Shown: piece after piece, positions 1-64,000 of the stretch | How positions within the stretch are numbered: the first letter of the stretch is position 1 | Layout of the letters: every line of letters begins with the position of its first letter | Source of the DNA: a virus | Lineage: Duplodnaviria > Caudoviricetes | IMG/VR virus record: IMGVR_UViG_3300035390_000014 | Coordinates: 96,001-160,000 of that record | Direction: 5' to 3' (one strand) | DNA: 64,000 bases | Translations under genes and position numbers: made by a program | Notes under the pieces: model-generated | Databases searched by the model: none | The model's input: only the letters and a program-made list of their open reading frames with translations | What the model was told of the DNA's origin: nothing

Positions 1-257
1 ATAAAACTGATGGTTGTCCAAGAGTTATATCAGAAATTTTAACAACAGGTACCCCACTATTTATAAGTGACCAAACCAGAGCTTTAAATTACTATAGATG
101 CCCAGGTGTTACATCCTTTAATGATGCTGATTTTGAAAGAACCGTTAATGTATGTATGAATGCATATTCTGGAATAAAAGAACAAATGATGAAAAGTAAA
201 CGTAGATTTACTATGGATTTGATTTGTAGAAGAAATTGGGAACAATGGAATAAATGA
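1..257 (+). CDS. partial GT-B glycosyltransferase (C-terminal part)
   Basis: Frame from nt 3 reads KTDGCPRVISEILTTGTP, resembling the GT4 E-x7-E motif region; TGA at 255-257. Confidence 0.5.
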   Translation, partial: KTDGCPRVISEILTTGTPLFISDQTRALNYYRCPGVTSFNDADFERTVNVCMNAYSGIKEQMMKSKRRFTMDLICRRNWEQWNK

Positions 258-321
258 GAAAGTATTTTTAATAATTGGAACATATTATTAAATAAAATGA
301 ATTTTAAAAGGGGAATAGTAT

Positions 322-870
322 ATGTATGATTTAGTGATATTGTATAGTGGCGGCGCAGATTCAAGAATAATGTTAGAACTTTGTAGAGAACTTGATCTTA
401 AACCTTATTGTATTATGATTGATTATGGGCAACTTAATAAAGAAGAATTAAAATTTGCAACTAGTCATCTTGAAAAAGCATTGATTGATCACCATACTGT
501 TTGGATTAAAGGATTGAATGTTGATAGTGGTTTAACAGGAAATGGAATCCCTGATTTTAGTGGAGATGTTCATACAATGCATGTCCCTGGAAGAAATACA
601 ATGTTTCTTAGTATAGCATATAGTATTGCTGAAAGTAAAGGTATTGATACAATTTGGTTGGGAAGTGATTGGGATGATAGATTAAATTTATTTCCTGATT
701 GTTATCAAGAATATATTGTTGCAATGAATGAGGCATTTAAATATGCAGGTCCAAAACCAATTAAAATAGAAGCACCTCTATCAGGTCTTTCAAAAGTAAA
801 TATTATTAAGATGCTTAAAAGTAGAGGAATTGAGGAGCATGAAATCTTTTCTGGATATGGAGATTTGTAA
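322..870 (+). CDS. queC: 7-cyano-7-deazaguanine synthase (short form)
   Basis: ILYSGGADS PP-loop, VPGRNTMFLSIA and FPDC motifs; no C-terminal CGxCxxC. Confidence 0.85.
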   Translation: MYDLVILYSGGADSRIMLELCRELDLKPYCIMIDYGQLNKEELKFATSHLEKALIDHHTVWIKGLNVDSGLTGNGIPDFSGDVHTMHVPGRNTMFLSIAYSIAESKGIDTIWLGSDWDDRLNLFPDCYQEYIVAMNEAFKYAGPKPIKIEAPLSGLSKVNIIKMLKSRGIEEHEIFSGYGDL

Positions 871-1046
871 TGGAGTTTATAAATAATTATTTTTGGATTG
901 CAGTTATATTTATACTGGTATGGTTTAAAATAGATTGTAGAAAATATAATAGGTTTGTGGTTGATAAATTTGAAGTGTTTATGTATTATATTTTTAGTTA
1001 TTTTACTGTTTTACATTTTATGACTAATGGAATATTTAGGGGTTGA
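870..1046 (+). CDS. small membrane protein (58 aa)
   Basis: Manually translated MEFINNYFWIAVIFILVWF...; fills the gap, start overlaps the queC stop. Confidence 0.5.
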   Translation: MEFINNYFWIAVIFILVWFKIDCRKYNRFVVDKFEVFMYYIFSYFTVLHFMTNGIFRG

Positions 1047-1612
1047 AAATGAAATTAAAATGTATTATTAATTTATTTGGTGGACCAGGTGTCGGTAAAA
1101 GTACTGTTGCTGCAGAATTATTTGCAGTGATGAAAAAAGTAAATTATAATGTAGAATTTGTTACTGAATATGCTAAAGAATTGACTTACGAAGGAAGGTA
1201 TAATATTCTAGAACAGGATCAATTATATGTCTTTGCAAAACAACATAGAAAAATAATGAGATTAAGAGACAAAGTTGAATATATTATAACTGATAGTCCT
1301 TTATTATTATCCGCAGTATATTCAGAATTAAATCCTTATAATGTTTTTGATCATGATTTATTTATAAACTTAGTATATAATATAAATGATAAATATAATA
1401 ACTTAAATATTCTTTTAGAAAGAAATATGAATTTTAATTATAAACAAGAGGGTAGATATCAAGATGAAGCAGGAGCTTTATTTGTAGATAATGCTATAAG
1501 AAAAACTATTGAAAAACAAAAAATAGATATAACGCCTATAATTTCAGATCATTGTACAATAGAAAAAATTATAGCCCTTCAAAAAGGAAAAATGAAAAAT
1601 GAAATGGGATGA
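1043..1612 (+). CDS. NadR-type AAA / nucleotide kinase
   Basis: Walker A FGGPGVGKST; ITDSPLLLS. Confidence 0.7.
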   Translation: MKMKLKCIINLFGGPGVGKSTVAAELFAVMKKVNYNVEFVTEYAKELTYEGRYNILEQDQLYVFAKQHRKIMRLRDKVEYIITDSPLLLSAVYSELNPYNVFDHDLFINLVYNINDKYNNLNILLERNMNFNYKQEGRYQDEAGALFVDNAIRKTIEKQKIDITPIISDHCTIEKIIALQKGKMKNEMG

Positions 1613-2129
1613 ATATTATTTAGGAATATGTGATGCAGTATCGAAAAAATCTAAATGTCATTCAAGACAAATTGGAGCAATATTAGTTAAAGATAAAATT
1701 GTTATATCAACCGGATATAATGGACCAGCAAGAGATGTTCCAGAATGTAGACTAAGATTATATAGAGATAAGAATATTGAGAAAGAATTAGAGAAAAGAG
1801 AAATAACCGATTCTCAGATAAAAGCTGCATATGATGCTAAAATGTGTCCAAGAAAAGTTATGGGATTTCCTTCTGGTGAAGGACTTGAATGGTGTAATGC
1901 TGTTCACTCTGAAAAAAATTGTTTGTTGGCTGCAGCGAGAATGGGTATATCTACTAAAGGTGCAATTCTTTATATGAATGCTGAAGTATCACCATGTACT
2001 CAATGTTATTCAGCTTGTATTAATGCTGGTATTAAAGAAATTGTATTGATTAAAAATAATATATATGATCCTTCTCTTGAATTTTGTATTGAATATGCAA
2101 AACTGCCAATAAGGGAATTTGATATATGA
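1599..2129 (+). CDS. dCMP deaminase family
   Basis: STGYNGP, HSEKN and PCTQC zinc deaminase motifs. Confidence 0.85.
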   Translation: MKWDEYYLGICDAVSKKSKCHSRQIGAILVKDKIVISTGYNGPARDVPECRLRLYRDKNIEKELEKREITDSQIKAAYDAKMCPRKVMGFPSGEGLEWCNAVHSEKNCLLAAARMGISTKGAILYMNAEVSPCTQCYSACINAGIKEIVLIKNNIYDPSLEFCIEYAKLPIREFDI

Positions 2130-2926
2130 AAAATATTTGTGTTATTGGTAATGGTTATGTTGGTGCGGCAATGGTTGAATTGTTAAAAGATAAACATATA
2201 GTTAAAATTAAAGAAATAGATGATGATTACAGAAATGTTAATGAATCAAATTTAGCTATTATATGTGTACCAACTGAAATGAGAGAAGATGGAACATGTG
2301 ATACTTCTATAGTTGAAAAAGTTATTGAAGAATCTAATGCTCCTTATTACTTAATTAAATCAACTGTAACGCCAGGTACCACTTTAGAATTATCTTACAA
2401 ATATAAAAAGAAAATAGTATTTTCACCCGAGTATATTGGAGAAGGAAATTACCCAACCCCTCATTGGGATGGGATTCCACATGCAACAAATATAAAACTA
2501 CATGAATTTCAAATATTTGGTGGCCAAAGAGATCACTGTGGTTTTATGATTGATATTTTTATGCCAATTCTTGGACCTTATTGCAAATTTATTCAAACAG
2601 ATTCAACTTCTGCTGAATTAGTTAAATATATGGAGAATACTTATCTTGCAACTAAAGTAGTTTTTAGTCATGAGTTCGCTCGTATATCAAAACTTTTTGG
2701 AAGAGATTATAATGAAATAAGAGAACTATTTCTTTTGGATAAAAGATGTGAGAGAGGATCTACTGCTATATTTAATGGTAAATTGGGTTTTGGTGGAAAG
2801 TGTTTACCTAAAGATATTGCAGGAATATATGCTGCTGCAAAGGAAAGAGGTTTTGATTCTAAATTTCTGAAGCAAGTTATTGATACTAATAAGGAACTAA
2901 AAAATGAAACAAAGAAAGATAGGTGA
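2126..2926 (+). CDS. UDP-glucose/GDP-mannose dehydrogenase family
   Basis: GNGYVG Rossmann motif, FSPEY, KYMENTYLATKV, GFGGKCLPKD. Confidence 0.85.
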   Translation: MKNICVIGNGYVGAAMVELLKDKHIVKIKEIDDDYRNVNESNLAIICVPTEMREDGTCDTSIVEKVIEESNAPYYLIKSTVTPGTTLELSYKYKKKIVFSPEYIGEGNYPTPHWDGIPHATNIKLHEFQIFGGQRDHCGFMIDIFMPILGPYCKFIQTDSTSAELVKYMENTYLATKVVFSHEFARISKLFGRDYNEIRELFLLDKRCERGSTAIFNGKLGFGGKCLPKDIAGIYAAAKERGFDSKFLKQVIDTNKELKNETKKDR

Positions 2927-3380
2927 AGAGTTAGAGAAAAATCAAATTAAAGGAGAAGCTATAAGATATGATTATGGTAAACTTCGTTGGGATTTGATGC
3001 CAGATGATGCACTTGAAAAAATTGTTGAAATATATACTCATGGAGCAATTAAATATAATGATGAAAATTGGCGTGATGGGTTTTCATGGAAGCGTTGTAT
3101 TGGTTCTCTAAAAAGACATTTAAAAGCATTCACTACCGGAGAAGATATTGATGAAGATAGTGGAGCATTACATTTAAGTCAAGTAGCATGGAACGCAATA
3201 ACTCTCTTATGGTTTCAAATACATGGTAAAGGAACTGATGATAGAGTTATAACATTTGATCATCCAGAGTTAATGATTCAATGTAAAGAAGATATACAAA
3301 AACAGATTGATATGTTTTGGGAAATTTGTGAAAAAAAGATGAAGGAGAAAGAGAATGGCAAAAGTATATCTAGCAGGTAG
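2904..3380 (+). CDS. dATP/dGTP diphosphohydrolase domain protein (DUF5664-like)
   Basis: RYDYGKLRWDLMP, GAIKY..NW, DEDSGALHLSQVAWNA. Confidence 0.75.
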   Translation: MKQRKIGEELEKNQIKGEAIRYDYGKLRWDLMPDDALEKIVEIYTHGAIKYNDENWRDGFSWKRCIGSLKRHLKAFTTGEDIDEDSGALHLSQVAWNAITLLWFQIHGKGTDDRVITFDHPELMIQCKEDIQKQIDMFWEICEKKMKEKENGKSISSR

Positions 3381-3792
3381 TATTTGGGAAACTGATTATC
3401 GTGAATATGTCCATAAAAATTATAAAGATAAATTAACAATTTTAGATCCATTAATTGAAAATGGAGTTACTGTAAATATTATAACTAAAACAGTTGATAG
3501 GACAAGAGAAAATTTTGAAATTGTTGAATTAGATAAAGAGATGATTAGAAAATCTGATATCTTTGTTGCTTTTATAAGACAATGGACGGCAGGAACTTTA
3601 ATGGAAATAATGTATGCATATGAAAATCATAAACCTGTATACATAATAACCGACCCGGACGCAGTATTGCATTTAGACATTTGGTTATCATATCATTACA
3701 CAAGAAACTTTTTCAATATTGAAACTTGCTTTGATCATATATTAAAACAAGTTGAATGTAAAGATCAACAAGAAACATTAAACAAAATATAA
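3355..3792 (+). CDS. nucleoside 2-deoxyribosyltransferase-like protein
   Basis: KVYLAG start, SDIFVA, GTLMEIMYA. Confidence 0.65.
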   Translation: MAKVYLAGSIWETDYREYVHKNYKDKLTILDPLIENGVTVNIITKTVDRTRENFEIVELDKEMIRKSDIFVAFIRQWTAGTLMEIMYAYENHKPVYIITDPDAVLHLDIWLSYHYTRNFFNIETCFDHILKQVECKDQQETLNKI

Positions 3793-3863
3793 TAACCATT
3801 CTATATATATTAATATACATATGAAGTATCAATTATTATATTAATTTTATAGGAGATTTTATT

Positions 3864-4079
3864 ATGACAGACTTTGGTGATGCAATTAGAGAGAATATTA
3901 TTTACACAAGATTTGGTAAAAAATATCTAAAATGTAAAAGAGATGAAGTTATTAAGGAAGGTGCAATGCAGTCTTGGTGCTTTGGTGAATTGCAACCAAT
4001 TATGAATACAGATAGTGAAACAATTGGTGATACTCCATCTTCTTTTTCAGACGAAAGAGATTTCTATAACCCATATTAA
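3864..4079 (+). CDS. hypothetical protein
   Basis: ORF with AGGAG RBS downstream of motif B. Confidence 0.55.
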   Translation: MTDFGDAIRENIIYTRFGKKYLKCKRDEVIKEGAMQSWCFGELQPIMNTDSETIGDTPSSFSDERDFYNPY

Positions 4080-4090
4080 TGAGGTGTTAA

Positions 4091-5401
4091 GTGGATCATA
4101 TTGATATTGTACGAAGGTTGTGTGACAACAACTGTAGCACCTATTTGGTAGGTGGTGGGATCAGGGATATGTTACTTGGTAACGATCCTGATGATTTTGA
4201 TGTTGTCACAGAAGCAACTCCTGATAAGGTGATGGAGTTGTTCAAAGATTGTAATGTAAAACAGGTTGGAAAATCATTTGGAGTTATTTTAGTTGAAGGT
4301 TATGAAGTTGCAACCTTTAGATATGATAGATATAAAGATTCTAAATGTATTGTTTCATTTGCAGATAATATTCATGAGGATTTAAAGAGAAGAGATTTAA
4401 CAGTTAATGCTATGGCATTTTGTGAATTAACTGGAGAATTGATTGATGATCATGGTGGACGAGATGATCTTGATAGAAGGATTATTAAATTTGTTGATGA
4501 TCCTGATATAAGAATTAAAGAAGATCCTTGTAGGATTCTTAGAGCTTGTAGATTTTTATCTAAAATTGATGGAACATTTGAGTATAATACATTCAAATCA
4601 TTAAAAAGAAATGTATGGAAATATAAAATTGCCCCTGAAAGAATTAGACTTGAAATTTTAAAAGCAATGAAAAATAAGGAAGCTTCTAAATTTTTTAAAG
4701 CTTTAAAATCAATTGGTATGTTGAAACATATTCTACCAAGTCTTGATAAATGTTGGAAACATGAACATGGGATCCATCATAAGGAAGATGTATTTGATCA
4801 CTGTATGTATTGTGGAGATTCAATTTCTTGTGATGACCCAATTCTTAAATTAACTGGCTATCTTCATGATGTTGGGAAACCAATTTCTTTTAAAGATGGA
4901 AAGTTTATTTATCATGAGATAGAAGGTGCTGAGGCATTAGAAAAAGAGTTGAAAGCATTAACATTTACTCTTGATGAAATTAAAAGAATATGTAGTCTGG
5001 TTAGATTACATATGAACTCAATTCAAAAAATGACTCCAAAAGCAATTAGAAAGTTGCTTAGAAAATTTGATGAATATGGGGTTATAATTGATGATTTCAT
5101 GGTATTGAGAAAAGCGGATAGAAGAGCTAACATTGCAAGAGAGGATTTTACACCAGAAGAATGGATTGCAATGGAACAACAACTAAGACAAGAGATTCTT
5201 GAAGATAAACCTTTTAACATTCATAGTCTTATATTTAAAGGTAGAGATATCATTGAAGTATTTGATTTATTACCTGGAGCAAGAATTGGTAAGATTCAAC
5301 ATTTGATGATGGATTATATTGTTGAAGAAGGTCAACAATATAATACTTATGAAGATTTAAAGGAATATGTTATTAAAGTTTTAAAAGAAAAATTGGTTTA
5401 G
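4091..5401 (+). CDS. cca: CCA-adding tRNA nucleotidyltransferase with HD domain
   Basis: LVGGGIRD, DFDVVT, DLKRRDLTVNAMA, EDPCRILRACRF, HDVGK; CCA versus poly(A) activity not resolvable by eye. Confidence 0.85.
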   Translation: MDHIDIVRRLCDNNCSTYLVGGGIRDMLLGNDPDDFDVVTEATPDKVMELFKDCNVKQVGKSFGVILVEGYEVATFRYDRYKDSKCIVSFADNIHEDLKRRDLTVNAMAFCELTGELIDDHGGRDDLDRRIIKFVDDPDIRIKEDPCRILRACRFLSKIDGTFEYNTFKSLKRNVWKYKIAPERIRLEILKAMKNKEASKFFKALKSIGMLKHILPSLDKCWKHEHGIHHKEDVFDHCMYCGDSISCDDPILKLTGYLHDVGKPISFKDGKFIYHEIEGAEALEKELKALTFTLDEIKRICSLVRLHMNSIQKMTPKAIRKLLRKFDEYGVIIDDFMVLRKADRRANIAREDFTPEEWIAMEQQLRQEILEDKPFNIHSLIFKGRDIIEVFDLLPGARIGKIQHLMMDYIVEEGQQYNTYEDLKEYVIKVLKEKLV

Positions 5402-5402
5402 T

Positions 5403-5439
5403 AAAAAAATGTCGTGCTTATATAGGCGACATTTTTTTT
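5403..5439 (+). terminator. intrinsic terminator
   Basis: AAAAAAATGTCG/CGACATTTTTTT inverted repeat plus T-run. Confidence 0.7.
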
Positions 5440-5498
5440 GTCAATTTTTTATACAAATGGAACATAATATAAATGAAATGTATATAGGAGAATTAAAA

Positions 5499-6569
5499 AT
5501 GAGCATCGTAGATAAACTAACCAGTCGAGGTTTAATCACCCCACCCCCACATCTTAAAACTAATATTCACTTTGAAGTTATGATGGGATCAATTGCTTAT
5601 GGTTGTAGTAATGATGCATCTGATTGTGATGTTTATGGTTTTAGTATTCCACCAAAAGATATAATCTTTCCTCATATAAATGGTTACATTATTGGGTTTG
5701 GTAGACAACCTAAAAAATTCGAGCAGTATCAGCAGCACCACATCAAGGATGAAATCCATAACAAAGAATATGATATTACCATTTATAATATCATTAAATA
5801 CTTCCAACTTGTAATGCAAAACAATCCTAATATGATTGATTCTTTATTTGTACCAAGAAGATGTATTTTACATTCAACTCAAGTTGGTGAAAGAGTTAGA
5901 GAAATGAGAAGATTATTTCTAACTAAAAAAGCATGGCATACATTTAAAGGTTATGCTTATTCTCAATTGAATAAATGTAAGAATAAAAGTATTCAACAAT
6001 ATATTGAATTATGTAAAAGAATGGAAATTGATTTTCATATCTCTATGGAAGATTTTGATACTTATAATGAGGAAAATTATGTATCAACAGTCAATAGAGA
6101 ATTATTTAAAGCATTATATTCTAAAGTTCATCAATCAGGTAAAATAACTAAACGATTAGACGTTATTGATAAATTTGGTTATGATGTTAAATTTGCTTAT
6201 CATATTGTAAGACTTTTAAATGAAGTTGAGCAAATTCTGGTTGAACAAGATTTAGACCTAGAACGAAATAGAGAACAATTAAAATCTATTAGACGTGGTG
6301 ATTGGACTCTTCCAGAAATTGAAAATTACTTTGCTGAAAAAGAATTATCATTAGAAAAGTTATATACTTCAAGTACTCTTAGACATTCACCAGATGAAGA
6401 AGGTATTAAAAAACTTCTAATGGAATGTTTAGAGATGCATTATGGTAGTTTAGATGCATGTGTTGTACAACCAGATAAAGCTATTGAGGCTTTAAAATTG
6501 ATTGAAGAAATTTCTGGAGGTATATTAAGAAAGAAAAATGAGTTCCTAATTACAGGAAAGGTTTATTAA
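5499..6569 (+). CDS. pol-beta superfamily nucleotidyltransferase (RlaP/YcgL-like)
   Basis: GSIAYG..SDCDVYG motif, NNPNMIDSLF, KFAYHIVRLL; start moved to ATG 5499 after GGAG RBS. Confidence 0.75.
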   Translation: MSIVDKLTSRGLITPPPHLKTNIHFEVMMGSIAYGCSNDASDCDVYGFSIPPKDIIFPHINGYIIGFGRQPKKFEQYQQHHIKDEIHNKEYDITIYNIIKYFQLVMQNNPNMIDSLFVPRRCILHSTQVGERVREMRRLFLTKKAWHTFKGYAYSQLNKCKNKSIQQYIELCKRMEIDFHISMEDFDTYNEENYVSTVNRELFKALYSKVHQSGKITKRLDVIDKFGYDVKFAYHIVRLLNEVEQILVEQDLDLERNREQLKSIRRGDWTLPEIENYFAEKELSLEKLYTSSTLRHSPDEEGIKKLLMECLEMHYGSLDACVVQPDKAIEALKLIEEISGGILRKKNEFLITGKVY

Positions 6570-6579
6570 GGAGTTTAAA

Positions 6580-6774
6580 ATGAAAGAAATAACTTTAAAA
6601 TTTGAAACAGAAGAATTGTATAATGATTTTATAGGTTGGTTTTGTGATGGTGGTGGAGAAGATAATTTTTATTCTACAATAGAATATACTGATAGAACAC
6701 CATTTATTACACATACAACTTTTGAAAATAGTAAAGTTAAATCAATTAATTTTAAAGAATGTAATAAAGAATAA
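6580..6774 (+). CDS. hypothetical protein
   Basis: ORF with AAGGAG RBS. Confidence 0.55.
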   Translation: MKEITLKFETEELYNDFIGWFCDGGGEDNFYSTIEYTDRTPFITHTTFENSKVKSINFKECNKE

Positions 6775-6816
6775 GAAGTTATTATTATCATAAAGAACAT
6801 ATTTAAAAGGTGAATT

Positions 6817-7416
6817 ATGAATAAGTATGACGGACATAGGCAAGATAAAACAGCTAATACTATAGATGAGATTGCTAACAAATTGAAAACAGTGGAGGAT
6901 GAAATGGATAAAGAAATTACAGGCGGAAATGAACAGGCGGTTAAAGTAACACCAATGGAAATTGCTAAATCACTATTGGTCAAAAGAACTTTGAAGGGTG
7001 GGCGAATGGGAATTGATGATGATCTTTGCAACACAAATCTAATTTCAAAGGATTATAGTCCAATGTTTATTAGAAAATTTAATGCGAAGGCCCTACATAA
7101 TTGGCCTCTATATGTATCAATGATTTGTGATGAAGATGTTAGTGATATTGATTCAGTTGTTAATGGTGCTTTGAAAGCTGCTGATGAAGCTGGACTTTTG
7201 GGTAATAATCTTCAGAATATGAGAAATTTGACAGGGATTATTTCTGAGACTCTATCAACATATTATAACAATAAAAAAGAAAATTGTGTTGAGGGAATTG
7301 CTGTAACATTATATATAGACAAAGCTTATATTCAAAGTCTTTCTGGAGACTTTATGAACCATGCCCAGTGTCGCAGTGAATATACTCAGGCATTGATGAT
7401 GATGACACAGATTTAA
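6817..7416 (+). CDS. hypothetical protein
   Basis: 199 aa ORF with AAGGTG RBS. Confidence 0.6.
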   Translation: MNKYDGHRQDKTANTIDEIANKLKTVEDEMDKEITGGNEQAVKVTPMEIAKSLLVKRTLKGGRMGIDDDLCNTNLISKDYSPMFIRKFNAKALHNWPLYVSMICDEDVSDIDSVVNGALKAADEAGLLGNNLQNMRNLTGIISETLSTYYNNKKENCVEGIAVTLYIDKAYIQSLSGDFMNHAQCRSEYTQALMMMTQI

Positions 7417-7572
7417 AATGAAAATTATAGAAGTAAAGTGTTGTGGGGGCTGTCCATATCTATCACCTTATGATTGGCAGTTACCCACAAAATGCACACT
7501 TTTTGATTTTATAATTAAAGATGAATCAATTGTTCATCCTAATTGTAAATTGAAAGATAAGGAAGAATAATT

Positions 7573-7908
7573 ATGGTAGCTAAAGCTCAAGTATATATGT
7601 GTCAATATTGCATGTCTTTATTTTTAGAAGAAGAAGATGCAATTAAATGTGAAGAGATTCATGCTTCTTATACAAATCTTGAAGTAGCTGATAGTAGACA
7701 GTTTGATGATATACATAATGAATATGGAGAACAAAGGTTCCCTAAACATATACTACTATCTGATAAAAGATATAGTGGAGTTTTAGCAGAATACCATCGG
7801 GGGTCAGTTGCTTCTATGGAGGATTTTTATGAACATGAACCTTGGTCTGATGAATCCAATAAAAAAGTTGATGACCGTATGGCGATTAAAACGACTAACG
7901 AAGAATAA
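7573..7908 (+). CDS. hypothetical protein, N-terminal CxxC
   Basis: ORF track. Confidence 0.55.
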   Translation: MVAKAQVYMCQYCMSLFLEEEDAIKCEEIHASYTNLEVADSRQFDDIHNEYGEQRFPKHILLSDKRYSGVLAEYHRGSVASMEDFYEHEPWSDESNKKVDDRMAIKTTNEE

Positions 7909-8136
7909 TAAAACTTTATTAACAGAAGGATCTACTATGGGATTTAAATCTACATCTACTATTTTCTATAGTAGATCCTGCATATATTATGATGAAATAG
8001 GGGTTTGTAATAAAAAACCAAGAGATGGTTTATATAGACAGGAATGTAAAGTTCCATGTTCAATTGGTAAGTTTAAAAGACCCCAACCACCACCTCCACC
8101 ACCACCAAGAAAAATTAATTATTAAAGGAGTTATAT

Positions 8137-8856
8137 ATGACAGACAAAGAAATAATTAAAAAAGTTAAAGAATGGTTTGACATGTACCCTCCTGAGTATG
8201 GTTCTATAGAAGAGTGGAATATAATTGATAAAATTAATAAGTTAAAATACCCAAAAAGATATTGGATTGCTGAAACCTTAATTCCAAATACTTGGTGGCC
8301 AATTACTCGAACTTATAATAAAATTGTTAGTTATATAAGATTTGGTTTCTTTGAAAAATTACATTTAATTGATACTAAATTACCTCATGACTATCAAGAA
8401 GTAGATACAAGACTTTTACATGGATCGTTTTCTTTGTTAGTTGATTTTGTTGAAATTGAAAAAGCATGGATGCAAGCAATATTTAGTGAAAATTATAAAA
8501 GACCATGGTGGAAATTAGATAGTCGTTTTAGAGATAGAGAATTAGGATTAAAGTATCTTGATTGGGAAATAACTTTAATCAACAGCGAATATTCTGATCT
8601 TCAAGGCATTAATGCTAAAATTATTAAAGAATTATATCTATGGTGGGTTGATAGTCGCCCAAATAGAATAGAGCCATATAGTATAATGGAAGATATACCA
8701 GAAGATTCAACCGGAAGAAAAGATTGGTTTGGTAAAAAAGATCCTAATAGAACTGAAACTTATAAAATAATTGATAAACTTGAAACAGATTATTTTAATG
8801 AAGATACTTTAATGTTGAAAAAATTAGTTTCAATCAGAGCATCATTGTGGACTTAG
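8137..8856 (+). CDS. hypothetical protein
   Basis: 239 aa Trp-rich ORF, AAGGAG RBS. Confidence 0.6.
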   Translation: MTDKEIIKKVKEWFDMYPPEYGSIEEWNIIDKINKLKYPKRYWIAETLIPNTWWPITRTYNKIVSYIRFGFFEKLHLIDTKLPHDYQEVDTRLLHGSFSLLVDFVEIEKAWMQAIFSENYKRPWWKLDSRFRDRELGLKYLDWEITLINSEYSDLQGINAKIIKELYLWWVDSRPNRIEPYSIMEDIPEDSTGRKDWFGKKDPNRTETYKIIDKLETDYFNEDTLMLKKLVSIRASLWT

Positions 8857-9646
8857 AATATGAATGTAAACTATGTAAAGGCACAGGGTTATTAAATGGT
8901 ACAGGATTAGCAAAAACTATAAAACCAGATATCCCACAATTTTTAGTTTATGAATGCTATGGTTGTCAAGGCACAGGAAAAGTTGATTGGATTACAAATG
9001 TAGTTGGATTTAATGGAGAGATATATCTTTCACGAAGAGTTATAACAAAAGGAGAATATAATGAACTTGAATCCAGGTGAAATAATTTGTGACGAATGTC
9101 TTGGAACAGGGGCGTCACTTGCTTATAATTTATGTCCTAAATGTCAAGGTGTTGGCAAACTTGATTGGATTGAAGCAGTAGTTGGTAAAAAAAATGAATT
9201 TATATGGGATAATACAGAAATTATAAAAACTCCACTAACTGCTAAAGAAAGAAGATTAAAAGATTTATGGAATATGGAATTTAAATTAGATGTAAAAAGC
9301 ATATACAGTGAGGATTTGTTCAATGGAATTAAACCCAGGTGAAATAATTTGTGATCAATGCAATGGTACTGGGAAAGAATATATTGGGGTACCTATACCA
9401 AGAGGCGATATTTATAATAATTGTCCTAAATGTCAAGGTGTTGGTAAACTTGATTGGATTGAAGCAGTAGTTGGTAAAAAAACAAAGAATAATATATTCA
9501 ATGGGGCAACTTGGATGGAACCTAATGGAAATCATCCTTCAAATCCTCAAGTTGGTCAAGCTTATATAAATACAAATAATAATGAGGCCTATGTTTATGA
9601 TGGTAATACATGGGTACAAGTAGTTTCATCTACAACCCAATTATAG
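8847..9646 (+). repeat. three tandem paralogous DnaJ-type zinc finger genes (8847-9080, 9061-9342, 9323-9646)
   Basis: CxxCxGxG twice plus GK(V/L)DWI in each; near-identical ~60 nt DNA blocks near 9130-9192 and 9420-9482. Confidence 0.8.
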
Positions 9647-9660
9647 GATTAAAAACTTAA

Positions 9661-10317
9661 ATGGATAATTCTTTATTTATAAATGAAATATGTATAGGAT
9701 TACTTGGTAAATGTAATTGGAATTGTAAATATTGTATAGCAAAGAATAATATTTCTTTTAATGAGGATGATATAATAGAACAAATAGTTCCTATGAAAGA
9801 TAAATTAAAAACATTGTGGTTATCTGGTGGTGAACCTGGAATATTATCTGATAATTTTTGGAACAAACTATTTAATTTAACAGAATATAAACTTAAAATT
9901 TGTACTAATGGAACATTTATTTTAAATGGATTTGCTGATAAATATGAATCTAAGATTAATGCAATTACGATTCATTGTGTAGAAGAATTAGATCAAGATA
10001 TTAATCCAATTGTTTTAAATTTTATTAAAACTACTAAAATTAAATTACAAGTCAATGTTGTTATACATAGATATAACGCTCATTTAATAAAATCTTTTTT
10101 ACAAAAATATAATGATATTAATATTGTATTTAATTTTTCTGATGAAAGCTTTTGCAAAATACCAGATTATAAATATTATATAAATAAAGATGCTGCAATT
10201 GAAATAATAAAGCAATTATCTGGTTTTAAACATTATGGTATTTATACAACACGTTTAGCTAAATGTATTATAAAAAATAATTTTAAATATATAAATCCAT
10301 GGTCAATCAAAAATTAA
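9661..10317 (+). CDS. radical SAM protein
   Basis: CNWNCKYC and SGGEP motifs. Confidence 0.75.
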   Translation: MDNSLFINEICIGLLGKCNWNCKYCIAKNNISFNEDDIIEQIVPMKDKLKTLWLSGGEPGILSDNFWNKLFNLTEYKLKICTNGTFILNGFADKYESKINAITIHCVEELDQDINPIVLNFIKTTKIKLQVNVVIHRYNAHLIKSFLQKYNDINIVFNFSDESFCKIPDYKYYINKDAAIEIIKQLSGFKHYGIYTTRLAKCIIKNNFKYINPWSIKN

Positions 10318-10338
10318 GTAGTTGATTTCTAAAACATA

Positions 10339-10355
10339 TAGAACATATTATAAAT
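10339..10355 (+). promoter_or_regulatory. motif A, GAACATA(T/A)TATAAA(T), putative phage late promoter (representative copy)
   Basis: GAAC starts at 5460, 10341, 13497, 19778, 23545, 27502, 28001, 29121, 29827, 32076, 39802, 40125, 46422, 46987, 49429, 50116, 53631, 61463; variant at 33555. All are upstream of or near the start of a + strand gene or RNA. Confidence 0.75.
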
Positions 10356-10366
10356 GAATGTATTGT

Positions 10367-10442
10367 AGGTCAGTAGCTCTAATGGGAGAGCACCAGACTC
10401 CAAATCTGGGTGTTGGGGGTTCGAATCCCTTCTGGCCTGCCA
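10367..10442 (+). tRNA. tRNA-Trp(CCA)
   Basis: Acceptor AGGTCAG/CTGGCCT, CCAGA-CTCCAAA-TCTGG, encoded CCA. Confidence 0.95.
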
Positions 10443-10451
10443 AAATTTTAT

Positions 10452-10527
10452 AGTCCATTAGCTTAATCGGGAAAGCACAGTCCTTATAAGACTGAGAGAC
10501 TGGGATCGTAACCCAGATGGACTACCA
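10452..10527 (+). tRNA. tRNA-Ile(UAU)
   Basis: AGTCCAT/ATGGACT, CAGTC-CTTATAA-GACTG, T-loop ATCGTAA, CCA. Confidence 0.9.
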
Positions 10528-10552
10528 AACTAATAAAGCAAAGAGGTGAATT

Positions 10553-10852
10553 ATGAATGATAGAGCGAGAACATCGGGAGTAGAAGTGATACCAAAACAA
10601 CAATCAATAGCGGAACTTATCAACAGTAATTTAAATGAAATTTTAGATAGAACTGGTGGTATGGTTAATCGTTTGAATGACATGGAGAGATTTATACTTG
10701 GGTCCAGACCAGACGATCCATCTGAAACCGAAAAAACTGATCCAGTTCTTAGTTCATGGAAACATAAAGTAATGGCCACTTTAAATAAAATTCAATCAAA
10801 TATATCCGATCAAGAAGAAGCAATTGAAAATCTAGAGCAATTTCATAAGTAA
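10553..10852 (+). CDS. hypothetical coiled-coil protein
   Basis: ORF with GAGGTG RBS. Confidence 0.55.
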   Translation: MNDRARTSGVEVIPKQQSIAELINSNLNEILDRTGGMVNRLNDMERFILGSRPDDPSETEKTDPVLSSWKHKVMATLNKIQSNISDQEEAIENLEQFHK

Positions 10853-10859
10853 AAAATAA

Positions 10860-10934
10860 TGGGGTTTGATCTAACGGCTAAGATATCAGGTTTTGATCCT
10901 GACAATGACAGTTCAATTCTGTCAACCCCTTCCA
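10860..10934 (+). tRNA. tRNA-Gln(UUG)
   Basis: TCAGG-TTTTGAT-CCTGA, T arm GACAG/CTGTC, CCA. Confidence 0.9.
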
Positions 10935-10953
10935 CATACGAAAGGATACTCAT

Positions 10954-11184
10954 ATGACTGAAAACTATGTTGAGGTTCTACCTATTGGAACTATTGTAAA
11001 AGTAGGTGGAGAAATAGACGCAGTAATAGCAGCCATTTCAATACGAGGTATAGAATCATCAATTGCATATGAATGTCAATGGGTTAACGATGTAGTTAAA
11101 ACTCAATGGGTTGATGAAATAATGGTCAAACCAGAAGAAGCTTCGGATAAAATTAAAATAGGATTTAACAAAAAAGGAAAATAA
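10954..11184 (+). CDS. hypothetical protein (YodC/DUF2158-like)
   Basis: GTIVKVGG...YECQW pattern. Confidence 0.45.
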   Translation: MTENYVEVLPIGTIVKVGGEIDAVIAAISIRGIESSIAYECQWVNDVVKTQWVDEIMVKPEEASDKIKIGFNKKGK

Positions 11185-11194
11185 GGAGGTTATC

Positions 11195-11704
11195 GTGGAG
11201 AGAGTAATTTTACTAAACAGCGACTATAGCTTTATCAATACTATTGATTGGAAAAAAGCTATGTGTCTATTAGCAAAAGGTAAAGTTGAAGTATTAAAAG
11301 CCACTGATAAAATCCTTAAAAGCTCTGAAAGAACATGGGAAATTTATATTCCTAAAGTTTTGCGTCTTGTTAAATTAGTTAGATCTATTTATCGAACTAA
11401 AGTGCCTTATAGTAAAAAGAATATTATTTATAGAGATAAATTCACTTGTCAATATTGTGGTAAGACAGATAAAAAAATGACAATTGATCATGTTCTACCA
11501 AGTTCAAGAGGTGGTAAATCATCATTTGAAAATTGTGTAGCTTCATGTAAACCTTGTAACAATATTAAAAATGATAAAACTCCAAGAGAAGCTAAAATGA
11601 CTTTAAAGAGACAACCTTTTCAACCAACCATTATGGAGTTTATTACTATTAAAATGAAATTACTTGGAATTGATAAAATACTATCAGATATATGGGATGA
11701 ATAA
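11195..11704 (+). CDS. HNH endonuclease
   Basis: RDKFTCQYCG, TIDHVLP.SRGG, ENCVASCKPCN. Confidence 0.85.
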   Translation: MERVILLNSDYSFINTIDWKKAMCLLAKGKVEVLKATDKILKSSERTWEIYIPKVLRLVKLVRSIYRTKVPYSKKNIIYRDKFTCQYCGKTDKKMTIDHVLPSSRGGKSSFENCVASCKPCNNIKNDKTPREAKMTLKRQPFQPTIMEFITIKMKLLGIDKILSDIWDE

Positions 11705-11707
11705 ATT

Positions 11708-12097
11708 ATGAAATTTGAATTGAATTTTTTGCCAGACGTTCCAACTGTGAATGGACGAATTTATGAAATGAAAGATCTAGAAGAAATATTTTCTAAACCT
11801 GATATTCCAGTAACATCATTTCCATCTAAAGGTATAGAAGTTAATATGTCAGAAATAATTGGTTATGCAAATCTAACTGAATTATCAGAAGATAAAGTTG
11901 AGTTTGAGGTTAGACCTGTTAAACTAGATATGTTAAATGCTATTACAAGTGGAAAATTAACTATTAATGCTTTTGGAGATGTTAAAAGAATTGATGTAAA
12001 AGATGAATGTGGGTTAATAACTGAGACTAAAAAAGTCGTTAAAGATCTTACATTATATCATTTATTTGCAGCTCATGAAACTAAGATAGAAGAATAA
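11708..12097 (+). CDS. hypothetical protein
   Basis: ORF track; stop abuts tRNA. Confidence 0.55.
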   Translation: MKFELNFLPDVPTVNGRIYEMKDLEEIFSKPDIPVTSFPSKGIEVNMSEIIGYANLTELSEDKVEFEVRPVKLDMLNAITSGKLTINAFGDVKRIDVKDECGLITETKKVVKDLTLYHLFAAHETKIEE

Positions 12098-12190
12098 GGT
12101 AGGTATCCGGCTGGATGAGGAGCCACTCTTGAAAAGTGGTATTAGGGTTTGTAGCTCTATTGGCGGGTTCAAGTCCCCCACCTACCTCCA
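12098..12190 (+). tRNA. tRNA-Ser(UGA)
   Basis: GGTAGGT/ACCTACC, CCACT-CTTGAAA-AGTGG, long variable arm, U73, CCA. Confidence 0.85.
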
Positions 12191-12191
12191 C

Positions 12192-12279
12192 GGAGAAGTT
12201 GACAGTAGGGAGTCAGCTACATTGGAAATGTAGTAAGTGTTAATAGCATTTGCGAGTTCGAGTCTCGCCTTCTCCGCCA
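12192..12279 (+). tRNA. tRNA-Ser(GGA)
   Basis: CTACA-TTGGAAA-TGTAG, variable arm, G73-CCA. Confidence 0.9.
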
Positions 12280-12385
12280 CAAATTAGGGTGGTAGTTAGA
12301 TAAGAGATATAACAGCGCAGAGGGTACTACGCCTTCAATTGTTAGTCCACCACTCTTTTAACTCATAAATGCATACAGGTGAATT

Positions 12386-12895
12386 ATGACTGATTTTGGA
12401 AAAGAGTTTATTGATAGCATTAAAAATCATTTTGATTTAGATAAAAGATATAAAGCATCTACTAATAGACAGAGCATTAGAAGTGGTGGTAAAAGTATTG
12501 TTGTAGATGGTGATAATGTTATCATCAATGGGAAACGAATTGGAATTGAAGATGAACATTTTGTTCCTAAGAGAGAACCTAAATTTAAAACAAGAGAAGA
12601 ATATGATGCTCATGTTAGTGAAGTAAAGCTTGCAGCACAAGAAAAAGTTCTTGAAAATACATTAAAATTAAAAGCTCTTCAAAGTATAACTGTAGAACAA
12701 TTGAATAAAAAACTTGAAGGGTATGAAATTAATGAATATATAGCTTCTATATTTCAGCAAAAAGTAGCGAACTTTATAGAACGAAGAGCCTATATGATTG
12801 TTGATGAAGCTTTAGAGGATCTTGAAGATGATGGTCGTGTTACAAGAGCAATAAGAGATAGTGTTATTATTAAAATTAAAAACGCTTTCAAATAA
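12386..12895 (+). CDS. hypothetical protein
   Basis: 169 aa ORF. Confidence 0.6.
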   Translation: MTDFGKEFIDSIKNHFDLDKRYKASTNRQSIRSGGKSIVVDGDNVIINGKRIGIEDEHFVPKREPKFKTREEYDAHVSEVKLAAQEKVLENTLKLKALQSITVEQLNKKLEGYEINEYIASIFQQKVANFIERRAYMIVDEALEDLEDDGRVTRAIRDSVIIKIKNAFK

Positions 12896-13074
12896 AAGGA
12901 GTTATCTATGTGGTTAATCGGAGTAGCAACAACATATATCGGTATAGGGGTATTACTTGCTTGGATACTTTCTACAGCGGGTGGTGAGAAATTTGTTTTA
13001 AATAAAGCAGCATTGCCATTTATTGTAACATGGCCAAAATTAGTTTGGGGAATGATTTTTAAATAATTTAATAT

Positions 13075-13464
13075 GGGGATGAAATGGTATCGCTATAGGT
13101 AGGAATTTTATACTGCGCTTCGTGAATGATTGAGTCACGTTAAAATTGATCATGTAAATACAACTGCAGACAATTTCGCAGATGATTACGCACTAGCAAT
13201 AGCAGCGTAATTCGTTCTAGTTAGTTTATATCTTCGGATTAATATAGGGCGTCGACTTAGAAGATTAGAATTATATTGGTTGGACATAAGATAATTCCAT
13301 GTGACTTTATAATTTGAAACTACTACAGAAATTTATCCTTCAACAATGTTGTTTTGTCAATTCCACATATAGTGATTTGTTGAAGTATTAAAAATTGACT
13401 ATAAGCGTAGATGTATTCTTGGAATATACTATATACTCGAGTTCGACTCTCGACATCTCCACCA
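13075..13464 (+). ncRNA. ssrA: tmRNA
   Basis: GGGGATG/CATCTCC acceptor with G3:U70, A73-CCA, T arm CGAG-TTCGACT-CTCG; tag frame 13166-13210 (A)ADNFADDYALAIAA-stop. Confidence 0.93.
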
Positions 13465-13481
13465 ACTTCAATTTGGTTGAT

Positions 13482-13517
13482 CTCCACTTTTATTTAGAAC
13501 ATATAATAAAAGTGGAG
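13482..13517 (+). promoter_or_regulatory. RBS-sequestering hairpin containing motif A
   Basis: 12-bp perfect IR CTCCACTTTTAT/ATAAAAGTGGAG, loop TTAGAACATATA. Confidence 0.75.
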
Positions 13518-13523
13518 GTATAT

Positions 13524-14264
13524 ATGAATCAAATATGTAAACATTGTGATAAATTTATAGAAGGAAAACATTCTGTTTATGCTAATCATGTTAGATGGTG
13601 TAAAAAAAATCCTAATAATAAAAAAGAAAATATTAAATTTGGTATTTTAAAAGGGTTAGATAAAAGATTAGGTAAAATAAAAGAATTTAAAGTTAAATGT
13701 AATAATTGTAATAAAATTTTTATTGTTAATGAAAGAGAAAAACAATTTCCTAAAAAAGATAAATATTTTTGTAATAGAAGTTGTGCTAACACCAGAAAAC
13801 ATTCAAAGGAAACTAAAGATAAAATAAGAAAATCATGTTCGCCTAAAATTAAAGAATATTGGAATAATCCAGAATATGTTAAAAAACAAATGTCAAAAAA
13901 TTCTATACTTTTTTCTAAAGGCGAGGTAGTAATTAGAACATATTTTAAATGGAATTTTCCTAATCAAAAATGGACTTTTGGTGGTTGTTTAAAACATAAT
14001 GATAGTAGACTAGTTAGAGATCTTTATTCTAAAAAATTAAAAGTTTGTATTGAATATGATGGTATATGGCATTTTGAAGATATACATGGTCAATTAAAAG
14101 ATAAACAAAAAATTGATAAAGCTCTTGAAGATTGGTGTATACAAAATGATTATAGATTGATTAGGATAAAAGAGGATGTTTTTTTAAAAGATGAAGATTT
14201 TTGGATCGATAAATTAGTTAAAGAAGTTAAATATGGTGTTGCTAAAATAATTAAATTTTATTGA
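13524..14264 (+). CDS. putative homing endonuclease, Zn-ribbon plus PD-(D/E)xK (Vsr/DUF559-like)
   Basis: Cys/His motifs; RDLYSKKLKVCIEYDGIWHF; start reassigned to ATG 13524. Confidence 0.75.
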   Translation: MNQICKHCDKFIEGKHSVYANHVRWCKKNPNNKKENIKFGILKGLDKRLGKIKEFKVKCNNCNKIFIVNEREKQFPKKDKYFCNRSCANTRKHSKETKDKIRKSCSPKIKEYWNNPEYVKKQMSKNSILFSKGEVVIRTYFKWNFPNQKWTFGGCLKHNDSRLVRDLYSKKLKVCIEYDGIWHFEDIHGQLKDKQKIDKALEDWCIQNDYRLIRIKEDVFLKDEDFWIDKLVKEVKYGVAKIIKFY

Positions 14265-14277
14265 AAGGTTTAGATTA

Positions 14278-14511
14278 ATGGCTGAGAAAATTAATACATA
14301 CTATAGAGCTCTATACCATGCTGAGGGGATGAACGGACCAGTATTAACAAAAAGGCAATTAATGAATGAGATAGAAACATCTCTTTTAAATATAAGTAGC
14401 ACTGAGCCTGAAATTTCATTTAGTGTTAGTAAGATGCAATTAACTGAAAAACAATTCAAGGAAAGATCAGACGACTTAAAAAATTATACTTATGCAGGTG
14501 TAGAGAATTAA
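14278..14511 (+). CDS. hypothetical protein
   Basis: ORF track. Confidence 0.5.
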   Translation: MAEKINTYYRALYHAEGMNGPVLTKRQLMNEIETSLLNISSTEPEISFSVSKMQLTEKQFKERSDDLKNYTYAGVEN

Positions 14512-14517
14512 AATTGT

Positions 14518-14605
14518 GGGGGAGTGGTGAAATTGGGTAAACACACAGCGCTTAAAACGCTGCGGATGGAAATCCTTGTCAGTTCGAGTCTGATCTCCCC
14601 TACCA
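14518..14605 (+). tRNA. tRNA-Leu(UAA)
   Basis: CAGCG-CTTAAAA-CGCTG, variable arm, A73-CCA. Confidence 0.92.
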
Positions 14606-14616
14606 TTTATTTATAG

Positions 14617-15177
14617 GTGAATATTATGAAAGACATGAATAAGCTAATACAGTTAAGAGAAGCTACACATAAAGATATGATCAAAGGTTTCCAAGAAAGA
14701 GCAAAAGACCTTAGAATGTCTTTTGAAAGACCAAAAAGAGAAAATGGTATGTTATGTGATTTTGGGTGTGGTCAACCAGCTACTTATATGATTCATGGTA
14801 TAAGTTGTTGTAATAAATATGAAAGTCGCTGTCCTGCATATGAAAGATACCAATCAGAAAAAAGACTAGAAATGGTTGGACAAATCCCTCATAGAAAAAT
14901 GAAGGACACGAAATTTAGTTGTTTTTTGAATTACTTTTTCCATGAGGAATGGTATATACATCAGATTATAAACCTCGTAAAATGGGGGTCTAATCGCGTT
15001 ATAAGACAACAGGGGTTTAGGGTATTACCTATAAATCAAGAATTAAAACCAATCAAAACTTGGGACAGAATAACCAGTCCTCACTTCATAATTAATGAAT
15101 CAATGTACATAAGTCAACCAAAAGGTCAATCAATTATAGCAGTACATATTGGAGAATTACCATATGAAACCAATTAG
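14617..15177 (+). CDS. hypothetical protein with CDFGCG..CC..CP zinc module
   Basis: Module shared with endonucleases at 19804, 28026 and 55840. Confidence 0.55.
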   Translation: MNIMKDMNKLIQLREATHKDMIKGFQERAKDLRMSFERPKRENGMLCDFGCGQPATYMIHGISCCNKYESRCPAYERYQSEKRLEMVGQIPHRKMKDTKFSCFLNYFFHEEWYIHQIINLVKWGSNRVIRQQGFRVLPINQELKPIKTWDRITSPHFIINESMYISQPKGQSIIAVHIGELPYETN

Positions 15178-15520
15178 ATGTGTAGTTTGTAGAACTGAAT
15201 TTGATCACGCTGAACTTGATGGGGCACGTGGTTGCCCGGTATGTGGTTATCAAGGACTTACTATGCTAACTAATGGAGATGTAGCTGTAAATATTAATTG
15301 GTTTGAACTTAGGTTGATATGTATGTGGGCTGAATCTTTAGCTTTACAAGTCGGTGATTCCCATAGTCTCAATGCTTTTTATTCAGTAGTTAATGAATTA
15401 AAGAAACAAATACCAGATTCTGGTAAAATAACAATGTTTGATAAAGCACCTGATCTCACTTGTGATTCAGATTATAATATAGATGATTTAGTAGTTCCGG
15501 ATGGGACGATATTCAATTGA
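15149..15520 (+). CDS. zinc-ribbon hypothetical protein
   Basis: CVVC...CPVCG. Confidence 0.5.
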   Translation: MENYHMKPIRCVVCRTEFDHAELDGARGCPVCGYQGLTMLTNGDVAVNINWFELRLICMWAESLALQVGDSHSLNAFYSVVNELKKQIPDSGKITMFDKAPDLTCDSDYNIDDLVVPDGTIFN

Positions 15521-16905
15521 AGACTAATAATGTTTTAGTGATAGGTGATATAATCCTTGATAAATATATCAAAGGTTCAGTATCCCGCATTTCACCAGAA
15601 GCTCCTGTTCCTATTATTAAAATAGATGATGAACATTACTCATTGGGTGGAGCTGCTAACGTAGCTAATAATTTATCCTCGTTAGGATGCAGTGTTAGTA
15701 TCATTGGTATCATTGGTCTTGATTCCGACGGAAATAAATTAAAACAATTATTTAAAGAAACTAATATTCATTGCTATTTTAATTATAATAAGAATTATAA
15801 AACAACATCTAAGACCAGAATAATTGGTAATAATCAACAGGTAGCAAGACTTGATTATAATGATAATAGTAAACCAGAAGAAATTAGTATTTTTACAATA
15901 GAGCAAACAATTAAAGATGTAATAGATCCATATGATATTGTTGTTATATCTGATTATGATAAAGGAGTTTGTACGAATAGAATATGTCGAACAATAATTC
16001 ATTTATGTAATCAAAAAAATATTCCAGTTATCGTTGATCCAAAGGGAACTGATTGGGATAAATATAGAAAAGCATATATGATAACTCCTAATCTAAAAGA
16101 AACATCTGAGTTAATTGGTAATGAAATTAAAAATACTAATATACAGATTAATGCTAAATGTAGAAATTTAAATGATCAAGTTAGATCTCAATACTTATTA
16201 ATAACAAGATCAGATAAAGGAATGTCTTTAGTTGATGAAGCTGGTATTATTCATATACCATCTAAATCTAAAGAAGTCTTTGATGTTACTGGTGCTGGTG
16301 ATACTGTTATAGCAACTATTGCAGCATTTATTAATAGAATGAAAATAATTGATGTTATTAATTTAGCTAATAAAGCGGCTGGAATAGCAGTATCAAAAAC
16401 AGGAACATCAACAGTAACACAAGATGAATTGAATAATGATCCTATTAGTAATAAGATAATGACTGTAGATTCTTTAATGAAACATGTTAAATTATGGAAA
16501 CAAAAAGAAGAGTCTATCGTATTTACTAATGGTTGTTACGATCTATTTCATAAAGGTCATGCTCATTCAATACATAAAGCATCTGAACTTGGTAATCGCT
16601 TAATAGTTGCTATTAATTCAGATGAATCAGTTCATAGAATTAAAGGTGATAATAGACCATTAAACAATGAATATGATAGAGCATTTGTTATAGCATCTAT
16701 TAATAATGTTGATGCAGTAATTATATTTAATGAGGTTACACCAGATAACATATTACAATTAATCAGACCCAGTGTATTAGTTAAGGGTGGGGATTATATG
16801 CTTCATGAGATTGTAGGAAGAGAATATGCGGATAGAGTTGAAGTTATTAATTATTTACATGGTTATTCAACTACTAAGATGGTTAAAAAAATAGAAGGTA
16901 AATAA
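15517..16905 (+). CDS. hldE: bifunctional heptose 7-phosphate kinase / heptose 1-phosphate adenylyltransferase
   Basis: VIGDIILD, SRISPEAPVP, DVTGAGDT (PfkB); FTNGCYDLFHKGH (cytidylyltransferase-like). Confidence 0.92.
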   Translation: MKTNNVLVIGDIILDKYIKGSVSRISPEAPVPIIKIDDEHYSLGGAANVANNLSSLGCSVSIIGIIGLDSDGNKLKQLFKETNIHCYFNYNKNYKTTSKTRIIGNNQQVARLDYNDNSKPEEISIFTIEQTIKDVIDPYDIVVISDYDKGVCTNRICRTIIHLCNQKNIPVIVDPKGTDWDKYRKAYMITPNLKETSELIGNEIKNTNIQINAKCRNLNDQVRSQYLLITRSDKGMSLVDEAGIIHIPSKSKEVFDVTGAGDTVIATIAAFINRMKIIDVINLANKAAGIAVSKTGTSTVTQDELNNDPISNKIMTVDSLMKHVKLWKQKEESIVFTNGCYDLFHKGHAHSIHKASELGNRLIVAINSDESVHRIKGDNRPLNNEYDRAFVIASINNVDAVIIFNEVTPDNILQLIRPSVLVKGGDYMLHEIVGREYADRVEVINYLHGYSTTKMVKKIEGK

Positions 16906-17267
16906 TGGAAAAAATAAAAAAAACATGGGGATGGGAACATTGGTTTGAAAATAATGAAAAATATTGTGGCAAACTGATATTTATAGATTTTAATAAATGG
17001 TCTTCTAAAGGAAAATTTCATTATCATAAATTAAAAGATGAAACTTTCTTTGTTTTGAAAGGTTGTTTAACTCTACAATATTATGAAGATGATATTAAGC
17101 ATTGTTTGAAAATACAGGAAGGTGAATCTTTTCGTATAATGCCAGAGGTTAAACATAGATTTAAAACAAATACAATCAAAGGTTGTGAATTTATTGAAGT
17201 ATCTACACAACACTTTGATGAAGATTCATATAGAACTAAACTTGTAAATGGTGAATGGACAGGATGA
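16905..17267 (+). CDS. cupin, sugar isomerase-like
   Basis: KTWGWE..YCGKL..HYHKLKDETF..HRF. Confidence 0.7.
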   Translation: MEKIKKTWGWEHWFENNEKYCGKLIFIDFNKWSSKGKFHYHKLKDETFFVLKGCLTLQYYEDDIKHCLKIQEGESFRIMPEVKHRFKTNTIKGCEFIEVSTQHFDEDSYRTKLVNGEWTG

Positions 17268-17905
17268 AAAAGATATTAGCAATTGGTGGAGCTGTTATAA
17301 AAACTGCCAAGGGAGAGTTAAGAGAATACATTGAGAATGATCAAATAGAGATGCTTATTCATAACGGAGGGTCTATATTTCACGATTTTCAACAAGCTAT
17401 TGATCCTAATCTCACTTCTCATTCATACCCTTTAAATGATCTAATAAACGATTATTCATGTAATAAAGAAGCTAGTACTTATGTTTGGGAATTTGTAAAT
17501 TATAACACAGCACCAGAAGAGTCAATTACTAAGTTGTGTGTTGATAAAGGTATTCCAGTATTATTATTCACTGGACTTGGTTGTGATTTTTGGCATTTAT
17601 TTGCAACTCCGGATTTATGGTCAGATTATGGCAGACAATCGTATTATTATTTTGAAGAATTATGGAAACGGTTTAAAGATCCTTTTCATTATATTTGTAT
17701 GGGATCAGCAGTTATTCATCCAGAAGTGTTTACTAAAGCAATAGCAGTTGCAAAGAATAAAAATTTTAAATCAGATGTTGTTGATTTTAAATATATGTAT
17801 AGACCTCAGACAAGAATTTCAATTTATGGAACATATTATCATATGACCCATAAAAGATTTTTAGGAGATCAAAATGCCTTATATAAAACCAGAAAGAAAA
17901 AGTGA
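17264..17905 (+). CDS. deoxyhypusine synthase-like fold protein
   Basis: GGAVIK and MGSAVIHPEVFTKA resemble a DHS-like family recalled from heptose gene clusters. Confidence 0.5.
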   Translation: MKKILAIGGAVIKTAKGELREYIENDQIEMLIHNGGSIFHDFQQAIDPNLTSHSYPLNDLINDYSCNKEASTYVWEFVNYNTAPEESITKLCVDKGIPVLLFTGLGCDFWHLFATPDLWSDYGRQSYYYFEELWKRFKDPFHYICMGSAVIHPEVFTKAIAVAKNKNFKSDVVDFKYMYRPQTRISIYGTYYHMTHKRFLGDQNALYKTRKKK

Positions 17906-18116
17906 ACTCGTTAATGAACAAGCAAATTATTCAGGTGAATTGAATTATAAAATTACTGAGTTAGCTATTGAATACTTAGATCATAAAGGCAAATCATACG
18001 ATACCATTAATGAGATTATGGGAGCAATGGAATGTGCTAAGTTAGAATTTTATCGTAGAGTAGCAGTTCCATATGAGGAAACAAAGAAAGAAGAAAATGG
18101 TGACGTCTATGGCTAA
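17874..18116 (+). CDS. conserved phage protein (MPYIK..GELNY family)
   Basis: Recognisable N-terminal motif. Confidence 0.55.
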   Translation: MPYIKPERKSELVNEQANYSGELNYKITELAIEYLDHKGKSYDTINEIMGAMECAKLEFYRRVAVPYEETKKEENGDVYG

Positions 18117-18337
18117 ACAGGTTTGGAAATGTGATTATTGTAGTAAGACTGATGAATCTCATGATGTTATAGTTTCTCATGAATTTAAATGTTCATTTAA
18201 TCCAAAAAATAAATATTGTTGGACCTGTTCTAATCATATAGGTGATGGTTTTTGGATTTATGGTGAAAGTTATACATGTGCTATAAATTTAAATAAAGAT
18301 GATGGTGAAGAAGAAGGTGGCTGTAAAGGGTGGACAA

Positions 18338-18691
18338 ATGAAACCACGTAAACTATTATTCTCAGTTGGTAAAAAAGACTTTATAATCCAGACATTTAAA
18401 GCTGGAGGTAAAGGTGGCCAACATCAAAATAAAACAGATTCAGCAGTTCGTATAATTCATCCGGAGTCAGGAGCAGTTGGAGTTAGTCGAAATGATAGAA
18501 GTCAATTTAAAAATAAAAAAATAGCATTTGAAAGATTAACAAAAACAATAAAATTTAAATTATGGATTACTAAACGAGTTAATGAAATTGATGTTGGTAA
18601 AACAATTGAACAACAAGTCGAAGAAGATATGAAACCTCATAATTTAAAAGTTGAAGTTAAAGATGAGAATGGAAAATGGTCAATTGAATAA
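18338..18691 (+). CDS. class I release-factor GGQ domain protein (ArfB/PrfH-like)
   Basis: GGKGGQHQNKTDSAVRIIH...RSQFKNK. Confidence 0.85.
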   Translation: MKPRKLLFSVGKKDFIIQTFKAGGKGGQHQNKTDSAVRIIHPESGAVGVSRNDRSQFKNKKIAFERLTKTIKFKLWITKRVNEIDVGKTIEQQVEEDMKPHNLKVEVKDENGKWSIE

Positions 18692-18700
18692 AATTACTTT

Positions 18701-18721
18701 CTATATATATTAATATACATA
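18701..18721 (+). promoter_or_regulatory. motif B, CTATATATATTA(A/T)TA, putative second promoter class (representative copy)
   Basis: + copies at 3801, 18701, 20723, 38039, 41430, 47683; - copies ending at 29070, 36512, 53580. Confidence 0.7.
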
Positions 18722-18744
18722 AGATAGTTTGTATTAATATTATA

Positions 18745-19746
18745 TTGGAGAAATATATGCGAAAAACTTTAATTGTTGGTGGTGGTATCCAGAGAATGAA
18801 TAATTCTGGAATTGTTACTAAAATGGCTAAACATCTAGGTGGTATGATTACAATGTGTAATGGTATTCTACCTACCTTTCCTCTTGATCAAGATTTAATT
18901 ATATGGATGCCTGATATTGATAATGAGAAGCCGAAAGATTATCCTAAAAAGAAACAAGGAGCAGTTTTAATTTGCTCTAAAGTAATGAGAGAAGGGTATA
19001 CTCATATTGATTCAGTATCACGAATCTTTAAAATGAGAGGTAACGCAGTAATTGAAATTTATAAAAATGAATACGGTATTTATGAATTTGAATTACGAGA
19101 TGCTTTAAATAATTCATGGTGTAATCGAACTTCTAATTTAATATATCTTGTTGATAGTATAATTGAATTATATATCTGGACAAAGTGTAGTATAAGAAAG
19201 AGTCTTGAAAAAGGACTATTTTCTGAACCTGTTATTGATAATATAGAAGAAGTTGAAAGATTTCTTCGTATTAATGAAGAGTTATCACATAAAGTTGCAG
19301 TTGGATGTGGTAATAGATATTTTGGAAATTATAGTACACGATGTACAAGATTATTTCCAAATATGATTTCAAATGAAAATTGGTATTTATTTTCAGGAAG
19401 AAATACTCCAAAGGATTGCATTAAAATTGAAGATATGGTTCCTTGCACTGATGAACGTTATTATGGGGATCGAAAACCTTCTGTTGATGCTCCTGTACAA
19501 ATAGACATATATAAGAAATTTCCTGAATTAAAATTTATGATTCATGGTCATGCCTTTATTGTTAATAATGAAACAACTAAAAATTATTTTCCTTGTGGTG
19601 ATTTGAGGGAAGTTAAAGAAGTTGTTGAAATGATTAAGATAGGCATTAGAACAATTAATCTTAAGAATCATGGATTTCTTATAGTTGGTGAATCAGTAGA
19701 TGAAATAATTAGCCATGCTAATGATTGTGAATTTGTAACATTATAA
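18745..19746 (+). CDS. protein with C-terminal class II aldolase/adducin domain
   Basis: KPSVDAP, IHGHAF, LKNHGFL. Confidence 0.7.
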   Translation: MEKYMRKTLIVGGGIQRMNNSGIVTKMAKHLGGMITMCNGILPTFPLDQDLIIWMPDIDNEKPKDYPKKKQGAVLICSKVMREGYTHIDSVSRIFKMRGNAVIEIYKNEYGIYEFELRDALNNSWCNRTSNLIYLVDSIIELYIWTKCSIRKSLEKGLFSEPVIDNIEEVERFLRINEELSHKVAVGCGNRYFGNYSTRCTRLFPNMISNENWYLFSGRNTPKDCIKIEDMVPCTDERYYGDRKPSVDAPVQIDIYKKFPELKFMIHGHAFIVNNETTKNYFPCGDLREVKEVVEMIKIGIRTINLKNHGFLIVGESVDEIISHANDCEFVTL

Positions 19747-19758
19747 AAAATATTTAAG

Positions 19759-19801
19759 TCGAACTCCTTTTTATTTAGAACATATTTAAAAAGGAGTTCG
19801 A
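19759..19801 (+). promoter_or_regulatory. RBS-sequestering hairpin containing motif A
   Basis: 15-bp perfect IR TCGAACTCCTTTTTA/TAAAAAGGAGTTCGA. Confidence 0.75.
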
Positions 19802-19803
19802 AT

Positions 19804-20568
19804 ATGATTTGTGAATATTGTAAAGAAGAGCATGATGGTGAATATGGATCTGGTAGATTTTGTAACTCTAAATGTGCGAGAGGATTTTCTACTAAAGCTA
19901 AAAGAAAAGATATAAATAAAAATCTTTCTGAAAAAATGAAAGGGTATAAAACTATACCTGGTGGAATGATTAAACTTTGTGATTATGGTTGTGGAAAAGA
20001 AGCGAAATTTGAAATGACTAATGGAAATTGGTGTTGTGAAAACCATTATTCTAAATGTCCATCTATTATTAAAAAGAATTCAATAGCTTTAAAATCTGCT
20101 TATAAAAGTGGTAGAAAATCAAAATTTATTATGCCACAAGAAGCTTTAGATAGATCTTTAGAAACAAGAAAAAATAATCTATGTGAATATTATAATTCTA
20201 TACCATTTGAAAAGAAACCTGATGCTGAAAGACGAAGAATTATTTTAAATGAACAAGATGAAAAATGTTTGATTTGTGGCATTAAGGATTGGAATAATAA
20301 ATCTTTAGTATTACATCTTGATCATATTGATGGTAATAATCAAAATAATAAAAGAGAAAATTTAAGAATTATTTGTCCGAATTGTCATAGTCAAACAGAT
20401 ACATATTGTAGAGGAAAACCAAAAAATATATCAGATAAAAAATTATCTAAATTACTTATAAAAAATAATTTTAATTTTTGTAAAACATTAAATGAAGTAG
20501 ATTTAGTTCCTGGTGGTTATAACTGGGAACGAATTACAAAATTAGCGAATAAGATTATGCCCGCGTAG
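19804..20568 (+). CDS. HNH homing endonuclease
   Basis: LHLDHIDGNNQNN..ENLRIICPNCH; stop lies inside tRNA-Leu. Confidence 0.85.
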   Translation: MICEYCKEEHDGEYGSGRFCNSKCARGFSTKAKRKDINKNLSEKMKGYKTIPGGMIKLCDYGCGKEAKFEMTNGNWCCENHYSKCPSIIKKNSIALKSAYKSGRKSKFIMPQEALDRSLETRKNNLCEYYNSIPFEKKPDAERRRIILNEQDEKCLICGIKDWNNKSLVLHLDHIDGNNQNNKRENLRIICPNCHSQTDTYCRGKPKNISDKKLSKLLIKNNFNFCKTLNEVDLVPGGYNWERITKLANKIMPA

Positions 20569-20645
20569 AAGAATTGGTTTATTCAGCAGACTTAGACCCT
20601 GTGCTTTTAATAGGCGTGTGAGTTCGAATCTCACCGTGGGTACCA
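20559..20645 (+). tRNA. tRNA-Leu(UAG)
   Basis: GCCCGCG/CGTGGGT, loop CTTAGAC, variable arm, A73-CCA. Confidence 0.85.
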
Positions 20646-20651
20646 TATAAT

Positions 20652-20692
20652 AAAAGCGGTTACTTGTATATTATAAGTAACCGCTTTTCTTC
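20652..20692 (+). terminator. intrinsic terminator
   Basis: AAAAGCGGTTACT/AGTAACCGCTTTT. Confidence 0.75.
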
Positions 20693-20770
20693 CATAATTC
20701 CACTCAATTAAAAAATCCCAATCTATATATATTAATATACATAACACAATAGATTATTACTTATTTTAAT

Positions 20771-20856
20771 CAACGTCCGAAAAGGCACGGGACATAGGAG
20801 CTCCCACGCAAAGTCACAGGTCATATTTATATGATGGCTGGTCTACCGAAGCGTCC
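20771..20856 (+). promoter_or_regulatory. c-di-GMP-I (GEMM) riboswitch, copy 1
   Basis: AAGGCAC-GGGA..TCCC-ACGCAAAGTCACAGGTC..GATGGCTGGTCTACCGAA matches the recalled GEMM core. Confidence 0.8.
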
Positions 20857-20875
20857 TTACTGGGAGGATGTTTTA

Positions 20876-21376
20876 ATGAAACGAATGCTAATTTTATTAG
20901 TGTTTATGATCTTATCAACTGGATGTGCAATAAAACCTGTTTATCAAGTGAATGGCTATCCAGTCCCTAATAATGTCATTAAGGCAAAAACATTTGCTTT
21001 AGATTTAACAATAACTTATAATTTACAAAAAACCTTTAATGTAAAAGAAGGCAAAGAATCATATCAAACTTATGATTTTCTACCTTTGACTGATTCAACA
21101 ATATTTAAAATTAAGGATGATGAAAAATTAATTTTTAATATTGATGTTTTCAATCCATTAAAGAAATACTATAAGTTAGTTCAATATACAACTATAGAAG
21201 GAGGTGGTGGAGATGAAGTAGTATTGTACGAAGGTGAATTAAGCAGAAAACATGTATCTGTACATTTACCATTGATCCCAACCAAGTTGGTTAGTTTTTA
21301 TTATGATGCATGTAGTAAAAACGATGACTTGGTTTTTAGGTCCTTTCAAAATCAGTATATTTTCTCTGAATATTGA
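20876..21376 (+). CDS. lipoprotein
   Basis: MKRMLILLVFMILSTG-C lipobox; GGGAGG RBS. Confidence 0.75.
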   Translation: MKRMLILLVFMILSTGCAIKPVYQVNGYPVPNNVIKAKTFALDLTITYNLQKTFNVKEGKESYQTYDFLPLTDSTIFKIKDDEKLIFNIDVFNPLKKYYKLVQYTTIEGGGGDEVVLYEGELSRKHVSVHLPLIPTKLVSFYYDACSKNDDLVFRSFQNQYIFSEY

Positions 21377-21396
21377 AGGATGAATTTTTTATACGT

Positions 21397-21490
21397 GAAC
21401 GAACGAAAAAGGCACGGGATCACGTGGTCCCACGCAAAGTCACAGGTCTTTTATAAAGGATAAAAGATGGCTGGTCTACCGAAAACGTTC
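21397..21490 (+). promoter_or_regulatory. c-di-GMP-I (GEMM) riboswitch, copy 2
   Basis: Same core; P1 GAACG/CGTTC; P2 and P3 loops differ from copy 1. Confidence 0.8.
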
Positions 21491-21522
21491 TAATTAATTT
21501 TATTTAATTAGGAGTTTTCAAG

Positions 21523-22482
21523 ATGAAAAAAATGTTTAAAAGTTTAGTTATTGGTTTGGCAATTGTTGGTCTGATCGCATCCACAGGTTATGCACGCGGT
21601 GGTTATAATGAAAGCGTTGTAGGCGGCGGCGATATTCAGTTTAACGGTGCTACAATTCCCAATGGAGCTGCTGGCGGTATTTCAGGATCTGGCGGTTTTA
21701 GTGCTGCCCAGTCTGCTGGCGGTGGTTGGGGTCGTGTTGGTGGTGATATTTCCATTGCTGCTGGTGGTGTAACTGATACTACTTCAGGTACATATGTTAA
21801 TAACCACAGAGGTTATACTGAGATTGGTGTTTATAGTCGAAGTGAAAACCTTGCAACCACAAATGGTTTTACCACTATTAATGGTCAGGGTGCTGTAGTA
21901 GCTGAAAGTACTATGATCGGTGGTGCTGCTGAGGGAACATTGAATGGTTCTGTAATTGGGAAATCTCCAAGGTTCTTTACTACTGATGGTGTTAGTGGTG
22001 GAGTTGCTGGTCAGGGTGCTGTAGGTGGATTTGTTGGAGTTTCTGGTCTTGCTCTTGAAGGCGATGTTTCCATGAGAGCTAATCTAGAGTTCTCTGGATC
22101 TTCTTATTCAGATTCTTTTAGATTTGTAGAACGTGATCGCCAAAACGGAACTAAAACAGAAGGTATGGGCACTTATGTTGGAGCCAATACTAATGTTAGA
22201 ACTGATGGTTGGGTAGATCCCAATGGTTTTGTTGAAGGTGGTTTTGTTGCAGCCGGTGGAGCAGCATCTAAAACAGTTCAGAAAAGTGATACTGGATTTG
22301 CCAAAGCTTCTACAGTTGGTACTTATTCAGGTTCAGGTTCTTTAGGTGATAATTATACTGGAAAAGCTAATGGTTATACCAAAACTAGCATTACTCAGTA
22401 TAGAGGTATGACTGGAAGCATCGTTACATCTTCAGCTGGAATGCATGTTGTTTCTACAACATCTCCTGTTCAACATAATTAA
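21523..22482 (+). CDS. secreted Gly/Ala/Ser-rich protein
   Basis: Signal peptide (..TGYA), low-complexity beta-rich body. Confidence 0.7.
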   Translation: MKKMFKSLVIGLAIVGLIASTGYARGGYNESVVGGGDIQFNGATIPNGAAGGISGSGGFSAAQSAGGGWGRVGGDISIAAGGVTDTTSGTYVNNHRGYTEIGVYSRSENLATTNGFTTINGQGAVVAESTMIGGAAEGTLNGSVIGKSPRFFTTDGVSGGVAGQGAVGGFVGVSGLALEGDVSMRANLEFSGSSYSDSFRFVERDRQNGTKTEGMGTYVGANTNVRTDGWVDPNGFVEGGFVAAGGAASKTVQKSDTGFAKASTVGTYSGSGSLGDNYTGKANGYTKTSITQYRGMTGSIVTSSAGMHVVSTTSPVQHN

Positions 22483-22563
22483 ATTACCAATTAACTAAAC
22501 ATCATACCCCCAAGCTTAGATAGTTGGGGGTATAAAATTTGAATTAAACGTAAGAGAATAAAA

Positions 22564-23406
22564 TTGAAAATTTATAAATTTGCATTACTTAGTATTATGA
22601 GTATGTTGATTATGGTGATGTTCACAGTCCCGTCATTTGCTGGTGCGGATGCGGATGCTGATGCTAAAGCTAAAGCTGGTGCAACATCATCCATTGATTC
22701 TCATGATAATATTACCAATCAACGTGGTTATGCCATTCAGGGTCAGGTACAGTACCCCGGAATGCCCGGATACTTTGGTCCCAATAACAAACCCGGTCAT
22801 CAGTTCATTTCCCTTAATAAATTGTTGATGTATAACACAGCTTGGAACATTAAAGCTGAATACGGTTCTACAACCGGCCAGACAATCAATATAACTCCCC
22901 ATGCCAAAATGGTTACCCCGGAAGAAAGAAGTAAAGTTGTCATCTGCACCAAGGATATCTTTGACAAGACCAAATTTGAAATTGATCTCCTTGCAGTCGG
23001 TGCCATTAATTCAACCCAGAAAAATGTTATTTCTTCTGACTTGTTGGATTATGTTTTAGCAACGGCAGCCAAATATGGCGCCACCCATGTCCAGTTTCTG
23101 GCTGAGGGTACTAACACTGAACTCCAGTCTTCTGGTTGGGGTATTGGTCTTAATTATACCAAAGCTACAGATACATCAGTATCAACTGGCGGCACCGGGT
23201 TCTCAACTGGATGGTCCGGTTATCAGAATCTACCCTGGCAGCAATTCTTCTTTTTGAAGGTTGTTAATCCTGGAGCAGTTGCTTCAATTACACCTGATAT
23301 TGAAAAAGCAGATGTTGTTGAAAACGACGTAATTGTAAAAGATAATACCAAAGTAGATAATGCTGTGAAAGAAGCCTCTACAAAACAGGGTGGAAATCAC
23401 AACTAA
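22564..23406 (+). CDS. secreted protein
   Basis: Signal peptide (..PSFA), ADADADAKAKA repeat. Confidence 0.7.
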   Translation: MKIYKFALLSIMSMLIMVMFTVPSFAGADADADAKAKAGATSSIDSHDNITNQRGYAIQGQVQYPGMPGYFGPNNKPGHQFISLNKLLMYNTAWNIKAEYGSTTGQTINITPHAKMVTPEERSKVVICTKDIFDKTKFEIDLLAVGAINSTQKNVISSDLLDYVLATAAKYGATHVQFLAEGTNTELQSSGWGIGLNYTKATDTSVSTGGTGFSTGWSGYQNLPWQQFFFLKVVNPGAVASITPDIEKADVVENDVIVKDNTKVDNAVKEASTKQGGNHN

Positions 23407-23441
23407 GAATTAAAATTGAGTTAAGTTTATTTAGTGAGTTT

Positions 23442-23481
23442 AAAAAATGAGTCGTCAAGTTATTAGGCGACTCATTTTTTT
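23442..23481 (+). terminator. intrinsic terminator
   Basis: AAAAAATGAGTCG/CGACTCATTTTTT. Confidence 0.75.
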
Positions 23482-23598
23482 GTCATTTTTTTATGAGTAT
23501 AAAACTTGAAGTCCCCTACTGCTAGTTGATTTCTCTAAGCTATTGAACATATTATAAATACTAGTTATTGTATGTTAATTCTTTAATAGAGAGGTTAT

Positions 23599-24933
23599 AT
23601 GAATATAATTGTTCAAATTCCAGATGAAGTTTCTCAAGTTTTAGAAGGCGAAGGTACTAATAAACAAAAAACTAATCGGTTGGCAATGGTTGGATACTCA
23701 GGATATCAGATAAAATATTATTTGAAAGTATGGAGTGAACAAAATAAAGAACCACTAAACTCTTCTGATAATGTTTTACTAGTAAATGGTACTCCTAATA
23801 TTAATAAAGAATTTAAAAACAACAAGGCATCAATTGAAATTGTTTCAACAACAATTAAAACAATTGATGAAGGAATTGCTGCTGCAAATATAGACTTTGA
23901 TGTTTGGGAAGTTGAAAGTGCAAAGGTTGGATCATGGAACACAACAATGAAAATTGATGATGCTCCAGTCCAGGTAGTCAATTATAAAGTTCAGATTAAA
24001 TTAAAAGCAATAGTAAAAAATCATGTTAAAGAAACATTTGAAAAACTATTTGAAAAACTTCCAATAAATAACACATTATATCCAAAACTCCCATCAAAAC
24101 CTAACCCTCAATATATGCTAGAAGTTGGTCTTGTAGATCAACATTTTGGTATGTTAGCATGGGCAAAAGAAACCCTATCAGATTATGATCTTAAAATTGC
24201 TGAACTATTATATATAGAATCAGCAAAGAAAGCCATCAATAGGATAAAAAATCCAGAACAAATAGGTAAAATACTCCTTCCAATTGGTCATGACTTTTTC
24301 CACATTAATGATCAATCCAATACAACTCCAAGAGCAGGCCATCGTTTAGATGTAGATGGACGTCTAGCCAAAGTCTTTTCAGTAGGTATGAGAGCTGCAG
24401 TTAAAGCTATTGATTATTTAAAAACAATTGCTCCTGTTGAAATAGTTTTTGTACCTGGAAATCATGACCCTCAAATGAGCTATTACCTATGTATTACTCT
24501 ACAAGCTTGGTATAGAAATTGTCCAGATATATATTTTGATATAGATCAAGAAGGAATTGTAAATCCTACTGCTAGAAAATATGTGGCATGGGGAAAAGGA
24601 CTATTAGGGATGAGCCATGGATTAGATGAGAAAATGTCTGACCTTCCAGGTATTATGGCTAACGAGGCAAAACATTTATGGGCAAATGCAATATATAAAG
24701 AAATTCATATTGGACATTTTCATAAAGTAAGATCTTCATCAACATTCAAACATTTCACCGATACAGTAAATCAAACAGTTGTTAGAACTTTACCAAGTTT
24801 ATGTGGGAGCGATGATTATTCATATGCACATGGTTGGTTATCAGAAGGAGTGCAGGCAGCTGAATTTTATCTATGGGATAAAGAATATGGACCTGTACAA
24901 TATATCTCAGTAAAAGCAGAAGAAATATTATAA
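23599..24933 (+). CDS. calcineurin-like metallophosphoesterase
   Basis: DQHFG, GHDFFH, PGNHD, SHG and GHFH motifs. Confidence 0.75.
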   Translation: MNIIVQIPDEVSQVLEGEGTNKQKTNRLAMVGYSGYQIKYYLKVWSEQNKEPLNSSDNVLLVNGTPNINKEFKNNKASIEIVSTTIKTIDEGIAAANIDFDVWEVESAKVGSWNTTMKIDDAPVQVVNYKVQIKLKAIVKNHVKETFEKLFEKLPINNTLYPKLPSKPNPQYMLEVGLVDQHFGMLAWAKETLSDYDLKIAELLYIESAKKAINRIKNPEQIGKILLPIGHDFFHINDQSNTTPRAGHRLDVDGRLAKVFSVGMRAAVKAIDYLKTIAPVEIVFVPGNHDPQMSYYLCITLQAWYRNCPDIYFDIDQEGIVNPTARKYVAWGKGLLGMSHGLDEKMSDLPGIMANEAKHLWANAIYKEIHIGHFHKVRSSSTFKHFTDTVNQTVVRTLPSLCGSDDYSYAHGWLSEGVQAAEFYLWDKEYGPVQYISVKAEEIL

Positions 24934-24949
24934 TTAAAAAGAGGAATAA

Positions 24950-25879
24950 ATGAAAATTTTAATTACTGGTGGTGCTGGATTTGCAGGATGTGGTATTGTT
25001 AAAAGATTTTTGAAATTAAATCATGAAGTAACTGTTATAGATATAGTTCCAAAATCACATTCAAATTTACATAATGTTAACGATCATAATTTTTCATATA
25101 TATGGAAATCTGTACATGATGTTAATAAAGAAGATATTAAAGATAAAGAGATTATAATACATTTAGCTGCTCAGGCTGATGTTCCTATGGCATTTGGATC
25201 ACCAAGATGGACTTCATTTCAAAACATTGATGGTTTGTTAGCTATGTTAGAAGTTTGTCGTGGGGAAAAACATATTAAAAAATTTGTAGTAGCTTCATCT
25301 GGTAATGTATTTGGAAGATATAAATATATACCAATAGATGAAAAACATCAATACATGCCACATAATCCATATGCATTTTCTAAAGCTTCTCAAGAGTTAG
25401 CAGCCATGAGTTATTATAGATGTTATAATATACCTATAATTATTTTAGCAACAGGTGTAGTAGCTGGTCCATATATGAGAAAAGAAGTTTTTATTTATAA
25501 ATGGTTATATAATATCCTTACAAATAAACCAACTTATTTAGAAGGTGGGTCCCAAACAAGAGATTTAACATATGTAACAGATACTATAGATGTTTTTAAT
25601 TTAGCTATAGAGGCTCCTGATGAAAAAGTTATTGGCGAAAAATTCTTAATATCATATGGAGAAGAAAATTCAGTTAAGGATCTTCTTGATATGTGTTATA
25701 GTGTTACTGGAGATAAACCAAATATTATTCATACAGATTTCAGACCAGGAGAAGAAGGACAAAGAGAATATTTTGATAATACAAAAGCTAGAAAAATATT
25801 AGGATATACTCCAAAAGTTGATCCACTAGAAACAATTGGGAATATAGCTAATTGGATAAAAAATATAATACTTAAATAA
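24950..25879 (+). CDS. NAD-dependent nucleotide-sugar epimerase/dehydratase
   Basis: ITGGAGFAG, HLAAQ, YAFSK, RDLTYV. Confidence 0.88.
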   Translation: MKILITGGAGFAGCGIVKRFLKLNHEVTVIDIVPKSHSNLHNVNDHNFSYIWKSVHDVNKEDIKDKEIIIHLAAQADVPMAFGSPRWTSFQNIDGLLAMLEVCRGEKHIKKFVVASSGNVFGRYKYIPIDEKHQYMPHNPYAFSKASQELAAMSYYRCYNIPIIILATGVVAGPYMRKEVFIYKWLYNILTNKPTYLEGGSQTRDLTYVTDTIDVFNLAIEAPDEKVIGEKFLISYGEENSVKDLLDMCYSVTGDKPNIIHTDFRPGEEGQREYFDNTKARKILGYTPKVDPLETIGNIANWIKNIILK

Positions 25880-25890
25880 AAGAGGAAAAA

Positions 25891-26613
25891 ATGATTGTAT
25901 ACAAGTATACTGCAGGCACATATATAATAGAAGATTTTAATCAAGAAGTGAATGATGAATTATTCAACAATGTTGTAAATAATTATTTGAAGGCAAGAAA
26001 TGAATTAGATACTAATGCCGAAGTTAAACGGATAATGAGAAAAAATGGCTTTCTTATAGTATGTGGATATGCTAGTTTAAGTAATATTAATTTAGTAAAT
26101 GTTATTAAAGCTTTTTTAGAAATACATAATTTTGTTGTTAATTATATGGAAGATACTCCATCTGAAATTATTAATATTTTGAAGAATTTTTTGCCTGTTA
26201 TAAGTAAAAGAAAAGGAGATCAGTGTGGTGGTATTAATCCTGATACACCATCTATTGATCCTGGGATTTTAGCATTGAGTAATTCTTTAAATTTATTTCC
26301 TGGTATAAAAACATTTTCATCTTGTGAAGGTCATATTAAACAAGACAGTGGCACAATGTATATATTATTTACAGCAGAAACAATGGAGAATTTATCTGAT
26401 CTAGCATTTGTTTTATGGAATGGATTAGAAGAAGTAGCTTCCATTTATCCTGATCTCCCTATGTTTAAATTAACTTTCGATTTTGGTCAATGGCCAAGTA
26501 TTAAGAAAGCATATTTTGAAATGAGATTAGTATATCAAGAAAAATATAGGGTAGATGTTTTTGAATCAGCAGAGATTCTAGCACGGTACATTAAGACCCA
26601 TTCAGTGGGGTAA
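25891..26613 (+). CDS. hypothetical protein
   Basis: 240 aa ORF; TFSSCEGH motif. Confidence 0.55.
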   Translation: MIVYKYTAGTYIIEDFNQEVNDELFNNVVNNYLKARNELDTNAEVKRIMRKNGFLIVCGYASLSNINLVNVIKAFLEIHNFVVNYMEDTPSEIINILKNFLPVISKRKGDQCGGINPDTPSIDPGILALSNSLNLFPGIKTFSSCEGHIKQDSGTMYILFTAETMENLSDLAFVLWNGLEEVASIYPDLPMFKLTFDFGQWPSIKKAYFEMRLVYQEKYRVDVFESAEILARYIKTHSVG

Positions 26614-26615
26614 CT

Positions 26616-27252
26616 ATGACATCTTTAAATATATTAATGAAAGATCCAGATTGGCAATTTTTAAGAAAAAAATTGTTAAATAAATGGATGTGTAGACCTG
26701 ATTGGTGTTGTATGGAACTTAGAAAGTATATGGGTAGATATCTTAATACATCACCAAATATTAAATTAAAAATAGTATCAACTTATTTATCTAGTTCTGG
26801 GTTTAGAGTTGGAGCTATTAATCATCCACGTATAACACAATTAAAAACTGAGTTATATTTGGAGATTAAAAAAAGAAAAAATAATAATAAATGGAGTTGA
26901 CAAAAAATATGTTATATAGGACACATTAAACGAGTTAAGGAGTCATATATAACACATTAAAGGAGTTACTATGAAACCAATACGAGAGATAGTAAAAAGT
27001 CCAAAATGGCAAAAGGTTAGAGAAAGTCTCTTAGGTAAATGGAATCATGAACCTGAATGGTGTTGTCAACAACTAAGAAAATTTATAAGTCCTTTACATA
27101 AAGCTTCTATAAATGAATTAAGAATAATGATGAATTATTTAACTATAACACCAATAAGAATTGGTAAGATAAAACATCCTTGTATAAATAAATTAAGATT
27201 AGAAGTTTCAATAGAAATGAAAAAGCGTAAAGCAAAGGGGATTTGGAAATGA
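26616..27252 (+). repeat. two tandem paralogous small basic proteins (26616-26900, 26971-27252)
   Basis: Shared WQ.R..LL.KW..P.WCC..LRK..I.HP.I..L..E pattern. Confidence 0.75.
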
Positions 27253-27794
27253 TGCATATAAATGATATAGACGGAGAAGAACTTGGTAAATTTTTAAATG
27301 ATGTGCATATTAATTTTTATGGTAATAGTAATTCAAAGGCTAATTTATTTGAAGGTGGAAATGTAGGTCAAGCTATATTAGGTTTAGCTATAGTAGAAGC
27401 ATCTAAAAATATTAAAAAAGGGTTGATTGAACTAGCAAATGCAATAGAAAAGTTATAAGAAACGAACTGTAATAAACACCAGTTAACATCTAAAACTTTT
27501 AGAACATATTATAAATGATCAATTCATGATCTATTAATTACTTTTAGGAGCGTAAAATGAAAATCACCGACTATTGTTATAAACATAGTTTTACGGTTGA
27601 TACAGATTTTACCGCTGATATGGCGCCAGCTTATATTAGTAATCCTGAAACAAATAATCATATTCCGCACAGAAGGCTCTAAGCACATCATCGCTGTCCT
27701 TCTTTGGAATTATAAAAGAGGGAATAAGCTCAGACACAACCCTCTTCTTTTATTAAAAAACAAACAAAAAAATACATGAGCGTGAGTTTATTCC

Positions 27795-27871
27795 GGTGGC
27801 GTAGTGTAACTGGCTACACGTCTGATTGTCTATCAGAAAATATGCGGGTTCGAGTCCCGTCGCCATCGCCA
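27795..27871 (+). tRNA. tRNA-Asp(GUC)
   Basis: TCTGA-TTGTCTA-TCAGA, G73-CCA. Confidence 0.92.
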
Positions 27872-27885
27872 AAAATATTTTATGT

Positions 27886-27962
27886 ACCCTTGTAGTGTAA
27901 CTTGGCGAGCACGATTGGCTGTTAACCAATAAGTTCGGGTTCAAATCCTGACTAGGGTGCCA
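27886..27962 (+). tRNA. tRNA-Asn(GUU)
   Basis: ATTGG-CTGTTAA-CCAAT, G73-CCA. Confidence 0.92.
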
Positions 27963-28025
27963 CACAATACTGTTAATCTAGTCAATAGTAATAGCCATTA
28001 GAACATATTATAAAAAGGATATAAT

Positions 28026-28697
28026 ATGTTATGTGATTATGGTTGTGGGCAAGAAGCTAGATATACAATAGGTAATGGTAAATTATGTTGTTCTAAACAT
28101 TATAATTCATGCCCGGAACTTAGAAGAAAGAATAGTAATTCTGTTAAAAAAAGTAGAGAAAAAGAAAAAGAGTTGGGAATAAAAAGATATTCTCCACAAT
28201 ATTTAAAAGTTAAATGTCAATATTGTGATAGAATAACTACACAAAACATGATAAAAAGACATGAAAAATTTTGTTATTTAAATCCATTAAATATAAAATT
28301 ATGCCCTGTTTGTAATAAACCAGTTAAAGATTATAAAAATGCAACTACATGTTCTCAACAATGTGGTCAAAGATATTTCAGAAGTATGTTTGATAAGGTT
28401 AGACGTGAAAGAAATATGAGTTGGATTGATGATTTATATGATGGTGGTTCACATTATAAGACTATTTGTTTTAGATATCATGAGAAAAAATGTATTATAT
28501 GTGGTGAAGATATAGCAGTATCTGTTCATCATTATGATGGAAATCATGATAATAATAAACCAGAAAATTTAGTTCCTTTATGTATGAATCATCATGTTTA
28601 TATACATAGTACAGTTGAAAATATGTATATTATAAAAGAATGTGTTGATGAATATGTTAAGGAATATTGTAAGAAAAACAATTTAATGCACCTGTAA
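28026..28697 (+). CDS. HNH homing endonuclease
   Basis: CDYGCG module; VHHYDGNHDNN.PENLVPLCMNHH; stop lies inside tRNA-Thr. Confidence 0.85.
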   Translation: MLCDYGCGQEARYTIGNGKLCCSKHYNSCPELRRKNSNSVKKSREKEKELGIKRYSPQYLKVKCQYCDRITTQNMIKRHEKFCYLNPLNIKLCPVCNKPVKDYKNATTCSQQCGQRYFRSMFDKVRRERNMSWIDDLYDGGSHYKTICFRYHEKKCIICGEDIAVSVHHYDGNHDNNKPENLVPLCMNHHVYIHSTVENMYIIKECVDEYVKEYCKKNNLMHL

Positions 28698-28761
28698 TTC
28701 AATGGTAGAATGCAAGTTTTGTAATCTTGTTATGGGGGTTCAAATCCTCTCAGGTGCTCCA
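28688..28761 (+). tRNA. tRNA-Thr(UGU)
   Basis: GCACCTG/CAGGTGC, loop TTTGTAA, CCA. Confidence 0.88.
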
Positions 28762-28770
28762 AACAAATAT

Positions 28771-28847
28771 GCAACTGTAGCTCAGTCTGGTAGAGCGTCT
28801 GGGTGAAGTCCAGAGCGTCGGGGGTTCAATTCCTCTCGGTTGCACCA
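28771..28847 (+). tRNA. tRNA-Phe(GAA)
   Basis: TCTGG-GTGAAGT-CCAGA, A73-CCA. Confidence 0.9.
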
Positions 28848-28857
28848 ATAATTTTAT

Positions 28858-28949
28858 GGGTTCGTCACCTAGATGGCCGATGGTACCAGACTTTTAATCT
28901 GGAGCGGATATCAATCCCCACGTGAGTTCGAATCTCACCGAACCCACCA
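28858..28949 (+). tRNA. tRNA-Lys(UUU) with long variable arm
   Basis: GGGTTCG/CGAACCC, CCAGA-CTTTTAA-TCTGG, variable stem GGAT/ATCC; 92 nt. Confidence 0.85.
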
Positions 28950-29161
28950 TAAAATTTATACAAAAAAAAGATAGACTGACAGATAGATAACGAAATCCCA
29001 AAGGGACCCGTTATAGATAGACAGGGGTTAGTACAATAATCTCTTATATACTAGTTAATAATATATATAGTAATATTTACTATAATGGATTGTATTATAA
29101 GAAACTTTCTTTTTCATATAGAACATATTATAAATGATAACCGTGTATAGGAGAATTTATT

Positions 29162-29677
29162 ATGAGTGTCAAAGATTTGGTAGAAAAAGGTCGTGTCGAT
29201 AAAGAACTAGAATGGATTAAAAAAAGAGAAGCTGAAAAACAAACTCATATTGATGAAAAAGCAAAAAGAGTTAAACAAGCTCAAGCACATATTGATAGTT
29301 TAATGACTGCATTTGAAAAAATATATTTTGATATTGATGCAACTGATGAAGAAGTTGCTAAATGTATATTAGAAGAAAATTATAGTATTATGGATAGTAA
29401 CCAATGTCTGTATAGTCAATTAGCTTTCAGAGAGAAAGATGTTCGTAAATATGTAGATGCTGAAAGACATTCATGGGGGACATCATCTCCACGTGATCAT
29501 GAATTTTATTTAATATCAAAATATGAAAAATATAATATATGGAAAAAAGCTTTAGAAGATAAATTTGGTATATTTATTCAATTCAGAGAAGAAGAACATG
29601 AGGGAGCAAGCAGAGGTTATAATGCTCCACCTGAAAGAGATTCATCTGGCATTGAATGTATTTTAAGTATTAAATAG
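29162..29677 (+). CDS. hypothetical protein
   Basis: AGGAG RBS after motif A. Confidence 0.6.
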   Translation: MSVKDLVEKGRVDKELEWIKKREAEKQTHIDEKAKRVKQAQAHIDSLMTAFEKIYFDIDATDEEVAKCILEENYSIMDSNQCLYSQLAFREKDVRKYVDAERHSWGTSSPRDHEFYLISKYEKYNIWKKALEDKFGIFIQFREEEHEGASRGYNAPPERDSSGIECILSIK

Positions 29678-29853
29678 GAGTCTAAAATGCAAAAAGCTTT
29701 ATATAGAAAACACAATGATAGGCAAATGAATAGTAGTACATATCATAAGAAAGATGGTACTAACATTAGAGCTAAATTAAAAATTCAATTAAAGAAACGT
29801 ATTCAAGAAACTATTTCAGACAAATAGAACATAATATAAATGAATGAGGTTAT

Positions 29854-30027
29854 ATGAAAACCATAGAATGTCCTTTATGTAAAGAGATTATTAAGAAAAA
29901 TAATCTTAAAGGTCATTGTTGGTATGCTCATGCACTTAGTATATCGAAAGATCCTAATAAAAAAAATAAACCATGGGATCAAGTAGGTATTGATAAAATT
30001 AAAAAAGTAATTGGTGGGTTCCCATAA
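29854..30027 (+). CDS. small C2H2 zinc finger protein
   Basis: Manual translation MKTIECPLC...GHCWYAH; stop lies inside tRNA-Ser(GCU). Confidence 0.5.
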   Translation: MKTIECPLCKEIIKKNNLKGHCWYAHALSISKDPNKKNKPWDQVGIDKIKKVIGGFP

Positions 30028-30099
30028 TCGGCATTGGAAGTGATTGCTAATCACTCGGGCTTCACAGCTTTGCAGGTTCAAGTCCTGTACCCACCGCCA
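30013..30099 (+). tRNA. tRNA-Ser(GCU)
   Basis: AGTGA-TTGCTAA-TCACT, variable arm, G73-CCA. Confidence 0.92.
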
Positions 30100-30197
30100 A
30101 AATATGGACAGGTTGCTCAATGGCAGAGCAGCTTTAAAAATATTTATATTTTTAGGGTGTAAGGTGGCTCGAAACCATCCAAGTGCATCAACTATGA

Positions 30198-30372
30198 GCC
30201 TGTATAGCTTTTGGATAAGCATTATAGATTAAGTAATCTTTAATAGTGTACATAAAATTAGATAAAAGAACTATAATTAGTAGATTTTTTTTATTATTTA
30301 TTTTGATGCGCATTGAGATATTTATATAAGAATTTTCAGTGATCTATCGGGGTTCGATCCCCCTTGCAGGCA
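30198..30372 (+). ncRNA. tRNA-like RNA with anticodon arm replaced by ~120 nt AT-rich insert
   Basis: GCCTGTA/TGCAGGC acceptor, D arm GCTT/AAGC, T arm GGGG-TTCGATC-CCCC. Confidence 0.55.
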
Positions 30373-30379
30373 TACCTAT

Positions 30380-30491
30380 GAGCGTGATCTAATAATCGGT
30401 AATATACGTCAGGTAGTATCAAGACAATGCAACCGGGCCTCGCCAAGAAGTACTGATGTAGATATGGGTTCAAGTCCCATTCACGCTCCCA
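30380..30491 (+). ncRNA. tRNA-like RNA with expanded anticodon region
   Basis: GAGCGTGA/TCACGCTC plus CCA; T arm ATGGG-TTCAAGT-CCCAT; 8-bp TACGTCAG/CTGATGTA enclosing ~40 nt. Confidence 0.6.
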
Positions 30492-30694
30492 ACCATTAAA
30501 CGTATATAGGTGAAATGATGGATGAAAAACTAGATGTATTACAAGATGATTTAAAAATTAAACCCATATCTAAATCAAAATGGTATCAGTTTAATAAAAA
30601 AGAAAAAGAAGGTCTGGCCATTACAGGTATTATAACTGCACTTGTTAGTGTAGGTTTTTATTACTTTATTAAGATTGCTGGATAATAACAATTG

Positions 30695-30783
30695 TGCGCT
30701 ATAGAGTAGTTGGTCAACTCACTTGTCTCATAAGCAAGACTCCCTAACCGGAGACGTAGGTTCGAATCCTACTAGCGCTCCCA
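30695..30783 (+). tRNA. tRNA-Met(CAU) with long variable arm
   Basis: CTTGT-CTCATAA-GCAAG, variable stem CTCC/GGAG, 1:72 mismatch, CCA. Confidence 0.85.
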
Positions 30784-30824
30784 AACAACTAAATGTGTAT
30801 TAGTGAATCTAAGGAGAATGTGAA

Positions 30825-31076
30825 ATGGCGTTATTTGGAAATGGTAATGGCAAAAAGAAAACAGTTGCGGGTATTACAGAATCATTAACTAGAATTAAAA
30901 CTGATCTTCAAATTCTTGAACAAGAGACTGCTGAGGAATTGGAACAATATAACCTTGAACAGATGGCGCTTCAACTTAAAATTGAAGGTGCTAAATCTGA
31001 AAAGAGTAAGGGATTTACAATATTTAAAAATATTTCTGCTCTTTTAGGAGAACCTGTAGAAGAAGAAGCTGTTTAG
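30825..31076 (+). CDS. hypothetical coiled-coil protein
   Basis: AAGGAG RBS; ends TAG TAA TGA. Confidence 0.6.
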   Translation: MALFGNGNGKKKTVAGITESLTRIKTDLQILEQETAEELEQYNLEQMALQLKIEGAKSEKSKGFTIFKNISALLGEPVEEEAV

Positions 31077-31085
31077 TAATGATAT

Positions 31086-31157
31086 GCCGAGAATCTAAGG
31101 AGATATCTATGTTTCATACGCAAAGACTAGTGGATTCGATTTCCACTCTCGGCACCA
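31086..31157 (+). tRNA. tRNA-Met/Ile2(CAU), atypical
   Basis: GCCGAGA/TCTCGGC, loop TTCATAC, short D arm, A73-CCA. Confidence 0.7.
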
Positions 31158-31177
31158 AATTAAATTGGGAAGAGAAT

Positions 31178-31759
31178 ATGAATTATATAATTTATAAAAC
31201 TACAAATAAAATAAATTCTAAAATTTATATTGGAGCTCATAAAACAAATAATCTTAAAGATAATTATTTGGGATCAGGAGATCTTCTAATTAAAGCTATT
31301 AAGAAATATGGAACTAAAAACTTTAAAAGAGAAATACTTAAAATTTTTGATAATTCTGATGATATGTATATTATGGAAAAAATGATTGTAAATAAATGTT
31401 TTGTTGAAAGATTAGATACTTATAATTTAAAAATTGGAGGAGTAGGAGGATGGGATTCAGAACCTCGTAAAAGATTTAAATTATTAATGGAAGATGAAGA
31501 ATATGTTAAATGTTTTAGTGAAAAAATTAAAAATGGACAAAAAATTTATATTAAAGATCCTGAAAAAAGAAAAACTTTTTTAAATAAAACTCACAATGAA
31601 GAATCAAAAAAGAAAATAAGTAATTCTAAAAAAGGCACAGGATGTGGAAAAAATAATTCACAATTTGGAACAATGTGGATAACCAATAATATTAAAAATA
31701 AAAAAATAAAGAAAACAGATCTTATTCCAGAAGGATGGAATAAGGGAAGAAAATTCTGA
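31178..31759 (+). CDS. GIY-YIG homing endonuclease
   Basis: YIIY..KIYIGAH..YLGSG; start reassigned past the tRNA. Confidence 0.85.
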   Translation: MNYIIYKTTNKINSKIYIGAHKTNNLKDNYLGSGDLLIKAIKKYGTKNFKREILKIFDNSDDMYIMEKMIVNKCFVERLDTYNLKIGGVGGWDSEPRKRFKLLMEDEEYVKCFSEKIKNGQKIYIKDPEKRKTFLNKTHNEESKKKISNSKKGTGCGKNNSQFGTMWITNNIKNKKIKKTDLIPEGWNKGRKF

Positions 31760-31988
31760 CTTATCCTGTACAACGTATCCATAGAGGATGTGACCCTTTT
31801 AATTAAGGGTGAAGAGCGGGTGTTGACACAGCCAAGCCGGATACTGCTAGTCAACACAATTAGGTTAAGTTGGGCATGTTTTAAATGTGTGATGGTCAAA
31901 AGTGTTTAAAGGATACTGCTGAAATGCTACGTTAGTTAAATAGAGGCTTCCTTGCCCTTGCATTAGGCAGCCATCACACATTTATTTT

Positions 31989-32064
31989 GGTTCCATCGTC
32001 TAATGGTTAGGACATAAGGTTTTCAACCTTAAAATCGAGGGTTCAATTCCCCGTGGAATCACCA
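31989..32064 (+). tRNA. tRNA-Glu(UUC)
   Basis: TAAGG-TTTTCAA-CCTTA, CCA. Confidence 0.9.
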
Positions 32065-32101
32065 ATAATTCTTTAGAACATATTATAAAATTACATATAA
32101 T

Positions 32102-32848
32102 ATGGAGTACAATATGAATGAATATCTAAAATATTTGCAGGAAAACTTATCAGAACCTCAAGAAGATATTATAGTAAATGAAATGTCATACTTTGTTTCA
32201 GGAAGTGTTAAACAAATTTTAAATAGAGTACCAGTGGTTACTAAAAAAGAAATGTTATCCAGATTACAAATTGGAGATATTATGGTGGCTTTTACTGCTA
32301 ATAAACCTTTGAGAGATAAATTTGGTGCTAAACAATATGGTAAAATATTAGCAGCATTTCAAGGTAGTCCTTATACATCTAGTAAAGTTGTAGTAGATAA
32401 AAATTATGCAGCTGGTTATGGCATTACAACAAATATGAAAGTGCCTTCTGATAATAAAGTTGAAAAAGTTCCATTAGCTCAAGCTATAAGAGATCGATCT
32501 GAAATATGTTTGATAAGAGTTAATACCTCAGATGCTATAAAGAAAAAAGCAATGAAGTGGGTTAATTCTAAAATGGGTTTAGCATATGCTGAATCTGATC
32601 TTTTAAAAACTACATGGGATAGATTTACTAATAGAAAATTTCTTCCATTTTTTAAGAAAAACAATATGGATCCAAATGAATTAAAAGATTTGCAACACCC
32701 TTTATTTTGTAGTACTATTATTTCAATAGCTTATTATGTAGCTGGATATAGAGATAAATTTAATGATCATCATCCTTATGATGTATGGCCAAGAGATTTT
32801 ATATTGGATAATAATACAGAAAAAATTTGTAAAATAGATTATAGTTAA
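32102..32848 (+). CDS. permuted papain-like (YiiX/NlpC-P60) protein
   Basis: LQIGDIM, FCSTII, VWPRDF. Confidence 0.6.
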   Translation: MEYNMNEYLKYLQENLSEPQEDIIVNEMSYFVSGSVKQILNRVPVVTKKEMLSRLQIGDIMVAFTANKPLRDKFGAKQYGKILAAFQGSPYTSSKVVVDKNYAAGYGITTNMKVPSDNKVEKVPLAQAIRDRSEICLIRVNTSDAIKKKAMKWVNSKMGLAYAESDLLKTTWDRFTNRKFLPFFKKNNMDPNELKDLQHPLFCSTIISIAYYVAGYRDKFNDHHPYDVWPRDFILDNNTEKICKIDYS

Positions 32849-32854
32849 AAATAT

Positions 32855-32937
32855 GCGTCGGCTGGGTATAGGTGAACCCAAGAGACTGTAAATCTCCCGC
32901 TTCGGCTGTGTAGGTTCAATTCCTACTCGGCGCACCA
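32855..32937 (+). tRNA. tRNA-Tyr(GUA)
   Basis: Loop CTGTAAA, variable arm, A73-CCA. Confidence 0.9.
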
Positions 32938-32940
32938 TAT

Positions 32941-33024
32941 GCACGGACTGAGTATTTGATGAACTCAAGAGAAGGTACCCTCCGCTTTAGAGCTTTGGTG
33001 GTTTGAATCCATCTCCGTGCACCA
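32941..33024 (+). tRNA. Tyr-like tRNA with non-canonical anticodon loop
   Basis: Perfect GCACGGA/TCCGTGC plus ACCA; loop region AAGGTACC lacks U33. Confidence 0.55.
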
Positions 33025-33057
33025 TTTATTAATAACAGTGAAACAAGGTGAGACAAA

Positions 33058-33534
33058 ATGAAGATTATTTCTGGTGGTCAGACAGGGGCAGACTTAGCTG
33101 GACTTGATGTAGCAAAAGATCTTGGTATTAAAACAGGCGGATGGGCGCCAAAAGGTTGGAAAACATCAGATGGTCCCAGGCAAAAATTACTTGAAAGTTA
33201 TAACCTACAAGAATCTACATTAGGTTATAGAGGGCGGACTCATGAAAATGTAAAAGATTCAAACGCAACAATTAGGTTGGCAGTTGATTTTACTACACCT
33301 GGTGAAGTATGTACAATGAATGCTATTAATAGTTGTAAAAAACCTTGGATCGATATTGATCTATTATCCCAAAGACCAGTTCAAGAAGTTATTGAATTTT
33401 TGATTTTGGTTAAACCTACCACTTTAAATATTGCTGGTAATACTCAACATACAAAAGGTTATGATATTCATAGATTAACTTATATGTATTTGAAAAAAGT
33501 TTTAAGTGAGTATAAACGAATCTATTTGAAATAA
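33058..33534 (+). CDS. SLOG-family 'molybdenum carrier'-like protein
   Basis: KIISGGQTGADLAGLD, RTHENVKDSNAT. Confidence 0.75.
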   Translation: MKIISGGQTGADLAGLDVAKDLGIKTGGWAPKGWKTSDGPRQKLLESYNLQESTLGYRGRTHENVKDSNATIRLAVDFTTPGEVCTMNAINSCKKPWIDIDLLSQRPVQEVIEFLILVKPTTLNIAGNTQHTKGYDIHRLTYMYLKKVLSEYKRIYLK

Positions 33535-33664
33535 GAAATTATTTCAAATCATTGTAACATATTATAAATAATATATAGGCTGGTCGATCGCATGACCGTT
33601 CCGATAGGTAAGAGCAAAGGTCGTTAATATTGCCGCCAGTCAAACTAAAATAGGAAAATTATTT

Positions 33665-34018
33665 ATGAGACAATGGATGGTTGATCCAAAGTGTATGTGT
33701 CAAAAGCATTTATGTGGCTGTCATGTCGAACATCATATGTTTGTTGGTAGTATGAAAAAGAAAATAAAGATGGATGGTTATTTAAAAAATAATTTGTTAG
33801 AACCTAGATCTTTATTTGAAAGACATAAAGTTCTTTCAGAAGAAATGACAAGACGAGGAATGAATCATAAAAGTCCTCTTGAAGAAAATGAATGTGAATG
33901 TATTTGTTATTTAGATGAATATCAACAAAATTGGGAAATTGATAAAGAATCAGCTTTAAAGGATTTACTAAGTAGATGTCCTGAATGTAAAAAACGATAT
34001 AAGGAAAATTGTAAATGA
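33665..34018 (+). CDS. pyrimidine dimer DNA glycosylase-like protein
   Basis: MRQWMVDP..C.KHL.G.H.E.H; RH..L..EM..RG..H.SP. Confidence 0.65.
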   Translation: MRQWMVDPKCMCQKHLCGCHVEHHMFVGSMKKKIKMDGYLKNNLLEPRSLFERHKVLSEEMTRRGMNHKSPLEENECECICYLDEYQQNWEIDKESALKDLLSRCPECKKRYKENCK

Positions 34019-34476
34019 AAATCTATACAGCAGGTCCAATCTCTGGACAGAGTTATGATCAAGTAATGACTAGATATAGAGGTCAGGTTAAAGCTCTTCA
34101 AGAAATGGGGTATGATGTTATTTGTCCTATGACTGGAAAAGAATATCTTAGAACTGAAATTGAACTTAAAGCTCATGGACTTGACCAACACCCAGTATCT
34201 ACTAATCATGCTATTAAAGAAAGAGATAGATGGATGGTTGGATCAGTTGATGTTGTATTAGTTGATTTTACCGAATGTGCTGGAGTTGTTTCTATTGGTT
34301 CATGTATGGAATTAGCTTGGGCTGATGAACTTAAAAAACATTCAATTGTTGTTATGGAAGAAGGTAATATTCATCAACATTGTTTTATTCTTGAATGTGC
34401 TGATATAGTATTCCCAACAATGGAGCAAGCATATAGATATTTACTTCATCTTTCAATGGGAATTACAATGGAATGA
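34015..34476 (+). CDS. nucleoside 2-deoxyribosyltransferase-like protein
   Basis: KIYTAGPI, RDRWMV..VDVVLV, GSCMELAWA. Confidence 0.7.
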   Translation: MKIYTAGPISGQSYDQVMTRYRGQVKALQEMGYDVICPMTGKEYLRTEIELKAHGLDQHPVSTNHAIKERDRWMVGSVDVVLVDFTECAGVVSIGSCMELAWADELKKHSIVVMEEGNIHQHCFILECADIVFPTMEQAYRYLLHLSMGITME

Positions 34477-34629
34477 AAACTGAATTTGATGTAATGTATA
34501 GACCAAGATGCATTGCTTTAGGTCTTAATATTGGTAATAATCATATAGTAAAAAAGAAATGGAAGAATATTTTTTTTGAACTTGATGTATTATTTTGGAC
34601 TTTTGGTTTAGAGTTTAAGTGGAGTTAAT

Positions 34630-34884
34630 ATGGAATTTATAAATTGGTTATCTTTAGGCTCAGGTTTAATATCAGCAATATGTTGGTATTATGCAAGTGT
34701 TGTTAAAGTTAGTCATAAACAAGAAGTTGAGTGGCGAAAAAAACATGGTATAAGTAATTTTAGTGGCATTGAGTTAGATGGAAGCGACATATCTGGATCT
34801 TTCAGAGTTCAGAGACAATATAACTGTGTTGCTTCTATTTTTGCAGGAATTGCAATTATACTTCAAGGACTTGTAAATATATAA
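34630..34884 (+). CDS. small membrane protein
   Basis: Two hydrophobic segments. Confidence 0.5.
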   Translation: MEFINWLSLGSGLISAICWYYASVVKVSHKQEVEWRKKHGISNFSGIELDGSDISGSFRVQRQYNCVASIFAGIAIILQGLVNI

Positions 34885-34892
34885 TAAAATAT

Positions 34893-34980
34893 GGTAGGAA
34901 TGTTGAAATTGGTAAACATGCGAGGTTGTGATCCTCGTGCCTTAAGTGGTTTGCGGGTTCGAATCCCGTTTCCTACCCCA
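34893..34980 (+). tRNA. tRNA-His(GUG) with long variable arm
   Basis: G-1:C73, CGAGG-TTGTGAT-CCTCG, Leu-like D arm, variable stem GCC/GGT. Confidence 0.88.
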
Positions 34981-34998
34981 AAATTAAAATGAGGTATT

Positions 34999-35649
34999 AT
35001 GAAAAAATATATTATTTATAGAATTACTAATACTATAAATAATATGATTTATATTGGAGTCCATCAAACATTTGATTTAAATGATGATTATATGGGGTCT
35101 GGTAAATATCTTATTAATGCTATTAATAAGTATGGCATAGAAAATTTTAGTAAAGAAATAATGCAAATATTTAATTCATCTAAACAAATGTATGAAATGG
35201 AAAGTTTATCAGTTGATGAAAATTTTGTTAAACGAAAAGATACTTATAATTTAAAAGTTGGTGGATTTGGCGGGTTTGATCATGTAAATCAAAACTCAGA
35301 TATGCAACGAGAGAAAGTATATTTAGCTCTTAAAAAAATGAAAGAATTAGCTAAAGATCATGAATGGACTAAACAAAGATCTGATAAAATATCTAATTCT
35401 ATGAAACAACAATATAAAGATGGTAAAAGAAAACCACTAGATCCTTATTCTTTTTTAGGTAGAACTCATACAGATGAATCAAAAGAAAAAATAGGTCAAA
35501 TGAACTCTTTTCATCAATTAGGAAAAAAGAATTCTCAATATGGTACTTACTGGATATATAATAATAATTTAAAACAAAATAAAAAAATACCAAAAGATGA
35601 ATTTGATATGTGGAAATCTAAAGGTTGGTTAAGAGGTAGAAAATTTTAA
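34999..35649 (+). CDS. GIY-YIG homing endonuclease
   Basis: YIIY..MIYIGVH..YMGSG. Confidence 0.85.
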   Translation: MKKYIIYRITNTINNMIYIGVHQTFDLNDDYMGSGKYLINAINKYGIENFSKEIMQIFNSSKQMYEMESLSVDENFVKRKDTYNLKVGGFGGFDHVNQNSDMQREKVYLALKKMKELAKDHEWTKQRSDKISNSMKQQYKDGKRKPLDPYSFLGRTHTDESKEKIGQMNSFHQLGKKNSQYGTYWIYNNNLKQNKKIPKDEFDMWKSKGWLRGRKF

Positions 35650-35666
35650 ATTAAAAGGAATATATA

Positions 35667-36251
35667 ATGGCAATATTTGAAATAGAATTTAATAAAACTA
35701 TGGGCCATGAAGGTGGTTATAGTTATGATCCAGATGATGTTGGAGGTGAAACTTATAAAGGAATCGCTAGAAGATATCATAAGGGGTGGAGTGGATGGAA
35801 TATTGTTGATTCTTTAAATGATAATTTAGATTTCCCTAACTGTTTAAATAGAAATGAAGAATTACAATTTAAAGTTAAATCATTTTATAAACAACATTTC
35901 TGGGATCGCTTTCAAGGAGATTTAATTCATGATCAAAGTATTGCTGGTGAGTTATTTGATACTGGTGTAAATATGGGTCTTAAGCGAGCAGTTAAATTTT
36001 TACAGAGATCATTGAATTATTTAAATCGTAATGGTAATCTTTTTCCTGATATGGTTGATGATGGAGTCTTGGGTCGTGGTACATTAAAATGTTTAAATTA
36101 TTATTTAAATAGAGATAATCCAGAGATACTTCTTAAAATAATGAATGTATTACAGGGACAACATTACTTAAATTATATGAGTAAAAGTCCAAGACAGGAG
36201 AAGTATTGTAGAGGTTGGTTTAATAGAGTAACTTTATCAAAAGGTTATTAA
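35667..36251 (+). CDS. GH108 lysozyme (endolysin) with peptidoglycan-binding domain
   Basis: HEGGY..DPDDVGGETYKGI, FLQRSLN, GWFNRV. Confidence 0.88.
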   Translation: MAIFEIEFNKTMGHEGGYSYDPDDVGGETYKGIARRYHKGWSGWNIVDSLNDNLDFPNCLNRNEELQFKVKSFYKQHFWDRFQGDLIHDQSIAGELFDTGVNMGLKRAVKFLQRSLNYLNRNGNLFPDMVDDGVLGRGTLKCLNYYLNRDNPEILLKIMNVLQGQHYLNYMSKSPRQEKYCRGWFNRVTLSKGY

Positions 36252-36551
36252 AAAAGATACAAAAAAAAGACAATATATAAATTATATAAATTATATTGTC
36301 TTCAAAAAGAAATTACTTTCTTTTTATGAGGAGGTTAAATTCCTTATAAAGGAAACCCGATCTATGCTGAAATAGCACATCATACCATCAAACTTTTTAG
36401 AGTTATAATTTAAGACCATAAGTATTGGGTAAGATTACAATCGACCATGCAAAAAATATATAGAAAGGAAATCAGGACAAAACTTTCTACATATGGTTAT
36501 TAATATATATAGAATTAAATCTTATTATGGAAGAAGGAAACAGGTGAAAAT

Positions 36552-37106
36552 ATGTCAGAATTGCTAAAGTTAATGAAAGACGATTTGCATAAAGCAATGA
36601 AACGTGAAGTAGAATTTCGTAAAGATGGAATTAAATCCGGACTCATATATGAAACTTGTATGGCTGTTAAAGATGTCGTTAGAGCTATAATATCTATGTA
36701 TCCAGAAATAAAAATTAAACCTGATAATGCAACAGATGATGATACAATTAAACTTCTTAAAAAATTTATAACTTTAGAAAAAGTTAGAGAATTATATCTA
36801 CAACATCATTTATCTGGAAGTATGGTTACTGGACTATCAGCAAGTAAGTTAAATGTTTTACAAAAAAGTACAATAACTGATCTTGGTGATAAACTTACTT
36901 CACCAAAAATTAAAATAGCTCAAACTTATCTTCCTGATACAGCTACTTTTACTGCTGATGATATTCATGAGTGGATTAAAAGAAATATTAATTGGGATAA
37001 CTACAAAAATAAAATGCAAGCTATGGGTCCAATTATGAAACATTTTGTTGGAGCTGATGGTAATATAGTTAGAAGAATCATTGAAGGGTATACTAAATAT
37101 GAGTGA
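36552..37106 (+). CDS. GatB/YqeY domain protein
   Basis: LMKDDLHKAMK start, YLP, AMGPIMK. Confidence 0.6.
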   Translation: MSELLKLMKDDLHKAMKREVEFRKDGIKSGLIYETCMAVKDVVRAIISMYPEIKIKPDNATDDDTIKLLKKFITLEKVRELYLQHHLSGSMVTGLSASKLNVLQKSTITDLGDKLTSPKIKIAQTYLPDTATFTADDIHEWIKRNINWDNYKNKMQAMGPIMKHFVGADGNIVRRIIEGYTKYE

Positions 37107-37301
37107 TTTATTTAATGATCTATATCAATTGGAATTATATATAAAAAGAAAGATTGAAGCTTTTGAAAATTCAAATAAATGTACGGTTGCATCAATTGAT
37201 TATAAATCTTATTTGTTTGATGCATCAGAAGATAGTTTATGTCCAACATTAGGTAGAACAGTTAGTGTATCAATCAAAAGAAAGATAAGTTAAAATAATA
37301 T

Positions 37302-37377
37302 CGAGGATGTGGTGTAATCTGGTAACACGTACGCTTTGGGAGCGTGAGTCGCAGTTCGAATCTGACATCCTCGACCA
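37302..37377 (+). tRNA. tRNA-Pro(UGG)
   Basis: TACGC-TTTGGGA-GCGTG, CG..CG-A-CCA. Confidence 0.88.
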
Positions 37378-37388
37378 AAACCATTTTA

Positions 37389-37462
37389 CGGGAAGCGATC
37401 AAGGAGACAAGTATGCTTTGGAAGTATGCGATAGGCTGGTTCGATCCCAGTCTTCCCGACCA
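37389..37462 (+). tRNA. tRNA-Pro(UGG), second divergent copy
   Basis: CGGGAAG/CTTCCCG, loop TTTGGAA, weak D arm. Confidence 0.75.
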
Positions 37463-37477
37463 ATTTAAAGGTGACAT

Positions 37478-37660
37478 ATGAGAGATCCTAAGCGAATAAA
37501 AAGAATTCTAAAAGCAATAGAAATTATTTGGATAAATAGTCCTGATTTACGTTTAACTCAAATAATAATGAATGCTTTAAAAAGCAATAACGATCCATAT
37601 TATATTGAAGATGATGATTTGGAAAAAGCTCTTAATGAGTATATGAAGGATATGCAATGA
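37478..37660 (+). CDS. conserved small phage protein (MRDPKRI family)
   Basis: MRDPKRI..IW..PDLRLTQ. Confidence 0.6.
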   Translation: MRDPKRIKRILKAIEIIWINSPDLRLTQIIMNALKSNNDPYYIEDDDLEKALNEYMKDMQ

Positions 37661-38028
37661 ATAAAATAAAAAAAATCTATTATGCTCACCCCGTAAGTTT
37701 GTATAATACTCCACAAGAAGAAAGAGATTTAGCAACCCTTAAATATCTATGGCCAGATGCAGTAATTTATAATCCTAATTCACATCATGATCAACAAGGT
37801 TATAAAGAATGGGGATTTAATTGGTTTCTTGATAGAGTTAGTGATTGTGATTTACTTGTATTTAGATCTTTTCCTGATGGCAAAATAGGTGCTGGTGTTT
37901 GGAAAGAAGTAAACTGGGCTAATGTAGAATGTGCTATTCCTGTAATAGAAATACCAATGTTAATGGAATCTCGAGTATTAAGTGTTGATGATACCAGAGA
38001 ATATTTAAAACATACTGGTAAGAGATAA
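37657..38028 (+). CDS. deoxyribosyltransferase-fold hypothetical protein
   Basis: IYYAHP, GAGVWKEV. Confidence 0.5.
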   Translation: MNKIKKIYYAHPVSLYNTPQEERDLATLKYLWPDAVIYNPNSHHDQQGYKEWGFNWFLDRVSDCDLLVFRSFPDGKIGAGVWKEVNWANVECAIPVIEIPMLMESRVLSVDDTREYLKHTGKR

Positions 38029-38101
38029 TTTCCTTTAACTATATATATTAATATACATAACATAGTATAAAGTATTTGTATATTAATTTTATTTAAAAGG
38101 A

Positions 38102-38500
38102 GTGAAAATGGAAGAAAAAACATCAGTAGGTATTTCAAAAGTTAAAGAGTGGAAAGGTTCAAGTGTCTGGTATAAAGTTAACTGTGCATGTATGGCTGGA
38201 GAATGCGATTCATTAATTCAAATGTCTTTTGATAAAGATTTTGGACATATTGATGTTGAGTTTTATAAAACCATTATGTGGGGTGATTATTATCAGAAAA
38301 AATGGTGGTGGCAAAGAGGTTGGTTAAGAATTAAAATGGCTACTAAAATTATCTTTAAAGGTTATACTGAACATGAAGGATCTTTTATGATTGAAGGTAT
38401 AGATCATTTAAATTCTTTTATTACAGCTCTTGAGGAAGGAAGAGGGAAACTGAAGCAATTTCAAATTGACTTTGAAAAGGAGAATAAAAGTGACTCTTGA
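38102..38500 (+). CDS. hypothetical protein
   Basis: Follows motif B; AAGGAG RBS. Confidence 0.55.
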   Translation: MKMEEKTSVGISKVKEWKGSSVWYKVNCACMAGECDSLIQMSFDKDFGHIDVEFYKTIMWGDYYQKKWWWQRGWLRIKMATKIIFKGYTEHEGSFMIEGIDHLNSFITALEEGRGKLKQFQIDFEKENKSDS

Positions 38501-39089
38501 TTATAAAGATCCAGATGAAATAGTAAAAGGTAAAGATTTGAAAGAAGGTGATTGTGTTAGATCAAGATCATGGTCAGAAACAAAAGATGGTAATGATATG
38601 GGTATTATTTTATCAACAACATTTCATGATACCGAACGTGGTAAAAAATTAAAAAAGTTTTATGGTGATGAACCAGCATATGAAATATATGATATTAATT
38701 GTCCATGTGATAGTTCATTATTAACCAGATTAGATCCCGAAGCAGAGTTTAAAGTTATTCGTTCAAGAAAGGATATACTTTATACTTTCAGAACAATTGA
38801 TTATCAACTTCTTCAACGTTCAAGATCTTTAATGGCTGAAAGTATTGAATTAGGAAAGGTTCAAGATGAAGCTGTTGAGCGTATGAATGACAGGTGTGAT
38901 AAAATAAAGAAAGAATTGGAAAAAGATTTTACTTGTAAACATGCTCATGCAAATATTGATAAAATATTTTGTGATACACCAGATATTAATAGTTGTCCAG
39001 ACGGATATCAAAAATTGTATACAGCAGAAAATTGCCCAGAATTAAAAAAAATAGAAAAACCTTTTGATAAAGGTATAGAAATAATTTAA
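38466..39089 (+). CDS. hypothetical protein
   Basis: ORF track. Confidence 0.55.
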   Translation: MTLKRRIKVTLDYKDPDEIVKGKDLKEGDCVRSRSWSETKDGNDMGIILSTTFHDTERGKKLKKFYGDEPAYEIYDINCPCDSSLLTRLDPEAEFKVIRSRKDILYTFRTIDYQLLQRSRSLMAESIELGKVQDEAVERMNDRCDKIKKELEKDFTCKHAHANIDKIFCDTPDINSCPDGYQKLYTAENCPELKKIEKPFDKGIEII

Positions 39090-39246
39090 CAAATGTGTGC
39101 AACACTGACGGAATCTTTAAGGTCTGGAACTTTGCAACTTCCCACCTTTTGTAAGATTTTGTGTATTACGGCGATACCAAAGATGGAAGTCGGTAATAGG
39201 TAGACGTACCGTTTGGGTTGGATCCCATGGAGCACATAACAATTTT

Positions 39247-39320
39247 AGCGCTATAGCTCAATGGTAGAGCATCCGGCTGATAACCGGGCGACGAAAGTTC
39301 AACTCTTTCTAGTGCTACCA
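39247..39320 (+). tRNA. tRNA-Ile(GAU)
   Basis: TCCGG-CTGATAA-CCGGG, A73-CCA. Confidence 0.92.
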
Positions 39321-39336
39321 AACCTTAAAAGGAACT

Positions 39337-39795
39337 GTGATGGAATTTTTTAAATTTCGAGCGAATAAGATATTATTGGGTTCATTTTTATTAATCTATT
39401 TAATTGGTTATACAGCAGCAATATGTTCTGCAAATATTGATGTAGTTTATGTATATAAAGTATGTCCTGTATTTAATGTATATACAACTCACTTTATTGA
39501 TGATGAAACAGGATCAAATAAAGGTATTATAAATGTAATAAGACCAGAAGATAGAGATACTAATGTCGTAAAACATGAACTAATTCATGCTAAACAATGT
39601 TATAGGACTTTCTATTTAGGAACAATCTTTGCTTACTTCAATAAATCATACTTAGCTAAATGTGAGGCAGAAGCATATTCTATTGAGATTAATAATGAAT
39701 TTGGAGTAGTTGAATATGCTAAACTGATACAAGATTGCTATGCTCCTAATGTGCCAATTGAAAAAATTGAAGGTTATATAAGAAACTATTTATAA
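39337..39795 (+). CDS. membrane/secreted protein with HExxH motif
   Basis: Hydrophobic N-terminus, HELIH, EAEAY. Confidence 0.5.
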   Translation: MMEFFKFRANKILLGSFLLIYLIGYTAAICSANIDVVYVYKVCPVFNVYTTHFIDDETGSNKGIINVIRPEDRDTNVVKHELIHAKQCYRTFYLGTIFAYFNKSYLAKCEAEAYSIEINNEFGVVEYAKLIQDCYAPNVPIEKIEGYIRNYL

Positions 39796-39818
39796 CATAT
39801 AGAACATAATATAAATGA

Positions 39819-40124
39819 ATGATGTGTATAGGAGAATTAGTTATGACTTGGGATTGGGAAAAATTAATAGATGAACAACAAAAAAAAGAACAAGAAAAAC
39901 AGAAATCCAAACCAATAAAAAAATCAATATCTACTAAAATTCTAACATGGTTTGAAAATAACATGATTGTATTTTATTTATTATTGGCATTGTTAATTAT
40001 AGGATTTGTATTTTCAATGTTTTGGATTACTAAAACTGGCAGTTATTGGCTATTCTATGAGGACATGGTCCAGGATACAATTAAAGAAATGGTAAAACCA
40101 GAGTACTTAATTCATCTTAAATAA
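39819..40124 (+). CDS. single-pass membrane protein
   Basis: Hydrophobic segment; follows motif A. Confidence 0.55.
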   Translation: MMCIGELVMTWDWEKLIDEQQKKEQEKQKSKPIKKSISTKILTWFENNMIVFYLLLALLIIGFVFSMFWITKTGSYWLFYEDMVQDTIKEMVKPEYLIHLK

Positions 40125-40160
40125 GAACATAATATAAATCCTAATCAAGGAGATTATATT

Positions 40161-40784
40161 ATGACTGAAATATTTAATGATAATGAAGGTAATTCTTCAT
40201 CAATGAATTTAGTTTGGTTATTATCATTAATAACAATCGTAGGAACTTGGATATTATTATCAATAAAAACTGGTACATTGCAACATGTTACTGGTGGTGA
40301 TGCTTTATGGTTTACATCTTTATTTAGCGGAAAGATAGTTCAAAATTTTTATGAAAAGAGAAAACCATCACCAATACCAGTACCAGGTGTCAAATCTGGA
40401 ATAATTCAAGATAGTGAAGGCAACATAAGTCTTTCTAGAATAGTATGGATATTAGCTGTATTAGGAATAGTAGGAACTTGGGCATTTATATCTTTTAAGT
40501 TAGCATTATTACAACATTTTTCAACTGGTGATGCTGCTTGGTTTACTGCTTTATTTGGTAGTAAGGTTGGTGGAACTGTCATTGAAAGGAGTAATTATGC
40601 TTCTTACGGTGAAGGCGACTATGATGATTCAGATGGTTTTGAAAGATCAATGGGAGATGGAGAAATGGGATCTGCCGATAAAGATAAATTGATTATCCAA
40701 CTTCAAGAAACGATTAAAGTCCAAACAGATTTTAATAAAAATTTAGTTGAAACAATACATCCTAAAGATAAAGAGGAATTATAA
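40161..40784 (+). CDS. membrane protein with internal tandem duplication (holin-like candidate)
   Basis: D.EGN.S...VW.L..GTW..H...GDA.WFT.LF..K occurs twice. Confidence 0.55.
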   Translation: MTEIFNDNEGNSSSMNLVWLLSLITIVGTWILLSIKTGTLQHVTGGDALWFTSLFSGKIVQNFYEKRKPSPIPVPGVKSGIIQDSEGNISLSRIVWILAVLGIVGTWAFISFKLALLQHFSTGDAAWFTALFGSKVGGTVIERSNYASYGEGDYDDSDGFERSMGDGEMGSADKDKLIIQLQETIKVQTDFNKNLVETIHPKDKEEL

Positions 40785-41323
40785 TGACTAAAAAACTATT
40801 ATATGAAACTTATCTTGAAAAAACAGGTGATAGAATTTCTTTTGAAGAATGGATATTATCAGAATCTAAAGTGAAGAAATTAGGTTCTTATTGGGATGCA
40901 ATGAAACGATATGGAATTGTTGGATTAGCTTCTTATATATCTGGAAATAAAAGTATAACTGATAGTGCAACTGGTGGAGTATTATCAGTTCCTCTTAGTA
41001 TGGTATTATCTGCTGGATATAAAAAAACATCATCTATTTGTGCATCTAGATGTAAAAATCAATTATGTAAACAAAAATGTTATTTAAATTCATGTGGTAT
41101 AGTAATAAAAGAAATACATGATGCAATGAAAGATGTTAAATCTAAAACAAAAGATTCAAAAAAAATATTAAAAAAATTAGACAAACAACTAGTTAAATGG
41201 GTTAAAAGATATAACCAACATAGAAGTAAAATTAAAGAACTAGTTGATGAAGAACAGAAACCAGATAATAATTCAGTTGCAAGTATGGCTAAATATTATG
41301 TAGGTAACCAGGATGATTTATAA
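40784..41323 (+). CDS. hypothetical protein
   Basis: ORF track. Confidence 0.55.
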   Translation: MTKKLLYETYLEKTGDRISFEEWILSESKVKKLGSYWDAMKRYGIVGLASYISGNKSITDSATGGVLSVPLSMVLSAGYKKTSSICASRCKNQLCKQKCYLNSCGIVIKEIHDAMKDVKSKTKDSKKILKKLDKQLVKWVKRYNQHRSKIKELVDEEQKPDNNSVASMAKYYVGNQDDL

Positions 41324-41328
41324 ATAAT

Positions 41329-41402
41329 GGGGACATCGTATAGCGGGAATACATTGCCCTTGCACGGCAAAAACCAGAGTTCGATTCTCTGTGTCTCCAC
41401 CA
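41329..41402 (+). tRNA. tRNA-Ala(UGC)
   Basis: GGGGACA/TGTCTCC with G3:U70, TTGCC-CTTGCAC-GGCAA. Confidence 0.93.
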
Positions 41403-41464
41403 TTATTAATTCATTATAAAAAACAATTATTATATATATTAATAACTATAATGCAACACATTAA

Positions 41465-41618
41465 TTTGTATTTTATAAAAGGTTAAGAACGGAAAGATTA
41501 TACATAAAATAACTCAGGTGGTAGAGTATTTGCCTCAAAAGCAAACTGTCGTTGGTTCAATTCCAACTTTTAACAAAACCTAATCTTTTATATTACTTAA
41601 CCTTTTATAAGATACAAA
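41465..41618 (+). ncRNA. Y-RNA-like unit 1 (tRNA body joined at the acceptor end)
   Basis: 23-bp terminal IR, GAACG/ATTACT internal loop; D arm, TTTGC-CTCAAAA-GCAAA, T arm GTTGG-TTCAATT-CCAAC. Confidence 0.8.
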
Positions 41619-41622
41619 TTTA

Positions 41623-41761
41623 AATGAGAGAACGAAAAATGATTACAGATTATTACTATGATTAAGTAAAGGTCGCAGGTTCGAGTCCTGTCATAAGGGA
41701 AACTTTATGTAACTCAGTTGGTAGAGATTATATCAACAATCATTTTTATATTACTCTCATT
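41623..41761 (+). ncRNA. Y-RNA-like unit 2 (circularly permuted tRNA: anticodon, T, acceptor, D)
   Basis: AATGAGAG/CTCTCATT stem; TTACT-ATGATTA-AGTAA; GCAGG-TTCGAGT-CCTGT; CATAAG/CTTTATG; ACTC-AGTTGGTA-GAG. Confidence 0.8.
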
Positions 41762-41872
41762 ACATTTTTGTAGATCGCCGGTGGGTGACTATGCACCTTG
41801 GAAAACATAACTTTAGATGACTGGTAATTATCCGGTATATATCTAATTTCCCGGGGATCTACAATACAATTT

Positions 41873-42002
41873 GCCCTCATTGAGAGCGTTTCTACCAAGG
41901 AGCCATAATGTTGAATCTAGATAGATGTTATGGAAATTGATTAGAGCGAGAGGTATTCTCATTGGTCTTAGGATCAGATAGGTTCGAGTCCTATTGGGGG
42001 CT
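41873..42002 (+). ncRNA. tRNA-like RNA (acceptor plus T arm) with large central domain
   Basis: GCCCTCA/TGGGGGC, ATAGG-TTCGAGT-CCTAT; nested stems TGAGA/TCTCA and CCATAA/TTATGG. Confidence 0.55.
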
Positions 42003-42012
42003 GAATAATTTT

Positions 42013-42160
42013 AATGGAAGAACGGAAAATAATTACAGTAGTCCATTAGGAGGACGTGTTTGGAGGTTCGAATCCTTCTTTCCCCACCACACATTTATGG
42101 GGAAATAGGCAAACTGGTACAGCCGCGTAATACAACAATTATTTTTAAATTACTTCCATT
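42013..42160 (+). ncRNA. Y-RNA-like unit 3 (permuted tRNA with internal ACCA)
   Basis: AATGGAAG/CTTCCATT; GTCC-ATTAGGA-GGAC; GGAGG-TTCGAAT-CCTTC; TTTCCCCA/TGGGGAAA; D arm GGC..GCC. Confidence 0.8.
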
Positions 42161-42240
42161 ACTTTTTTATGCCGGGTGATACGTATGTTTATCCATACGC
42201 CGGCTCCATTATTATAATAATAAAAAACAGGGAGATTAGG

Positions 42241-42717
42241 ATGAAAATGAAAACAAGTTTAATTTATGGTTTAATTTTGGTAATGGTTTCTATGTTAGCA
42301 ATTTCATGTAGTCAAAGGAAATTGGTAACAACTCCTGTTTTTAAAATGACTATTGCTGAAGTAAAAGTTGCAGCTCCTGAACCTGCAACAGTAACTGATA
42401 TCAGAGAAAGCATAATGTTTAAATATGATAGCTCTGTTATTGAAGAAATTGAAATGAAAAAGGTTGAAGAAATTGCTGGAGTAATGGCACTTTATTCTGA
42501 TACAGACCTAGTCCTTAAAGGTTATGCAAGTTCAGAAGGTACAACCGAATATAATACTGAACTTTCTTTAGCAAGGGCTGAAGTTGTAAAAGCTGAATTA
42601 CTAAGCCTGGGTGTTTCAGAAGATCGCATTCTTATACTAGGTCATGGAGCAACCAATGAATTTGGTGAGCTTCTAGATTTAAACAGAAGAGTCCTTGTTT
42701 TAAGCATGGATGAATAA
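42241..42717 (+). CDS. OmpA-family peptidoglycan-binding lipoprotein
   Basis: LAIS-C lipobox; GYASSEG..YN..LS..RA..VK; NRRV. Confidence 0.85.
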   Translation: MKMKTSLIYGLILVMVSMLAISCSQRKLVTTPVFKMTIAEVKVAAPEPATVTDIRESIMFKYDSSVIEEIEMKKVEEIAGVMALYSDTDLVLKGYASSEGTTEYNTELSLARAEVVKAELLSLGVSEDRILILGHGATNEFGELLDLNRRVLVLSMDE

Positions 42718-42725
42718 CAATATTT

Positions 42726-42810
42726 AAGTCAGAACGAAAAGAGATTACAGTAAAAATTAATGCTTCCAAACAGCAATACAATACAACAATTTCTTTTGAA
42801 TTACTGACTT
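42726..42810 (+). ncRNA. Y-RNA-like unit 4 (stem plus single hairpin)
   Basis: AAGTCAG/CTGACTT, GAACG/ATTACT; TGCT-TCCAAAC-AGCA. Confidence 0.7.
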
Positions 42811-42824
42811 TACATTTTTAAACT

Positions 42825-43090
42825 ATATGAGGTTTGTCGTTTTGAAATATGAAACGAATACTTTAATCAGGATTTGTATTTTGCTATTTTATTGCCCTGG
42901 ATAATACCGGCCCCCAATGGGACTGCCTGGTTACTGGGCCTGCATAACCCACGCGCGTGGTTGGCACTTTAGATCCTGAAAAAGTAAAAAATAGCTGAAA
43001 ACGTGGAGACTATCCACTACTAGATTTGACAACCTAGAAACTAGTACACAGTAAGCTGAGATTGTCAGTCTTAGAATCTGTGCCTCATAT
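42825..43090 (+). ncRNA. unclassified structured RNA, ~265 nt
   Basis: ATATGAGG/CCTCATAT closing stem, several nested stems, GC-rich core, possible pseudoknot. Confidence 0.55.
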
Positions 43091-43102
43091 TACAATTTTT
43101 AG

Positions 43103-43249
43103 AGAGTTAGAACGAAAAAATATTCCAGATATACAATATAGGTTCAATCCCTATTTTGGGCTCCAAGCATGCCCATGCTGACAATTGGCTGTCAACTTGT
43201 CTTAAACAACAGGTGTAATAAATAAAATATTTTTTAAATTACTAACTCT
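43103..43249 (+). ncRNA. Y-RNA-like unit 5 (permuted tRNA: T, acceptor, D, anticodon)
   Basis: AGAGTTAG/CTAACTCT; ATAGG-TTCAATC-CCTAT; TGGGC/GCCCA; TGAC/GTCA; CTTGT/ACAGG. Confidence 0.8.
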
Positions 43250-43350
43250 TTTATTTAAAATATTCGTCATAACCTTAACCAGTTATGACGAATATTTTTT
43301 TGCCGACAATAGGAACGAATCATTTTAAACGTGAAAAGGAGAAAATCCGA

Positions 43351-44958
43351 ATGGTTAATTTACCTGTTCGAATTGAAGAAAAATTTGTTAACGCAAATTT
43401 AAGAAAAATTGGGCAAGACATTGAAACAACTATGTCTTTATTTGGCACTGATATGAACAGAGCTACACATTATAACACCAAAGAAGAGTTAGCAGCTATG
43501 AGCGAAAAAGAACATAGAAATATGTTTTCTATTGATCGTTCAATCTATGGCTGTATTGCTTGTCTACCTGGTACAACTGATATTTCTAAAATGAAAGTTG
43601 TTACCAATCTTTTAGGTATCTCATGGGAGCATGGATCTGATTTTCAAGTCACTACTCCTATTCTTACAATAGAACAGGAAAGATTAATCATTGATCATCT
43701 GGTATCAACACTTCCTCCAAATAGAATGATAAATTTGTTTGCTTCTTTTGAGGATAGTCGAGTTAACAATACCCGTATGAGAAAAACAGTTCTTCCTTTT
43801 ATTCTTAACTCAGGTAGTCTTGGGTGGTGGGCAGTTAAGTATAGAAGTAAATTGAAAACTGTATTATCTCATTGTTGGGGTAAAAAGATGACAAGTGTTA
43901 TTGTTTCTATCATTGGGAAAAGAGCAAAGACCCAAAAAGAAAATGATATCCTTGATTCCTTTATTGGTAAGTATATTGTTATCGTTGAGAAGACTAAACG
44001 TAAGGCTATATTTGAATGTCTACGTTTTATCTTTTCTGTTGGTGATAATTTTACCAACCATCTTTTTGTAAATTTCCATGCTTCAAAAACTGATTTCTCA
44101 AAAGCAAAAGGTTTGCCAAAAGAAGTAATTGAAGGTATAAGAGCGGCTTATCACCCAACTCTGGATAAAGCTGAAACCTTAAAAGTTGCTGAGTCGTCAA
44201 TGACTAACAAGGAAAAACGTTTGGTCCAAAACCAGGCTGTTAAAACTGGAGTTAAAATTGAATGGGACCCTAAGACACAACCATTGGTCGAACTCTTTAT
44301 ATACGGGTTTAAAATGGGGTTCACCAATGCAATACATGATGCTATTCTACAAAAATCTGATAGAGCTGGTCAAGCATTGCCATTTACCTATGATAAAGTT
44401 GGGATCATTTGTGACGATAGTTTTTCAATGAGTGGTTCTGAAGATCAGAAACTGAAAGCATTGGCTATAAGTTATGCTACAGTTGAAACATTGAAAGGTG
44501 TTGGTTCTACGACTCTGGTGGCATCTACTTCTGGTAGACGTCCATCATATACCAATAGTCCAATGGGTGAATCAAATCTGGCAAAACCTTTACTTAAATT
44601 GTTAAAGAGAGATGTAGATGTTATCTTTGTTGTATCTGATGGTTATGAAAATGCACCAGAAGGTAGATTTGGAGAAGTGTTGAAAATTGCCAGGGATAAA
44701 GCTGGAGTAACAACCCCAGTATATCATTTTAATCCAGTTGGAGCTGCTGAAAGTAAAGTTGCTGTAAAAAGATTATCTAATGATGTTCCGGTGACTCCGG
44801 TGACTAATCCAGAGAAAATGGGTCTTTCATTATTTAAGACAATGATAGCAGCTGATCCAAAACAAGGGATTGTTAGATTGTTTAACATGGTTCTTCCAGA
44901 ATTGGAAAAGACTAAACTATTATACTCTCGGGTTAACCTAGAAGCTATAAGCGAATAA
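43351..44958 (+). CDS. TROVE/Ro60-like protein with C-terminal vWA domain
   Basis: vWA MIDAS CDDSFSMSG and SDGYEN; long predicted helical N-terminus; start at ATG 43351 after AAGGAG. The TROVE relationship is inferred. Confidence 0.65.
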   Translation: MVNLPVRIEEKFVNANLRKIGQDIETTMSLFGTDMNRATHYNTKEELAAMSEKEHRNMFSIDRSIYGCIACLPGTTDISKMKVVTNLLGISWEHGSDFQVTTPILTIEQERLIIDHLVSTLPPNRMINLFASFEDSRVNNTRMRKTVLPFILNSGSLGWWAVKYRSKLKTVLSHCWGKKMTSVIVSIIGKRAKTQKENDILDSFIGKYIVIVEKTKRKAIFECLRFIFSVGDNFTNHLFVNFHASKTDFSKAKGLPKEVIEGIRAAYHPTLDKAETLKVAESSMTNKEKRLVQNQAVKTGVKIEWDPKTQPLVELFIYGFKMGFTNAIHDAILQKSDRAGQALPFTYDKVGIICDDSFSMSGSEDQKLKALAISYATVETLKGVGSTTLVASTSGRRPSYTNSPMGESNLAKPLLKLLKRDVDVIFVVSDGYENAPEGRFGEVLKIARDKAGVTTPVYHFNPVGAAESKVAVKRLSNDVPVTPVTNPEKMGLSLFKTMIAADPKQGIVRLFNMVLPELEKTKLLYSRVNLEAISE

Positions 44959-44968
44959 GGAGAATAAA

Positions 44969-45994
44969 ATGGAAATTACAATTGCAGAAGTGTTGAAAGG
45001 ATGTACTCCTGGTCGTATGCAAAGCGCTGGGTATATGCAGATGGTTCCATTACTATCTGAACCTGATATGATTGATAAAAGATTTGGAGCATTTACTGGA
45101 ATACTATCAAGTACCCATGATTATGGAACAGTTCATTTAGAAAATAAAGAAGACTTTCCAACAATCATGCCCATGGGAACTGCTATTTTAACTACACAAA
45201 GTGCTCAGAATCATGCTCTTGGTAAAGTTAAATTAATGACCAGAATGTCCGAATCAAATATTGATACAGCAGCTTGTATCCAGGATACTCAGGGTGGGAT
45301 CATTAGAAGCGGTGTTCATAGTTTATCAATCCTCCCATATTCAATTCGTGAGAAAGCGTTGGAAATAAAGGATAAGAGAGGTTATAGTAAACTATGGCCT
45401 GCTATCAAAGTATTTAATGAGGAAGTTGGGATTGAAGAAGGTAACTACCGTTCCATGGGTCATCTTGAACATTACCTGGAAACATTTGGTGATAAGCTTG
45501 ACGAGTTCATTGGTCAGTTTGAAATTGTTCCAAATCAAGTCGGAGCAATTATTTTGTTAAATGGTCAAATTGCTGGTGTTGAAAGAGCACCCAATTATGA
45601 TTTCTGGAAAGAATTGTGGAAACCATTGATTCGTGAATGTTATGGTTCTGCATCTTTGGTATTTGCTAAGAAAGGTGAGAAACCTTCACCACCACTTGGA
45701 AGAATGCCGATTAATGATCACTTGGTTAAAAACATTGATGATCTTGAAACTGAATATAATAAGGCTGAAAAACATGAAGAAGATACTGTAAAGAATCTTA
45801 TTCGGAATTTTATTCAGCAACCATTTACTGCCACTCGGGAAGAAAATGAACCCAATGGTACTATTTGTGTGGATCATCTTAGTGGTGGTCAATTCACTGG
45901 ACAGATTGTTAGAGACAGCGCATTTGTTGTTTATGCCAGTCTGGTTCCAGATAAGAATGCTCGATTTAATACAGCAGCAGCATTTACAATTTAA
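44969..45994 (+). CDS. ARPP/DUF6569-like protein
   Basis: QMVPLL, G..L....AQNH, AACIQ..QGG, QVGAIILLNG..AGVE resemble ARPP-type domains recalled as vWA gene neighbours. Confidence 0.5.
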   Translation: MEITIAEVLKGCTPGRMQSAGYMQMVPLLSEPDMIDKRFGAFTGILSSTHDYGTVHLENKEDFPTIMPMGTAILTTQSAQNHALGKVKLMTRMSESNIDTAACIQDTQGGIIRSGVHSLSILPYSIREKALEIKDKRGYSKLWPAIKVFNEEVGIEEGNYRSMGHLEHYLETFGDKLDEFIGQFEIVPNQVGAIILLNGQIAGVERAPNYDFWKELWKPLIRECYGSASLVFAKKGEKPSPPLGRMPINDHLVKNIDDLETEYNKAEKHEEDTVKNLIRNFIQQPFTATREENEPNGTICVDHLSGGQFTGQIVRDSAFVVYASLVPDKNARFNTAAAFTI

Positions 45995-45997
45995 TAA

Positions 45998-46144
45998 TAT
46001 GCCTACCTAACACAGTAATTGGTGAGGGTGAAAGCGTCCCGTGGAGGGAACAATGCTAATTGTCGGCAGGGTTCGACCCCCGATAAAAGCGACCGGAGCG
46101 AGCATAAAGCGGAGGTCATAAACGCAGATCATGCAAAAGGCATA
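45998..46144 (+). ncRNA. unclassified structured RNA
   Basis: TATGCCT/AGGCATA closing stem; GC-rich; TGTCGG/CCGATA arm with GGTTCGACC. Confidence 0.5.
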
Positions 46145-46145
46145 T

Positions 46146-46198
46146 AGTTGGGGTGGTGATATTAATTTATCATCATCCCAACTAACTATTTTTTTTTT
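46146..46198 (+). terminator. intrinsic terminator
   Basis: AGTTGGGGTGGTGAT/ATCATCATCCCAACT plus T-run. Confidence 0.75.
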
Positions 46199-46226
46199 GT
46201 ATTCTTTTTTATAAAAAAGGTGATGT

Positions 46227-46406
46227 ATGAAATATTTTGAAGATGATGGTAAACCAGTTAAATGTCATAAATGTGGAAGTGAAAAAATTAAATTAACAAC
46301 TAAAGATATGATTGATAATATGGTATGTGAAGTTGAATATTCATGTGGTGATTGTGGAACATATCTTGCATATTGGTCATATGGATATTTTGAAACGGAT
46401 TGTTAA
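46227..46406 (+). CDS. small zinc-ribbon protein
   Basis: Manual translation with CHKCG and CGDCG. Confidence 0.55.
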   Translation: MKYFEDDGKPVKCHKCGSEKIKLTTKDMIDNMVCEVEYSCGDCGTYLAYWSYGYFETDC

Positions 46407-46436
46407 TTTTAAATACAAATAGAACATATTATAAAT

Positions 46437-46512
46437 GGTCCCATAGCTCAGTGTGTAGAGCATCTGGCTTACATCCAGAATGTCCCTAGTTCAAATCTAG
46501 GTGGGATCACCA
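46437..46512 (+). tRNA. tRNA-Val(UAC)
   Basis: TCTGG-CTTACAT-CCAGA, A73-CCA. Confidence 0.92.
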
Positions 46513-46533
46513 AAACCAATAAGGAAAAATGAA

Positions 46534-46974
46534 ATGATTGAATCTAAACTAGTGAAAATTAAGAAATTACATAAAGATGCTATTATACCAAAATATCAAA
46601 CAATAGGTTCTGCTGGATTTGATTTAAGTTCTATTATTGATTGTAAACTTTTTCCAAATCAACAAGAGTTAATCCCAACAGGACTTTCCGTTGAAATCCC
46701 ATTAGGGACTGAATTACAAATTAGACCTAGAAGTGGACTTGCTAAAAATTCTATGATATCAATAACTAATTCACCAGGTACATTAGATTCAGACTATAGA
46801 GGTCCTATAGGAATCATTCTTATAAATCATAGTCCTTTTGTTTTTGAAATAAAGAAAGGTGATAGAGTAGCTCAAGCAGTATTATGTCCAGTGTATCAAG
46901 CTAACTTTGAAGTTGTTGATGAACTCTCAAACACAGACCGTGGAGAAAACGGTTATGGAAGCACTGGTAAATAA
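46534..46974 (+). CDS. dut: trimeric dUTPase
   Basis: AGFDL, RPRSG, GTLDSDYRG, GDRVAQ, RGENGYGSTG. Confidence 0.95.
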   Translation: MIESKLVKIKKLHKDAIIPKYQTIGSAGFDLSSIIDCKLFPNQQELIPTGLSVEIPLGTELQIRPRSGLAKNSMISITNSPGTLDSDYRGPIGIILINHSPFVFEIKKGDRVAQAVLCPVYQANFEVVDELSNTDRGENGYGSTGK

Positions 46975-47048
46975 CACTCTTTTTTAGAACAAATTATAAA
47001 TGGTTATAGGCCCGAATTAAATTTATAATTTGTTTAAGGGAGCGTTAA

Positions 47049-47357
47049 ATGGCTAAAATTGGTAAAAAACGTCTAACTGGAACTAAGTTAAGAGATTACA
47101 ATTTTATTCACTCACAAAAAAGAGCAAGACAAAGATATAATTTAGTTATATCTAGATCTAATTATGAACAGCTCTGTACGGAGATAAAACAAAAAAAATT
47201 TGTATCTCTAACGCGCACCTATAAAAAGAGTTATCAAGAAGTATACAAAGTTAAGTTTAAAAATACAACCTTGTATGTATTATATAAAGAAGATGGTAAT
47301 AGAATAACAACAATGTTACCTTTTCAAAGATTTGAAAGATTAAAAAAAGAAGCATAA
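47049..47357 (+). CDS. hypothetical basic protein
   Basis: H.QKRA.QRY..ITTML pattern. Confidence 0.55.
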   Translation: MAKIGKKRLTGTKLRDYNFIHSQKRARQRYNLVISRSNYEQLCTEIKQKKFVSLTRTYKKSYQEVYKVKFKNTTLYVLYKEDGNRITTMLPFQRFERLKKEA

Positions 47358-47363
47358 TTAAAT

Positions 47364-47446
47364 GCAGAAGTCGGTCAACGGTAGATCACCTGCCTTCCAA
47401 GCAGGCGCTTTAAGCATTGCGGGTTCGATTCCCGTCTTCTGCTCCA
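47364..47446 (+). tRNA. tRNA-Gly(UCC) with long variable arm
   Basis: GCAGAAG/CTTCTGC, U73, CCTGC-CTTCCAA-GCAGG, 13-nt variable region GCT/AGC. Confidence 0.88.
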
Positions 47447-47465
47447 AAATAAAGATGAGGTCGAT

Positions 47466-47678
47466 ATGAAATTTGAATTAATTGGTGATGAACTAAGATC
47501 ATTTCAACAATGGAATAGTGAACATAAGAAAGTATGTAAATTAATAAACGGTGAAAATCAGCCTGCTATTGGCGGTCGTCTAACATTTTCATTTACTCCA
47601 ACTGGTTTAGGTCCAGCGATCAGTGTAAAATGCGCTTGTGGTGAGATGCATAATTGCACTAATTATGATTCCTGGTAG
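47466..47678 (+). CDS. conserved small phage protein
   Basis: AIGGRLTFSFTPTGLG..VKC.CG. Confidence 0.6.
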   Translation: MKFELIGDELRSFQQWNSEHKKVCKLINGENQPAIGGRLTFSFTPTGLGPAISVKCACGEMHNCTNYDSW

Positions 47679-47742
47679 TAAACTATATATATTAATATAC
47701 ATAATATAATAAGTATTTGTATATTAATTAAAGGAGATTAAT

Positions 47743-48654
47743 ATGAAAAGACAAGCGTTAGTAGATCAATTCAAAAAGGTTGGATTGGTGCTAAAAATTA
47801 CCAATGGTCCGATTGGTAGAACAACAAATGATGATATCTTTCAAATGGACGTTGGTCGTAAGGTCACTGGAACAAGACGTATTGAATGGTTTGAAATCTG
47901 GCCTGGTCATGATGATAACAAAATTCAAATTCTTGATATTGACAATAAACTTAATCAGGTTCTTCTTTTGGTTCATGAACCTGAAAGAATTTTTGAAACA
48001 GAAGAGAAAAAGCAAACTGGAAAATGGAGAGATACTCCAGAAGAAAGAAAACAATGGTTTGAAAACAATAGAGTTAAATATCGTGAAACTGAAACTCATT
48101 TCTATATCATTGAAAAATCTCCATCTTTTGTTAGGCATTTTCTCATGGGTGTTGATGAACGTCAACTTTTTGTTGCTCAACTCATTAATGGAACAACATC
48201 TATTAATGAGGCAAGAAAACAATTAGGAAGTAGTGTTAAGTTTCATGAAGGTGTTAGAAAAATGTCACCTAAACGTCAAGGTGAATGGTTCTTTCTTAGA
48301 GCAACCAGAAAACAAGAAGACTTGATTGATTTGTTAATTCAAAAAAATAAAGCATGGATTGTTAAAAAAGCCAATATTGGTGCTTATTCAGGTAAGCCAA
48401 GAGGTAATCCACATGTTGCTGATGAATTAGTTGTAATTAATGTTCATCCTGAATCTCTTGAAAGACTTGGTTGGTCTAAAAATAAACGTAAGAGAAATCC
48501 TAGAAGAGGAATTCCTATTAGAACAACCCAGGTTTATGTTCGTGGTGCCATTAGGCATATTGATCATAAAACTATTAAGTATTCTCATTGGTATCAGGTT
48601 GTTCTTAACAACGAAGGTAATACTGAAAGTGCTACTCAAAGCTGGATAGATTAA
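47743..48654 (+). CDS. hypothetical protein
   Basis: 303 aa; RQGEWFF; AAGGAG RBS after motif B. Confidence 0.65.
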   Translation: MKRQALVDQFKKVGLVLKITNGPIGRTTNDDIFQMDVGRKVTGTRRIEWFEIWPGHDDNKIQILDIDNKLNQVLLLVHEPERIFETEEKKQTGKWRDTPEERKQWFENNRVKYRETETHFYIIEKSPSFVRHFLMGVDERQLFVAQLINGTTSINEARKQLGSSVKFHEGVRKMSPKRQGEWFFLRATRKQEDLIDLLIQKNKAWIVKKANIGAYSGKPRGNPHVADELVVINVHPESLERLGWSKNKRKRNPRRGIPIRTTQVYVRGAIRHIDHKTIKYSHWYQVVLNNEGNTESATQSWID

Positions 48655-48662
48655 ATTAAATA

Positions 48663-48737
48663 GGTGGTATGGTCCGAGAGGCTAGGCACTGGATTGCAAA
48701 TCCAGATACGTGGGTTCGACTCCCTCTACCACCTCCA
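48663..48737 (+). tRNA. tRNA-Cys(GCA)
   Basis: CTGGA-TTGCAAA-TCCAG, U73-CCA. Confidence 0.93.
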
Positions 48738-48749
48738 ATTAAAAGGTGA

Positions 48750-49349
48750 ATGATGAAATCTCAAGTAATGGAATCGTTGGATTTAAAGATTACTGGACAT
48801 TTGAATTTATTTAAACTAACGTATGAGAATAAGAATGGGGATATAAAACCTTGGTTATTGGCATCCAGAAAAAGTGTGCCTAAAGTAATGTCAAGAGATT
48901 TTTCTCCGGATGCAGTTGTTATAATGGCTATGGTGAAAGAAACGCTTGAGTATGTTATTCTTAGAGAGTATCGACCAAGTGTTGATGGGGTAATGATTGA
49001 ATTTCCAGCCGGGAAAATTGATCCTGGTGAATCAATTGAGGATGCTGTTAGAAGAGAATTAAAAGAAGAAACAGGGTTTGACTTAGTAGGAATAACACAT
49101 CAAAGTCCGCCCTTATATTCATCCTCAGGAATGACAGATGAATCAATAGTGTTTGTTAAATGTATGTGTGAAGGCGAACTCTCAATAGACGGTCTTGAGG
49201 AATCAGAAGAGATTCAACCTTTTACATGTAGTCCTCTTTATCTTCAAGAACTCCTACATGAAGAAAATGTTTTCTATGATGTTAGGTTGTGGATGGCACT
49301 TAATACTATTGATATACCAAGGAACATTACAGGGGTTAGAAATAGATAA
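48750..49349 (+). CDS. NUDIX hydrolase (ADP-ribose pyrophosphatase-like)
   Basis: AGKIDPGESIEDAVRRELKEETG Nudix box. Confidence 0.9.
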   Translation: MMKSQVMESLDLKITGHLNLFKLTYENKNGDIKPWLLASRKSVPKVMSRDFSPDAVVIMAMVKETLEYVILREYRPSVDGVMIEFPAGKIDPGESIEDAVRRELKEETGFDLVGITHQSPPLYSSSGMTDESIVFVKCMCEGELSIDGLEESEEIQPFTCSPLYLQELLHEENVFYDVRLWMALNTIDIPRNITGVRNR

Positions 49350-49526
49350 AAAAGAATAAAAAAGGGTTGCTCATTTAGGACTCTTTTTTTTTTGTATAAA
49401 TTTTGTGAGATAGAAACATAAACATATAGAACATATTATAAATGATAGAGTCGACTATAAAATAAATAAATTACCATATCTGAGTTGGTCGCAGATTCAA
49501 GGTATTAAATTAAGGAAATAAGTAAC

Positions 49527-49727
49527 ATGGCACAAGGAACAGTAAAATGGTTTAACGACGAAAAGGGTTTTGGATTCATTGAAAGAGATGGAGCTCCAGA
49601 TGTATTTGTACATTATTCAGAAATTCAGAGTAATGGTTTTAAAAAATTAGAAGAAGGCGATAAGGTCTCTTTTGATGTAGAAGAAGGTACAAAAGGTCCA
49701 CAGGCTAAGAATGTAATCAAATCTTAA
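49527..49727 (+). CDS. cspA: cold-shock protein
   Basis: [26 protein letters not shown]. Confidence 0.93.
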
Positions 49728-50152
49728 AGGTGAATCATGGGTGATTGGAGTGTTCCAATATCAATAATAGCGTTATATATTGCTATGTTTATATTTGCAA
49801 TATTGTGGTTTGAAGAAATTTTAAAAATTAAATTTTATTGTCAACTTTATTTAACAATAACTTGTACTGCAATACTTTGGTGTTTTTATTTAGGAAGCAA
49901 AAGTTATACAATAATTTATTCTTCAAATAAAGATGAAGCAGGTGTTAAACGATTTATAGAATTTCCAATCATCTGGATGTAATATGTAATATACAACCAC
50001 GTTGAGGGATGAAAGATTCCCAAAGTTGAAATCCTTAGGGAGACGAGATATCAATGAACCCTTTGAAGTAAGTAAACTACGTGGTTTACACATTAGAAAT
50101 TTTCTTTGACATATAGAACATATTATAAATGATGAATTTATATAGGTGATAT

Positions 50153-50650
50153 ATGTATGAATGTTATAAATGTGGAAGAGAATTTAGTAAAGCTGAGGGG
50201 TTATCCAAACATGTAAAATCATGTGTTGGTAAAAGGTATTGTAAACAGTGTGGCATAGAAACAAAAAATCCAAAATTTTGCTCATCTAGTTGCGCTGAAA
50301 CTTATAACAATACTCAGTATTTATTAGAAACAAAAAAAGAAGAGGCAGTATCTTATGAACTATCTGCTAAACCTTATTTTGAATTATCAATACATGACAG
50401 AAAAGAAATTTTATGGCTTGAACAAAAGCACAAATGTTTGACTTGTGAATTTGATTTGTATGATCCTATAAATGTACCATATGAAATATATCATGTAGAT
50501 GGTAATGATACTAATAAACAAAGATCTAATGAACAATTGTTATGTTGCAATTGTTATAATATGAAACCAAATTATAGATTCAAAGGTATAAAGCATACTA
50601 AAGAATCTAAAAAAATAAAGAAAAAGATGTTAACAATTATGCCCCTATAG
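50153..50650 (+). CDS. zinc finger / HNH-like endonuclease, possibly degenerate
   Basis: IYHVDGNDTN..NEQLLCCNC; stop lies inside tRNA-Arg. Confidence 0.65.
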   Translation: MYECYKCGREFSKAEGLSKHVKSCVGKRYCKQCGIETKNPKFCSSSCAETYNNTQYLLETKKEEAVSYELSAKPYFELSIHDRKEILWLEQKHKCLTCEFDLYDPINVPYEIYHVDGNDTNKQRSNEQLLCCNCYNMKPNYRFKGIKHTKESKKIKKKMLTIMPL

Positions 50651-50715
50651 CTCAGCGAAAAGAGCATGAGGTTTCTACCCTCTGTGCGCAGGTTTGATTC
50701 CTGCTAGGGGTTCCA
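50641..50715 (+). tRNA. tRNA-Arg(UCU)
   Basis: GAGG-TTTCTAC-CCTC, CCA. Confidence 0.85.
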
Positions 50716-51075
50716 TTTTTAAAAGGTAGATTATGAATAAGATAACAGTTTTATATTGGATAGGATATAATTATTCAGATATAAATATAGACCATGAACA
50801 ATCATATGACTATTCAGAAAAAACAAAAAATGAACTTATCAATCTATTTTTAGGTCACGGTCATCATGTAATGTTACAACAACGAGATGAAACATTATTA
50901 ATATCAATAGATGATCGTCAATTTAAACAAAGATAAAAGGAGGTCAACATGAAAAAAATGTATTGGAAAGGTAACTGGGCATAGGTAAATAGACCACCCT
51001 AATACAAAGTATAATTTATATTAACGACTAAAATCTAGTTAAAACAAATTATATTTATTATTAGGAGAACTACAA

Positions 51076-51405
51076 ATGACTTTCAAAGAATTAAAAAACA
51101 GTATCAAAAAACAATTAAAAGAAACAGCTAACACTATTCGTATTTTAAAAGCAGCAAGAAAACCTCATGTCTATAATAGCAACCCTGCATTATATGATAA
51201 GTTAGGTGATCTAGATTCACTCAGGTATAGTATAAGACATAAACACATTGCTTATTGCATGTTTTTCAATGGAACTGAATATGGTGATATTGAAAGAAAA
51301 TGTAATGAGAGTCCATACATTGGTAGAATTGATCAGTATAAAAAAGAATGGTCTTATATTGTGGAGGCGAATCAAGATGCAAAAACTGTACGTGATAGTG
51401 CGTAA
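51076..51405 (+). CDS. hypothetical protein
   Basis: AGGAG RBS; RHKHIAYC. Confidence 0.6.
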   Translation: MTFKELKNSIKKQLKETANTIRILKAARKPHVYNSNPALYDKLGDLDSLRYSIRHKHIAYCMFFNGTEYGDIERKCNESPYIGRIDQYKKEWSYIVEANQDAKTVRDSA

Positions 51406-51667
51406 GGATCTAAGTCCTTCACAAATAGCTGTTCAAGCAGGTCACGCAGTAGCAGAATATTTAGTTAATGATTCAAAGACTTGGAAAAATGAGATCCTAA
51501 TTTATTTGGGAGTTCCTGGTCTTAGACAGTTACATAGATGGATGATGAAACTTGATAATCAAGATGTTAAATATACTGCATGGCGAGAACCTGATATTAA
51601 TAATGAAGTGACAGCAATAGCAAGCACTGGTTCAAGTGAATTTTTTAAAACATTGAACCTATTATAA
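51377..51667 (+). CDS. peptidyl-tRNA hydrolase 2-like protein
   Basis: KLYVIVRKDL..QIAVQAGHA; WREPD..TAIA. Confidence 0.75.
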   Translation: MQKLYVIVRKDLSPSQIAVQAGHAVAEYLVNDSKTWKNEILIYLGVPGLRQLHRWMMKLDNQDVKYTAWREPDINNEVTAIASTGSSEFFKTLNLL

Positions 51668-51743
51668 GCCGGTGTAGCTTATTGGGAGAGCCGAGAACTC
51701 TAAATTCTTGATTGAGTAAGTTCGATCCTTACCATCGGCACCA
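51668..51743 (+). tRNA. amber suppressor tRNA (CUA)
   Basis: GCCGGTG/CATCGGC, GAGAA-CTCTAAA-TTCTT, canonical D and T arms, A73-CCA. Confidence 0.88.
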
Positions 51744-51771
51744 AAATAATAATCATCCTGGGGATTAAAAT

Positions 51772-52407
51772 ATGTATTATACACTTTATAAAACTACCAA
51801 TATATTAAATGGGAAATTTTATATTGGGTGTCATAAAACAAATGATCTCCATGATGATTATATTGGTTCAGGCAAATATTTAACTAATTCTATTAATAAA
51901 TATGGTATAGAAAATTTTATCAAAGAAATAATGCAATTATTTTTTTCATCTGAACAAATGTATGAGATGGAAAGTTTATTAGTTGATGAAAAATTTGTTG
52001 AAAGAAAAGATACTTATAATTTAAAAGTTGGTGGTGAAGGCGGTTTTGATTATATTAATGAAAATGGATTAAAATGTAAAACTCCTTTTATGTCTGATGC
52101 ATTTATTAATGCTAGAGAAAAAGTAATATTAAAAAGAAAAACCGATCTTGAATATGCTAAACAACATTATAAAAAAACAAGAGAAGGTTTAAAAAAATAT
52201 TATAAAACTAATTATAATGCATTTAAAAATCAACAACATACTGAAGAAACAAAAAAGAAAATAGGTTTAAACACCTCTTTTCATCAAAAGGGTAAAAAAA
52301 ATTCTCAGTATGGGACAATGTGGATAACCGATGGTATTAATAATAAAAAAATAAAAAAAGTTTCTATGATTCCAGAAGGTTGGAATAAAGGTAGAAAATT
52401 GAAATAA
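51772..52407 (+). CDS. GIY-YIG homing endonuclease
   Basis: YTLY..KFYIGCH..YIGSG. Confidence 0.85.
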   Translation: MYYTLYKTTNILNGKFYIGCHKTNDLHDDYIGSGKYLTNSINKYGIENFIKEIMQLFFSSEQMYEMESLLVDEKFVERKDTYNLKVGGEGGFDYINENGLKCKTPFMSDAFINAREKVILKRKTDLEYAKQHYKKTREGLKKYYKTNYNAFKNQQHTEETKKKIGLNTSFHQKGKKNSQYGTMWITDGINNKKIKKVSMIPEGWNKGRKLK

Positions 52408-52486
52408 GTCCCTGTATACCCTCTGATTACGAACCAGATGAAAGGTTAACGGACACATGGAGGTTCGAATCCTCTCAGGGATACCA
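52408..52486 (+). tRNA. rearranged tRNA-Arg(ACG)-like gene
   Basis: GTCCCTG/CAGGGAT plus ACCA; T arm; TCTGA-TTACGAA-CCAGA arm begins 7 nt after the acceptor strand. Confidence 0.65.
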
Positions 52487-52655
52487 AAAGTAAGCACCGG
52501 AGTTATCGGTGAAAAGATTGCTGGTGGAAGTCAACATGTTCATGCGATGGGGTTTAATTGGAGGGTATCTACGAATGCCCTCCAATTATTCCGTTGGAAA
52601 ATTTATACAAAAAAAAGAGACTTACCACATATGTAATGTGTGCTCTTTTTTTGTA

Positions 52656-52850
52656 TTAATTTAATTTATATTTTAATTCTTTAACTTTTCTATTAAATTC
52701 ATCAACTTTACTTTCATATTTTTTTCTGGCTTCTTTCATTCTATGATCTGATGATGTTGTGAGACCTAAAAATATAGCTGTATTTAAATTAAGTTTAATT
52801 AAATCCAATTCAATTTGCATCTCATTAATTTTTTCAATAATATTTGACAT
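52656..52850 (-). CDS. hypothetical coiled-coil protein
   Basis: Part of the minus-strand island. Confidence 0.55.
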   Translation of the reverse strand: MSNIIEKINEMQIELDLIKLNLNTAIFLGLTTSSDHRMKEARKKYESKVDEFNRKVKELKYKLN

Positions 52851-53253
52851 AATGACTTATTTTTCCTTCTTTTCAGATTTCTTTTCTTCATCTTCATCAA
52901 TTTTCTTCAAAAACCAATAACAATTAACAAATAAATTTTTAGATATTTGTTCATCTGTTATGTCTTCCGCCATTATTATTCTCCTTTAAATTCAAAGGTT
53001 GTAACAAAGATAATGTCTTAGCGGATATATAAACATTGATATAACCCATTACCTTTGTCACACCCTTATTAAGATTGCTAAGATGAACCTTAGTAAGAGT
53101 GTGACCGACATTAGTTTTCCTTCCCCAATGCCTTCGGAAGTTTAAAAATTTTATTTTTTCTTTGCGAGATATATCAATCCCCAAAGAACCAGCCCGACCA
53201 TAACTATGTATGGCCAATAATTACAGAAAAATAACATATTTTTTCTCCATAAA

Positions 53254-53499
53254 TTAATAATTAATAGTATAAGTATAACCAAATTCATTATACTTAGATA
53301 CATCCACATCCTTTATTGCTCCAGCCTTTTTTAGAACTATTATAGCTCTAAAAATATGCATAACAGGAACATTAGGAAGTAACTCAGTCACATCTTGATC
53401 CCGAAAGAAAAATGGGAACCCATTCCAATTATAATCTGTTTTAGAATGACGATCTTGAAGAGTTCTAACTGCTGCCAGGACTTGAATAAATAAATTCAT
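53254..53499 (-). CDS. hypothetical protein, possible winged helix
   Basis: AGGAG RBS; downstream of minus-strand motif B. Confidence 0.55.
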   Translation of the reverse strand: MNLFIQVLAAVRTLQDRHSKTDYNWNGFPFFFRDQDVTELLPNVPVMHIFRAIIVLKKAGAIKDVDVSKYNEFGYTYTINY

Positions 53500-53661
53500 G
53501 TTATTCTCCTATAAAAAATTATATATACCGGAATATCTGAGTGATAATCCTTATATGCTATTACTCAATAATATATATAGTAAATCCATCTAAATGGGAT
53601 CCCTAAATAAGAAACTATTTTCAACAAAAGGAACATATTATAAATTAAAGGAGAATGATTT

Positions 53662-54132
53662 ATGAGCGAAACAATTATTGTAGCACCACATTCAGACGAC
53701 GAAATTATTGGATGTTTTCAAATTTTGGACAACCCAGATATAAAACCTATTATTATTTACACAGAAGATATGGACAAAGAAAGACAAAATGAATGTAGAG
53801 GAATAAGAGAACATTTCTCAATTAAAGGTCAAATGTTTCTCCATAGTATCCCACCTCAATTTTTAAATACATTAAATACATTTTATTTTCCAGGTCCTGA
53901 TGAAATTCACCCAGCTCATAGAACTCAAGCAGCTATAGGTGAAGCGTTGGCAAGACAAGGGTTGAATGTTATTTTTTATTCTACAAATATGAATGTTCCT
54001 TTTATTGAGGAAGAAACATTTCCAGATAGAAAAAAAGAAATGTTAGATAAAATTTATCCTAGTCAATCTGATTTATGGAAGTATGACCATAAGTACTTTT
54101 TGTTTCGTGGATTTATGAAATGGATCTTCTAA
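53662..54132 (+). CDS. PIG-L/LmbE family deacetylase
   Basis: VAPHSDDE, HPAH. Confidence 0.75.
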   Translation: MSETIIVAPHSDDEIIGCFQILDNPDIKPIIIYTEDMDKERQNECRGIREHFSIKGQMFLHSIPPQFLNTLNTFYFPGPDEIHPAHRTQAAIGEALARQGLNVIFYSTNMNVPFIEEETFPDRKKEMLDKIYPSQSDLWKYDHKYFLFRGFMKWIF

Positions 54133-54362
54133 GTAATATAGTTGGTTGTATATCATTAATAACAACTGTCATTGGAATGTATTATGTTTCTAAAAAAATA
54201 AAAACTGGTTTTATATATTATAGTATAAGTTTAATTGCTCAATTGATTTTATTTATACTAATATCTAATTGGTTTTTAGTTTTACAAATGGTAGTATTAT
54301 TATCATCTAATGTATATATTTATTGGAAATGGAGAAAAGACGATGTCATTAGTAATAATTGA
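54120..54362 (+). CDS. PnuC-like small membrane protein
   Basis: Three hydrophobic segments, C-terminal YWKW. Confidence 0.45.
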   Translation: MDLLSNIVGCISLITTVIGMYYVSKKIKTGFIYYSISLIAQLILFILISNWFLVLQMVVLLSSNVYIYWKWRKDDVISNN

Positions 54363-54636
54363 AGATGATATATTAGAGAAATGTATTGATAAATGGGGTG
54401 CTAATTTTCAGGTTGAATTAGCAGTAGAAGAGATTGGTGAATTAATTGAACAATTAGGTTCAACTCTTAAATCAATTAATCAATATAAAAGAGATAGAAT
54501 TGGGTTAGAAAGATTAATGGAAGAATTTGCTGATGTATTTTTAATGATGCAGCAAATGAGAGCAATTGATCAAAAATTATTTGATGATATTTCTGAATAT
54601 AAAGTGGAGAGATTAAAGGAGAGATTAGAAAAATGA
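54343..54636 (+). CDS. MazG-like NTP pyrophosphatase
   Basis: EEIGEL and EEFADV. Confidence 0.7.
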   Translation: MSLVIIEDDILEKCIDKWGANFQVELAVEEIGELIEQLGSTLKSINQYKRDRIGLERLMEEFADVFLMMQQMRAIDQKLFDDISEYKVERLKERLEK

Positions 54637-54860
54637 AAGATCTTAGTTTTGTATTGAGTATTGGTAGTAGTGAAGATGGGGAAATAGCAAGTAGACAATT
54701 AACTGTTGAATGGAATAAAGAATTAGAAACTAATATGAAAGTATATCATAATTTAGATCTTAAAAATTCTATTAGTGGGATACTTTTAGATCAAATAAAA
54801 GAATCAATTACTTTAGAATTAATAGAAGAATTAATAGATGATGCCTTAGAGGTGAATTAA

Positions 54861-55835
54861 ATGAGTAGATTAATTTATGTTCCTCAATATCCAGCTAACA
54901 TGCGCTATCAGGAATGGTGGCTTTCTGAGTTCACTAAAGAGTTTGAAAAAGAATATGATGAAGTAGAAATTCTTGGACTAAATTGGTTGGTACAAAATAT
55001 GGATTATGTTAGTAGTGAATATGATACAGCCATGTTTTCTCCAATTAATAAAGCTGCTAGATTTGAAACATCACAAATGGATGACTATATGGCTCTTGAT
55101 ATACGTGATGATGATACCCTATTTCTCTCTGACATAAGCTTTCCTGGGTTGTTTTGTAATGTCCTATACCATAAGACGTGTCCAAAAATGTACGCGTTCT
55201 GCCACGCCACATCGCTTAATAAGTATGATTATTTTGCACCTATGCGTAAACATAAAAAGAAAATTGAATTAAATCACGCTCAGTTATTTGATGGTATTTT
55301 CTTTGGAAGTTATTATAGTATAAATAAAACTAAATGGTCTGAAAAAGGTATTAAGTGTCATAGAGTAACACTACCAGCGCCTCCAGAAGATTTAATTAAA
55401 CCAGTCCATGTCAGTGATTATAGAGATATTGATATTGTTTCTGTTTGTAGACCTTCTATTCAAAAGGTAAATAAAAAACTTGAGAAAAAAGTTGAACAAG
55501 CTTTAGGTATTAAAATACATAGAGAAGAAGTTAATACTTGGGAACAGTATAATATTTTACTAGCCAGATCAAAAGTATTACTAATTTCGACAAAAGAAGA
55601 CACTTTTAACTACACGATCATGGATGCTATTAGATGTGGTTGTATTCCGTTGGTTCCTAATACATTATGTTTCCCTGAAATTGTTCCATTGTATTGGCGA
55701 TATAGTCATGCAGGAAATTTAATTTTAAAATTGCAACATATATTTAATGATAAAACATTTATTTTACCAGAAATGATTTGTCAAGATGAAGTTGATAATT
55801 TTTTTAAAAATATAATTAAAATAATGAAGAGGTAA
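54861..55835 (+). CDS. GT-B glycosyltransferase
   Basis: EDTFNYTIMDAIRCGCIPLVP...FPE. Confidence 0.7.
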   Translation: MSRLIYVPQYPANMRYQEWWLSEFTKEFEKEYDEVEILGLNWLVQNMDYVSSEYDTAMFSPINKAARFETSQMDDYMALDIRDDDTLFLSDISFPGLFCNVLYHKTCPKMYAFCHATSLNKYDYFAPMRKHKKKIELNHAQLFDGIFFGSYYSINKTKWSEKGIKCHRVTLPAPPEDLIKPVHVSDYRDIDIVSVCRPSIQKVNKKLEKKVEQALGIKIHREEVNTWEQYNILLARSKVLLISTKEDTFNYTIMDAIRCGCIPLVPNTLCFPEIVPLYWRYSHAGNLILKLQHIFNDKTFILPEMICQDEVDNFFKNIIKIMKR

Positions 55836-55839
55836 ACAT

Positions 55840-56694
55840 ATGTTATGTGATTATGGTTGTGGTAAAGAGGCTACTCACCAATTTAAAAACGGTAAGTGGT
55901 GTTGTTCTAAACTATCAGTACATTGAGCTAAAATAGTTTCTATTAGGTCAATAGAAATAAAGAAAACTGCTAATACTCAAAAACATAAAGATAAAATGAG
56001 TAAAGTAATTAAAAAAATATGGAAAGACCCAAATCATATTTATAATGATAAAGAACATCAGAAAAAGAGAAATAAAATCTTAAGTAAAGCTCATTCTAAA
56101 CCAGAAACAAAAAAACTTAGATCAAAAATAATGAAAGAAAAATGGAAAGATAAAAATTCTGGATTGAATAACTCTAAAAGAAGTGAAGGAGCTTCAGAAT
56201 CAATGATAAAAGTTTGGAGTTCTCTTAGTGAAGAAGAAAGAAATCAGTGGTGTATTAACTGTTCTGTAGGATGGACTGAAGAAAAAAGGATAGAAAAATC
56301 TAAAGTTGCTAAACAAAAATGGTCAGAAGATGATTATAGAATTAAAATGAAAGATGGTAGACATAACTCTCCAAATAAGGAAGAAGAACAACTAGAAGAA
56401 TTATTAAATAATTTATTTCCCAATGAATATAAATTTGTAGGAAATTTTGATTTATTTATAAATGGTAAAAATCCAGATTTTGTAAATATTTTAAGTAAAA
56501 AAGTTATAGAATATTTTGGTTCTTATTGGCATAGTGAATTAATGACAGGTGAAAAAGAATATATTCATGAAAATAAAAGAATAAATCATTTTATAAATAG
56601 TGGATATAATTGTTTAATTATTTGGGATTTTGAATTTAAAAATAAGAAAGAACTTATTAAAAAATTAAAAAAATTTAATCAGGAGATATTATAA
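55840..56694 (+). CDS. Zn-module plus PD-(D/E)xK endonuclease with in-frame TGA (candidate selenoprotein or pseudogene)
   Basis: GAGG RBS and ATG 55840, MLCDYGCG..CCSKLSVH-TGA(55924)-AK, in frame with track ORF 55996; NPDF..IEYFGSYWH. Confidence 0.65.
55937..55957 (+). promoter_or_regulatory. candidate bacterial SECIS element
   Basis: TTTCTATT-AGGTC-AATAGAAA hairpin starting 11 nt after the TGA. Confidence 0.5.
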
Positions 56695-57200
56695 TGCCTT
56701 TTCGGACTTTTTTTGACTGGTGTTTTGATGGAAACATTAAAAATGAAATACCTAGTGGTGAAGGGGTTCCTGAGATTTTAAAATATAATTCACCAATTCA
56801 TTCAGATTTTTTGATGAAATCTTTTGTTACAAATGGTAAGTTGAATCATTACTTAAATAAATATCTTAATAATATTGGAGTTAGATATATTAGTAAAGAA
56901 GATTTATTTTATTTTTATAAACAATGTGTAATTGATTTTAAAATTAAAAGAGGTGATATTCATTATGTTGGGTGGTCAAAAAATGATATCTTATTTACTA
57001 AATTATCAAAGAAAAGACCTTTATTAAAGAAAGATGAAATACAAATATTATGTGAAATAATTGATAAATCAGATGATAAGGATTCTATATATAGGTCACT
57101 TGGTATTGATAAAAAAGAAGTAGAGAAAAAGAAAATAAAAAAGAAAGTCACCAAGATAAGTAGTAAGAATTTTATTGCTCAAAATTTTGGAATAATGTAG
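56694..57200 (+). CDS. hypothetical protein (possible replication accessory)
   Basis: Upstream of the polymerase; no clear motif. Confidence 0.55.
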   Translation: MPFRTFFDWCFDGNIKNEIPSGEGVPEILKYNSPIHSDFLMKSFVTNGKLNHYLNKYLNNIGVRYISKEDLFYFYKQCVIDFKIKRGDIHYVGWSKNDILFTKLSKKRPLLKKDEIQILCEIIDKSDDKDSIYRSLGIDKKEVEKKKIKKKVTKISSKNFIAQNFGIM

Positions 57201-57394
57201 GAGATTTTTATGAATTGTCATAATTGTAAAGCAAGTATGAAAAAAATGGGACAAACCAATACCTGGATACAAAAACATTTTTACTGGTGCCCAGAATGTG
57301 GAACATTTGCAATAGAAGAACACGACATTAAACTCCAACCAGATACTATATGGTATAAACCAGGTTATTTATTAGAATTTAATAAGGGGAAGAA

Positions 57395-60300
57395 ATGAAA
57401 ATAATGCAATCATTTGCAGATTGTTTAGGTTGTAAATTAATTGATGCAGATTCATGCATTATGGATACTAATTCAAGAGCTGATTTAACCCAGGTTGATG
57501 TTGTTTTTGTTGCCGAAAATCCAGGTAAGGATGAAATTAAACAAGAGAAACCAATGGTTGGTAGATCAGGAAAAACATTCAGAAAATTTTTTGACCAATA
57601 TATTAAAAAAGATTATAAATGGCTATTAACCAATGCTGTTATGTGTTTAACATTAGATGAAAAAGGTAATACAGGAACTCCTGATGACGAAACAATTGAA
57701 AGATGTAAAGTAAATTGTTTTAATATAATTAAAACTTGTAAACCAAAATTGATAGTACTTCTTGGGACTAGTCCAATGAAAGCATTTGGTATTGCTGAAA
57801 ATGGAGTAACCAAAAGACGTGGTCAATTTTTTAAATGGGAAGGGTTTGATGTTCTATTAACAATTCATCCAAGTTATGTTAATAGGGATAGAAAAGAAAG
57901 AGAACCTATATTTGAAGAAGATATAAAAACTGCGGCTGAGTTTCTTAGTTCTGATGAAGTGGGAAGTTTTGATCTTACTCCAAAAACAGCATTTACTAAT
58001 GATAGTTTAGCAGTTGGTAATAAAGGAATCTATAGATATCAAATACCAAAAAAGTTTTACACAGAAGACTATAGATTGGTTGATATACAATTCCTGAGTC
58101 GAGCTGAGAAGGTCTTATACATTTTTAGGGATAAGGATAACAATAAAGTATATCACACTGAAAATGATGACTATTACTGTTATCAATCACCTGCTGATGT
58201 TGAGGCAAGAAAGATTGTGTCTTATGATAAATTAGATATTGTTAAATTGCCTTATAAAGATAAAATAAAATTAAATAGTGATATAACATATGAAGGTGAT
58301 TTAAGAATAACTGTTAAACATGCCTTTGATTACTATGCCCAAAACAAAGGTGAAGCAAAAAGAATATCATCTAATATTATGTTTTGTGATATTGAAATTG
58401 ATGTTGGAATTAACAATCAAACATTTCCTCAACCAAGTGAAGCATTGTATCCAGTTGATTTAATCACAAGCATATTTCAAACACCTAAAAAGAAAATTTG
58501 TTATATATTGGATAATGGGTCAGAAGAAATTAAACCAATTGAAGATGTTGAATTTAAAATCTTTAAAAATGAAAAGAATTTAATTTTAGCATGGATTAGA
58601 GATTTTAAATTTTATGATCCTGATTTTATGTCTGGTTGGAATTTTATTGGTTTTGATATGGAATATATGTTCAACAGAATGAAGAGACTTAAAATTCCAA
58701 TTTCAACTATGTCAAAATTTAAAGAGTTTTATTGTGATGGTGAAAGATTTTTATGTAAGTTACCTGGTTGTATTGTATTGGATCAGATGCATCTTTATAA
58801 AATGTTTACCTTTACTAAAATGGAAAATTATAAATTAGACTTTATTGCTTACCATGAATTAAAAAGAAATAAATTGGAGTTGCCTGCAAAGTTTAATAAA
58901 ATGTATTGGGAGCATTTGAATACTCTAATTGAATACAATGTTTTAGATACTGTATTGCTTGAAGAGTTGGAGAATAAAGTAAACCATATTAATCTTTTAA
59001 ATGAGTTGAGGACTATTTGTACTGCAAGTTTTGAAGCAGCTGCTTCACCTCAAAATCAGGTCGATTCAATTGTTGTTAATTTTTTAAGAGAAAAAGGTCT
59101 TTCATCTAAGAATGCTGAAACCCATGCTAAAAAGAAATACCCTGGAGCATTTGTATTAACTCCAGACCCAGGCATTTATGATACAGCAGTTGACTTTGAT
59201 TTTAAATCTCTATATCCATCTCTTATTAGAACTTATAACATTGGACTAAACAACTTTATAATGAGAACAAAAGAACCCATATTAGGTTATGATCTTGCAT
59301 ATAATAGAGATTTACTTCCGGATAAAATTTCAATGATAATGGATCCAATGTTTTCAAATAAAGAAGTTGTAATGAATAAAGAAGATATCTTTAAACAAAT
59401 TGAAGATGAAGAATTGATTCATACAGTTAATGGTTGTTTCTATACTAACCATGAAAAAGAACTTTCTTGGTATAGTTTAATTCTGGAGAATCTTCTTAAT
59501 TCCAGAACCAATTATAAAAACTTAATGTTTAAAGCTAAAGATGAAGGCAACAAAGAATTAAAGGAATTGTATTTTACTAAGCAGTTAGTATATAAGGTTG
59601 TCGCAAATACACTTTATGGTGTCATTGCTAATAAATCATTTAGATTCTTTAATTTAGCTTGTGCAGCAGCTATCACATTAAGTGGGCAAGAGGCATTGAA
59701 AGCTTCTGTTATTGAAGGTAATAATTATATGTCTCATTTAAAAACTGGTGATGCATTAGTTAGAGAACCAATAGCAAGTAAAGTTGAAATGTATCATGAT
59801 CCTGAATCACCAACTGGAGCATTTCCAACAAGAGAATTTGATTATATAATAACAGGAGATACCGATTCAATTTTTTGTTGTTTTGAAGCATTTAAAGGTG
59901 ATAAATCAGATGAAGTAATACATGGACATTGTGGAAAAATTCAAGATTATTTGAATGGTGAAATAATGAAAGAAATAGTTGAAGCTCATAATGTTAGATT
60001 TGAAGAATGTAAATTAGTTTTAAAAAATGAGTTGATTATTTCAAGAGGATTATTTCTTGCTAAAAAGAGATATGCTATTCATGTAACTAATAATGAAGGC
60101 GTTAAATGTGATGAAGTTAATTACATGGGAATTGAAGTTAAAAGGTCCGACTTTCCAAGTCATTCAAAAGTGTTTCTAAAAGAGTTACTTGATATTGTTT
60201 TAAAACAAGAGAATATAACAGTACCAAAACTTTTTAAATTTGTTCATAGTAAAGAAAAAGAGTTTAGAAAATTAATTTTACAAGGAAGTAAAACAGTAGG

Positions 60301-60670
60301 CCGTCCAGTTTCTTTTGGTAAAGAGCTAAAGAAATATAAAACTATACCTCAAGGGGTAAGAGCTATGTTAGCTTTTAATGATATCTCATATACAGCACAT
60401 TACCCTGGTTCGAGGGGATATATGTTTAGGGTTAGAGGGATTGATTATACTAAGGCGCCACAGGAAGTAATTGATAATTACGAAAAGAATTTTATTGTTA
60501 AAGGTAGAAAGTTAGAGGTTATAGCTATACCTGATGAAGAAGATTTTTTGCCAGATTATTATATTCCTGATGTTACAGGTAATCTTGATTTTGCTTATAC
60601 AGCAAGATATAAATTAATGTTGGATCCATTAATTAAAGTCCAACAGGCACAAAGGATATTAACTATATGA
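57395..60670 (+). CDS. family B DNA polymerase with N-terminal family 4 uracil-DNA glycosylase domain
   Basis: UDG: CxxC, AENPGKDE, PMVGRSG, TNAVMC, TIHPSY; exonuclease: CDIEID, GWNFIGFD; polymerase: DFKSLYPS, KVVANTLYG, GDTDS, KKRY. Confidence 0.92.
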   Translation: MKIMQSFADCLGCKLIDADSCIMDTNSRADLTQVDVVFVAENPGKDEIKQEKPMVGRSGKTFRKFFDQYIKKDYKWLLTNAVMCLTLDEKGNTGTPDDETIERCKVNCFNIIKTCKPKLIVLLGTSPMKAFGIAENGVTKRRGQFFKWEGFDVLLTIHPSYVNRDRKEREPIFEEDIKTAAEFLSSDEVGSFDLTPKTAFTNDSLAVGNKGIYRYQIPKKFYTEDYRLVDIQFLSRAEKVLYIFRDKDNNKVYHTENDDYYCYQSPADVEARKIVSYDKLDIVKLPYKDKIKLNSDITYEGDLRITVKHAFDYYAQNKGEAKRISSNIMFCDIEIDVGINNQTFPQPSEALYPVDLITSIFQTPKKKICYILDNGSEEIKPIEDVEFKIFKNEKNLILAWIRDFKFYDPDFMSGWNFIGFDMEYMFNRMKRLKIPISTMSKFKEFYCDGERFLCKLPGCIVLDQMHLYKMFTFTKMENYKLDFIAYHELKRNKLELPAKFNKMYWEHLNTLIEYNVLDTVLLEELENKVNHINLLNELRTICTASFEAAASPQNQVDSIVVNFLREKGLSSKNAETHAKKKYPGAFVLTPDPGIYDTAVDFDFKSLYPSLIRTYNIGLNNFIMRTKEPILGYDLAYNRDLLPDKISMIMDPMFSNKEVVMNKEDIFKQIEDEELIHTVNGCFYTNHEKELSWYSLILENLLNSRTNYKNLMFKAKDEGNKELKELYFTKQLVYKVVANTLYGVIANKSFRFFNLACAAAITLSGQEALKASVIEGNNYMSHLKTGDALVREPIASKVEMYHDPESPTGAFPTREFDYIITGDTDSIFCCFEAFKGDKSDEVIHGHCGKIQDYLNGEIMKEIVEAHNVRFEECKLVLKNELIISRGLFLAKKRYAIHVTNNEGVKCDEVNYMGIEVKRSDFPSHSKVFLKELLDIVLKQENITVPKLFKFVHSKEKEFRKLILQGSKTVGRPVSFGKELKKYKTIPQGVRAMLAFNDISYTAHYPGSRGYMFRVRGIDYTKAPQEVIDNYEKNFIVKGRKLEVIAIPDEEDFLPDYYIPDVTGNLDFAYTARYKLMLDPLIKVQQAQRILTI

Positions 60671-61281
60671 AAGAAATAAGAGATTATGATTGGTATAGTA
60701 ACGAATGGCCATTTTTATTTCAAGTTGAAGATTTAAAAAGAGATTTAAAAACTAATGGAGTTTTGGGTCATTGTAAAAATAAAAATTGTAAACATTCTGT
60801 GGAAAATGATGGATGGTATTTGTTAAATAATGCTGATCTTTATTATAGAAATTGGGGATTAATAAGAAATTGGGATACTTATAATTTTTATTGTAGTCAA
60901 GAATGTAAAGAAGAATGTCCTATATATGGTAAAACAGCTTCCGCATTAATTAAACAATATGGATTAATTATAACTGATAATGATGAAGATGCTGATGAAT
61001 GGGGAAGTGAACCTTATACTTCATCAGAAAAACAAGAGTGGAGAATAAATGTTTTTGAAAGAGAAAATGGGAAGTGTCAATTTTGTGGAGGAAAAGCAAT
61101 ACATGTTCACCATGAAAAACCTGTTAAAACTCACCCAATATTTGCATTAGATCCTGATAATGGTATATGTGCTTGTATTAAATGTCATTATAAATATGGA
61201 CATAAAACAGGAACCCCATGCTCTACTGGAAATTTAGCTCAAACAATTTGTAAAAAAATTGTGAAGGAGGTATCATTATGA
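60667..61281 (+). CDS. HNH endonuclease
   Basis: CQFCG..HVHHEKP..DPDNG.CACIKCH. Confidence 0.8.
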   Translation: MKEIRDYDWYSNEWPFLFQVEDLKRDLKTNGVLGHCKNKNCKHSVENDGWYLLNNADLYYRNWGLIRNWDTYNFYCSQECKEECPIYGKTASALIKQYGLIITDNDEDADEWGSEPYTSSEKQEWRINVFERENGKCQFCGGKAIHVHHEKPVKTHPIFALDPDNGICACIKCHYKYGHKTGTPCSTGNLAQTICKKIVKEVSL

Positions 61282-61489
61282 AAAGAGATTATTCAAATTT
61301 TATTGATGAAACTTATATACATAATGAAGACTTAGTACCATGTATAAAAGAGGAAATTAAAAAAACTATTAAGGAAGATCCTATAGATGATGCAGTTGAA
61401 AATATTATGGAATTAATATTTGAAACTAGATATGAATGGTAGGAAATAATTTAACATAATAAGAACATATTATAAATTAAAGGAGAGCT

Positions 61490-62146
61490 ATGGAAACCGT
61501 TAAGCTAATCGAATGTATTAACACATGGCAGGGAGAAGGTGTAGATACCGGACAAAGAATGTTGTTGTGTAGATTTAAGTATTGTAATAGAAAATGTTCT
61601 TGGTGTGATACTCTTGTTAAAATGAGAGCAGTCCAGGAAGCTGAATTTAAATTGGCCAAACTTCAAGAAATTATAGATGAAGAACGCACTGGTTTAATGA
61701 TAACAGGTGGTGAACCAACATTTTCAAGTCAGTTGCAACAAACAATTTCCATGTTAAATACTTTAGATTATCCTGTTGCTAATGTAGAAACAAATGGTTT
61801 AGGGTTGTTGGAATTGATTAAGGAAGTTAGTCATGATAAAAATGTTCATTATAGTTTTTCACCAAAATTATTCAATGATCAAGATATTGAAGATGCACTT
61901 GACTTAGCAGAAATACTTAGTTCTAACCCTAATGTATTTCTAAAAATTGTATTTGGATATGAAAAATTAACTATAGAATTTATTGAAGATGTTATTAAAT
62001 TCTTTCCTGCAAATAGGATTTATTTAATGCCTCTTGGTAAAGATAGAGATCAAATGTTTGGTAATGCTCCAGACGTATTTGATGCAGCAGAAAAGTATAA
62101 AACTAACATTAGTAGTCGTATGCATCTTGTATATGATTTTGTGTAG
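61490..62146 (+). CDS. queE: 7-carboxy-7-deazaguanine synthase (radical SAM)
   Basis: WQGEG, CNRKCSWCDT, ITGGEP, VETNG. Confidence 0.88.
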   Translation: METVKLIECINTWQGEGVDTGQRMLLCRFKYCNRKCSWCDTLVKMRAVQEAEFKLAKLQEIIDEERTGLMITGGEPTFSSQLQQTISMLNTLDYPVANVETNGLGLLELIKEVSHDKNVHYSFSPKLFNDQDIEDALDLAEILSSNPNVFLKIVFGYEKLTIEFIEDVIKFFPANRIYLMPLGKDRDQMFGNAPDVFDAAEKYKTNISSRMHLVYDFV

Positions 62147-62152
62147 TTTGTT

Positions 62153-62398
62153 ATGAAAAATAAAAAATTAATCGACTGGTTAAGTGAATACCCAGATGAT
62201 TATGATATTAATTTTTCTCAATATACCTCAATAATTGACGAAGATACTGATGAAGAATATTTCATAGTTTTAGATGATCCAATTGTTGGTATATTGAAAA
62301 ATGATGATACTAAAGAAATTCGTTTATTCACAAGATCAAGTAAAGAGAGAGTTGTAAAACAAATAGAATCTGGTGAAAACTGGAAAAAATTAATTTAA
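62153..62398 (+). CDS. hypothetical protein
   Basis: ORF track. Confidence 0.5.
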   Translation: MKNKKLIDWLSEYPDDYDINFSQYTSIIDEDTDEEYFIVLDDPIVGILKNDDTKEIRLFTRSSKERVVKQIESGENWKKLI

Positions 62399-62410
62399 GG
62401 GGAACTAAAA

Positions 62411-62737
62411 ATGGGTATGATTCCAATCGCAGTAGGTGACAATGTAATTTGTAAGGCAATCGCTGAAAGTATGAAAACAGATGGTGGTCTTTATATTCCA
62501 TCAACTGCACAGAAACAGCTACCACAGAAAAATGCAGTAGTTGTATCAGTTGGTGAAAAATGTGAATCTATTTTTAAAACAGGAGACACAGTAGTTGTAC
62601 ATCAGCAAGCTGGACAAGCAATGGTATATGGTAAAGATGTTTATATGGTTTTTAAAGAACCAGAAATTTATGGTATTGTAGATAGAGCTGAGATGACCGA
62701 AGCAGAGGCTATTGACGAAACTATGAAACGTAGATAA
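62411..62737 (+). CDS. groES: co-chaperonin GroES
   Basis: P.GDNV..KTDGGLYIP..VVSVG..GDTV. Confidence 0.8.
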   Translation: MGMIPIAVGDNVICKAIAESMKTDGGLYIPSTAQKQLPQKNAVVVSVGEKCESIFKTGDTVVVHQQAGQAMVYGKDVYMVFKEPEIYGIVDRAEMTEAEAIDETMKRR

Positions 62738-62795
62738 ATAAAAATGGGGAAGTGTTATAGATATTTAATAACACTTCCCTTTTAAGGAGAATAAA

Positions 62796-63143
62796 ATGGG
62801 TGAAAAACCATATATAGAAACTAAGCGAATTATGATTGATAGAAAATATAATCCTAAGTATGGTGACGATAAAATTTGTAAATGTGGTCATCCATATTAT
62901 AGACATTTTGATAGTTATGAAAATATGAACCCTTGTGGTTGTAAATATTGTGATTGTTTTACATTTGAATTAAAAATAAATGTTGTTAATTATTTAGTTC
63001 ATATTACTGATACTGGTAGACGAACGATTGAATGTGAAACGAAAGAACAAGTTTACGATGCCCTTGGTGAAACATCATTAGGAGCATTATATGAAGTAAC
63101 TAGTCCTACTGGTAAAGATATAGAAGAATTTATTCCATTTTAA
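62796..63143 (+). CDS. hypothetical protein
   Basis: CKCGH.Y.RH..C.C motif. Confidence 0.55.
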   Translation: MGEKPYIETKRIMIDRKYNPKYGDDKICKCGHPYYRHFDSYENMNPCGCKYCDCFTFELKINVVNYLVHITDTGRRTIECETKEQVYDALGETSLGALYEVTSPTGKDIEEFIPF

Positions 63144-63153
63144 GGAGAAAAAA

Positions 63154-63819
63154 ATGATTTTAGTGAAACCAAGTTTTGAGATTAGAACTGATCTCGATGG
63201 TATGAAAATGCTTAGAAACATTGAAGAAGCTGGTAGAGTATGTTATAAATCAGAAGATAAAATTACTGATGAATCTGCTGAAAAATTTGTGAGAGGAATT
63301 ATAAAAAGTGGTCATCATTCAGTGATTGAACATGAATCATTGAGCGTTAAATTTATTTGCGACCGTGGTGTTACTCATGAAATGGTAAGACATAGACTTG
63401 CTGCTTATTCTCAAGAAAGTACTAGATATTGTAACTATGGTAAAGATAAATTTAAAAATCAAGTTACTTATATTATTCCGGTTTGGTCAAATATTCCAGA
63501 AGGAGTGTACAACGATACATATATTTGTAAAACAGGCGGTGAACAAATATGGTTTAATGCTATGCTTAATTTAGAACAAGATTATTTAAATCTTTTAAAT
63601 GTAGGTTGGGTTCCTCAACAGGCTAGATCTATTCTTCCAAACTCATTAAAAACTGAAATTGTAATGACATGTAACGTTAGAGAGTGGAGACATGTATTCA
63701 ATTTAAGAACTTCAATGGCCGCTCACCCTCAAATTGTTGAAGTTATGAAACCACTACAACAAAAACTTCAAGAGATGGTCCCAGTAATTTTTGATCAGGA
63801 AAAGAAAGTTAATAAATAG
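63154..63819 (+). CDS. thyX: FAD-dependent thymidylate synthase
   Basis: GHHSVIEH, HEMVRHRLAAYSQESTRY, ARSILP. Confidence 0.95.
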   Translation: MILVKPSFEIRTDLDGMKMLRNIEEAGRVCYKSEDKITDESAEKFVRGIIKSGHHSVIEHESLSVKFICDRGVTHEMVRHRLAAYSQESTRYCNYGKDKFKNQVTYIIPVWSNIPEGVYNDTYICKTGGEQIWFNAMLNLEQDYLNLLNVGWVPQQARSILPNSLKTEIVMTCNVREWRHVFNLRTSMAAHPQIVEVMKPLQQKLQEMVPVIFDQEKKVNK

Positions 63820-63828
63820 AGGTAACTA

Positions 63829-64000
63829 ATGGAAATTATATCCAAAGACATTAAAATAAATAAAGATCTTTTTGATCAAACTTATCCTTTACTAGATAAG
63901 TTTAAAACTTTAGCTCCAGGCACATTTAAACATTCCCAAAATGTAGTTAATATGTGTGAAACTGTAGCTGTTGAATTAGGACTTAATGTCGATGTTTTAA
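63829..64000 (+). CDS. partial HD-domain protein
   Basis: TFKHSQNV..MCETVA.ELGL resembles an HDIG N-terminus; truncated by the window edge. Confidence 0.5.
   Translation, partial: MEIISKDIKINKDLFDQTYPLLDKFKTLAPGTFKHSQNVVNMCETVAVELGLNVDVL

Follow-up and report, generated by a model that had tools for sequence, protein, structure and literature searches.

The large, uncultured, sediment-derived phage analysed here most probably encodes a working tmRNA (SsrA), which would take part in trans-translation dependent on the SmpB protein of the host; judging from its sequence and that of its relatives, the probability of this reading is roughly 0.8. The window, i.e. the whole stretch of 64,000 nucleotides under analysis, represents bases 96001-160000 of a 202,719-bp IMG/VR virus record (~65% complete according to the CheckV estimate) and is AT-rich, with a G+C content of 27-35%. 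All 26 tRNA genes of the record, as well as its sole tmRNA gene, fall inside the window. The tRNA island of the phage extends over ~45 kb and holds the tmRNA gene together with genes coding for a GGQ protein, a Pth2-fold protein and a YqeY-like protein.

A preliminary description of this DNA had claimed a complete phage tmRNA with an Ala-type acceptor and a tag of its own, and had named ARAGORN as a means of checking it. The program placed a tmRNA on the plus strand at exactly 13075-13464, with the tag ADNFADDYALAIAA*, and the gene was also matched by Rfam model RF00023 over the full length of the model (positions 1-374) with 94.3 bits and an E-value of 1.9e-35. This score, though above the gathering score of 47 bits, is modest. 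Both results bear out that the gene is of the one-piece type and of full length. Its parts are as follows:

13075-13464, plus strand: one-piece tmRNA gene of 390 nt with encoded CCA (ARAGORN, Rfam RF00023)
13075-13101, plus strand: 5' half of the tRNA-like domain, with acceptor strand GGGGAUG and D-loop analogue (ARAGORN domain map)
13121-13153, plus strand: pseudoknot PK1, RNA stems 47-51/61-65 and 52-59/72-79 (helices 4 and 5, 93-100% paired)
13166-13210, plus strand: tag frame, comprising resume codon GCA, 14 codons (ADNFADDYALAIAA) and UAA stop (ARAGORN)
13184-13212, plus strand: helix 5, with the last part of the tag frame and its stop codon (listed as helix 6, 96.4% paired)
13220-13265, plus strand: pseudoknot PK2, stems 146-152/163-169 and 156-161/186-191 (helices 7 and 8, 100% paired, three pairs changed on both sides)
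13426-13464, plus strand: 3' half of the tRNA-like domain, with T arm, acceptor strand CAUCUCC, A73 and CCA (ARAGORN, direct reading)

The acceptor stem GGGGAUG/CAUCUCC consists of 7 bp, has G3 opposite U and is followed by A and CCA; all elements of the claimed Ala-type acceptor (G3:U70, A73, CCA) can thus be read directly from the sequence. The T loop is UUCGACU. PK1 is an H-type pseudoknot located 5' of the resume codon GCA (13166-13168), while the UAA stop codon (13208-13210) sits in the 3' strand of helix 5. The phage RNA therefore resembles a standard one-piece tmRNA in its tRNA-like domain with G3:U70, in PK1, the GCA resume codon, the tag ending in Ala-Ala, the stop codon in helix 5 and PK2. 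It differs from the standard molecule in being AT-rich (34% G+C, near the 29-31% of the phage), in having the D-loop analogue GGUAUCGC where the Rfam comparison gives GGAUUCGAC as the usual one, and in a weakly conserved PK3/PK4 region, for which no confident alignment was obtained; moreover, its record has no SmpB gene and its 14-residue tag is without identical counterpart. A scan for promoters and terminators around the tmRNA gene yielded nothing above chance.

A blastn search with the tmRNA among 50,697 phage records gave no match, and exact-pattern scans of IMG/VR for the 3' end, the tag and the PK1 block returned tRNA-Ala and unrelated matches only. Relatives were reached via the adjoining GGQ protein, by scanning 80 metagenome loci that encode relatives of it. 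ARAGORN detected two full tmRNAs among these loci (L081:7725-8098 and L087:1017-1408), and an nhmmer profile added two more, truncated where their contigs end (L084 and L082). The covariation sample is accordingly small, consisting of three full and two partial sequences, the one from the window included, with a mean column identity of 77% over all five and 86% over the three full ones. Nine helices were scored, namely the acceptor stem, H2a, H2d, the two stems of PK1, H5, the two stems of PK2 and the T stem. Of the 217 cells defined by 58 pairs in these helices and five sequences, 99.1% are paired, and 13 of the 58 pairs have changed on both sides. Values as high as these did not arise in any of 500 shuffles, and structures slid by 1-3 columns gave at most two compensatory pairs. 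The acceptor strand reads GGGGAUG, GGGAGAG and GAGGGCG in the three full copies, each with a matching 3' strand; positions 2, 4, 5 and 6 covary (four compensatory pairs) and the G3:U pair is kept in all three. The T stem, UCGAG/CUCGA in the window and CAGGG/CCCUG in relatives, contributes three compensatory pairs. PK1 and the resume region hardly vary among the relatives, hence covariation support for PK1 is weak. Taken together, the 13 two-sided pair changes, the conserved tag and the same syntenic place in the relatives indicate that both the fold of the tmRNA and its message are under purifying selection.

No SmpB gene had been seen in the window, and a six-frame search of the whole 202,719-bp record with PF01668 agrees with this, although a phage SmpB is possible in the remainder of this ~65% complete genome. 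SmpB was not found in 20 related IMG/VR phage records either, six of which reach at least 90% completeness, and two records without SmpB that are at least 91% complete (G028 and G040) carry a tmRNA. The small conserved genes between the tmRNA and the GGQ gene have no match in Pfam, NCBIfam or PHROG, and none looks SmpB-like by eye. Searches of the record for ClpP, a bacterial-type Pth and a second gene with an RF-1 domain were likewise negative. Since the record encodes no SmpB, the use of host SmpB is assumed, and it is likely that such phages rely on the SmpB, AlaRS, EF-Tu and proteases of the host.

The tmRNA would be transcribed within the 45-kb tRNA island and released by host RNase P like a tRNA; its 5' end lies 8 nt beyond the stop of the upstream ORF, and the gene includes the 3' CCA. 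Host alanyl-tRNA synthetase would charge it with alanine via G3:U70 and A73, host SmpB would bind it, and EF-Tu would bring it to ribosomes that have run to the 3' end of a broken mRNA and stalled there. Translation would resume at GCA, add (A)ADNFADDYALAIAA and terminate at the UAA in helix 5, and the Ala-Ala end, assuming that it is recognized, would hand the product over to host ClpXP-type proteases. The benefit to the phage would be that ribosomes are kept free during infection, when many mRNAs may be truncated by host nucleases, by phage-driven shut-off of the host or by the phage's own tRNA processing.

The gene block around the tmRNA is conserved in all four relatives, and the place of the tmRNA within it is fixed. 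Upstream, homologues of 11708-12097, 12386-12895 and the 52-aa ORF 12908-13066 are followed by the tmRNA, and on its 3' side come homologues of 14278-14511, 14617-15177, 15149-15520 and 17874-18116 and then the GGQ gene. The relevant neighbours of the tmRNA in the window are:

12908-13066, plus strand: 52-aa hydrophobic ORF, conserved upstream neighbour, ending 8 nt before the tmRNA (68% identical ORF at the same position in L087)
13524-14264, plus strand: HNH endonuclease gene directly after the tmRNA (PHROG 559, E 6e-13)
18338-18691, plus strand: stand-alone GGQ protein of 117 aa, with release-factor domain 3 and a small folded acidic C-terminal part (PF00472, PHROG 3122)

The HNH gene is an insertion and no part of the rescue function: L081, L082, L084 and L087 lack it at this site, with the homologue of 14278-14511 coming next. 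A second added cassette of the window, the HldE block (15517-17905), is common to L083. The tmRNA lies upstream of the GGQ gene at a distance of 1.3-1.9 kb in the four closest relatives, and the spacing in the window amounts to 4.9 kb after the two insertions. In the more distant record G022, the tmRNA is located 1.7 kb upstream of the GGQ gene.

The GGQ protein had been described as ArfB-like, an assignment which does not hold, as its domain scores are of the RF1/RF2/PrfH type and the ArfB tail is absent. It matches PF00472 (RF-1 domain) with 68.6 bits and has no codon-recognition domains. Its NCBIfam scores are 69.6 bits for PrfH, 64.4 for RF2, 60.2 for RF1 and 30.7 for ArfB; the cut-off of the ArfB model (NF006718, 100 bits) is not reached, and the protein is also below the cut-offs of all full-length RF1, RF2 and PrfH models. 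When the family profile was compared with PDB sequences, RF1 scored 74 bits and ArfB 27 bits, and the alignment to release factors covers domain 3 and the following helix only (chain residues ~190-310). The AlphaFold model (pLDDT 88.4) retrieved RF2, mtRF1, RF1 and PrfH first in a Foldseek search, with ICT1 at rank 49. The protein shares with ArfB (YaeJ) and ICT1 a stand-alone GGQ domain without codon-reading domains. However, ArfB depends on a flexible linker and on its C-terminal tail, basic and unstructured, which reaches into the mRNA channel (PMC8012679), whereas the phage protein has a predicted structure of two helices and a hairpin in its C-terminal 45 residues (pLDDT 82-94), and its last 30 residues are acidic, with a net charge of -3 (family median -2.5, 32 members). 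Sequence and predicted structure thus identify it as a stand-alone release-factor domain 3 and not an ArfB.

The same family is represented by PHROG 3122, "RF-1 domain peptide chain release factor" (E 1.2e-33, residues 4-115 on positions 21-128 of the 136-position profile), for which no tested function was found in the literature. It has at least 288 metagenome members of ~115-125 aa with 58-81% identity, appears in the annotation of 205 mycobacteriophage records (~49% identity over residues 4-114) and occurs in Listeria, Staphylococcus, Salmonella and Acinetobacter phages as well. Its candidate activity is the hydrolysis of peptidyl-tRNA, which may offer a second, tag-free route of ribosome release.

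In four ORFs of the window, the stop codon falls 10-15 nt into a downstream tRNA gene, three of these ORFs being 165-254 aa long:

19804-20568: ORF with stop inside a tRNA gene
28026-28697: ORF with stop inside a tRNA gene
29854-30027: ORF with stop inside a tRNA gene
50153-50650: ORF with stop inside a tRNA gene

Another 12 ORFs stop 0-9 nt before an RNA gene. With four stops lying inside tRNA genes, at least four phage messages would become non-stop mRNAs once the tRNAs are cut out, which is suggestive only; non-stop mRNAs are the preferred substrate of tmRNA-SmpB (PMC8012679). It is conceivable, if rather unlikely, that the tmRNA and the adjoining GGQ protein constitute a two-route rescue unit serving the phage's own tRNA island, in which tagging would brake the accumulation of the products of stop-stripped ORFs while ribosomes would be recycled.

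The preliminary description had gone further and proposed a ribosome-rescue kit that would also include a Pth2-like and a YqeY protein and would counter the stalling caused by host nucleases. The genes concerned are:

36552-37106, plus strand: diverged YqeY/GatB-C-terminal-like protein of 184 aa (homologues with PF09424, PHROG 1460)
51377-51667, plus strand: Pth2-fold protein of 96 aa, directly upstream of a tRNA with CUA anticodon (PF01981, model, Foldseek)

In the case of the Pth2-like protein, the fold is upheld by the structural model and Foldseek, while the sequence score is only at the Pfam threshold (PF01981, 23.1 bits against a cut-off of 23) and the NCBIfam Pth2 equivalog model gives 13.7 against a cut-off of 126. 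Its family comprises 935 representative clusters, and 26 of 48 homologues match PF01981 (E <= 0.01). The model has a pLDDT of 96.7, and its top 13 Foldseek matches are all Pth2-family chains or Atu0240 (TM 0.73-0.78, E 1e-6 to 6e-5). The phage protein has the same fold as archaeal and eukaryotic Pth2 (PDB 2ZV3, 1XTY, 1Q7S), from which it differs in being ~20 residues shorter and 14-22% identical. The Gly-Lys-Gly-Lys loop of MJ0051, which presumably has a role in Pth2 catalysis, aligns with Ser/Lys/Ser/Gln-type residues; in the profile alignment, Gln stands at the second Lys of this GKGK loop, and Glu-Pro-Asp at the Asp-Ala-Gly of MJ0051. The fold assignment, made on the model, is sound, and the hydrolase activity is putative. 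For the second protein, neither Pfam nor NCBIfam yields a match even at an E-value limit of 10, so that direct support for the name YqeY is absent, and the assignment stands through homologues and profiles: most of the listed homologues (45-60% identity) carry PF09424 or bear the YqeY name, PHROG 1460 is matched over the full length (E 6.6e-6), and among Atlas clusters the nearest three are YqeY (best score 0.89). By sequence, the product of 36552-37106 is a diverged member of the phage YqeY/GatB-tail family. Both proteins are regarded as general translation accessories rather than established rescue factors.

A coordinated four-part kit of tmRNA, GGQ, Pth2-like and YqeY proteins directed against host mRNA and tRNA nucleases would find some backing in the presence of all four genes in one ~45 kb tRNA island, in the proximity of the tmRNA to the GGQ gene in the four closest relatives and G022, and in the occurrence of a tmRNA together with the same GGQ family in Bxz1-type mycobacteriophages. 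The four genes, however, differ in their distribution among phages, and only the tmRNA and the GGQ gene adjoin, in the closest clade only. No tmRNA accompanies the GGQ gene at 27 loci (52-68% identity, flanks up to 10 kb), and a full tmRNA was found in 5 of 45 GGQ-bearing IMG/VR records (two of the seven that are at least 90% complete); in large records with both genes, these are usually far apart. In mycobacteriophage ScottMcG they are separated by 19 kb: gp204, which belongs to the same small RF-1 domain family (~49% identical over residues 4-114), lies between DNA polymerase and recombinase genes, i.e. among replication genes, and the tmRNA (73.5 bits) is elsewhere. The Pth2-like family is found in other phages (among cultured or named ones, Lak, Stenotrophomonas, Xanthomonas and Aeromonas jumbo phages), while cultured phages gave no match to the YqeY-like protein, and we know of no role of YqeY in rescue. 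The kit therefore seems a rather improbable explanation, and the four components are best seen as separately inherited translation-support genes of large phages, with the tmRNA-GGQ linkage being local and confined to the level of the clade.

The tag provides a further set of observations. The tag of the window is ADNFADDYALAIAA and those of the relatives are ADNYADDYDLAIAA, ADNFADDYSLAIAA and ADNFADDYDLAIAA, giving the clade consensus ADN[F/Y]ADDY[A/S/D]LAIAA, in which 12 of 14 residues are kept. Each of the four sequences covering the frame keeps it open, and one synonymous change (GCA>GCC) is located in an unpaired loop; the claim of a tag of its own is hence confirmed in the form of a conserved, clade-specific tag. 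The C-terminus LAIAA ends in AIAA instead of the common ALAA. Since 5 of the 14 tag codons are rare by the codon usage of the phage genes, part of the conservation could be due to RNA structure and not to coding. The tag was not recognized by the ARAGORN tag list, and a scan of 185,579 species-representative genomes for DDYxLAIAA* revealed no tmRNA with such a tag. The sole match to this pattern in these genomes, in a Bacillaceae MAG, is a chance match and not a tmRNA. A metagenome scan for DDYALAIAA* was empty as well, because the relatives differ at the ninth residue of the tag. The hope that the tag may help identify the host lineage was thus disappointed, neither the genome scan nor the ARAGORN list having given a host lead. 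The tmRNAs of other GGQ-bearing phages are unrelated in sequence and have very different tags, e.g. GNYSLAYAA and VETSTPLRMAA.

Such a tag might suggest that the phage tmRNA competes with that of the host and that the different tag alters the fate of the product, either by slower or adaptor-independent degradation or by recognition by a phage factor. A clade-specific, conserved tag with two acidic blocks and an AIAA end would fit this re-routing, as would the failure of the ARAGORN list to recognize it, the lack of a tmRNA tag with a like ending among the species-representative genomes, and the very different tags of related phages. Yet the usual C-terminal Ala-Ala and the YALA-like core fit ordinary protease recognition, the record has no ClpP or other obvious dedicated protease, and the difference from the host tag is putative. 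Altogether, this explanation appears quite unlikely.

The possibility that the RNA acts mainly as a sponge, titrating host SmpB or blocking host trans-translation with no tagging at all, is very unlikely. Such a role has been proposed for phage tmRNAs reduced to the tRNA-like domain (TLD). These TLD-only forms do exist, and a similar molecule inhibits tmRNA (PMC4131195); in addition, no phage SmpB was found, and the related record L055 has an 83-nt mini version. In the full-length molecules, however, the message part is the best conserved, with PK1 and the resume region nearly invariant, and the tag frame is open in four of four sequences with a synonymous change; a sponge needs neither.

Bacterial ssrA is often an integration site, and integrating phages carry its 3' end, but an origin of the gene by misassembly of a host tmRNA into phage DNA or as an attP-type ssrA fragment is of negligible probability, given that the gene is of full length and not a 3' fragment, that its G+C content (34%) is near that of the phage (29-31%) and that the same order between phage genes on four independent contigs rules out both a chimera and an attP-type fragment.

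Phage tmRNAs have been catalogued for two decades. Those listed include eight Bxz1-like mycobacteriophages, Bacillus phage G and DS6A, the latter with the TLD-only form (PMC4131195). The Bxz1-like phages (cluster C, e.g. ScottMcG, Catera and Rizal) and phage G, also represented in the tmRNA Website, are large, tRNA-rich lytic phages which likewise have a complete one-piece tmRNA, while their tmRNAs show no detectable sequence relationship to that of the window and the tag differs; the tmRNA-GGQ distance is 1.3-5 kb in the present clade versus 19 kb in ScottMcG. According to Al-Shayeb et al. (2020, PMC7162821), huge phages encode tmRNA, SmpB and RF1/RF2, and the phage described here resembles them in its size (>200 kb), uncultured state, tmRNA, many tRNAs, release-factor-like genes and CCA-adding enzyme. 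They include phages with an SmpB of their own, in contrast to this record and the 20 related ones, where none was found. A phage tmRNA of this kind is therefore already known from big phages, and published cultured phages already pair a tmRNA with a small RF-1 domain protein.

In the literature searched, no phage tmRNA was found that had been shown to tag proteins. For the tmRNA with a host-dependent tagging function favoured here, the present small clade would be well suited to such a test, having a complete RNA and a distinctive, conserved tag that should be readily spotted by mass spectrometry. Because no phage SmpB was found, the phage RNA probably must work with a foreign host partner. 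The placement of stop codons inside tRNA genes supplies a concrete and testable source of phage-made non-stop mRNAs. Finally, a common shortcut in annotation is corrected, in that the small GGQ proteins of phages are release-factor domain 3 without the tail of ArfB.

The tag reading frame of the phage tmRNA (13166-13210) does not follow the codon bias of the phage. The codons GAC, UUC, UAC, CUA and GCG, all of which occur in the tag, each account for 4-13% of their own family in the phage ORFs. The first four of these are exact Watson-Crick fits to the anticodons of phage tRNAs, GCG has its reader in the phage tRNA-Ala (UGC), and for the tag codon AUA the phage supplies a tRNA-Ile (UAU).

Immediately 3' of the tmRNA, an HNH endonuclease gene (13524-14264, PHROG 559) is inserted in the window, but not in four related contigs. 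The ribosome-binding site of this gene lies within a long hairpin (13465-13535; -20.8 kcal/mol, z -4.8). Farther downstream, between the tmRNA and the gene for the GGQ protein, a block encoding HldE (PfkB kinase and cytidylyltransferase), cupin-like and DHS-like proteins was found (15517-17905). Since this block is present in the window and in the related locus L083, yet missing in L081, L082, L084 and L087 (related contigs which carry the same tmRNA in the same synteny), it looks like a mobile cassette. In addition, the region 21401-21483 matches the c-di-GMP-I riboswitch with 39.1 bits versus a cut-off of 35.

One member of the GGQ family, P0042 (138 aa), harbours an additional C-terminal tail rich in Lys/Arg, and its last 30 residues have a net charge of +9. 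Such a tail is an ArfB-type feature, which the remaining members of the family lack. Other tmRNA-like genes were detected in related IMG/VR records. The tmRNA of G022 (L053:1501-1937; 88 bits, 51% G+C), located 1.7 kb upstream of the record's own GGQ gene, is unrelated to that of the window and was not called by ARAGORN; as read from the alignment, its tag would be long (∼31 codons) and end in VLA. Record G027 (L055) contains a mini tmRNA-like gene of 83 nt (48.7 bits).

In the window, the stop codons of four ORFs lie 10-15 nt within the 5' part of the following tRNA gene:

19804-20568, ORF with its stop inside the downstream tRNA gene
28026-28697, ORF with its stop inside the downstream tRNA gene
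29854-30027, ORF with its stop inside the downstream tRNA gene
50153-50650, ORF with its stop inside the downstream tRNA gene

In 12 further ORFs of the window, the stop is situated 0-9 nt upstream of an RNA gene. Excision of the tRNAs would leave non-stop or almost UTR-less mRNAs for ORFs ending in this manner. The Pth2-like gene has its stop codon one base ahead of a tRNA with the amber-reading CUA anticodon (51668-51743).

Follow-up and report, generated by a model that had tools for sequence, protein, structure and literature searches.

The DNA examined here raises the question of whether a phage carries two RNA elements of the GEMM type in front of genes for exported proteins, and, if so, which signal these elements read and in which direction they switch. 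The window (the whole stretch analysed, 64,000 nt, positions 96,001-160,000 of IMGVR_UViG_3300035390_000014) belongs to a virus record of 202,719 bp that is ~65% complete. The record comes from an uncultured jumbo phage of sediment with an estimated genome of ~300 kb, encoding tRNAs and a tmRNA; the sequencing runs holding the stretch are of sediment DNA only, with no RNA run among them. Our preferred reading, to which we give a probability of about 0.75, is that both elements are functional type 2 c-di-GMP-I riboswitches of the ON kind within one phage transcription unit, that they read the c-di-GMP pool of the host, and that their cargo is a triad of envelope proteins.

Organisation of the transcription unit

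The unit runs from a promoter-like motif through aptamer 1, ORF1, aptamer 2, ORF2, a hairpin and ORF3 to a terminator (Table 1). The preliminary description of this DNA had the cassette begin at the motif CTATATATATTAATATACATAA, which it called motif B, and this holds: the copy upstream of aptamer 1 is one of six exact plus-strand copies in the window, every one of them intergenic, and at up to two mismatches the window contains 32 matches against 10.3 expected. The motif is also kept in the equivalent position in two relatives (L038 and L040). Within the unit it is found 5' of aptamer 1 only, where it likely marks the start of the transcription unit.

Terminators had been reported on both sides of the cassette, and reading of the sequence bears this out, with one hairpin ending the upstream tRNA-Leu(UAG) unit and another closing the unit itself. 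A simple terminator scan did not return either of the two hairpins, which otherwise appear only as spurious hairpin matches. The hairpin between ORF2 and ORF3 may serve as an attenuator or a stabiliser. Also as first described, aptamer 1 precedes the gene for a lipoprotein, as judged by the lipobox of ORF1, and aptamer 2 precedes two genes whose products have N-terminal signal peptides.

Table 1. Features of the predicted transcription unit and of its upstream neighbour (positions in the window).
Feature	Position	Strand	Description
tRNA-Leu(UAG)	20559-20645		Unit preceding aptamer 1
Putative terminator hairpin of the tRNA-Leu(UAG) unit	20652-20692	+	Stem AAAAGCGGUUACUU / AAGUAACCGCUUUU, then U-rich tail; sequence reading
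Promoter-like motif	20723-20744	+	CTATATATATTAATATACATAA; likely start of the transcription unit, putative promoter
Aptamer 1	20773-20854	+	c-di-GMP-I class, type 2; P1-to-P1 limits; RF01051 31.9 bits
Predicted sequestrator hairpin of aptamer 1, possibly a terminator	20848-20874	+	P1 3' strand GCGUCC plus UU pairs with SD GGGAGGA (20862-20868)
ORF1	20876-21376	+	Predicted lipoprotein, 166 aa; lipobox LSTG-C; triad member 1
Aptamer 2	21397-21490	+	c-di-GMP-I class, type 2; P1-to-P1 limits; between ORF1 and ORF2; RF01051 39.1 bits
Predicted sequestrator hairpin of aptamer 2	21481-21519	+	AAAACGUUCUAAUUAA (with P1 3' strand) pairs with UUAAUUAGGAGUUUU (with SD AGGAG, 21510-21514)
ORF2	21523-22482	+	Predicted exported protein, 319 aa, 20% Gly; signal peptide; all-beta predicted fold; triad member 2
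Hairpin between ORF2 and ORF3	22504-22533	+	10 bp, AUACCCCCAA / UUGGGGGUAU, no U tract; sequence reading
ORF3	22564-23406	+	Predicted exported protein, 280 aa, TTG start; N-terminal signal peptide; triad member 3
Putative intrinsic terminator closing the unit	23442-23482	+	Stem AAAAAAUGAGUCG / CGACUCAUUUUUU; sequence reading

Identity of the two aptamers

Two diverged GEMM-like aptamers had been placed at 20771-20856 and 21397-21490, limits with which the P1-to-P1 boundaries derived here agree, and a search with Rfam covariance models had been proposed as the way to check them. The model for c-di-GMP-I (GEMM-I) riboswitches, RF01051, matches both. In an Rfam scan of the whole window, aptamer 2 (match at 21401-21483, 39.1 bits) lies above the gathering score of 35 bits. 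A search of the full 202,719-bp record gives exactly two RF01051 matches, this one and aptamer 1 (match at 20774-20850), which at 31.9 bits (record-wide E 1.7e-5) lies below gathering. The two aptamers share a common core and are close paralogues. The orthologue of aptamer 1 in the nearest relative (L038:5897-5974) reaches 40.5 bits, above gathering, while the orthologues of aptamer 2 score 44.5 bits in L039 and 28.2 bits in L005, with the L038 copy falling under gathering.

When only the junction bases are held unpaired, seven of the eight aptamers adopt the P1/P2/P3 architecture. A consensus fold of six aptamers made with RNAalifold contains 16 pairs, none of which is broken in any sequence and four of which show double compensatory changes. 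Pairing in P1 is kept across lineages despite sequence change, the two strands reading GAACG/CGUUC, GAAGU/ACUUC or AGAGAG/CUCUCU.

The weaker of the two matches could nevertheless be a functionless, decaying duplicate, leaving aptamer 2 as the only working switch. Besides scoring under gathering, aptamer 1 carries a U-U mismatch within P3; left unconstrained, it takes a minimum-energy fold other than that of the aptamer; its predicted effect on the Shine-Dalgarno (SD) sequence is weak; and neither L039 nor L040 has an aptamer at the corresponding position. The above-threshold L038 orthologue argues otherwise, since there the U-U mismatch has become a U-A pair, a U-G pair in P1 has likewise become U-A, and the entire SD hairpin is kept. 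Restored pairs together with a retained SD hairpin are in keeping with purifying selection rather than with decay, and we therefore regard the loss of function of aptamer 1 as unlikely.

Ligand specificity

In the model alignments both aptamers read AAG-G-CA, ACGC-A-AAG and UA-C-CG, so that the three bases contacting the ligand are G, A and C. We take these positions to be equivalent to G20, A47 and C92 in the solved structure of the Vc2 riboswitch, where they form the canonical c-di-GMP set. Such a combination favours c-di-GMP over cGAMP or the ligand of the GGC variant, so the ligand of both aptamers is probably c-di-GMP. The G at the G20-equivalent position (AAGGCA) had been pointed out before as favouring c-di-GMP over cGAMP, and is correct for aptamers 1 and 2 alike. 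The same is true of the missing GNRA tetraloop in P2: the loops there read CAUAGGAGC and ACGU, and the model's columns for the tetraloop receptor are deleted in the alignment, which makes the window aptamers type 2 rather than type 1 members of GEMM-I. In type 1 aptamers the GNRA tetraloop of P2 docks into a receptor within P3. GNRA loops do cap P2 in the aptamers of two relatives, L006 (GUGA) and L014 (GCAA).

GEMM-I variants with altered specificity are known, among them GEMM-Ib, which binds 3'3'-cGAMP and whose G20 equivalent is an A, and the GGC and UAU variants of Rfam. One or both window aptamers might on that ground sense another nucleotide (3'3'-cGAMP, pGpG or a cyclic nucleotide of a defence system), in which case the phage would read an immune or other signal and not c-di-GMP, the bacterial biofilm signal. 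Type 2 aptamers are less studied, the GGC-variant model (RF03167) competes with RF01051 in the E-value ranking, and L039 has G instead of A ahead of the C92 equivalent. Membership of the GGC variant and a cGAMP-sensing variant were nonetheless rejected. The bit scores of RF03167 (34.9 for aptamer 2 and 30.1 for aptamer 1) are exceeded by those of RF01051, and RF03167 would require 59 bits for gathering, far more than either aptamer reaches. The aptamers read ACGCAAAG where the GGC consensus reads ACGCGAAg, thus with A and not G at the A47 equivalent, and a cGAMP riboswitch needs an A where both aptamers carry G. With C92 kept as well, recognition of another nucleotide seems very unlikely.

Expression platforms and direction of switching

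Each aptamer is followed by a predicted hairpin in which the 3' strand of P1 takes part in sequestering the SD of the next gene (Table 1). The hairpin of aptamer 1 appears in the minimum-energy and centroid folds alike, is kept in L038, and is followed by UUUU (UUUUAAU). The whole leader of aptamer 2 has a folding z score of -3.6, and the pairing probability of its SD falls from 0.98 in the free ensemble to 0.33 when P1 is enforced. The same sharing of a strand between P1 and the anti-SD arm is seen in the aptamer-2-type leaders of L038, L039 and L005. Across leaders of this type, SD pairing drops from 0.98-0.99 to 0.33-0.66 on enforcing P1, at a cost of 4-8 kcal/mol. For aptamer 1 the drop is from 0.71 to only 0.53; its switching may be weak, or may proceed via termination instead. 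The switching logic throughout is that of thermodynamic folding, not of kinetics.

Since P1 and the SD hairpin compete for one strand, the 3' strand of P1, ligand binding should free the ribosome site, and each leader is thus predicted to be an ON switch. In the absence of ligand, the downstream hairpin would hide the ribosome-binding site and, in the case of aptamer 1, possibly end transcription as well. Binding of host c-di-GMP would lock P1, block formation of the SD hairpin, and so raise translation of ORF1 and ORF2.

The aptamers could instead be real but act as OFF switches, or act mainly through transcription termination; the fold of the ligand-bound RNA might, for instance, conceal the start region. 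The GEMM-I class includes both ON (Vc1) and OFF (Vc2) members, the hairpin of aptamer 1 runs into UUUUAAU, and L006 uses a clear terminator platform. The direction in L014 is ambiguous, since its minimum-energy fold contains P1 and, after it, a weak hairpin plus a run of U. In every leader examined, however, P1 and the inhibitory hairpin share a strand, so that the hairpin is lost once P1 is stabilised, which gives ON logic whether that hairpin blocks ribosomes or polymerase. This includes L006, where the 3' strand of P1 doubles as the upstream arm of a strong terminator and ON logic is reached by a different route. The hairpin of aptamer 2, moreover, has the SD inside it and no U tract after it. 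OFF switching, or control chiefly by termination, is thus quite unlikely, and we retain the prediction of ON switches.

The exported proteins of the triad

None of ORF1, ORF2 and ORF3 has a family in Pfam, PHROGs, NCBIfam or PADLOC. The lipobox cysteine of ORF1 is conserved in 13 of 14 homologues, including those of the bacterial-looking contig L004 and the distant locus L014; the fourteenth is a truncated gene call. A longer open reading frame of 181 aa starting at 20831 was rejected as the ORF1 gene, since it traverses the aptamer and the homologues begin at the MKR... methionine at 20876.

ORF2 has 31 homologues. Its AlphaFold2 model (pLDDT 90.3) is all-beta with long antiparallel strands, and only 22 of its 281 ten-residue windows are clearly hydrophobic on one face. 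The model shows a weak likeness to outer-membrane barrels, which make up most of the hits, and to pore-forming hairpins (Z at most 7.0 with high rmsd; Foldseek TM at most 0.2). The TTG start of ORF3 is backed by the alignment of its homologues, which number 44 at 90% clustering and, in a profile search, 339 clusters at 50% identity. The core of its model (residues 80-235) weakly resembles the small envelope proteins FvfA, RcsF and YdgH at Z of ~7; with VIA-align the values are 7.7 for FvfA (5evg) and 7.0 for RcsF (2y1b), a range that the tool calls common, and the best Foldseek E-value is 0.019. Searching PDB sequences with profiles from the alignments of ORF2 and of ORF3 gave nothing meaningful. 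Feature matches from the ESM Atlas, all of them below 0.9 and to be taken as leads only, include one to HfaD at 0.76. In a prediction of a complex of ORF2 with ORF1 and ORF3 the control outscored the test, so the prediction is silent on binding.

Distribution in relatives and origin of the cassette

Many large, uncultured phages retain the triad, as does one bacterial-looking contig (L004). Aptamers of the c-di-GMP-I class adjoin it in six of the ~25 loci examined (the window, L038, L039, L005, L006 and L014), and these six differ in loop types and expression platforms. The type 1 aptamer of L006 is coupled to a terminator, and the type 1 aptamer of L014 precedes a neighbouring gene for a PfkB sugar kinase. 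Loci without an aptamer are in the majority (L003, L007/8, L004, L031, L041, L042 and others). The riboswitch is an optional add-on to the triad.

Neither tblastn with ORF3 nor megablast with the region gave a match in 50,697 deposited phage genomes, and no relative turned up when 185,579 species genomes were scanned, by pattern and tblastn, using the alignment of ORF3. In IMG/VR that alignment retrieved just six relatives, all of them distant (27-30% identity), and an exact scan of IMG/VR for the family-specific aptamer core found none. A strict pattern for the type 1 GEMM-I core occurs in 45 IMG/VR contigs, ~20 of which contain one repeated coding sequence and only six of which show a P2 hairpin capped by GAAA, figures that form a lower bound and not a census.

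The cassette had been described as visibly richer in GC than its flanks. This applies to ORF2 and ORF3 (0.39-0.46 against 0.27-0.30) but not to ORF1 (0.25-0.29). At third codon positions ORF1 and ORF2 are phage-like (0.18 in ORF2 against a background of 0.16) and ORF3 alone is raised, at 0.35; the overall rise in ORF2 is thus due to amino-acid composition. These values, and the presence of the triad as a conserved module in the same genomic place in related phages, speak against a GC-rich foreign island, and the GC excess is not good evidence for one.

Source of the signal and proposed role

No GGDEF, EAL, HD-GYP-type HD_5 or PilZ domain and no c-di-GMP-II riboswitch was found in the 203-kb record, which is ~65% complete. 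As no protein that makes, degrades or binds c-di-GMP is encoded in these 203 kb, the phage probably reads the host pool. Phage enzymes of c-di-GMP metabolism could sit in the part of the genome that lies outside the record.

The cargo (a lipoprotein, a glycine-rich beta protein and an exported protein with a small domain) would then be delivered to the infected cell's envelope. Our best guess at its role is masking of the surface, leading to superinfection exclusion, or adhesion, in either case in dense, sessile hosts. The preliminary description had proposed that the phage senses the host's biofilm or sessile signal to express surface or matrix proteins. The sensing part of this proposal is favoured by the canonical contacts, the exported-protein genes downstream and platforms that point to activation at high c-di-GMP; the label of surface or matrix proteins stays tentative, given the lack of any Pfam, PHROG, NCBIfam or PADLOC family and the weakness of the fold matches. 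More tentatively still, the triad might be an undescribed envelope-remodelling module of large sediment phages, acting for example as a receptor mask or an adhesin and deployed only in hosts with high c-di-GMP, for which c-di-GMP sensing has been recruited more than once. Repeated recruitment is suggested by the duplicated type 2 aptamers with SD platforms here, the terminator-coupled type 1 aptamer of L006 and the type 1 aptamer before PfkB in L014, yet we consider this wider proposal doubtful.

If the predictions hold, a giant phage of virulent type tunes its envelope cargo to the signal by which its host chooses between sessile and motile life. This would be a direct, protein-free link from bacterial lifestyle signalling to phage gene expression. 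The riboswitch also offers a functional handle on three unannotated, co-inherited families, as it suggests that their action is wanted at high c-di-GMP.

Comparison with known systems

Two c-di-GMP-I riboswitches of Vibrio cholerae serve as reference points, Vc1 in the leader of gbpA and Vc2 in the leader of tfoY. The window aptamers share with them the three-helix aptamer and the same junction nucleotides (equivalents of G20, A47 and C92), and, like Vc1, should turn ON the gene of an exported protein. Unlike Vc1 and Vc2, they belong to type 2, lacking GNRA loop and receptor alike, are encoded by a phage, occur twice in one operon, and use P1 as the anti-SD strand.

Phage lipoproteins that mask receptors include Llp of T5 and Cor of phi80 and HK022. 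The likeness of the window unit to these is one of functional analogy only, in that a lipoprotein encoded by the phage goes to the host envelope during infection, and implies no relation in sequence or fold. Unlike Llp and Cor, the unit comprises three co-inherited proteins under predicted riboswitch control.

Riboswitches of this kind had been called rare in phages. This stands, with the qualification that a precedent exists: the riboswitch of the Clostridioides difficile phage PhiCD119 is cited among the few c-di-GMP elements of phages (PMC10333796). Like the window phage, PhiCD119 has a c-di-GMP-I aptamer in its genome, but only one; it is temperate, small and infects a Gram-positive bacterium. 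The window phage, in contrast, is an uncultured jumbo phage with two aptamers and a cargo for a lipoprotein-bearing envelope. A c-di-GMP-I riboswitch on a phage is thus already precedented, which limits the surprise, while the two-switch layout is unusual.

More than one c-di-GMP-I aptamer per transcription unit is also found in Bacillota, where contiguous (tandem) riboswitches occur, for example, before transglutaminase-like genes of the yebA type (PMC12452182). Those follow one another head to tail within one 5' leader (PMC12452182). A tandem arrangement in a single leader was rejected for the window unit, in which the 501-nt ORF1 splits the aptamers and each has a separate SD hairpin. The window aptamers are ~540 nt apart across ORF1, each with an SD-sequestering platform of its own for its own cistron, a layout that would provide a clean system for cistron-by-cistron translational control within one mRNA.

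Identity of the two aptamers

Two leaders of the window had been described as GEMM-like from the sequence alone. The proposed search with the Rfam covariance model for c-di-GMP-I riboswitches (RF01051, gathering score 35 bits) returned exactly two matches in the whole 202,719-bp record, one in each leader. Aptamer 2, between ORF1 and ORF2, scores 39.1 bits (21401-21483), above gathering, and is a member of the class by Rfam's own criterion. Aptamer 1, upstream of ORF1, scores 31.9 bits in the whole-record search (20774-20850, E 1.7e-5), below gathering, and can be assigned to the class through its orthologue in L038, the nearest relative, and its paralogy with aptamer 2. The preliminary description of two such elements is confirmed. 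Both have the same unusual core, CACGGGA...UCCCACGCAAAGUCACAGGUC...GAUGGCUGGUCUACCGAA. In the model alignments each carries G, A and C at the ligand-contact positions that we take to be G20, A47 and C92 in Vc2 numbering; the G at the first of these and the lack of a GNRA loop in P2 had both been read correctly in the preliminary description. Since the P2 loops are non-GNRA and the receptor columns of the model are deleted, the window aptamers are classed as type 2. The GGC variant (RF03167, gathering 59 bits) was rejected on its scores of 34.9 and 30.1 bits and on the replacement of its diagnostic G by A.

Related contigs were reached through homologues of the downstream proteins. L038, whose ORF1 is 83% identical, contains both aptamers. 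With RF01051 the aptamer 1 orthologue there reaches 40.5 bits, and the window's U-U mismatch in P3 and U-G pair in P1 are each U-A in it. L039 has aptamer 2 (44.5 bits) without an aptamer before ORF1, and L005 has aptamer 2 at 28.2 bits. Folded with constraints on the junction bases only, seven of eight aptamers form the P1/P2/P3 architecture, and RNAalifold of six aptamers gives 16 pairs, none broken and four with double compensatory changes. For P1 itself, the window and L038 have GAACG/CGUUC, L005 has GAAGU/ACUUC, and L014, a 223-kb IMG/VR phage, has AGAGAG/CUCUCU. Aptamer 1 is seen in the window and L038 only and shares the peculiarities of aptamer 2, so it looks like the product of a duplication within the operon.

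Organisation of the transcription unit

As the preliminary description had proposed, the cassette lies between terminators and starts at a repeated motif (see table). Six exact intergenic copies of the motif TATATATATTAATATACATAA are present on the + strand of the window (3802, 18702, 20724, 38040, 41431, and 47684), and the copy before aptamer 1 is kept in L038 and in L040, another related contig. The motif is probably a phage promoter, of a class belonging to this phage group. The copy at 41431 is just ahead of a Y-RNA-like array at 41465. No promoter motif is present ahead of aptamer 2, which therefore most likely lies inside the mRNA. The layout, one operon with two switches, is unusual; otherwise the system belongs to a known riboswitch class.

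Features of the two-aptamer transcription unit (window coordinates)
Feature	Position	Strand	Remark
Terminator hairpin	20652-20692		after tRNA-Leu; read from sequence
Promoter-like motif CTATATATATTAATATACATAA	20723-20744	+	exact repeated motif
Aptamer 1, then SD-containing hairpin	20773-20854 (aptamer)		between promoter-like motif and ORF1
ORF1	20876-21376		lipoprotein (predicted)
Aptamer 2, then own hairpin	21397-21490 (aptamer)		starts 20 bases past ORF1
ORF2	21523-22482		
10-bp hairpin	22504-22533		without U tract
ORF3	22564-23406		
Strong terminator	23442-23482		

Predicted switching

In both the minimum-energy and the centroid folds of the aptamer 2 leader (z = -3.6), AAAACGUUCUAAUUAA, which includes the P1 3' strand CGUUC, is paired with UUAAUUAGGAGUUUU, which includes the Shine-Dalgarno (SD) sequence AGGAG 8 nt upstream of the ATG. 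Enforcing P1 lowers the pairing probability of the SD from 0.98 in the free ensemble to 0.33, at a cost of 7.7 kcal/mol. Tight ligand binding can pay an energy cost of this order. The aptamer 2 leaders of L038, L039, and L005 have the same predicted behaviour, and in L005 a change in P1 is matched by one in the anti-SD sequence. Translational activation is the likeliest mechanism: P1 would compete with the anti-SD hairpin for the shared strand, and c-di-GMP would thereby activate translation. If the phage has an RNA polymerase of its own, control at translation would suit mRNAs that the host enzyme does not transcribe.

In the aptamer 1 leader, GCGUCCUU is paired with GGGAGGAUGU, followed by UUUU. 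Enforcing P1 cuts this hairpin to 4 bp and lowers SD pairing only from 0.71 to 0.53; the effect of aptamer 1 may be weaker, or may be exerted on termination. L006, a phage-like relative, has a type 1 aptamer upstream of ORF1 (GUGA loop; RF03167 51.2 bits) whose P1 3' strand is also the 5' arm of a strong terminator. All these designs (aptamer 1, aptamer 2, L038, L039, L005, and L006) predict an ON state at high c-di-GMP. A search of the 203 kb of the record (~65% complete) for GGDEF, EAL, HD_5, PilZ, and c-di-GMP-II elements gave no match, and the phage appears only to listen to c-di-GMP, with no signalling genes of its own in this stretch.

The cargo triad

The gene after the first aptamer had been described as encoding a lipoprotein, and 13 of 14 homologues do retain the lipobox Cys of ORF1; the remaining one is a truncated gene call. 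ORF2 (20% Gly) has a predicted beta-meander structure with roughly a dozen long strands (pLDDT 90). Structure searches with it returned mostly outer-membrane barrels and pore-toxin hairpins, all low-scoring, and its sequence is without a regular hydrophobic belt. The confident core of the ORF3 model has a weak likeness to small envelope proteins (FvfA, Z 7.7; RcsF, Z 7.0; YdgH/BhsA-type folds). None of the three has a family match in Pfam, PHROGs, NCBIfam, or PADLOC, and profile searches of PDB sequences with ORF2 and ORF3 gave no relative. The triad occurs in the same gene order in phage-like contigs (L003, L005, L006, L007/8, L014, L031, and L041) and in one bacterial-looking contig, L004, with histidine kinase, Laminin_G_3, transglutaminase, and caspase genes. 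At 50% identity the ORF3 family falls into 339 clusters. None of 50,697 deposited phage genomes has a member, and no match was obtained when 185,579 species genomes were scanned by pattern. We regard the cargo as a conserved, unannotated triad with a predicted envelope location.

Nucleotide-sugar genes recur beside the triad, at 24950-25879 in the window, at 1109-2512 in L038, and in a 6254-bp Logan contig. They encode an epimerase/dehydratase, an HldE-like PfkB with a cytidylyltransferase, and a PfkB kinase. There are hints here of a wider surface-glycan neighbourhood. L042, a 285-kb phage-like contig that also has an ORF3 homologue, contains a HEARO RNA (7098-7313, 123.5 bits) adjoining RRXRR/HNH and OrfB_IS605 genes.

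The preliminary description had the cassette as more GC-rich than its flanks. This holds for ORF2 and ORF3, in which GC is raised, and not for ORF1, which is ordinary. The GC3 of ORF2 (0.18) equals the background (0.16 +/- 0.06), its excess falling at codon positions 1 and 2, i.e. in Gly, Ala, Ser, and Thr; ORF3 is the only member of the triad with raised GC3 (0.35, z about 3). ORF2 and ORF3 avoid ATA (0 and 0.05 of Ile codons versus 0.36 in the rest of the window) and favour CAG over CAA (0.75-0.85 versus 0.19). This bias could come from selection for expression or from a different origin. A fresh host insert, or foreign island, is disfavoured by the background GC3 of ORF2, by the ordinary composition of ORF1, and by neighbours common to the relatives (RF-1-like and aldolase-II-like genes upstream, an exonuclease downstream). 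On all this evidence the triad is a long-standing phage module.

Genomic surroundings

The parent record is linear, with a CheckV completeness of ~65%; the window covers its bases 96001-160000 and has a GC content of ~29%, 26 tRNA genes, and a tmRNA. The two-aptamer unit has phage-like genes on either side, one for an HNH endonuclease and one for a phrog_704 exonuclease, and the sequencing runs containing window DNA are sediment metagenomes only. The HNH endonuclease gene (19804-20568) overlaps the 5' end of tRNA-Leu(UAG) (20559-20645) by 10 nt. It is missing at the corresponding place in L038 and so looks like a mobile insertion. The phage tmRNA (13075-13464) encodes the tag peptide ADNFADDYALAIAA, and a tRNA with anticodon CUA (51668-51743), assigned to Pyl by ARAGORN, could be an amber suppressor. 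In the related phages L003 (508-594) and L007 (301-387), the tmRNA is adjoined by a weak tRNA-Sec match (28.3 bits versus gathering 47).

Association of the switch with the triad

Six loci combine the triad with an adjacent aptamer: the window, L038, L039, L005, L006, and L014. In L014, whose ORF3 is only about 30% identical, a type 1 c-di-GMP-I aptamer (5265-5347; RF01051 61.7 bits, RF03167 65.2 bits) directly follows the phage's own triad and precedes a PfkB-family sugar kinase gene (5405-6322). No aptamer was found in L003, L004, L007/8, L009, L011-L013, and L041-L043, in eleven metagenome loci searched (L016, L017, L021, L025, L026, L029-L032, L034, and L035), or at the ORF1 position of L040. 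L003 and L007 have a terminator hairpin at the aptamer 2 site, upstream of the same UUAGGAGUUUU ribosome site. Because an aptamer accompanies the triad in some loci and not in others, the riboswitch is an optional layer, and the variety of its loops and platforms suggests that it was recruited more than once.

A passage of a review places the c-di-GMP riboswitch of phage PhiCD119 among "few cyclic di-GMP elements" on phages (PMC10333796). The papers searched on riboswitches in jumbo phages and viral metagenomes made no mention of c-di-GMP switches in large phages. Across 2.9 million IMG/VR contigs, a strict pattern for the type 1 core gave only six convincing candidates, a lower bound. The smaller IMG/VR contigs L059, L067, L071, L079, L084, and L088 have canonical type 1 GEMM-I cores in which GAAA loops are combined with receptor-like sequence; of these contigs, L067, L071, and L088 are near-identical to one another.

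What the first reader, a model, noticed from the sequence alone, without database searches (positions are those of the whole stretch)
28858..47446. Four class I tRNAs (Lys, Met, His, Gly) carry class II-like long variable arms
Seen: Lys-UUU (28858, 92 nt), Met-CAU (30695, 89 nt), His-GUG (34893, 88 nt) and Gly-UCC (47364, 83 nt) all have paired variable hairpins. His keeps G-1:C73 and Gly keeps U73, so native identity elements persist. The His D arm closely resembles this phage's Leu-UAA D arm. Known: bacterial long variable arms are normally limited to Leu, Ser, Tyr and Sec. Inference: either steric protection from host tRNA nucleases (Lys-UUU is the PrrC target) or deliberate mischarging and recoding.
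Basis: partly seen in the sequence, partly recalled or inferred. Interest (0 to 1): 0.75.

Follow-up and report, generated by a model that had tools for sequence, protein, structure and literature searches.

The report
Phage tRNAs with an extra arm
A large uncultured sediment phage builds its lysine, start-type methionine, histidine and glycine tRNAs with the extra side arm that bacteria reserve for leucine, serine and tyrosine tRNAs; three of the four belong to widespread, apparently undescribed phage tRNA families that may let phages escape bacterial tRNA-cutting defences.

Summary
ARAGORN and Rfam call all four genes as full tRNAs with variable regions of 19 (Lys-UUU), 17 (Met-CAU), 15 (His-GUG) and 13 nt (Gly-UCC). 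Each keeps its own identity marks, including an encoded G-1:C73 in His and U73 in Gly.

New here:
- The Met gene is initiator-like. It scores 86 bits against a model of a phage family of long-arm CAU tRNAs found in at least 119 viral contigs, and the arm helix of that family covaries.
- The Lys gene is closest to long-arm Lys, Thr and Asn tRNAs of other huge phages.
- The His gene has a Leu-like core and long-arm His counterparts elsewhere.
- The Gly gene is an ordinary class I Gly tRNA with a roughly 9-nt insertion and no homologues found.

Codon use in the phage polymerase shows standard meanings, so recoding is unlikely. Escape from tRNA-cutting defences is plausible: PARIS cuts beside the arm, and a longer variable loop lets a phage tRNA-Tyr defeat retron Eco7. 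It is untested.

The arms are absent from distant relatives, and no close relative holding these genes was found. This scan has flagged long-arm phage tRNAs on other DNA many times. I found no paper describing them.

The parts
28858..28949 (+). tRNA-Lys(UUU), 92 nt with encoded CCA. It has A73, a 3-bp D stem with an enlarged D loop (class II-like) and a long variable arm.
   Evidence: ARAGORN. RF00005 55.4 bits. Nearest relatives are long-arm Lys, Thr and Asn tRNAs of other phages.
28903..28921 (+). Lys variable region, 19 nt. Stem GGAT (28906-28909) pairs with ATCC (28914-28917); loop ATCA; 3 unpaired nt before the stem and 4 after.
   Evidence: The MFE fold recovers the hairpin. The stem letters equal the V stem of the phage's Leu-UAA.
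30695..30783 (+). Initiator-like tRNA-Met(CAU), 89 nt. It has a U1.U72 mismatch, G2:C71, C3:G70, A11:U24 and C73, but only one G:C among pairs 29-31/39-41. It carries a long variable arm.
   Evidence: ARAGORN. RF00005 57.2 bits. 86.2 bits against the family model R1, rank 8 of 30.
30739..30755 (+). Met variable region, 17 nt. Stem CTCC (30740-30743) pairs with GGAG (30750-30753); loop CTAACC.
   Evidence: The homologous helix covaries in the family: 83% of cells paired against 52 +/- 4% after shuffling and 35-54% when slid.
34893..34980 (+). tRNA-His(GUG) including an encoded G-1 (34893) opposite C73. It has a Leu-like D arm, an A15:U48-type core and a long variable region.
   Evidence: D arm 81% identical to Leu-UAA. 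Nearest relatives are a long-arm His (L128) and then Leu-UAA tRNAs. An identical contig occurs in another run.
34938..34952 (+). His variable region, 15 nt. Weak 3-bp stem GCC (34939-34941) with GGT (34948-34950); loop TTAAGT.
   Evidence: The stem is not above chance on its own (P = 0.94). Long-arm His genes of G007, L113 and L128 have different, paired stems.
47364..47446 (+). tRNA-Gly(UCC), 83 nt, with U73, G1:C72, C2:G71 and a class I-type 4-bp D stem. It is an ordinary Gly body with a roughly 9-nt insertion in the variable loop.
   Evidence: Nine viral contigs hold Gly-UCC genes with the same anticodon arm and T arm but a 4-nt variable loop. Named phage Gly tRNAs align with a gap at the insertion.
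47406..47418 (+). Gly variable region, 13 nt. Possible 3-bp stem GCT (47407-47409) with AGC (47413-47415); loop TTA.
   Evidence: The MFE fold does not recover it. P = 0.55 by shuffling. No long-arm Gly among 31 Gly tRNAs of phages that carry other long-arm tRNAs.
14518..14605 (+). tRNA-Leu(UAA), the phage's own class II tRNA. The His gene echoes its D arm and the Lys gene echoes its V stem (GGAT/ATCC).
20559..20645 (+). tRNA-Leu(UAG). Its 17-nt T arm is identical to that of the long-arm Lys gene.

Best explanation
These are four genuine phage tRNA genes, and they are probably functional. Each keeps the identity marks of its own amino acid: Lys, a start-type Met, His and Gly. No Lys/Asp/Asn-type, Gly/His/Thr/Pro/Ser-type or Met-type synthetase domain was found in the 65%-complete record, so the host's cognate synthetases most likely charge them. 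Their codons are read in the standard way.

What differs is the body. A 13-19-nt variable region replaces the usual 4-5 nt. In Lys, His and partly Met it comes with a class II-like D arm. Lys, Met and His are members of recurrent, phage-borne lineages of such 'class II-bodied' tRNAs. Gly is a separate small insertion, possibly copied from the similar 3' half of the His gene.

Most likely function: the arm projects from the junction between the 3' strand of the anticodon stem and the T stem. That is next to where defence tRNases dock or cut: PARIS AriB at 40|41, and retron-Eco7 PtuAB in the variable loop. The phage copy would then escape cleavage and keep translation going when the host's Lys, Met or His tRNAs are destroyed.

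Shown here: gene structure, identity elements, family recurrence, covariation of the arm, standard codon meaning. Inferred: expression, charging, resistance to any nuclease.

Confidence by layer: about 0.8 that these are working cognate tRNAs of recurrent phage families; about 0.4-0.45 that the arm's role is escape from nucleases.
For: - All four are full-length tRNA calls with U8, A14, G18G19, U33 and a T-loop GTTCGA(A/T)T, plus encoded CCA.
- Identity elements are kept: Lys UUU with A73; His GUG with G-1:C73; Gly UCC with U73, G1:C72 and C2:G71; Met CAU.
- The Met gene scores 86.2 bits on model R1 of long-arm CAU tRNAs. Such tRNAs occur in at least 119 viral contigs, with 67 distinct genes in 80 loci.
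- In that family every arm pair shows compensatory changes: 83% paired against 52 +/- 4% shuffled and 35-54% slid.
- Across the 67, the mean best stem is 3.82 against 2.99 +/- 0.10 in shuffles. 19 of 24 tetraloops are GNRA.
- Long-arm Lys genes with the same anticodon and T arms but different paired V stems occur in a complete 527-kb phage and a complete 148-kb phage.
- A 636-kb GenBank phage has adjacent long-arm Asn and Thr genes, and the Thr D loop equals that of the window's Lys.
- Long-arm forms are enriched among U36 tRNAs: 25/152 against 17/252, P = 0.004. PARIS AriB attacks that group (Lys-UUU, Thr-UGU, Asn-GUU, minor His) at 40|41 (PMC12409363).
- Retron-Eco7 cuts the variable loop of tRNA-Tyr, and the SP15 phage tRNA-Tyr needs its 5-nt longer loop to neutralise it (PMC12673091).
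- In 151 sampled Bacteroidota genomes, the 84 strong matches of initiator size were all 73-75 nt. The single 88-nt match was a tRNA-Ser.
- Codon meanings are standard.
- The His region is identical in an independent assembly.
Against: - No expression, charging or cleavage data exist for any of these genes.
- Distant relatives (PolB 43-49% identical) have normal-length Lys, Met, His and Gly tRNAs. No close relative carrying these genes was found, so conservation of these particular arms is unknown.
- Phage T5 escapes PARIS with point changes in the anticodon stem, and its Lys, Thr, Asn and His tRNAs are ordinary class I.
- The window's Lys keeps the AriB motif U36-A-A-U-C.
- Gly-UCC is not among the tRNase targets named in the papers I read, and its insertion has no homologues.
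- Each hairpin alone is no better than chance.
- The U36 enrichment comes from loci chosen for carrying a long-arm CAU gene, and it counts related sequences as independent.
- The host is unknown.
Confidence: 0.45

Rival explanations
1. The arms are tolerated insertions with no function of their own. The variable loop accepts extra hairpins. Phage tRNA genes sit among homing endonuclease genes and recombine with one another, so pieces of the phage's own Leu/Tyr-type genes (D arm, V arm, T arm) were copied into class I genes and persist because they do little harm.
For: - Mosaic signs: the Lys T arm is identical to that of Leu-UAG and its V stem equals that of Leu-UAA. The His D arm is 81% like Leu-UAA. 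The Met T arm is 88% like Tyr. The His and Gly V regions are each other's close matches (60%) and their T arms differ by one base.
- HNH and GIY-YIG endonuclease genes flank the tRNAs.
- The arms are absent from distant relatives.
- The Gly insertion is a singleton.
- Engineered hairpins in the V arm are tolerated in E. coli (PMC7590224 abstract).
Against: - The arm helix is kept by compensatory changes across a large family.
- Arm loops are mostly GNRA in other phages.
- The design recurs in unrelated complete phage genomes, often next to a normal copy with the same anticodon.
- It is unevenly spread over anticodons. Neutral insertions should not show these patterns.
Confidence: 0.25
2. The arm is a label read by a phage factor, not a shield against the host. 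It would let a phage-encoded enzyme tell phage tRNAs from host tRNAs. Candidates are a tRNA-degrading host shut-off nuclease, the phage's CCA-adding enzyme, the RlaP nucleotidyltransferase or a modification enzyme.
For: - The window encodes a CCA-adding enzyme (4091-5401) and an RlaP RNA-repair-type nucleotidyltransferase (5409-6569) close to the tRNA genes.
- GNRA loops on many arms in other phages would suit a specific contact.
Against: - Only 4 of the window's 20 class I-type tRNAs (suppressor included) carry an arm, so a general self-label is unlikely.
- Arm sequences differ freely between phages.
- No phage tRNase was identified in the parts of the record I annotated.
Confidence: 0.12
3. 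The arm causes deliberate mischarging or recoding. It would recruit LeuRS, SerRS or TyrRS so that AAA, AUG, CAY or GGA codons receive another amino acid, as with nematode V-arm tRNAs that are charged with leucine.
For: - Lys has A73, the key Leu and Tyr discriminator, on a class II-like body.
- The His core is Leu-like with an A15:U48-type pair.
- Precedents exist in allo-tRNAs (PMC5389517). The nematode nev-tRNA precedent rests on my own knowledge.
Against: - His and Met have C73 and Gly has U73. Replacing A73 with C73 abolishes leucylation in E. coli (PMC9976931).
- Lys has G15:C48.
- The arms have 3-4 bp, shorter than two of the phage's own three Ser arms (5-6 bp).
- Cognate determinants are all present.
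- In PolB, AAA aligns with Lys in 48% of homologue residues (AAG 55%) and GGA with Gly in 57% (GGT 57%). 28 of the conserved-Lys columns use AAA.
Confidence: 0.05
4. Some or all of the four are decaying or non-functional tRNA genes.
For: - The His D stem has only two Watson-Crick pairs.
- Met has a 1:72 mismatch and an unusual C73.
- The Gly MFE fold is not a cloverleaf.
- Phage tRNA clusters do hold pseudo-tRNAs: the window has a 73-nt Leu-CAA gene without CCA.
Against: - Rfam scores of 48-57 bits lie within the range of the window's other tRNAs.
- All universal nucleotides and CCA are kept.
- The Met 'defects' are conserved family traits: 32 of 67 have a 1:72 mismatch, and A11:U24 is invariant in the alignment.
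- These are the record's only genes for their anticodons.
Confidence: 0.05

Closest known systems
Bacterial class II (type II) tRNAs: tRNA-Leu, tRNA-Ser, tRNA-Tyr
   Same: A long variable region folds into a short hairpin. Lys and His also have a 3-bp D stem with an enlarged D loop. The arm geometry of Met and His (1 nt before the stem, 2 after) matches the phage's own Leu-UAA. The Lys arm, with 3-4 unpaired nt after the stem, looks Tyr-like.
   Different: The anticodons, discriminators and acceptor marks are those of Lys, Met, His and Gly, which reviews describe as class I only (PMC9976931). Met and Gly keep a 4-bp class I D stem.
Phage SP15/T5 tRNA-Tyr that neutralises retron Eco7 (PMC12673091; PMC11555353)
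   Same: It is a phage-encoded tRNA that replaces a host tRNA cut by a defence nuclease. Its variable loop, 5 nt longer than the host's, is required for the effect, and the nuclease cuts in the variable loop.
   Different: That tRNA is already class II, and only its arm length differs from the host's. Here an arm appears on tRNAs that normally have none, and no nuclease is known for this phage's host.
[quoted passage not shown]
   Same: The same tRNA identities recur among long-arm phage tRNAs (Lys here; Thr and Asn in LR756504.1 and others). The proposed logic is the same: an uncleavable phage copy.
   Different: T5's versions are ordinary class I tRNAs that escape through U39 and A41 substitutions. 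The window's Lys keeps U36-A-A-U-C and differs by its arm.
allo-tRNAs and (8/4) tRNA-His/Ser of bacteria and phages (Mukai et al. 2017, PMC5389517)
   Same: They are non-canonical tRNAs, some phage-borne, with long V arms and anticodons outside Leu/Ser/Tyr. They include His tRNAs found in phage tRNA clusters.
   Different: Those have 8/4 or 9/3 acceptor/T branches. Most carry Ser identity marks. Their (8/4) tRNA-His lacks G-1 and has A73. The window's four have the standard 7/5 branch, and its His has G-1:C73.
Nematode V-arm tRNAs (nev-tRNAs; Hamashima et al., cited in PMC5389517; details from my own knowledge)
   Same: Class II bodies carrying class I anticodons (Gly, Ile).
   Different: They are eukaryotic, charged with leucine and cause mistranslation. 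Here the cognate identity marks are kept and codon meaning is standard.

Membership tests
Class II (type II) tRNA architecture | Variable region longer than about 10 nt that forms a stem-loop | tested here: met
   Variable regions are 19, 17, 15 and 13 nt. Stems are 4 bp in Lys and Met and 3 bp in His and Gly. The MFE fold recovers the hairpin in Lys, Met and His. The helix covaries in the Met family. The Gly hairpin is weak.
Class II (type II) tRNA architecture | 3-bp D stem with an enlarged D loop, as in bacterial Leu, Ser and Tyr tRNAs | tested here: inconclusive
   Lys has a 3-bp D stem with a 10-12-nt loop. His has 2-3 bp with an 11-nt loop that is 81% like Leu-UAA. Met and Gly have 4-bp class I-type D stems, although the Met D arm is 70% like Leu-UAG.
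Class II (type II) tRNA architecture | Leu, Ser, Tyr (or Sec) anticodon and identity set | tested here: not met
   The anticodons are UUU, CAU, GUG and UCC. The discriminators are A, C, C and U.
Cognate isoacceptors tRNA-Lys, -Met, -His, -Gly | Anticodon plus acceptor and discriminator identity elements of the cognate synthetase | tested here: met
   Lys has U34U35U36 with A73. His has GUG with encoded G-1:C73. Gly has C35C36, U73, G1:C72 and C2:G71 (with A3:U70 in place of G3:C70). Met has CAU but C73 in place of A73.
Cognate isoacceptors tRNA-Lys, -Met, -His, -Gly | Short (4-5 nt) variable loop | tested here: not met
   13-19 nt. Relatives' Lys, Met, His and Gly tRNAs and named phage Gly tRNAs have 4-5 nt.
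Cognate isoacceptors tRNA-Lys, -Met, -His, -Gly | Aminoacylation with the cognate amino acid | not testable with these tools
   Indirect evidence only: codon meanings are standard, and no class IIa, class IIb or MetRS-type synthetase domain was found in the 65%-complete record.
Bacterial initiator tRNA-fMet (for the CAU gene) | Mismatch at 1:72 with G2:C71 and C3:G70 (formylation determinants) | tested here: met
   U1.U72, G2:C71, C3:G70 and G4:C69. 32 of 67 family members have a 1:72 mismatch.
Bacterial initiator tRNA-fMet (for the CAU gene) | A11:U24 in the D stem | tested here: met
   The D stem is GAGT/ACTC, with A11 opposite U24. The pair is A:U in 19 of 19 aligned family members and 28 of 30.
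Bacterial initiator tRNA-fMet (for the CAU gene) | Three consecutive G:C pairs at 29-31/39-41 | tested here: not met
   The window has U29:A41, G30:C40 and U31.G39. In the family, 13 members have three such pairs, 35 have two and 19 have one.
Bacterial initiator tRNA-fMet (for the CAU gene) | A73 discriminator | tested here: not met
   The window has C73. In the family, A occurs in 58 of 67 and C in 3.
Phage long-arm CAU tRNA family (covariance model R1 built here) | Full-length match to the model, including the arm helix | tested here: met
   86.2 bits over model positions 1-89, rank 8 of 30 at E <= 1e-15. Note that the window's sequence was one of the 19 used to build the model.
allo-tRNA / (8/4) tRNA-His | 8/4 or 9/3 acceptor/T branch; for (8/4) His, no G-1 and A73 | tested here: not met
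   ARAGORN gives 7-bp acceptor stems and 5-bp T stems for all four. His has G-1:C73.

The most novel reading that the evidence does not exclude
Phages have evolved a parallel set of class II-bodied tRNAs for identities that bacteria keep strictly class I. These are chiefly the decoders of A-starting codons (initiator Met, Lys, Asn, Thr, Ile), plus His and Cys. The extra arm would be a general shield that makes these copies uncuttable by defence tRNases that dock on the anticodon stem and variable-loop side, such as PARIS-type Toprim, PrrC-type and retron PtuAB-type enzymes. The variable arm would then be a counter-defence device, and its spread over anticodons would map which host tRNAs are under attack in nature.
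Probability: 0.3. Interest if true: 0.85.

Novelty: new variant of a known kind. Interest (0 to 1): 0.7.

Why it matters
Textbooks and current reviews state that in bacteria only Leu, Ser, Tyr (and Sec) tRNAs carry a long variable arm. This window, and the families it led to, show that phages break that rule repeatedly and under selection, even for a start-type tRNA. That has three consequences.

First, annotation pipelines label these genes as ordinary tRNAs or mis-type them.

Second, cognate synthetases, EF-Tu, the ribosome and perhaps the formylase must accept an extra arm. This is useful knowledge for tRNA engineering.

Third, it gives a concrete, testable idea for how phages defeat the fast-growing list of tRNA-cutting defence systems. 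The test is simple: add or remove the arm and measure cleavage and phage rescue.

Tried and rejected
- **Close relatives.** PolB found only two near relatives (74-81% identical). Both are contigs of 4-6 kb without tRNAs.
- **Neighbouring proteins as bait.** The HNH and cpYpsA proteins led to unrelated or distant phages. The dUTPase search of metagenome contigs gave one 89% relative whose 2.2-kb contig ends before the Gly gene. Whether the arms exist in close homologues therefore stays open.
- **Exact patterns.** Patterns for the window's Met and His arms found nothing in viral contigs.
- **BLAST of the four genes against GenBank phages.** No named phage homologue with an arm was found. The hits were a long-arm Thr in an uncultured 636-kb phage, arm-less Gly tRNAs, and a marginal match of His to a haloarchaeal virus tRNA-Leu.
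- **Sequencing runs.** No RNA holder was listed. Contigs of two 2024 metagenomes hold diverged relatives of parts of the region, but the output did not show their tRNA arms.
I checked T5 itself. Its Asn, Lys, Thr and His tRNAs are ordinary class I, so T5 experiments cannot stand in for armed tRNAs.
- **Single-sequence shuffle tests of the four hairpins.** None was significant.
- **Search of the record for synthetases and repair enzymes.** Class IIa/IIb and Met synthetase domains, RtcB and RNA ligase were not found. The record is only 65% complete.
- **Exact Lys pattern in 185,579 species genomes.** There was one hit, a 147.6-kb contig binned into a Bacteroidetes MAG. It carries the same 84-nt Lys gene as the 148-kb phage G007 and is probably that phage.
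- **TAG recoding.** TAG ends 12 of 72 ORFs, so there is no sign of reassignment in the window.

Full report
**What the window is.** The 64-kb window is part of a 202.7-kb IMG/VR virus record, estimated 65% complete, with about 30% G+C and all genes on one strand. It encodes:
- a family B DNA polymerase fused to a uracil-DNA glycosylase domain
- a CCA-adding enzyme and an RlaP nucleotidyltransferase
- sugar-nucleotide and 7-deazaguanine pathway enzymes
- a GH108 lysin
- several HNH and GIY-YIG homing endonucleases scattered among tRNA genes

ARAGORN finds 26 tRNA genes and a tmRNA. Rfam agrees. All tRNA matches of the whole record lie inside the window. The same phage occurs at 99% or higher identity in two further sediment metagenome runs.

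**The observation.**
- Their variable regions are 19 nt (Lys-UUU), 17 nt (Met-CAU), 15 nt (His-GUG) and 13 nt (Gly-UCC). The window's other class I tRNAs have 3-6 nt.
- All have a 7-bp acceptor stem, a 5-bp T stem, the universal core nucleotides and an encoded CCA. They score 48-57 bits on the Rfam tRNA model.
- G-1 is encoded at 34893 opposite C73 in His. Gly has U73, G1:C72 and C2:G71. Lys has A73.
- The His D arm is 81% identical to that of the phage's Leu-UAA, its best match in the window.

The weak point is the claim that all four arms are paired.
- Lys and Met have 4-bp stems. His and Gly have only 3 bp.
- Shuffling each region gives stems as long with P = 0.13, 0.05, 0.94 and 0.55.
- An unconstrained fold recovers the hairpin in Lys, Met and His but not in Gly.

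**What each gene is.** Removing the variable region and comparing bodies shows that each gene is closest to tRNAs of its own anticodon in other phages, not to Leu, Ser or Tyr genes. Domain by domain the picture is mosaic.
- Lys has a class II-like D arm, a T arm identical to Leu-UAG and the same V-stem letters as Leu-UAA.
- Met has a D arm most like Leu-UAG and a T arm most like Tyr.
- His has the Leu-UAA D arm and an A15:U48-type core.
- Gly has a plain class I D arm. Nine viral contigs carry Gly-UCC genes with the same anticodon and T arms but a 4-nt variable loop, and named phage Gly tRNAs align with a gap at the insertion. Gly is therefore an ordinary Gly tRNA with a roughly 9-nt insertion.
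- The Gly and His variable regions resemble each other, and their T arms differ by one base. The insertion may have been copied between them. This is inference.

**Relatives.** Distant relatives of the phage (PolB 43-49% identical) have normal Lys (78 nt), His (76), Gly (76) and Met (74) genes. The only close relatives are short contigs without these genes. The arms are certainly not ancestral to the wider clade.

**The design recurs in other phages.** A pattern built from the Lys anticodon arm and T arm, with a free gap between them, found long-arm Lys genes in two complete phage genomes.
- A 527-kb phage also has long-arm Lys-CUU, Asn, Cys and Glu genes. These sit beside normal copies of Lys-UUU, Asn and Glu.
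- A 148-kb phage also has long-arm Lys-CUU and His genes.
- The V stems all differ (GGAT/ATCC, GTCC/GGAC, GCGG/CCGC, GCA/TGC) yet all pair, and all of these genes have 3-bp D stems.
- BLAST of the Lys gene hit a long-arm Thr-UGU next to a long-arm Asn-GUU in a 636-kb GenBank phage. The D loop of that Thr equals the window's Lys D loop.
- Over all about 930 tRNAs collected, the window's Lys is closest to long-arm Lys, Thr and Asn genes. Its His is closest to a long-arm His and then to Leu-UAA genes.

**The Met gene.** In the 80 loci returned, ARAGORN called 67 distinct long-arm CAU tRNAs and 42 other long-arm class I tRNAs.
- As a class, their variable regions are far more self-complementary than shuffles: mean best stem 3.82 against 2.99 +/- 0.10, with 0 of 300 shuffles reaching it. 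19 of 24 tetraloops are GNRA.
- About half have a 1:72 mismatch and 5' ends such as CGCGGG or TGCGGG. A11:U24 is invariant in the aligned core. These are initiator hallmarks, and the window's gene shares them (U1.U72, G2:C71, C3:G70, A11:U24).
- The window's gene lacks the three G:C pairs of the anticodon stem and has C73.
- A covariance model of the 19 closest members scores the window's gene at 86.2 bits, rank 8 of 30.
- On the model-based alignment, all four arm pairs show compensatory changes. 83% of cells are paired, against 52 +/- 4% after shuffling and 35-54% when the partner is slid. The alignment is fitted to the structure, which favours pairing, but the slid control keeps that bias.
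- As a control, the same model found only 73-75-nt initiator-size matches in 151 sampled Bacteroidota genomes. The one 88-nt match was a tRNA-Ser.

**Recoding.** In the PolB alignment with five distant homologues, AAA aligns with Lys about as often as AAG does (48% against 55%). GGA aligns with Gly as often as GGT (57% each). Conserved Lys, Gly, His and Met columns use the expected codons. C73 in His and Met and U73 in Gly exclude the A73 that E. coli LeuRS requires (PMC9976931). Lys has G15:C48, not the Leu-type pair. The arms are short. No Lys/Asp/Asn-type, Gly/His-type or Met-type synthetase domain was found in the record, so host enzymes must charge these tRNAs. Mischarging is therefore unlikely, though only biochemistry can exclude it.

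**Function.** I searched the held literature seven times and read the most relevant papers. I found no description of class I phage tRNAs with long arms. The main paper on phage tRNAs evading nucleases does not mention variable arms at all.
- PARIS AriB cuts tRNA-Lys(UUU), Thr(UGU) and Asn(GUU), and weakly His(GUG), between positions 40 and 41. That is on the strand that runs into the variable region (PMC12409363).
- Retron-Eco7 PtuAB cuts tRNA-Tyr inside the variable loop, and the SP15 phage tRNA-Tyr needs its 5-nt longer loop to neutralise the system (PMC12673091).
- A bacterial Schlafen cuts Lys(UUU) and Met(CAU), among others (PMC13056530).

In my sample, long-arm forms are enriched among tRNAs with U36: 25 of 152 against 17 of 252 (odds ratio 2.7, P = 0.004). 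They are never seen in Gly, Ala, Val, Pro, Gln or Phe. That sample is biased and its sequences are related.

Several facts count against the idea.
- T5 escapes PARIS without arms.
- The window's Lys keeps the AriB motif.
- The Gly insertion fits no target named in the papers I read.
- Nothing here measures cleavage.

The main rival is tolerated insertions spread by recombination among tRNA genes, which the mosaic structure and the homing endonucleases support. Covariation, GNRA loops and recurrence argue against pure neutrality for the Lys, Met and His types. For Gly it may well be the answer.

**Verdict.** The genes are best read as working cognate tRNAs, with Met of initiator type, in a class II-like body. 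Three of the four belong to widespread phage families. Recoding is unlikely. Nuclease escape is the leading hypothesis but is untested. Earlier agents of this scan reported the same design on other DNA many times (Asn, Cys, Trp, Lys, His, and nine tRNAs of one 344-kb phage). My tests agree with them, except that T5 itself has no armed tRNA.

Noticed in passing
window 41503-41575: The reverse oddity. A 73-nt tRNA with a Leu anticodon (CAA) sits on a class I body with a 5-nt variable loop, a weak A/T-rich acceptor stem and no CCA (RF00005 54 bits). Short-arm Leu genes also occur in other phage loci (L020, L037, L051, L053, L060).
   Followed up: partly
window 51668-51743: An amber-suppressor-type tRNA (anticodon CUA; ARAGORN labels it 'Pyl'). 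TAG still ends 12 of 72 ORFs of 100 aa or more, so there is no sign of TAG reassignment in this window.
   Followed up: partly
window 13075-13464: A phage-encoded tmRNA (Rfam 94 bits) with tag peptide ADNFADDYALAIAA. A related contig (L004) has a tmRNA in the same Ser-Ser-tmRNA-Leu arrangement.
   Followed up: no
window 21401-21483: A c-di-GMP-I riboswitch match (39 bits against a cut-off of 35) lies just upstream of a 319-aa ORF (21523-22482) that has no Pfam family.
   Followed up: no
window 52408-52483: A tRNA-like element below the Rfam cut-off (26.7 bits). It has a good acceptor stem, a T arm and a 3' ACCA, but an aberrant D and anticodon region. ARAGORN does not call it.
   Followed up: partly
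window 4091-6569: A CCA-adding enzyme (PolyA_pol head plus HD domain) is followed directly by an RlaP RNA-repair-type nucleotidyltransferase. No RtcB or RNA ligase domain was found in the 65%-complete record.
   Followed up: partly
window 322-870, 2904-3380, 9661-10317: QueC, a dATP/dGTP diphosphohydrolase domain protein and a radical SAM protein. Together these suggest a 7-deazaguanine (preQ0-type) pathway, for DNA or tRNA modification.
   Followed up: no
window 28026-28697, 31079-31759, 34999-35649, 11195-11704, 19804-20568: HNH and GIY-YIG homing endonuclease genes are interspersed with the tRNA genes, as in the T4 and T5 tRNA regions. They may drive recombination between tRNA genes.
   Followed up: partly
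L008:9099-9191, L085, L090, L100, L124, L128, L130: tRNA-Ile(UAU) genes with 20-24-nt variable regions occur in several unrelated phage contigs. Many share a CAGATAA or CTAGATTTG-like core and show little obvious hairpin. This may be a separate kind of insertion.
   Followed up: no
L063 (LR756504.1 128039-140103): 5896-5983 and 5989-6076: A 636-kb GenBank 'uncultured phage' has adjacent long-arm Asn(GUU) and Thr(UGU) genes of 88 nt each. These are two of the three main PARIS AriB targets. The record has no annotation.
   Followed up: partly
L062 (NGFH01000003.1, 147,646 bp): A contig filed in a Bacteroidetes MAG carries the same 84-nt long-arm Lys gene as the 147,693-bp terminally repeated phage record G007. 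It is nearly the same length, so it is probably that phage binned into a bacterial genome.
   Followed up: partly
window 57395-60670: A family B DNA polymerase carries an N-terminal uracil-DNA glycosylase-superfamily domain (residues 33-170). The fusion is conserved in relatives at 43-81% identity.
   Followed up: no

Follow-up and report, generated by a model that had tools for sequence, protein, structure and literature searches.

Results

Genomic setting of the array

The window, as we call the whole 64,000-nt stretch analysed here, is part of a 202,719-bp (~203 kb) record of an uncultured phage from sediment, IMG/VR virus record IMGVR_UViG_3300035390_000014. All of the record's 26 tRNA genes, as identified by ARAGORN, fall inside the window on the plus strand, together with a genuine tmRNA gene, a phage-encoded gene for a CCA-adding enzyme and a gene of the RlaP (RNA-repair) type, and the tRNA island holds several homing endonuclease genes. 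Most genuine tRNA genes of the window encode their CCA and follow an A/U-rich spacer with a terminal U. Positions 30106-30491, between tRNA-Ser(GCU) and a small ORF, are occupied by three further tRNA-shaped elements, E1, E2 and E3, which have the strand (+) and the spacing of the phage's genuine tRNAs (spacers of 6, 10 and 7 nt).

4091-5401: CCA-adding enzyme gene, phage-encoded
13075-13464, + strand: tmRNA, genuine (ARAGORN)
30013-30099, + strand: tRNA-Ser(GCU) (ARAGORN; 48 bits in Rfam)
30106-30189, + strand: E1, mosaic tRNA-shaped element
30198-30372, + strand: E2, 175-nt element read as a tRNA-shaped RNA gene
30380-30491, + strand: E3, 112-nt element read as a tRNA-shaped RNA gene

Relatives of the locus were reached through homologues of two small flanking ORFs, on short contigs from sediment and other metagenome assemblies (L019, L020, L034, L035, L036, L039, L040, L041 and L042). 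They have a common frame, in which tRNA-Ser(GCU) is followed by a row of tRNA-shaped elements and then by tRNA-Met(CAU); the genuine tRNA-Ser(GCU) keeps its place 5' of the look-alike array in L020, L034, L035, L036, L039, L040 and L041. In the window the 5' end of this tRNA gene is overlapped by an ORF for a 57-aa Cys-rich protein (29854-30027), which has no counterpart in L020, L034 or L035 and is likewise missing from a contig of one DNA run, where a joint skips 169 nt (window 29843-30013); the ORF looks like a recent insertion.

Neither ARAGORN at its default settings nor the Rfam tRNA model RF00005 (gathering threshold 29 bits), searched up to E=10, reports E1, E2 or E3. A genome-wide scan for a T arm and then a matching acceptor returned E2 and E3 among a handful of GC-rich, CCA-type matches that are unannotated. 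Scans for promoters and terminators gave chance-level results only. Antisense targets of E1-E3 sought in the phage genome amounted to A/T-rich chance matches, one of them a 12-nt match in orf56 that is not kept in L020.

The 112-nt element E3

The first-pass annotation had described E3 as combining a His-like G-1:C73 end and CCA with a T arm and a stem. All of these parts are present, the stem consisting of 7+2 bp with a bulged G and enclosing 35 nt.

30380-30387 with 30481-30488: acceptor, 8 bp including G-1:C73
30390-30404: D arm
30406-30415 with 30451-30459: extended stem, 7+2 bp, one bulged G
30416-30450: conserved 35-nt core, with ACCGGGCC at 30432-30439
30464-30480: T arm AUGGG-UUCAAGU-CCCAU; variable loop AGAU
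30489-30491: CCA

As read from the sequence, E3 has the nucleotides of a tRNA tertiary core (U8, A14, A15/U48, G18G19 and a UUCAA T loop). Homologues were found in L020 (2160-2271), L034 (1161-1272), L035 (391-497) and L036 (374-480), and in part in L019; covariance model R1 gives the L020 copy 144 bits and the partial L019 copy 70 bits. In the alignment of five sequences every cell at a paired position is paired (123/123, 100%; slid controls 31-50%), and RNAalifold independently returns the same three helices. The covariation in related phages that the first-pass annotation had proposed looking for was found in E2 (nine compensatory pairs) and in E3, where it affects 10 of 25 pairs (acceptor five, anticodon-like stem two, T stem three), counts which, with three to seven sequences per family from one narrow clade, represent few events and partly shared ancestry. 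E3 is 96-97% identical to its homologues in L020 and L034; the comparison values are 77-87% for the adjacent orf56, 75-81% for orf83 and ~62% for the neighbouring tRNA-Met. The D region, CAGGUAGUA, ACCGGGCC and AGUACUG are invariant among the homologues and the remainder of the core varies; ACCGGGCC occurs only once within the window. A candidate pseudoknot between D loop and core (UCGGU with ACCGG) has both sides invariant.

With its 8-bp acceptor and G-1:C73, the end of E3 is identical to that of the phage's own tRNA-His. The His-like end is thus confirmed in the window, and it recurs in L020 (where UCA replaces CCA) and L034, but it is not conserved in the family: in L035 and L036 the acceptor has 7 bp and is followed by A73 and UCA. 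An identity as tRNA-His was rejected, the GUG loop being absent from E3 and G-1:C73 missing in L035 and L036. Also rejected was a nine-codon AUG...UGA frame in the core as a tag or peptide, as both frame and peptide differ in L035.

The 175-nt element E2

E2 had been noted for a paired acceptor and D and T arms around a large insert, and this arrangement is borne out, with an insert of ~127 nt.

30198-30204 with 30365-30371: acceptor GCCUGUA/UGCAGGC, 7 bp
30207-30220: D arm GCUU/AAGC
30221-30277: hairpin domain 1, with an invariant 20-nt loop (30240-30259) that contains the quasi-palindrome GUGUACAU
30283-30337: hairpin domain 2, with a GCGC cap (30308-30311) inside the palindrome AUGCGCAU
30348-30364: T arm with UUCGAUC loop; A73; CCA not encoded

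The predicted minimum free energy of E2 has a z score of -3.8, and none of 200 shuffled sequences was as stable. The homologues in L020 (1976-2146) and L034 (973-1149) are 76-79% identical and end in C73-CCA. Seven helices make up the consensus, among them the acceptor, the D stem, a long-range helix, the second long hairpin and the T stem; 95.8% of cells at paired positions are paired across the three sequences (slid controls 40-49%) and nine pairs are compensatory, the RNAalifold structure being counted here on its own source alignment. The long-range helix joins AUUAUAG/CUAUAAU and AUCU/AGAU around the invariant 20-nt loop, and one of its pairs covaries from A-U to G-C in L020, which favours it over the local hairpin predicted from the single sequence. 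What had appeared to be an anticodon-like hairpin is better read as part of this longer, covariation-backed helix.

E1 is a mosaic of two look-alike families

30106-30112: 5' acceptor strand GGACAGG
30115-30129: D arm GCUC/GAGC
30131-30158: sealed 12-bp A/U-rich hairpin with UUUA loop (z -3.2 against shuffles)
30163-30179: T arm GGUGG-CUCGAAA-CCAUC, with atypical T loop CUCGAAA
30180-30186: 3' acceptor strand CAAGUGC, unmatched; A73, UCA

The D and T arms, the AT hairpin and the poorly paired acceptor that were first remarked on in E1 are all there, the hairpin being 12 bp long and GGACAGG/CAAGUGC pairing at four of seven positions. The two ends of the element have different affinities. Its last 32 nt match an intact element of L034 (893-967; score 26/32) that has a perfect acceptor GCACUUG/CAAGUGC, A73-CCA and the sealed arm CCUAUUG-ACCA-CAAUAGG; its first 25 nt are closest to L020 element 'a' and to what we call the GGACAGG family. 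On these sequence matches, E1 is a recombinant of two look-alike genes, both of whose families are intact elsewhere, and its unpaired acceptor is explained by that recombination. The crossover would most simply lie within the common D-arm sequence. E1 is probably defunct and not processed as a tRNA.

The GGACAGG family is found 3' of tRNA-Ser in L020, L035, L036, L039 (twice), L040, L041 and L042. Its acceptor, D arm, T arm and C73 are conserved, the third acceptor pair can be followed from A3-U70 through A3·C70 to G3-C70, and acceptor and T stem are 95% paired, with three of the four broken cells contributed by the window's E1. The arms that take the place of the anticodon arm in E1's relatives are 16-28 nt long and unrelated in sequence; they have no common triplet, and they always form a closed hairpin, with loops as different as UUUA, UUCG, GGC, CAACC, ACCA and UUAAUU.

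The GGACAGG acceptor and D arm match exactly those of tRNA-Phe of Planctomycetota, Ignavibacteriota and Bacteroidota, and in all 120 bacterial matches to the pattern the loop reads CUGAAAA and position 73 is A. In the phage look-alikes the arm is sealed, and C73 stands where bacterial tRNA-Phe(GAA) has A73. On these comparisons the family is a derivative of tRNA-Phe in which the arm was sealed and the discriminator changed. C73 recurs in the GGACAGG family, in element 'a' and in E2 of L020 and L034.

Turnover of the array

The content of the array is different in every relative; there are at least six families and several chimeras, and families are gained, lost and recombined among relatives. 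Most homologues across the families end in N73-CCA, several in UCA instead. The Rfam tRNA model does place relatives whose sealed arms are short above its threshold, with 33-47 bits, and ARAGORN gives sealed look-alikes in L020, L035, L036 and L039 the false identities Ile(GAU), Gly(UCC), Ala(GGC), Ser(CGA), Val(AAC) and Pro(UGG).

A further look-alike family (L020 1772-1880, L034 775-885, L035 294-380, L039 4372-4430 and L042 1-50) has an enlarged 'anticodon' loop with a kept GUGCGCGC(C/U)UAAU, a quasi-palindrome, two copies of which could pair as a 10-bp duplex. The family is not represented in the window, in which motifs of the GUGCGCGC type do not occur.

The tRNA-Met(CAU) that lies 3' of the array (window 30695-30783; L020 2475-2550; L034 1460-1535; L035 504-589) is only ~62-73% identical among relatives whose E3 is 96-97% identical, and has a long variable arm in the window, L019 and L035 and none in L020 and L034; it seems to have been swapped and not vertically inherited.

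Contigs of four DNA runs cover the region in near-identical strains, with E1-E3 unchanged. In one marine-sediment run, weak joints (sides of 30-35 nt) connect the end of tRNA-Ser with the beginning of E3, and the same run has a diverged E3 core with ACCGGGCC kept. To judge from these weak contig joints, E1 and E2 may be absent in some relatives, and hence dispensable.

Searches farther afield were negative within their scope. Exact and degenerate DNA patterns for E2 and E3 gave 0 matches in IMG/VR; the E3 T-arm pattern found 12 loci in JGI metagenome contigs, all of them ordinary tRNAs by covariance model R1; blastn of positions 29000-32000 against 50,697 cultured-phage records matched a GIY-YIG endonuclease gene only; and six distant relatives (DNA polymerase 43-49% identical) gave no homologue of E1-E3 by blastn or model R1.

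Other odd tRNA-shaped elements

An odd tRNA(CAU), missed by ARAGORN and Rfam, provides an internal control.

31086-31158, + strand: odd tRNA(CAU), 73 nt

It has the acceptor GCCGAGA/UCUCGGC, A73-CCA, a canonical T arm and the anticodon loop UUCAUAC (CAU); a D stem is absent, and the D region contains a conserved GGAGA. It lies directly 3' of an 83-aa ORF in eight relatives, in all of which (8/8) the loop YUCAUAM is invariant, with seven compensatory pairs. The gene probably encodes a second CAU tRNA, one that lacks the D stem. Its loop is thus frozen where decoding matters, whereas the arms of the E1 families drift and E2 and E3 have no such loop. The gene falls inside a listed ORF (31079-31759) for which an ATG near 31179 is the likelier true start.

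We observed four more elements of related design. At 37389-37462 (+), directly 3' of tRNA-Pro(UGG), a 74-nt tRNA-shaped element combines the acceptor CGGGAAG/CUUCCCG, A73-CCA, a canonical T arm and a UUUGGAA loop (UGG) with an unpaired AUCAAGGAGACAAG in place of the D arm, a GGAGA-type D region as at 31086. At 52408-52486 (+) there is a CCA-ended element with acceptor GUCCCUG/CAGGGAU and T arm GGAGG-UUCGAAU-CCUCU, and no recognisable D or anticodon arm. L037, from record G006 (DNA polymerase 45% identical), has in its tRNA island (10024-10097, -) an unannotated 68-nt CCA-ended element with acceptor and T arm, a 10-bp hairpin and no D arm; its presence in this distant relative takes non-standard tRNA-shaped genes beyond the close clade. 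Finally, a complete 50-kb phage with terminal repeats (L053), unrelated and GC-richer, has at 4586-4655 (+) an element whose body, with a GGACAGG acceptor, is of the tRNA-Phe type; its discriminator is C73, its arm consists of 6 bp and a 3-nt loop, and the Rfam tRNA model scores it at 56 bits. The sealed design may have arisen in another lineage too.

Discussion

The elements were first described as tRNA-shaped RNAs without decoding capacity, and for E2 and E3 this description holds: compensatory changes preserve their helices, no 7-nt U33 anticodon loop can be drawn in either, and E3 diverges more slowly than the flanking genes. Each has a 7-bp acceptor on a 5-bp T stem with a UUCRANY loop, of which E1 retains the T arm only, and none of the three has the 5-bp anticodon stem, 7-nt loop, U33, conserved anticodon and purine 37 of a decoding tRNA. 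Very probably, E2 and E3 are real, selected RNAs that do not decode. As the best overall explanation, to which we give a probability of roughly one half, we suggest that E2 and E3 are stable non-decoding tRNA look-alike genes, that E1 is a recombination-damaged copy, and that the role of the look-alikes is of a decoy type.

Under this explanation, we infer that E1-E3 would be co-transcribed with the tRNAs of the cluster and that E2 and E3 would be released by RNase P together with trimming of the 3' end; in genes that do not encode CCA, it would be added or repaired by the CCA-adding enzyme, of which the phage has its own. The look-alikes are predicted to fold into an L shape, with a 7-8-bp acceptor stacked on a canonical T arm, and they would read no codon, since the place of the anticodon arm is taken in the E1 families by a sealed hairpin, in E2 by two hairpin domains and in E3 by a stem and 35-nt core. 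Thanks to the tRNA body, the RNAs could be processed, remain stable and reach tRNA-binding proteins; the substituted arm might be either inert and uncleavable or a specific binding module. Look-alikes of this kind may occupy or divert host factors directed at tRNA, for example defence enzymes that cleave or modify tRNAs.

That E2 and E3 serve as decoys or pseudo-substrates is the tentative part of this proposal, and taken alone we consider it possible but on the unlikely side. It is favoured because accessory conflict loci typically turn over fast, as this array does. It is weakened in that countering an enzyme with a stoichiometric decoy is inefficient, and the conservation of the E2 and E3 cores suggests specific partners, which a generic decoy leaves unexplained.

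A more ambitious version, which we regard as doubtful, treats the array as a modular RNA anti-defence locus, a tRNA chassis with interchangeable payload arms. The payloads would be the sealed hairpins, the loops GUGUACAU, AUGCGCAU and GUGCGCGC, and the E3 core ACCGGGCC; each might bind or jam a different tRNA-directed host factor, or pair with a second copy, and the modules would be reshuffled among phages by recombination in the manner of protein anti-defence genes.

Four other accounts of the locus deserve comment. One holds that the tRNA shapes act only in cis, recruiting RNase P or RNase Z to the cluster transcript or blocking exonucleases, with no role in trans. Acceptor and T arm together form the minimal substrate of RNase P and RNase Z; the elements lie between genes of one co-oriented cluster, and in the sealed families the sequence of the variable arms seems free of constraint. 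We nevertheless think this improbable, given that real tRNAs in tandem with the elements already supply such sites, and that the long, sequence-conserved cores of E2 and E3 would be superfluous for processing, while D arms and tertiary-core nucleotides are likewise kept.

It is also quite improbable that the elements are amino-acid carriers working outside translation, charged independently of an anticodon (E3 by HisRS through G-1:C73) so as to donate or sequester amino acids or titrate a synthetase. G-1:C73 is the main determinant for HisRS in bacteria, the window, L020 and L034 copies of E3 have the tRNA-His end of the phage, and C73 is recurrent in several families. The E3 acceptors of L035 and L036, with 7 bp, A73 and UCA, do not fit such a role, nor do acceptors that drift compensatorily without keeping their identity within a family, and no transferase gene linked to the array was found. 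With acceptors that drift and a His-like end that only some lineages have, aminoacylation is unlikely to proceed through a conserved acceptor identity.

Decay, in which E1-E3 would be functionless pseudogenes produced by duplication, homing-endonuclease activity and recombination, was among the first-pass suggestions. It accounts well for E1, a mosaic with mismatched acceptor strands and an atypical CUCGAAA T loop, in an island where homing endonuclease genes abound and array content is unstable among relatives, and one could add that the window's E2 lacks an encoded CCA. As an account of the three elements together it is very improbable: compensatory changes keep the helices of E2 and E3, including the stems that replace the anticodon arm; E3 is better conserved than the flanking ORFs; replaced arms stay perfect hairpins despite unrelated sequences; and L034 has an intact, CCA-ended member of the family to which the 3' half of E1 belongs. 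Because of this compensatory evolution and slow divergence, the decay reading is not supported for E2 and E3, and only the E1 part of the suggestion survives.

The suggestion that the inserts are tRNA introns, to be cut out and the ends rejoined, with an E3 anticodon GUA or AGU drawn from the conserved GGUAGUA, has in its favour that ARAGORN with a relaxed threshold and introns allowed models E3 as tRNA(AGU) with a 33-nt intron near 37/38 and E2 as tRNA(UAU) with an 87-nt intron, that in every homologue the E3 core lies between GGUAGUA and GUACUG, and that the phage encodes RNA-repair-type proteins (RlaP), but it is highly implausible: those models need non-canonical stems, appear only at a 90% threshold and fail at the default; sequence and folds reveal no bulge-helix-bulge (no 3-nt bulge pair around a 4-bp helix); the inserts, at 35-127 nt, are far below group I size (over 200 nt) and have conserved motifs of their own (ACCGGGCC in E3, the invariant 20-nt loop in E2); position 33 of E3 would be G under a canonical stem; the sealed-arm relatives have no common triplet; and Tyr, Thr and Ile tRNAs are already present in the window.

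How do the proposed look-alikes relate to RNAs already known? With canonical tRNA they have in common the acceptor, D arm, T arm, tertiary-core nucleotides and N73-CCA ends, and the elements of the window differ from it in lacking the 5-bp stem and 7-nt U33 anticodon loop. In tmRNA, too, a large insert is enclosed by an acceptor and T arm of tRNA-like form, but a tmRNA identity was rejected: ARAGORN -m (80% threshold) finds nothing in 29950-30850, there is no match to RF00023, and pseudoknots of that kind are missing. The Ro60-bound YrlA and Y RNAs are also non-decoding and have a tRNA-like T/D elbow. In YrlA, however, the ends exit through the Ro60-binding stem, the acceptor is closed and the tRNA-like module is internal, whereas E2 and E3 have their ends at the acceptor helix; the Rfam Y-RNA model has no match in E1-E3, and the repeated 'handle' sequences of 41480-43250 are, by eye, not found in them.

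Stable non-tRNA RNAs in phage tRNA clusters, species 1 and 2 of T4, have been known for 50 years. These RNAs (rnaC and rnaD, NC_000866 70908-71171) are likewise small stable RNAs inside a phage tRNA cluster, a homing endonuclease gene of the GIY-YIG type adjoins them, and E1-E3 occupy the same kind of same-strand position. In predicted folds, rnaC ends with a canonical T arm (CCGGG-UUCGAAU-CCCGG) after two long hairpins, a layout that resembles E2, but unlike E2 it has no clear D arm or 7-bp acceptor. A blastn search of the phage collection gave no sequence similarity to rnaC or rnaD, and we take the likeness as one of analogy and not of membership. The function of T4 RNAC and RNAD is still given as unknown (PMC9697503). 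For sealed-anticodon tRNA look-alikes in phages we found no description in the searchable literature. What appears to be new here, as far as sequence comparison can tell, is the mosaicism of E1, the tRNA-Phe origin of one family and the covariation for the two large-insert forms.

The locus presents the non-tRNA RNAs of a phage tRNA cluster as a diverse, selected and quickly reshuffled set, built on a tRNA body from which the decoding part is missing. One practical consequence is that counts of phage tRNA repertoires are distorted or inflated, since standard finders miss look-alikes or assign them false anticodons. If the targets of the look-alikes are host factors directed at tRNA, for instance defence nucleases, synthetases or enzymes of modification and repair, the look-alikes would be an RNA counterpart of the protein anti-defence genes, and, if true, this would partly explain the investment of large phages in tRNA islands.
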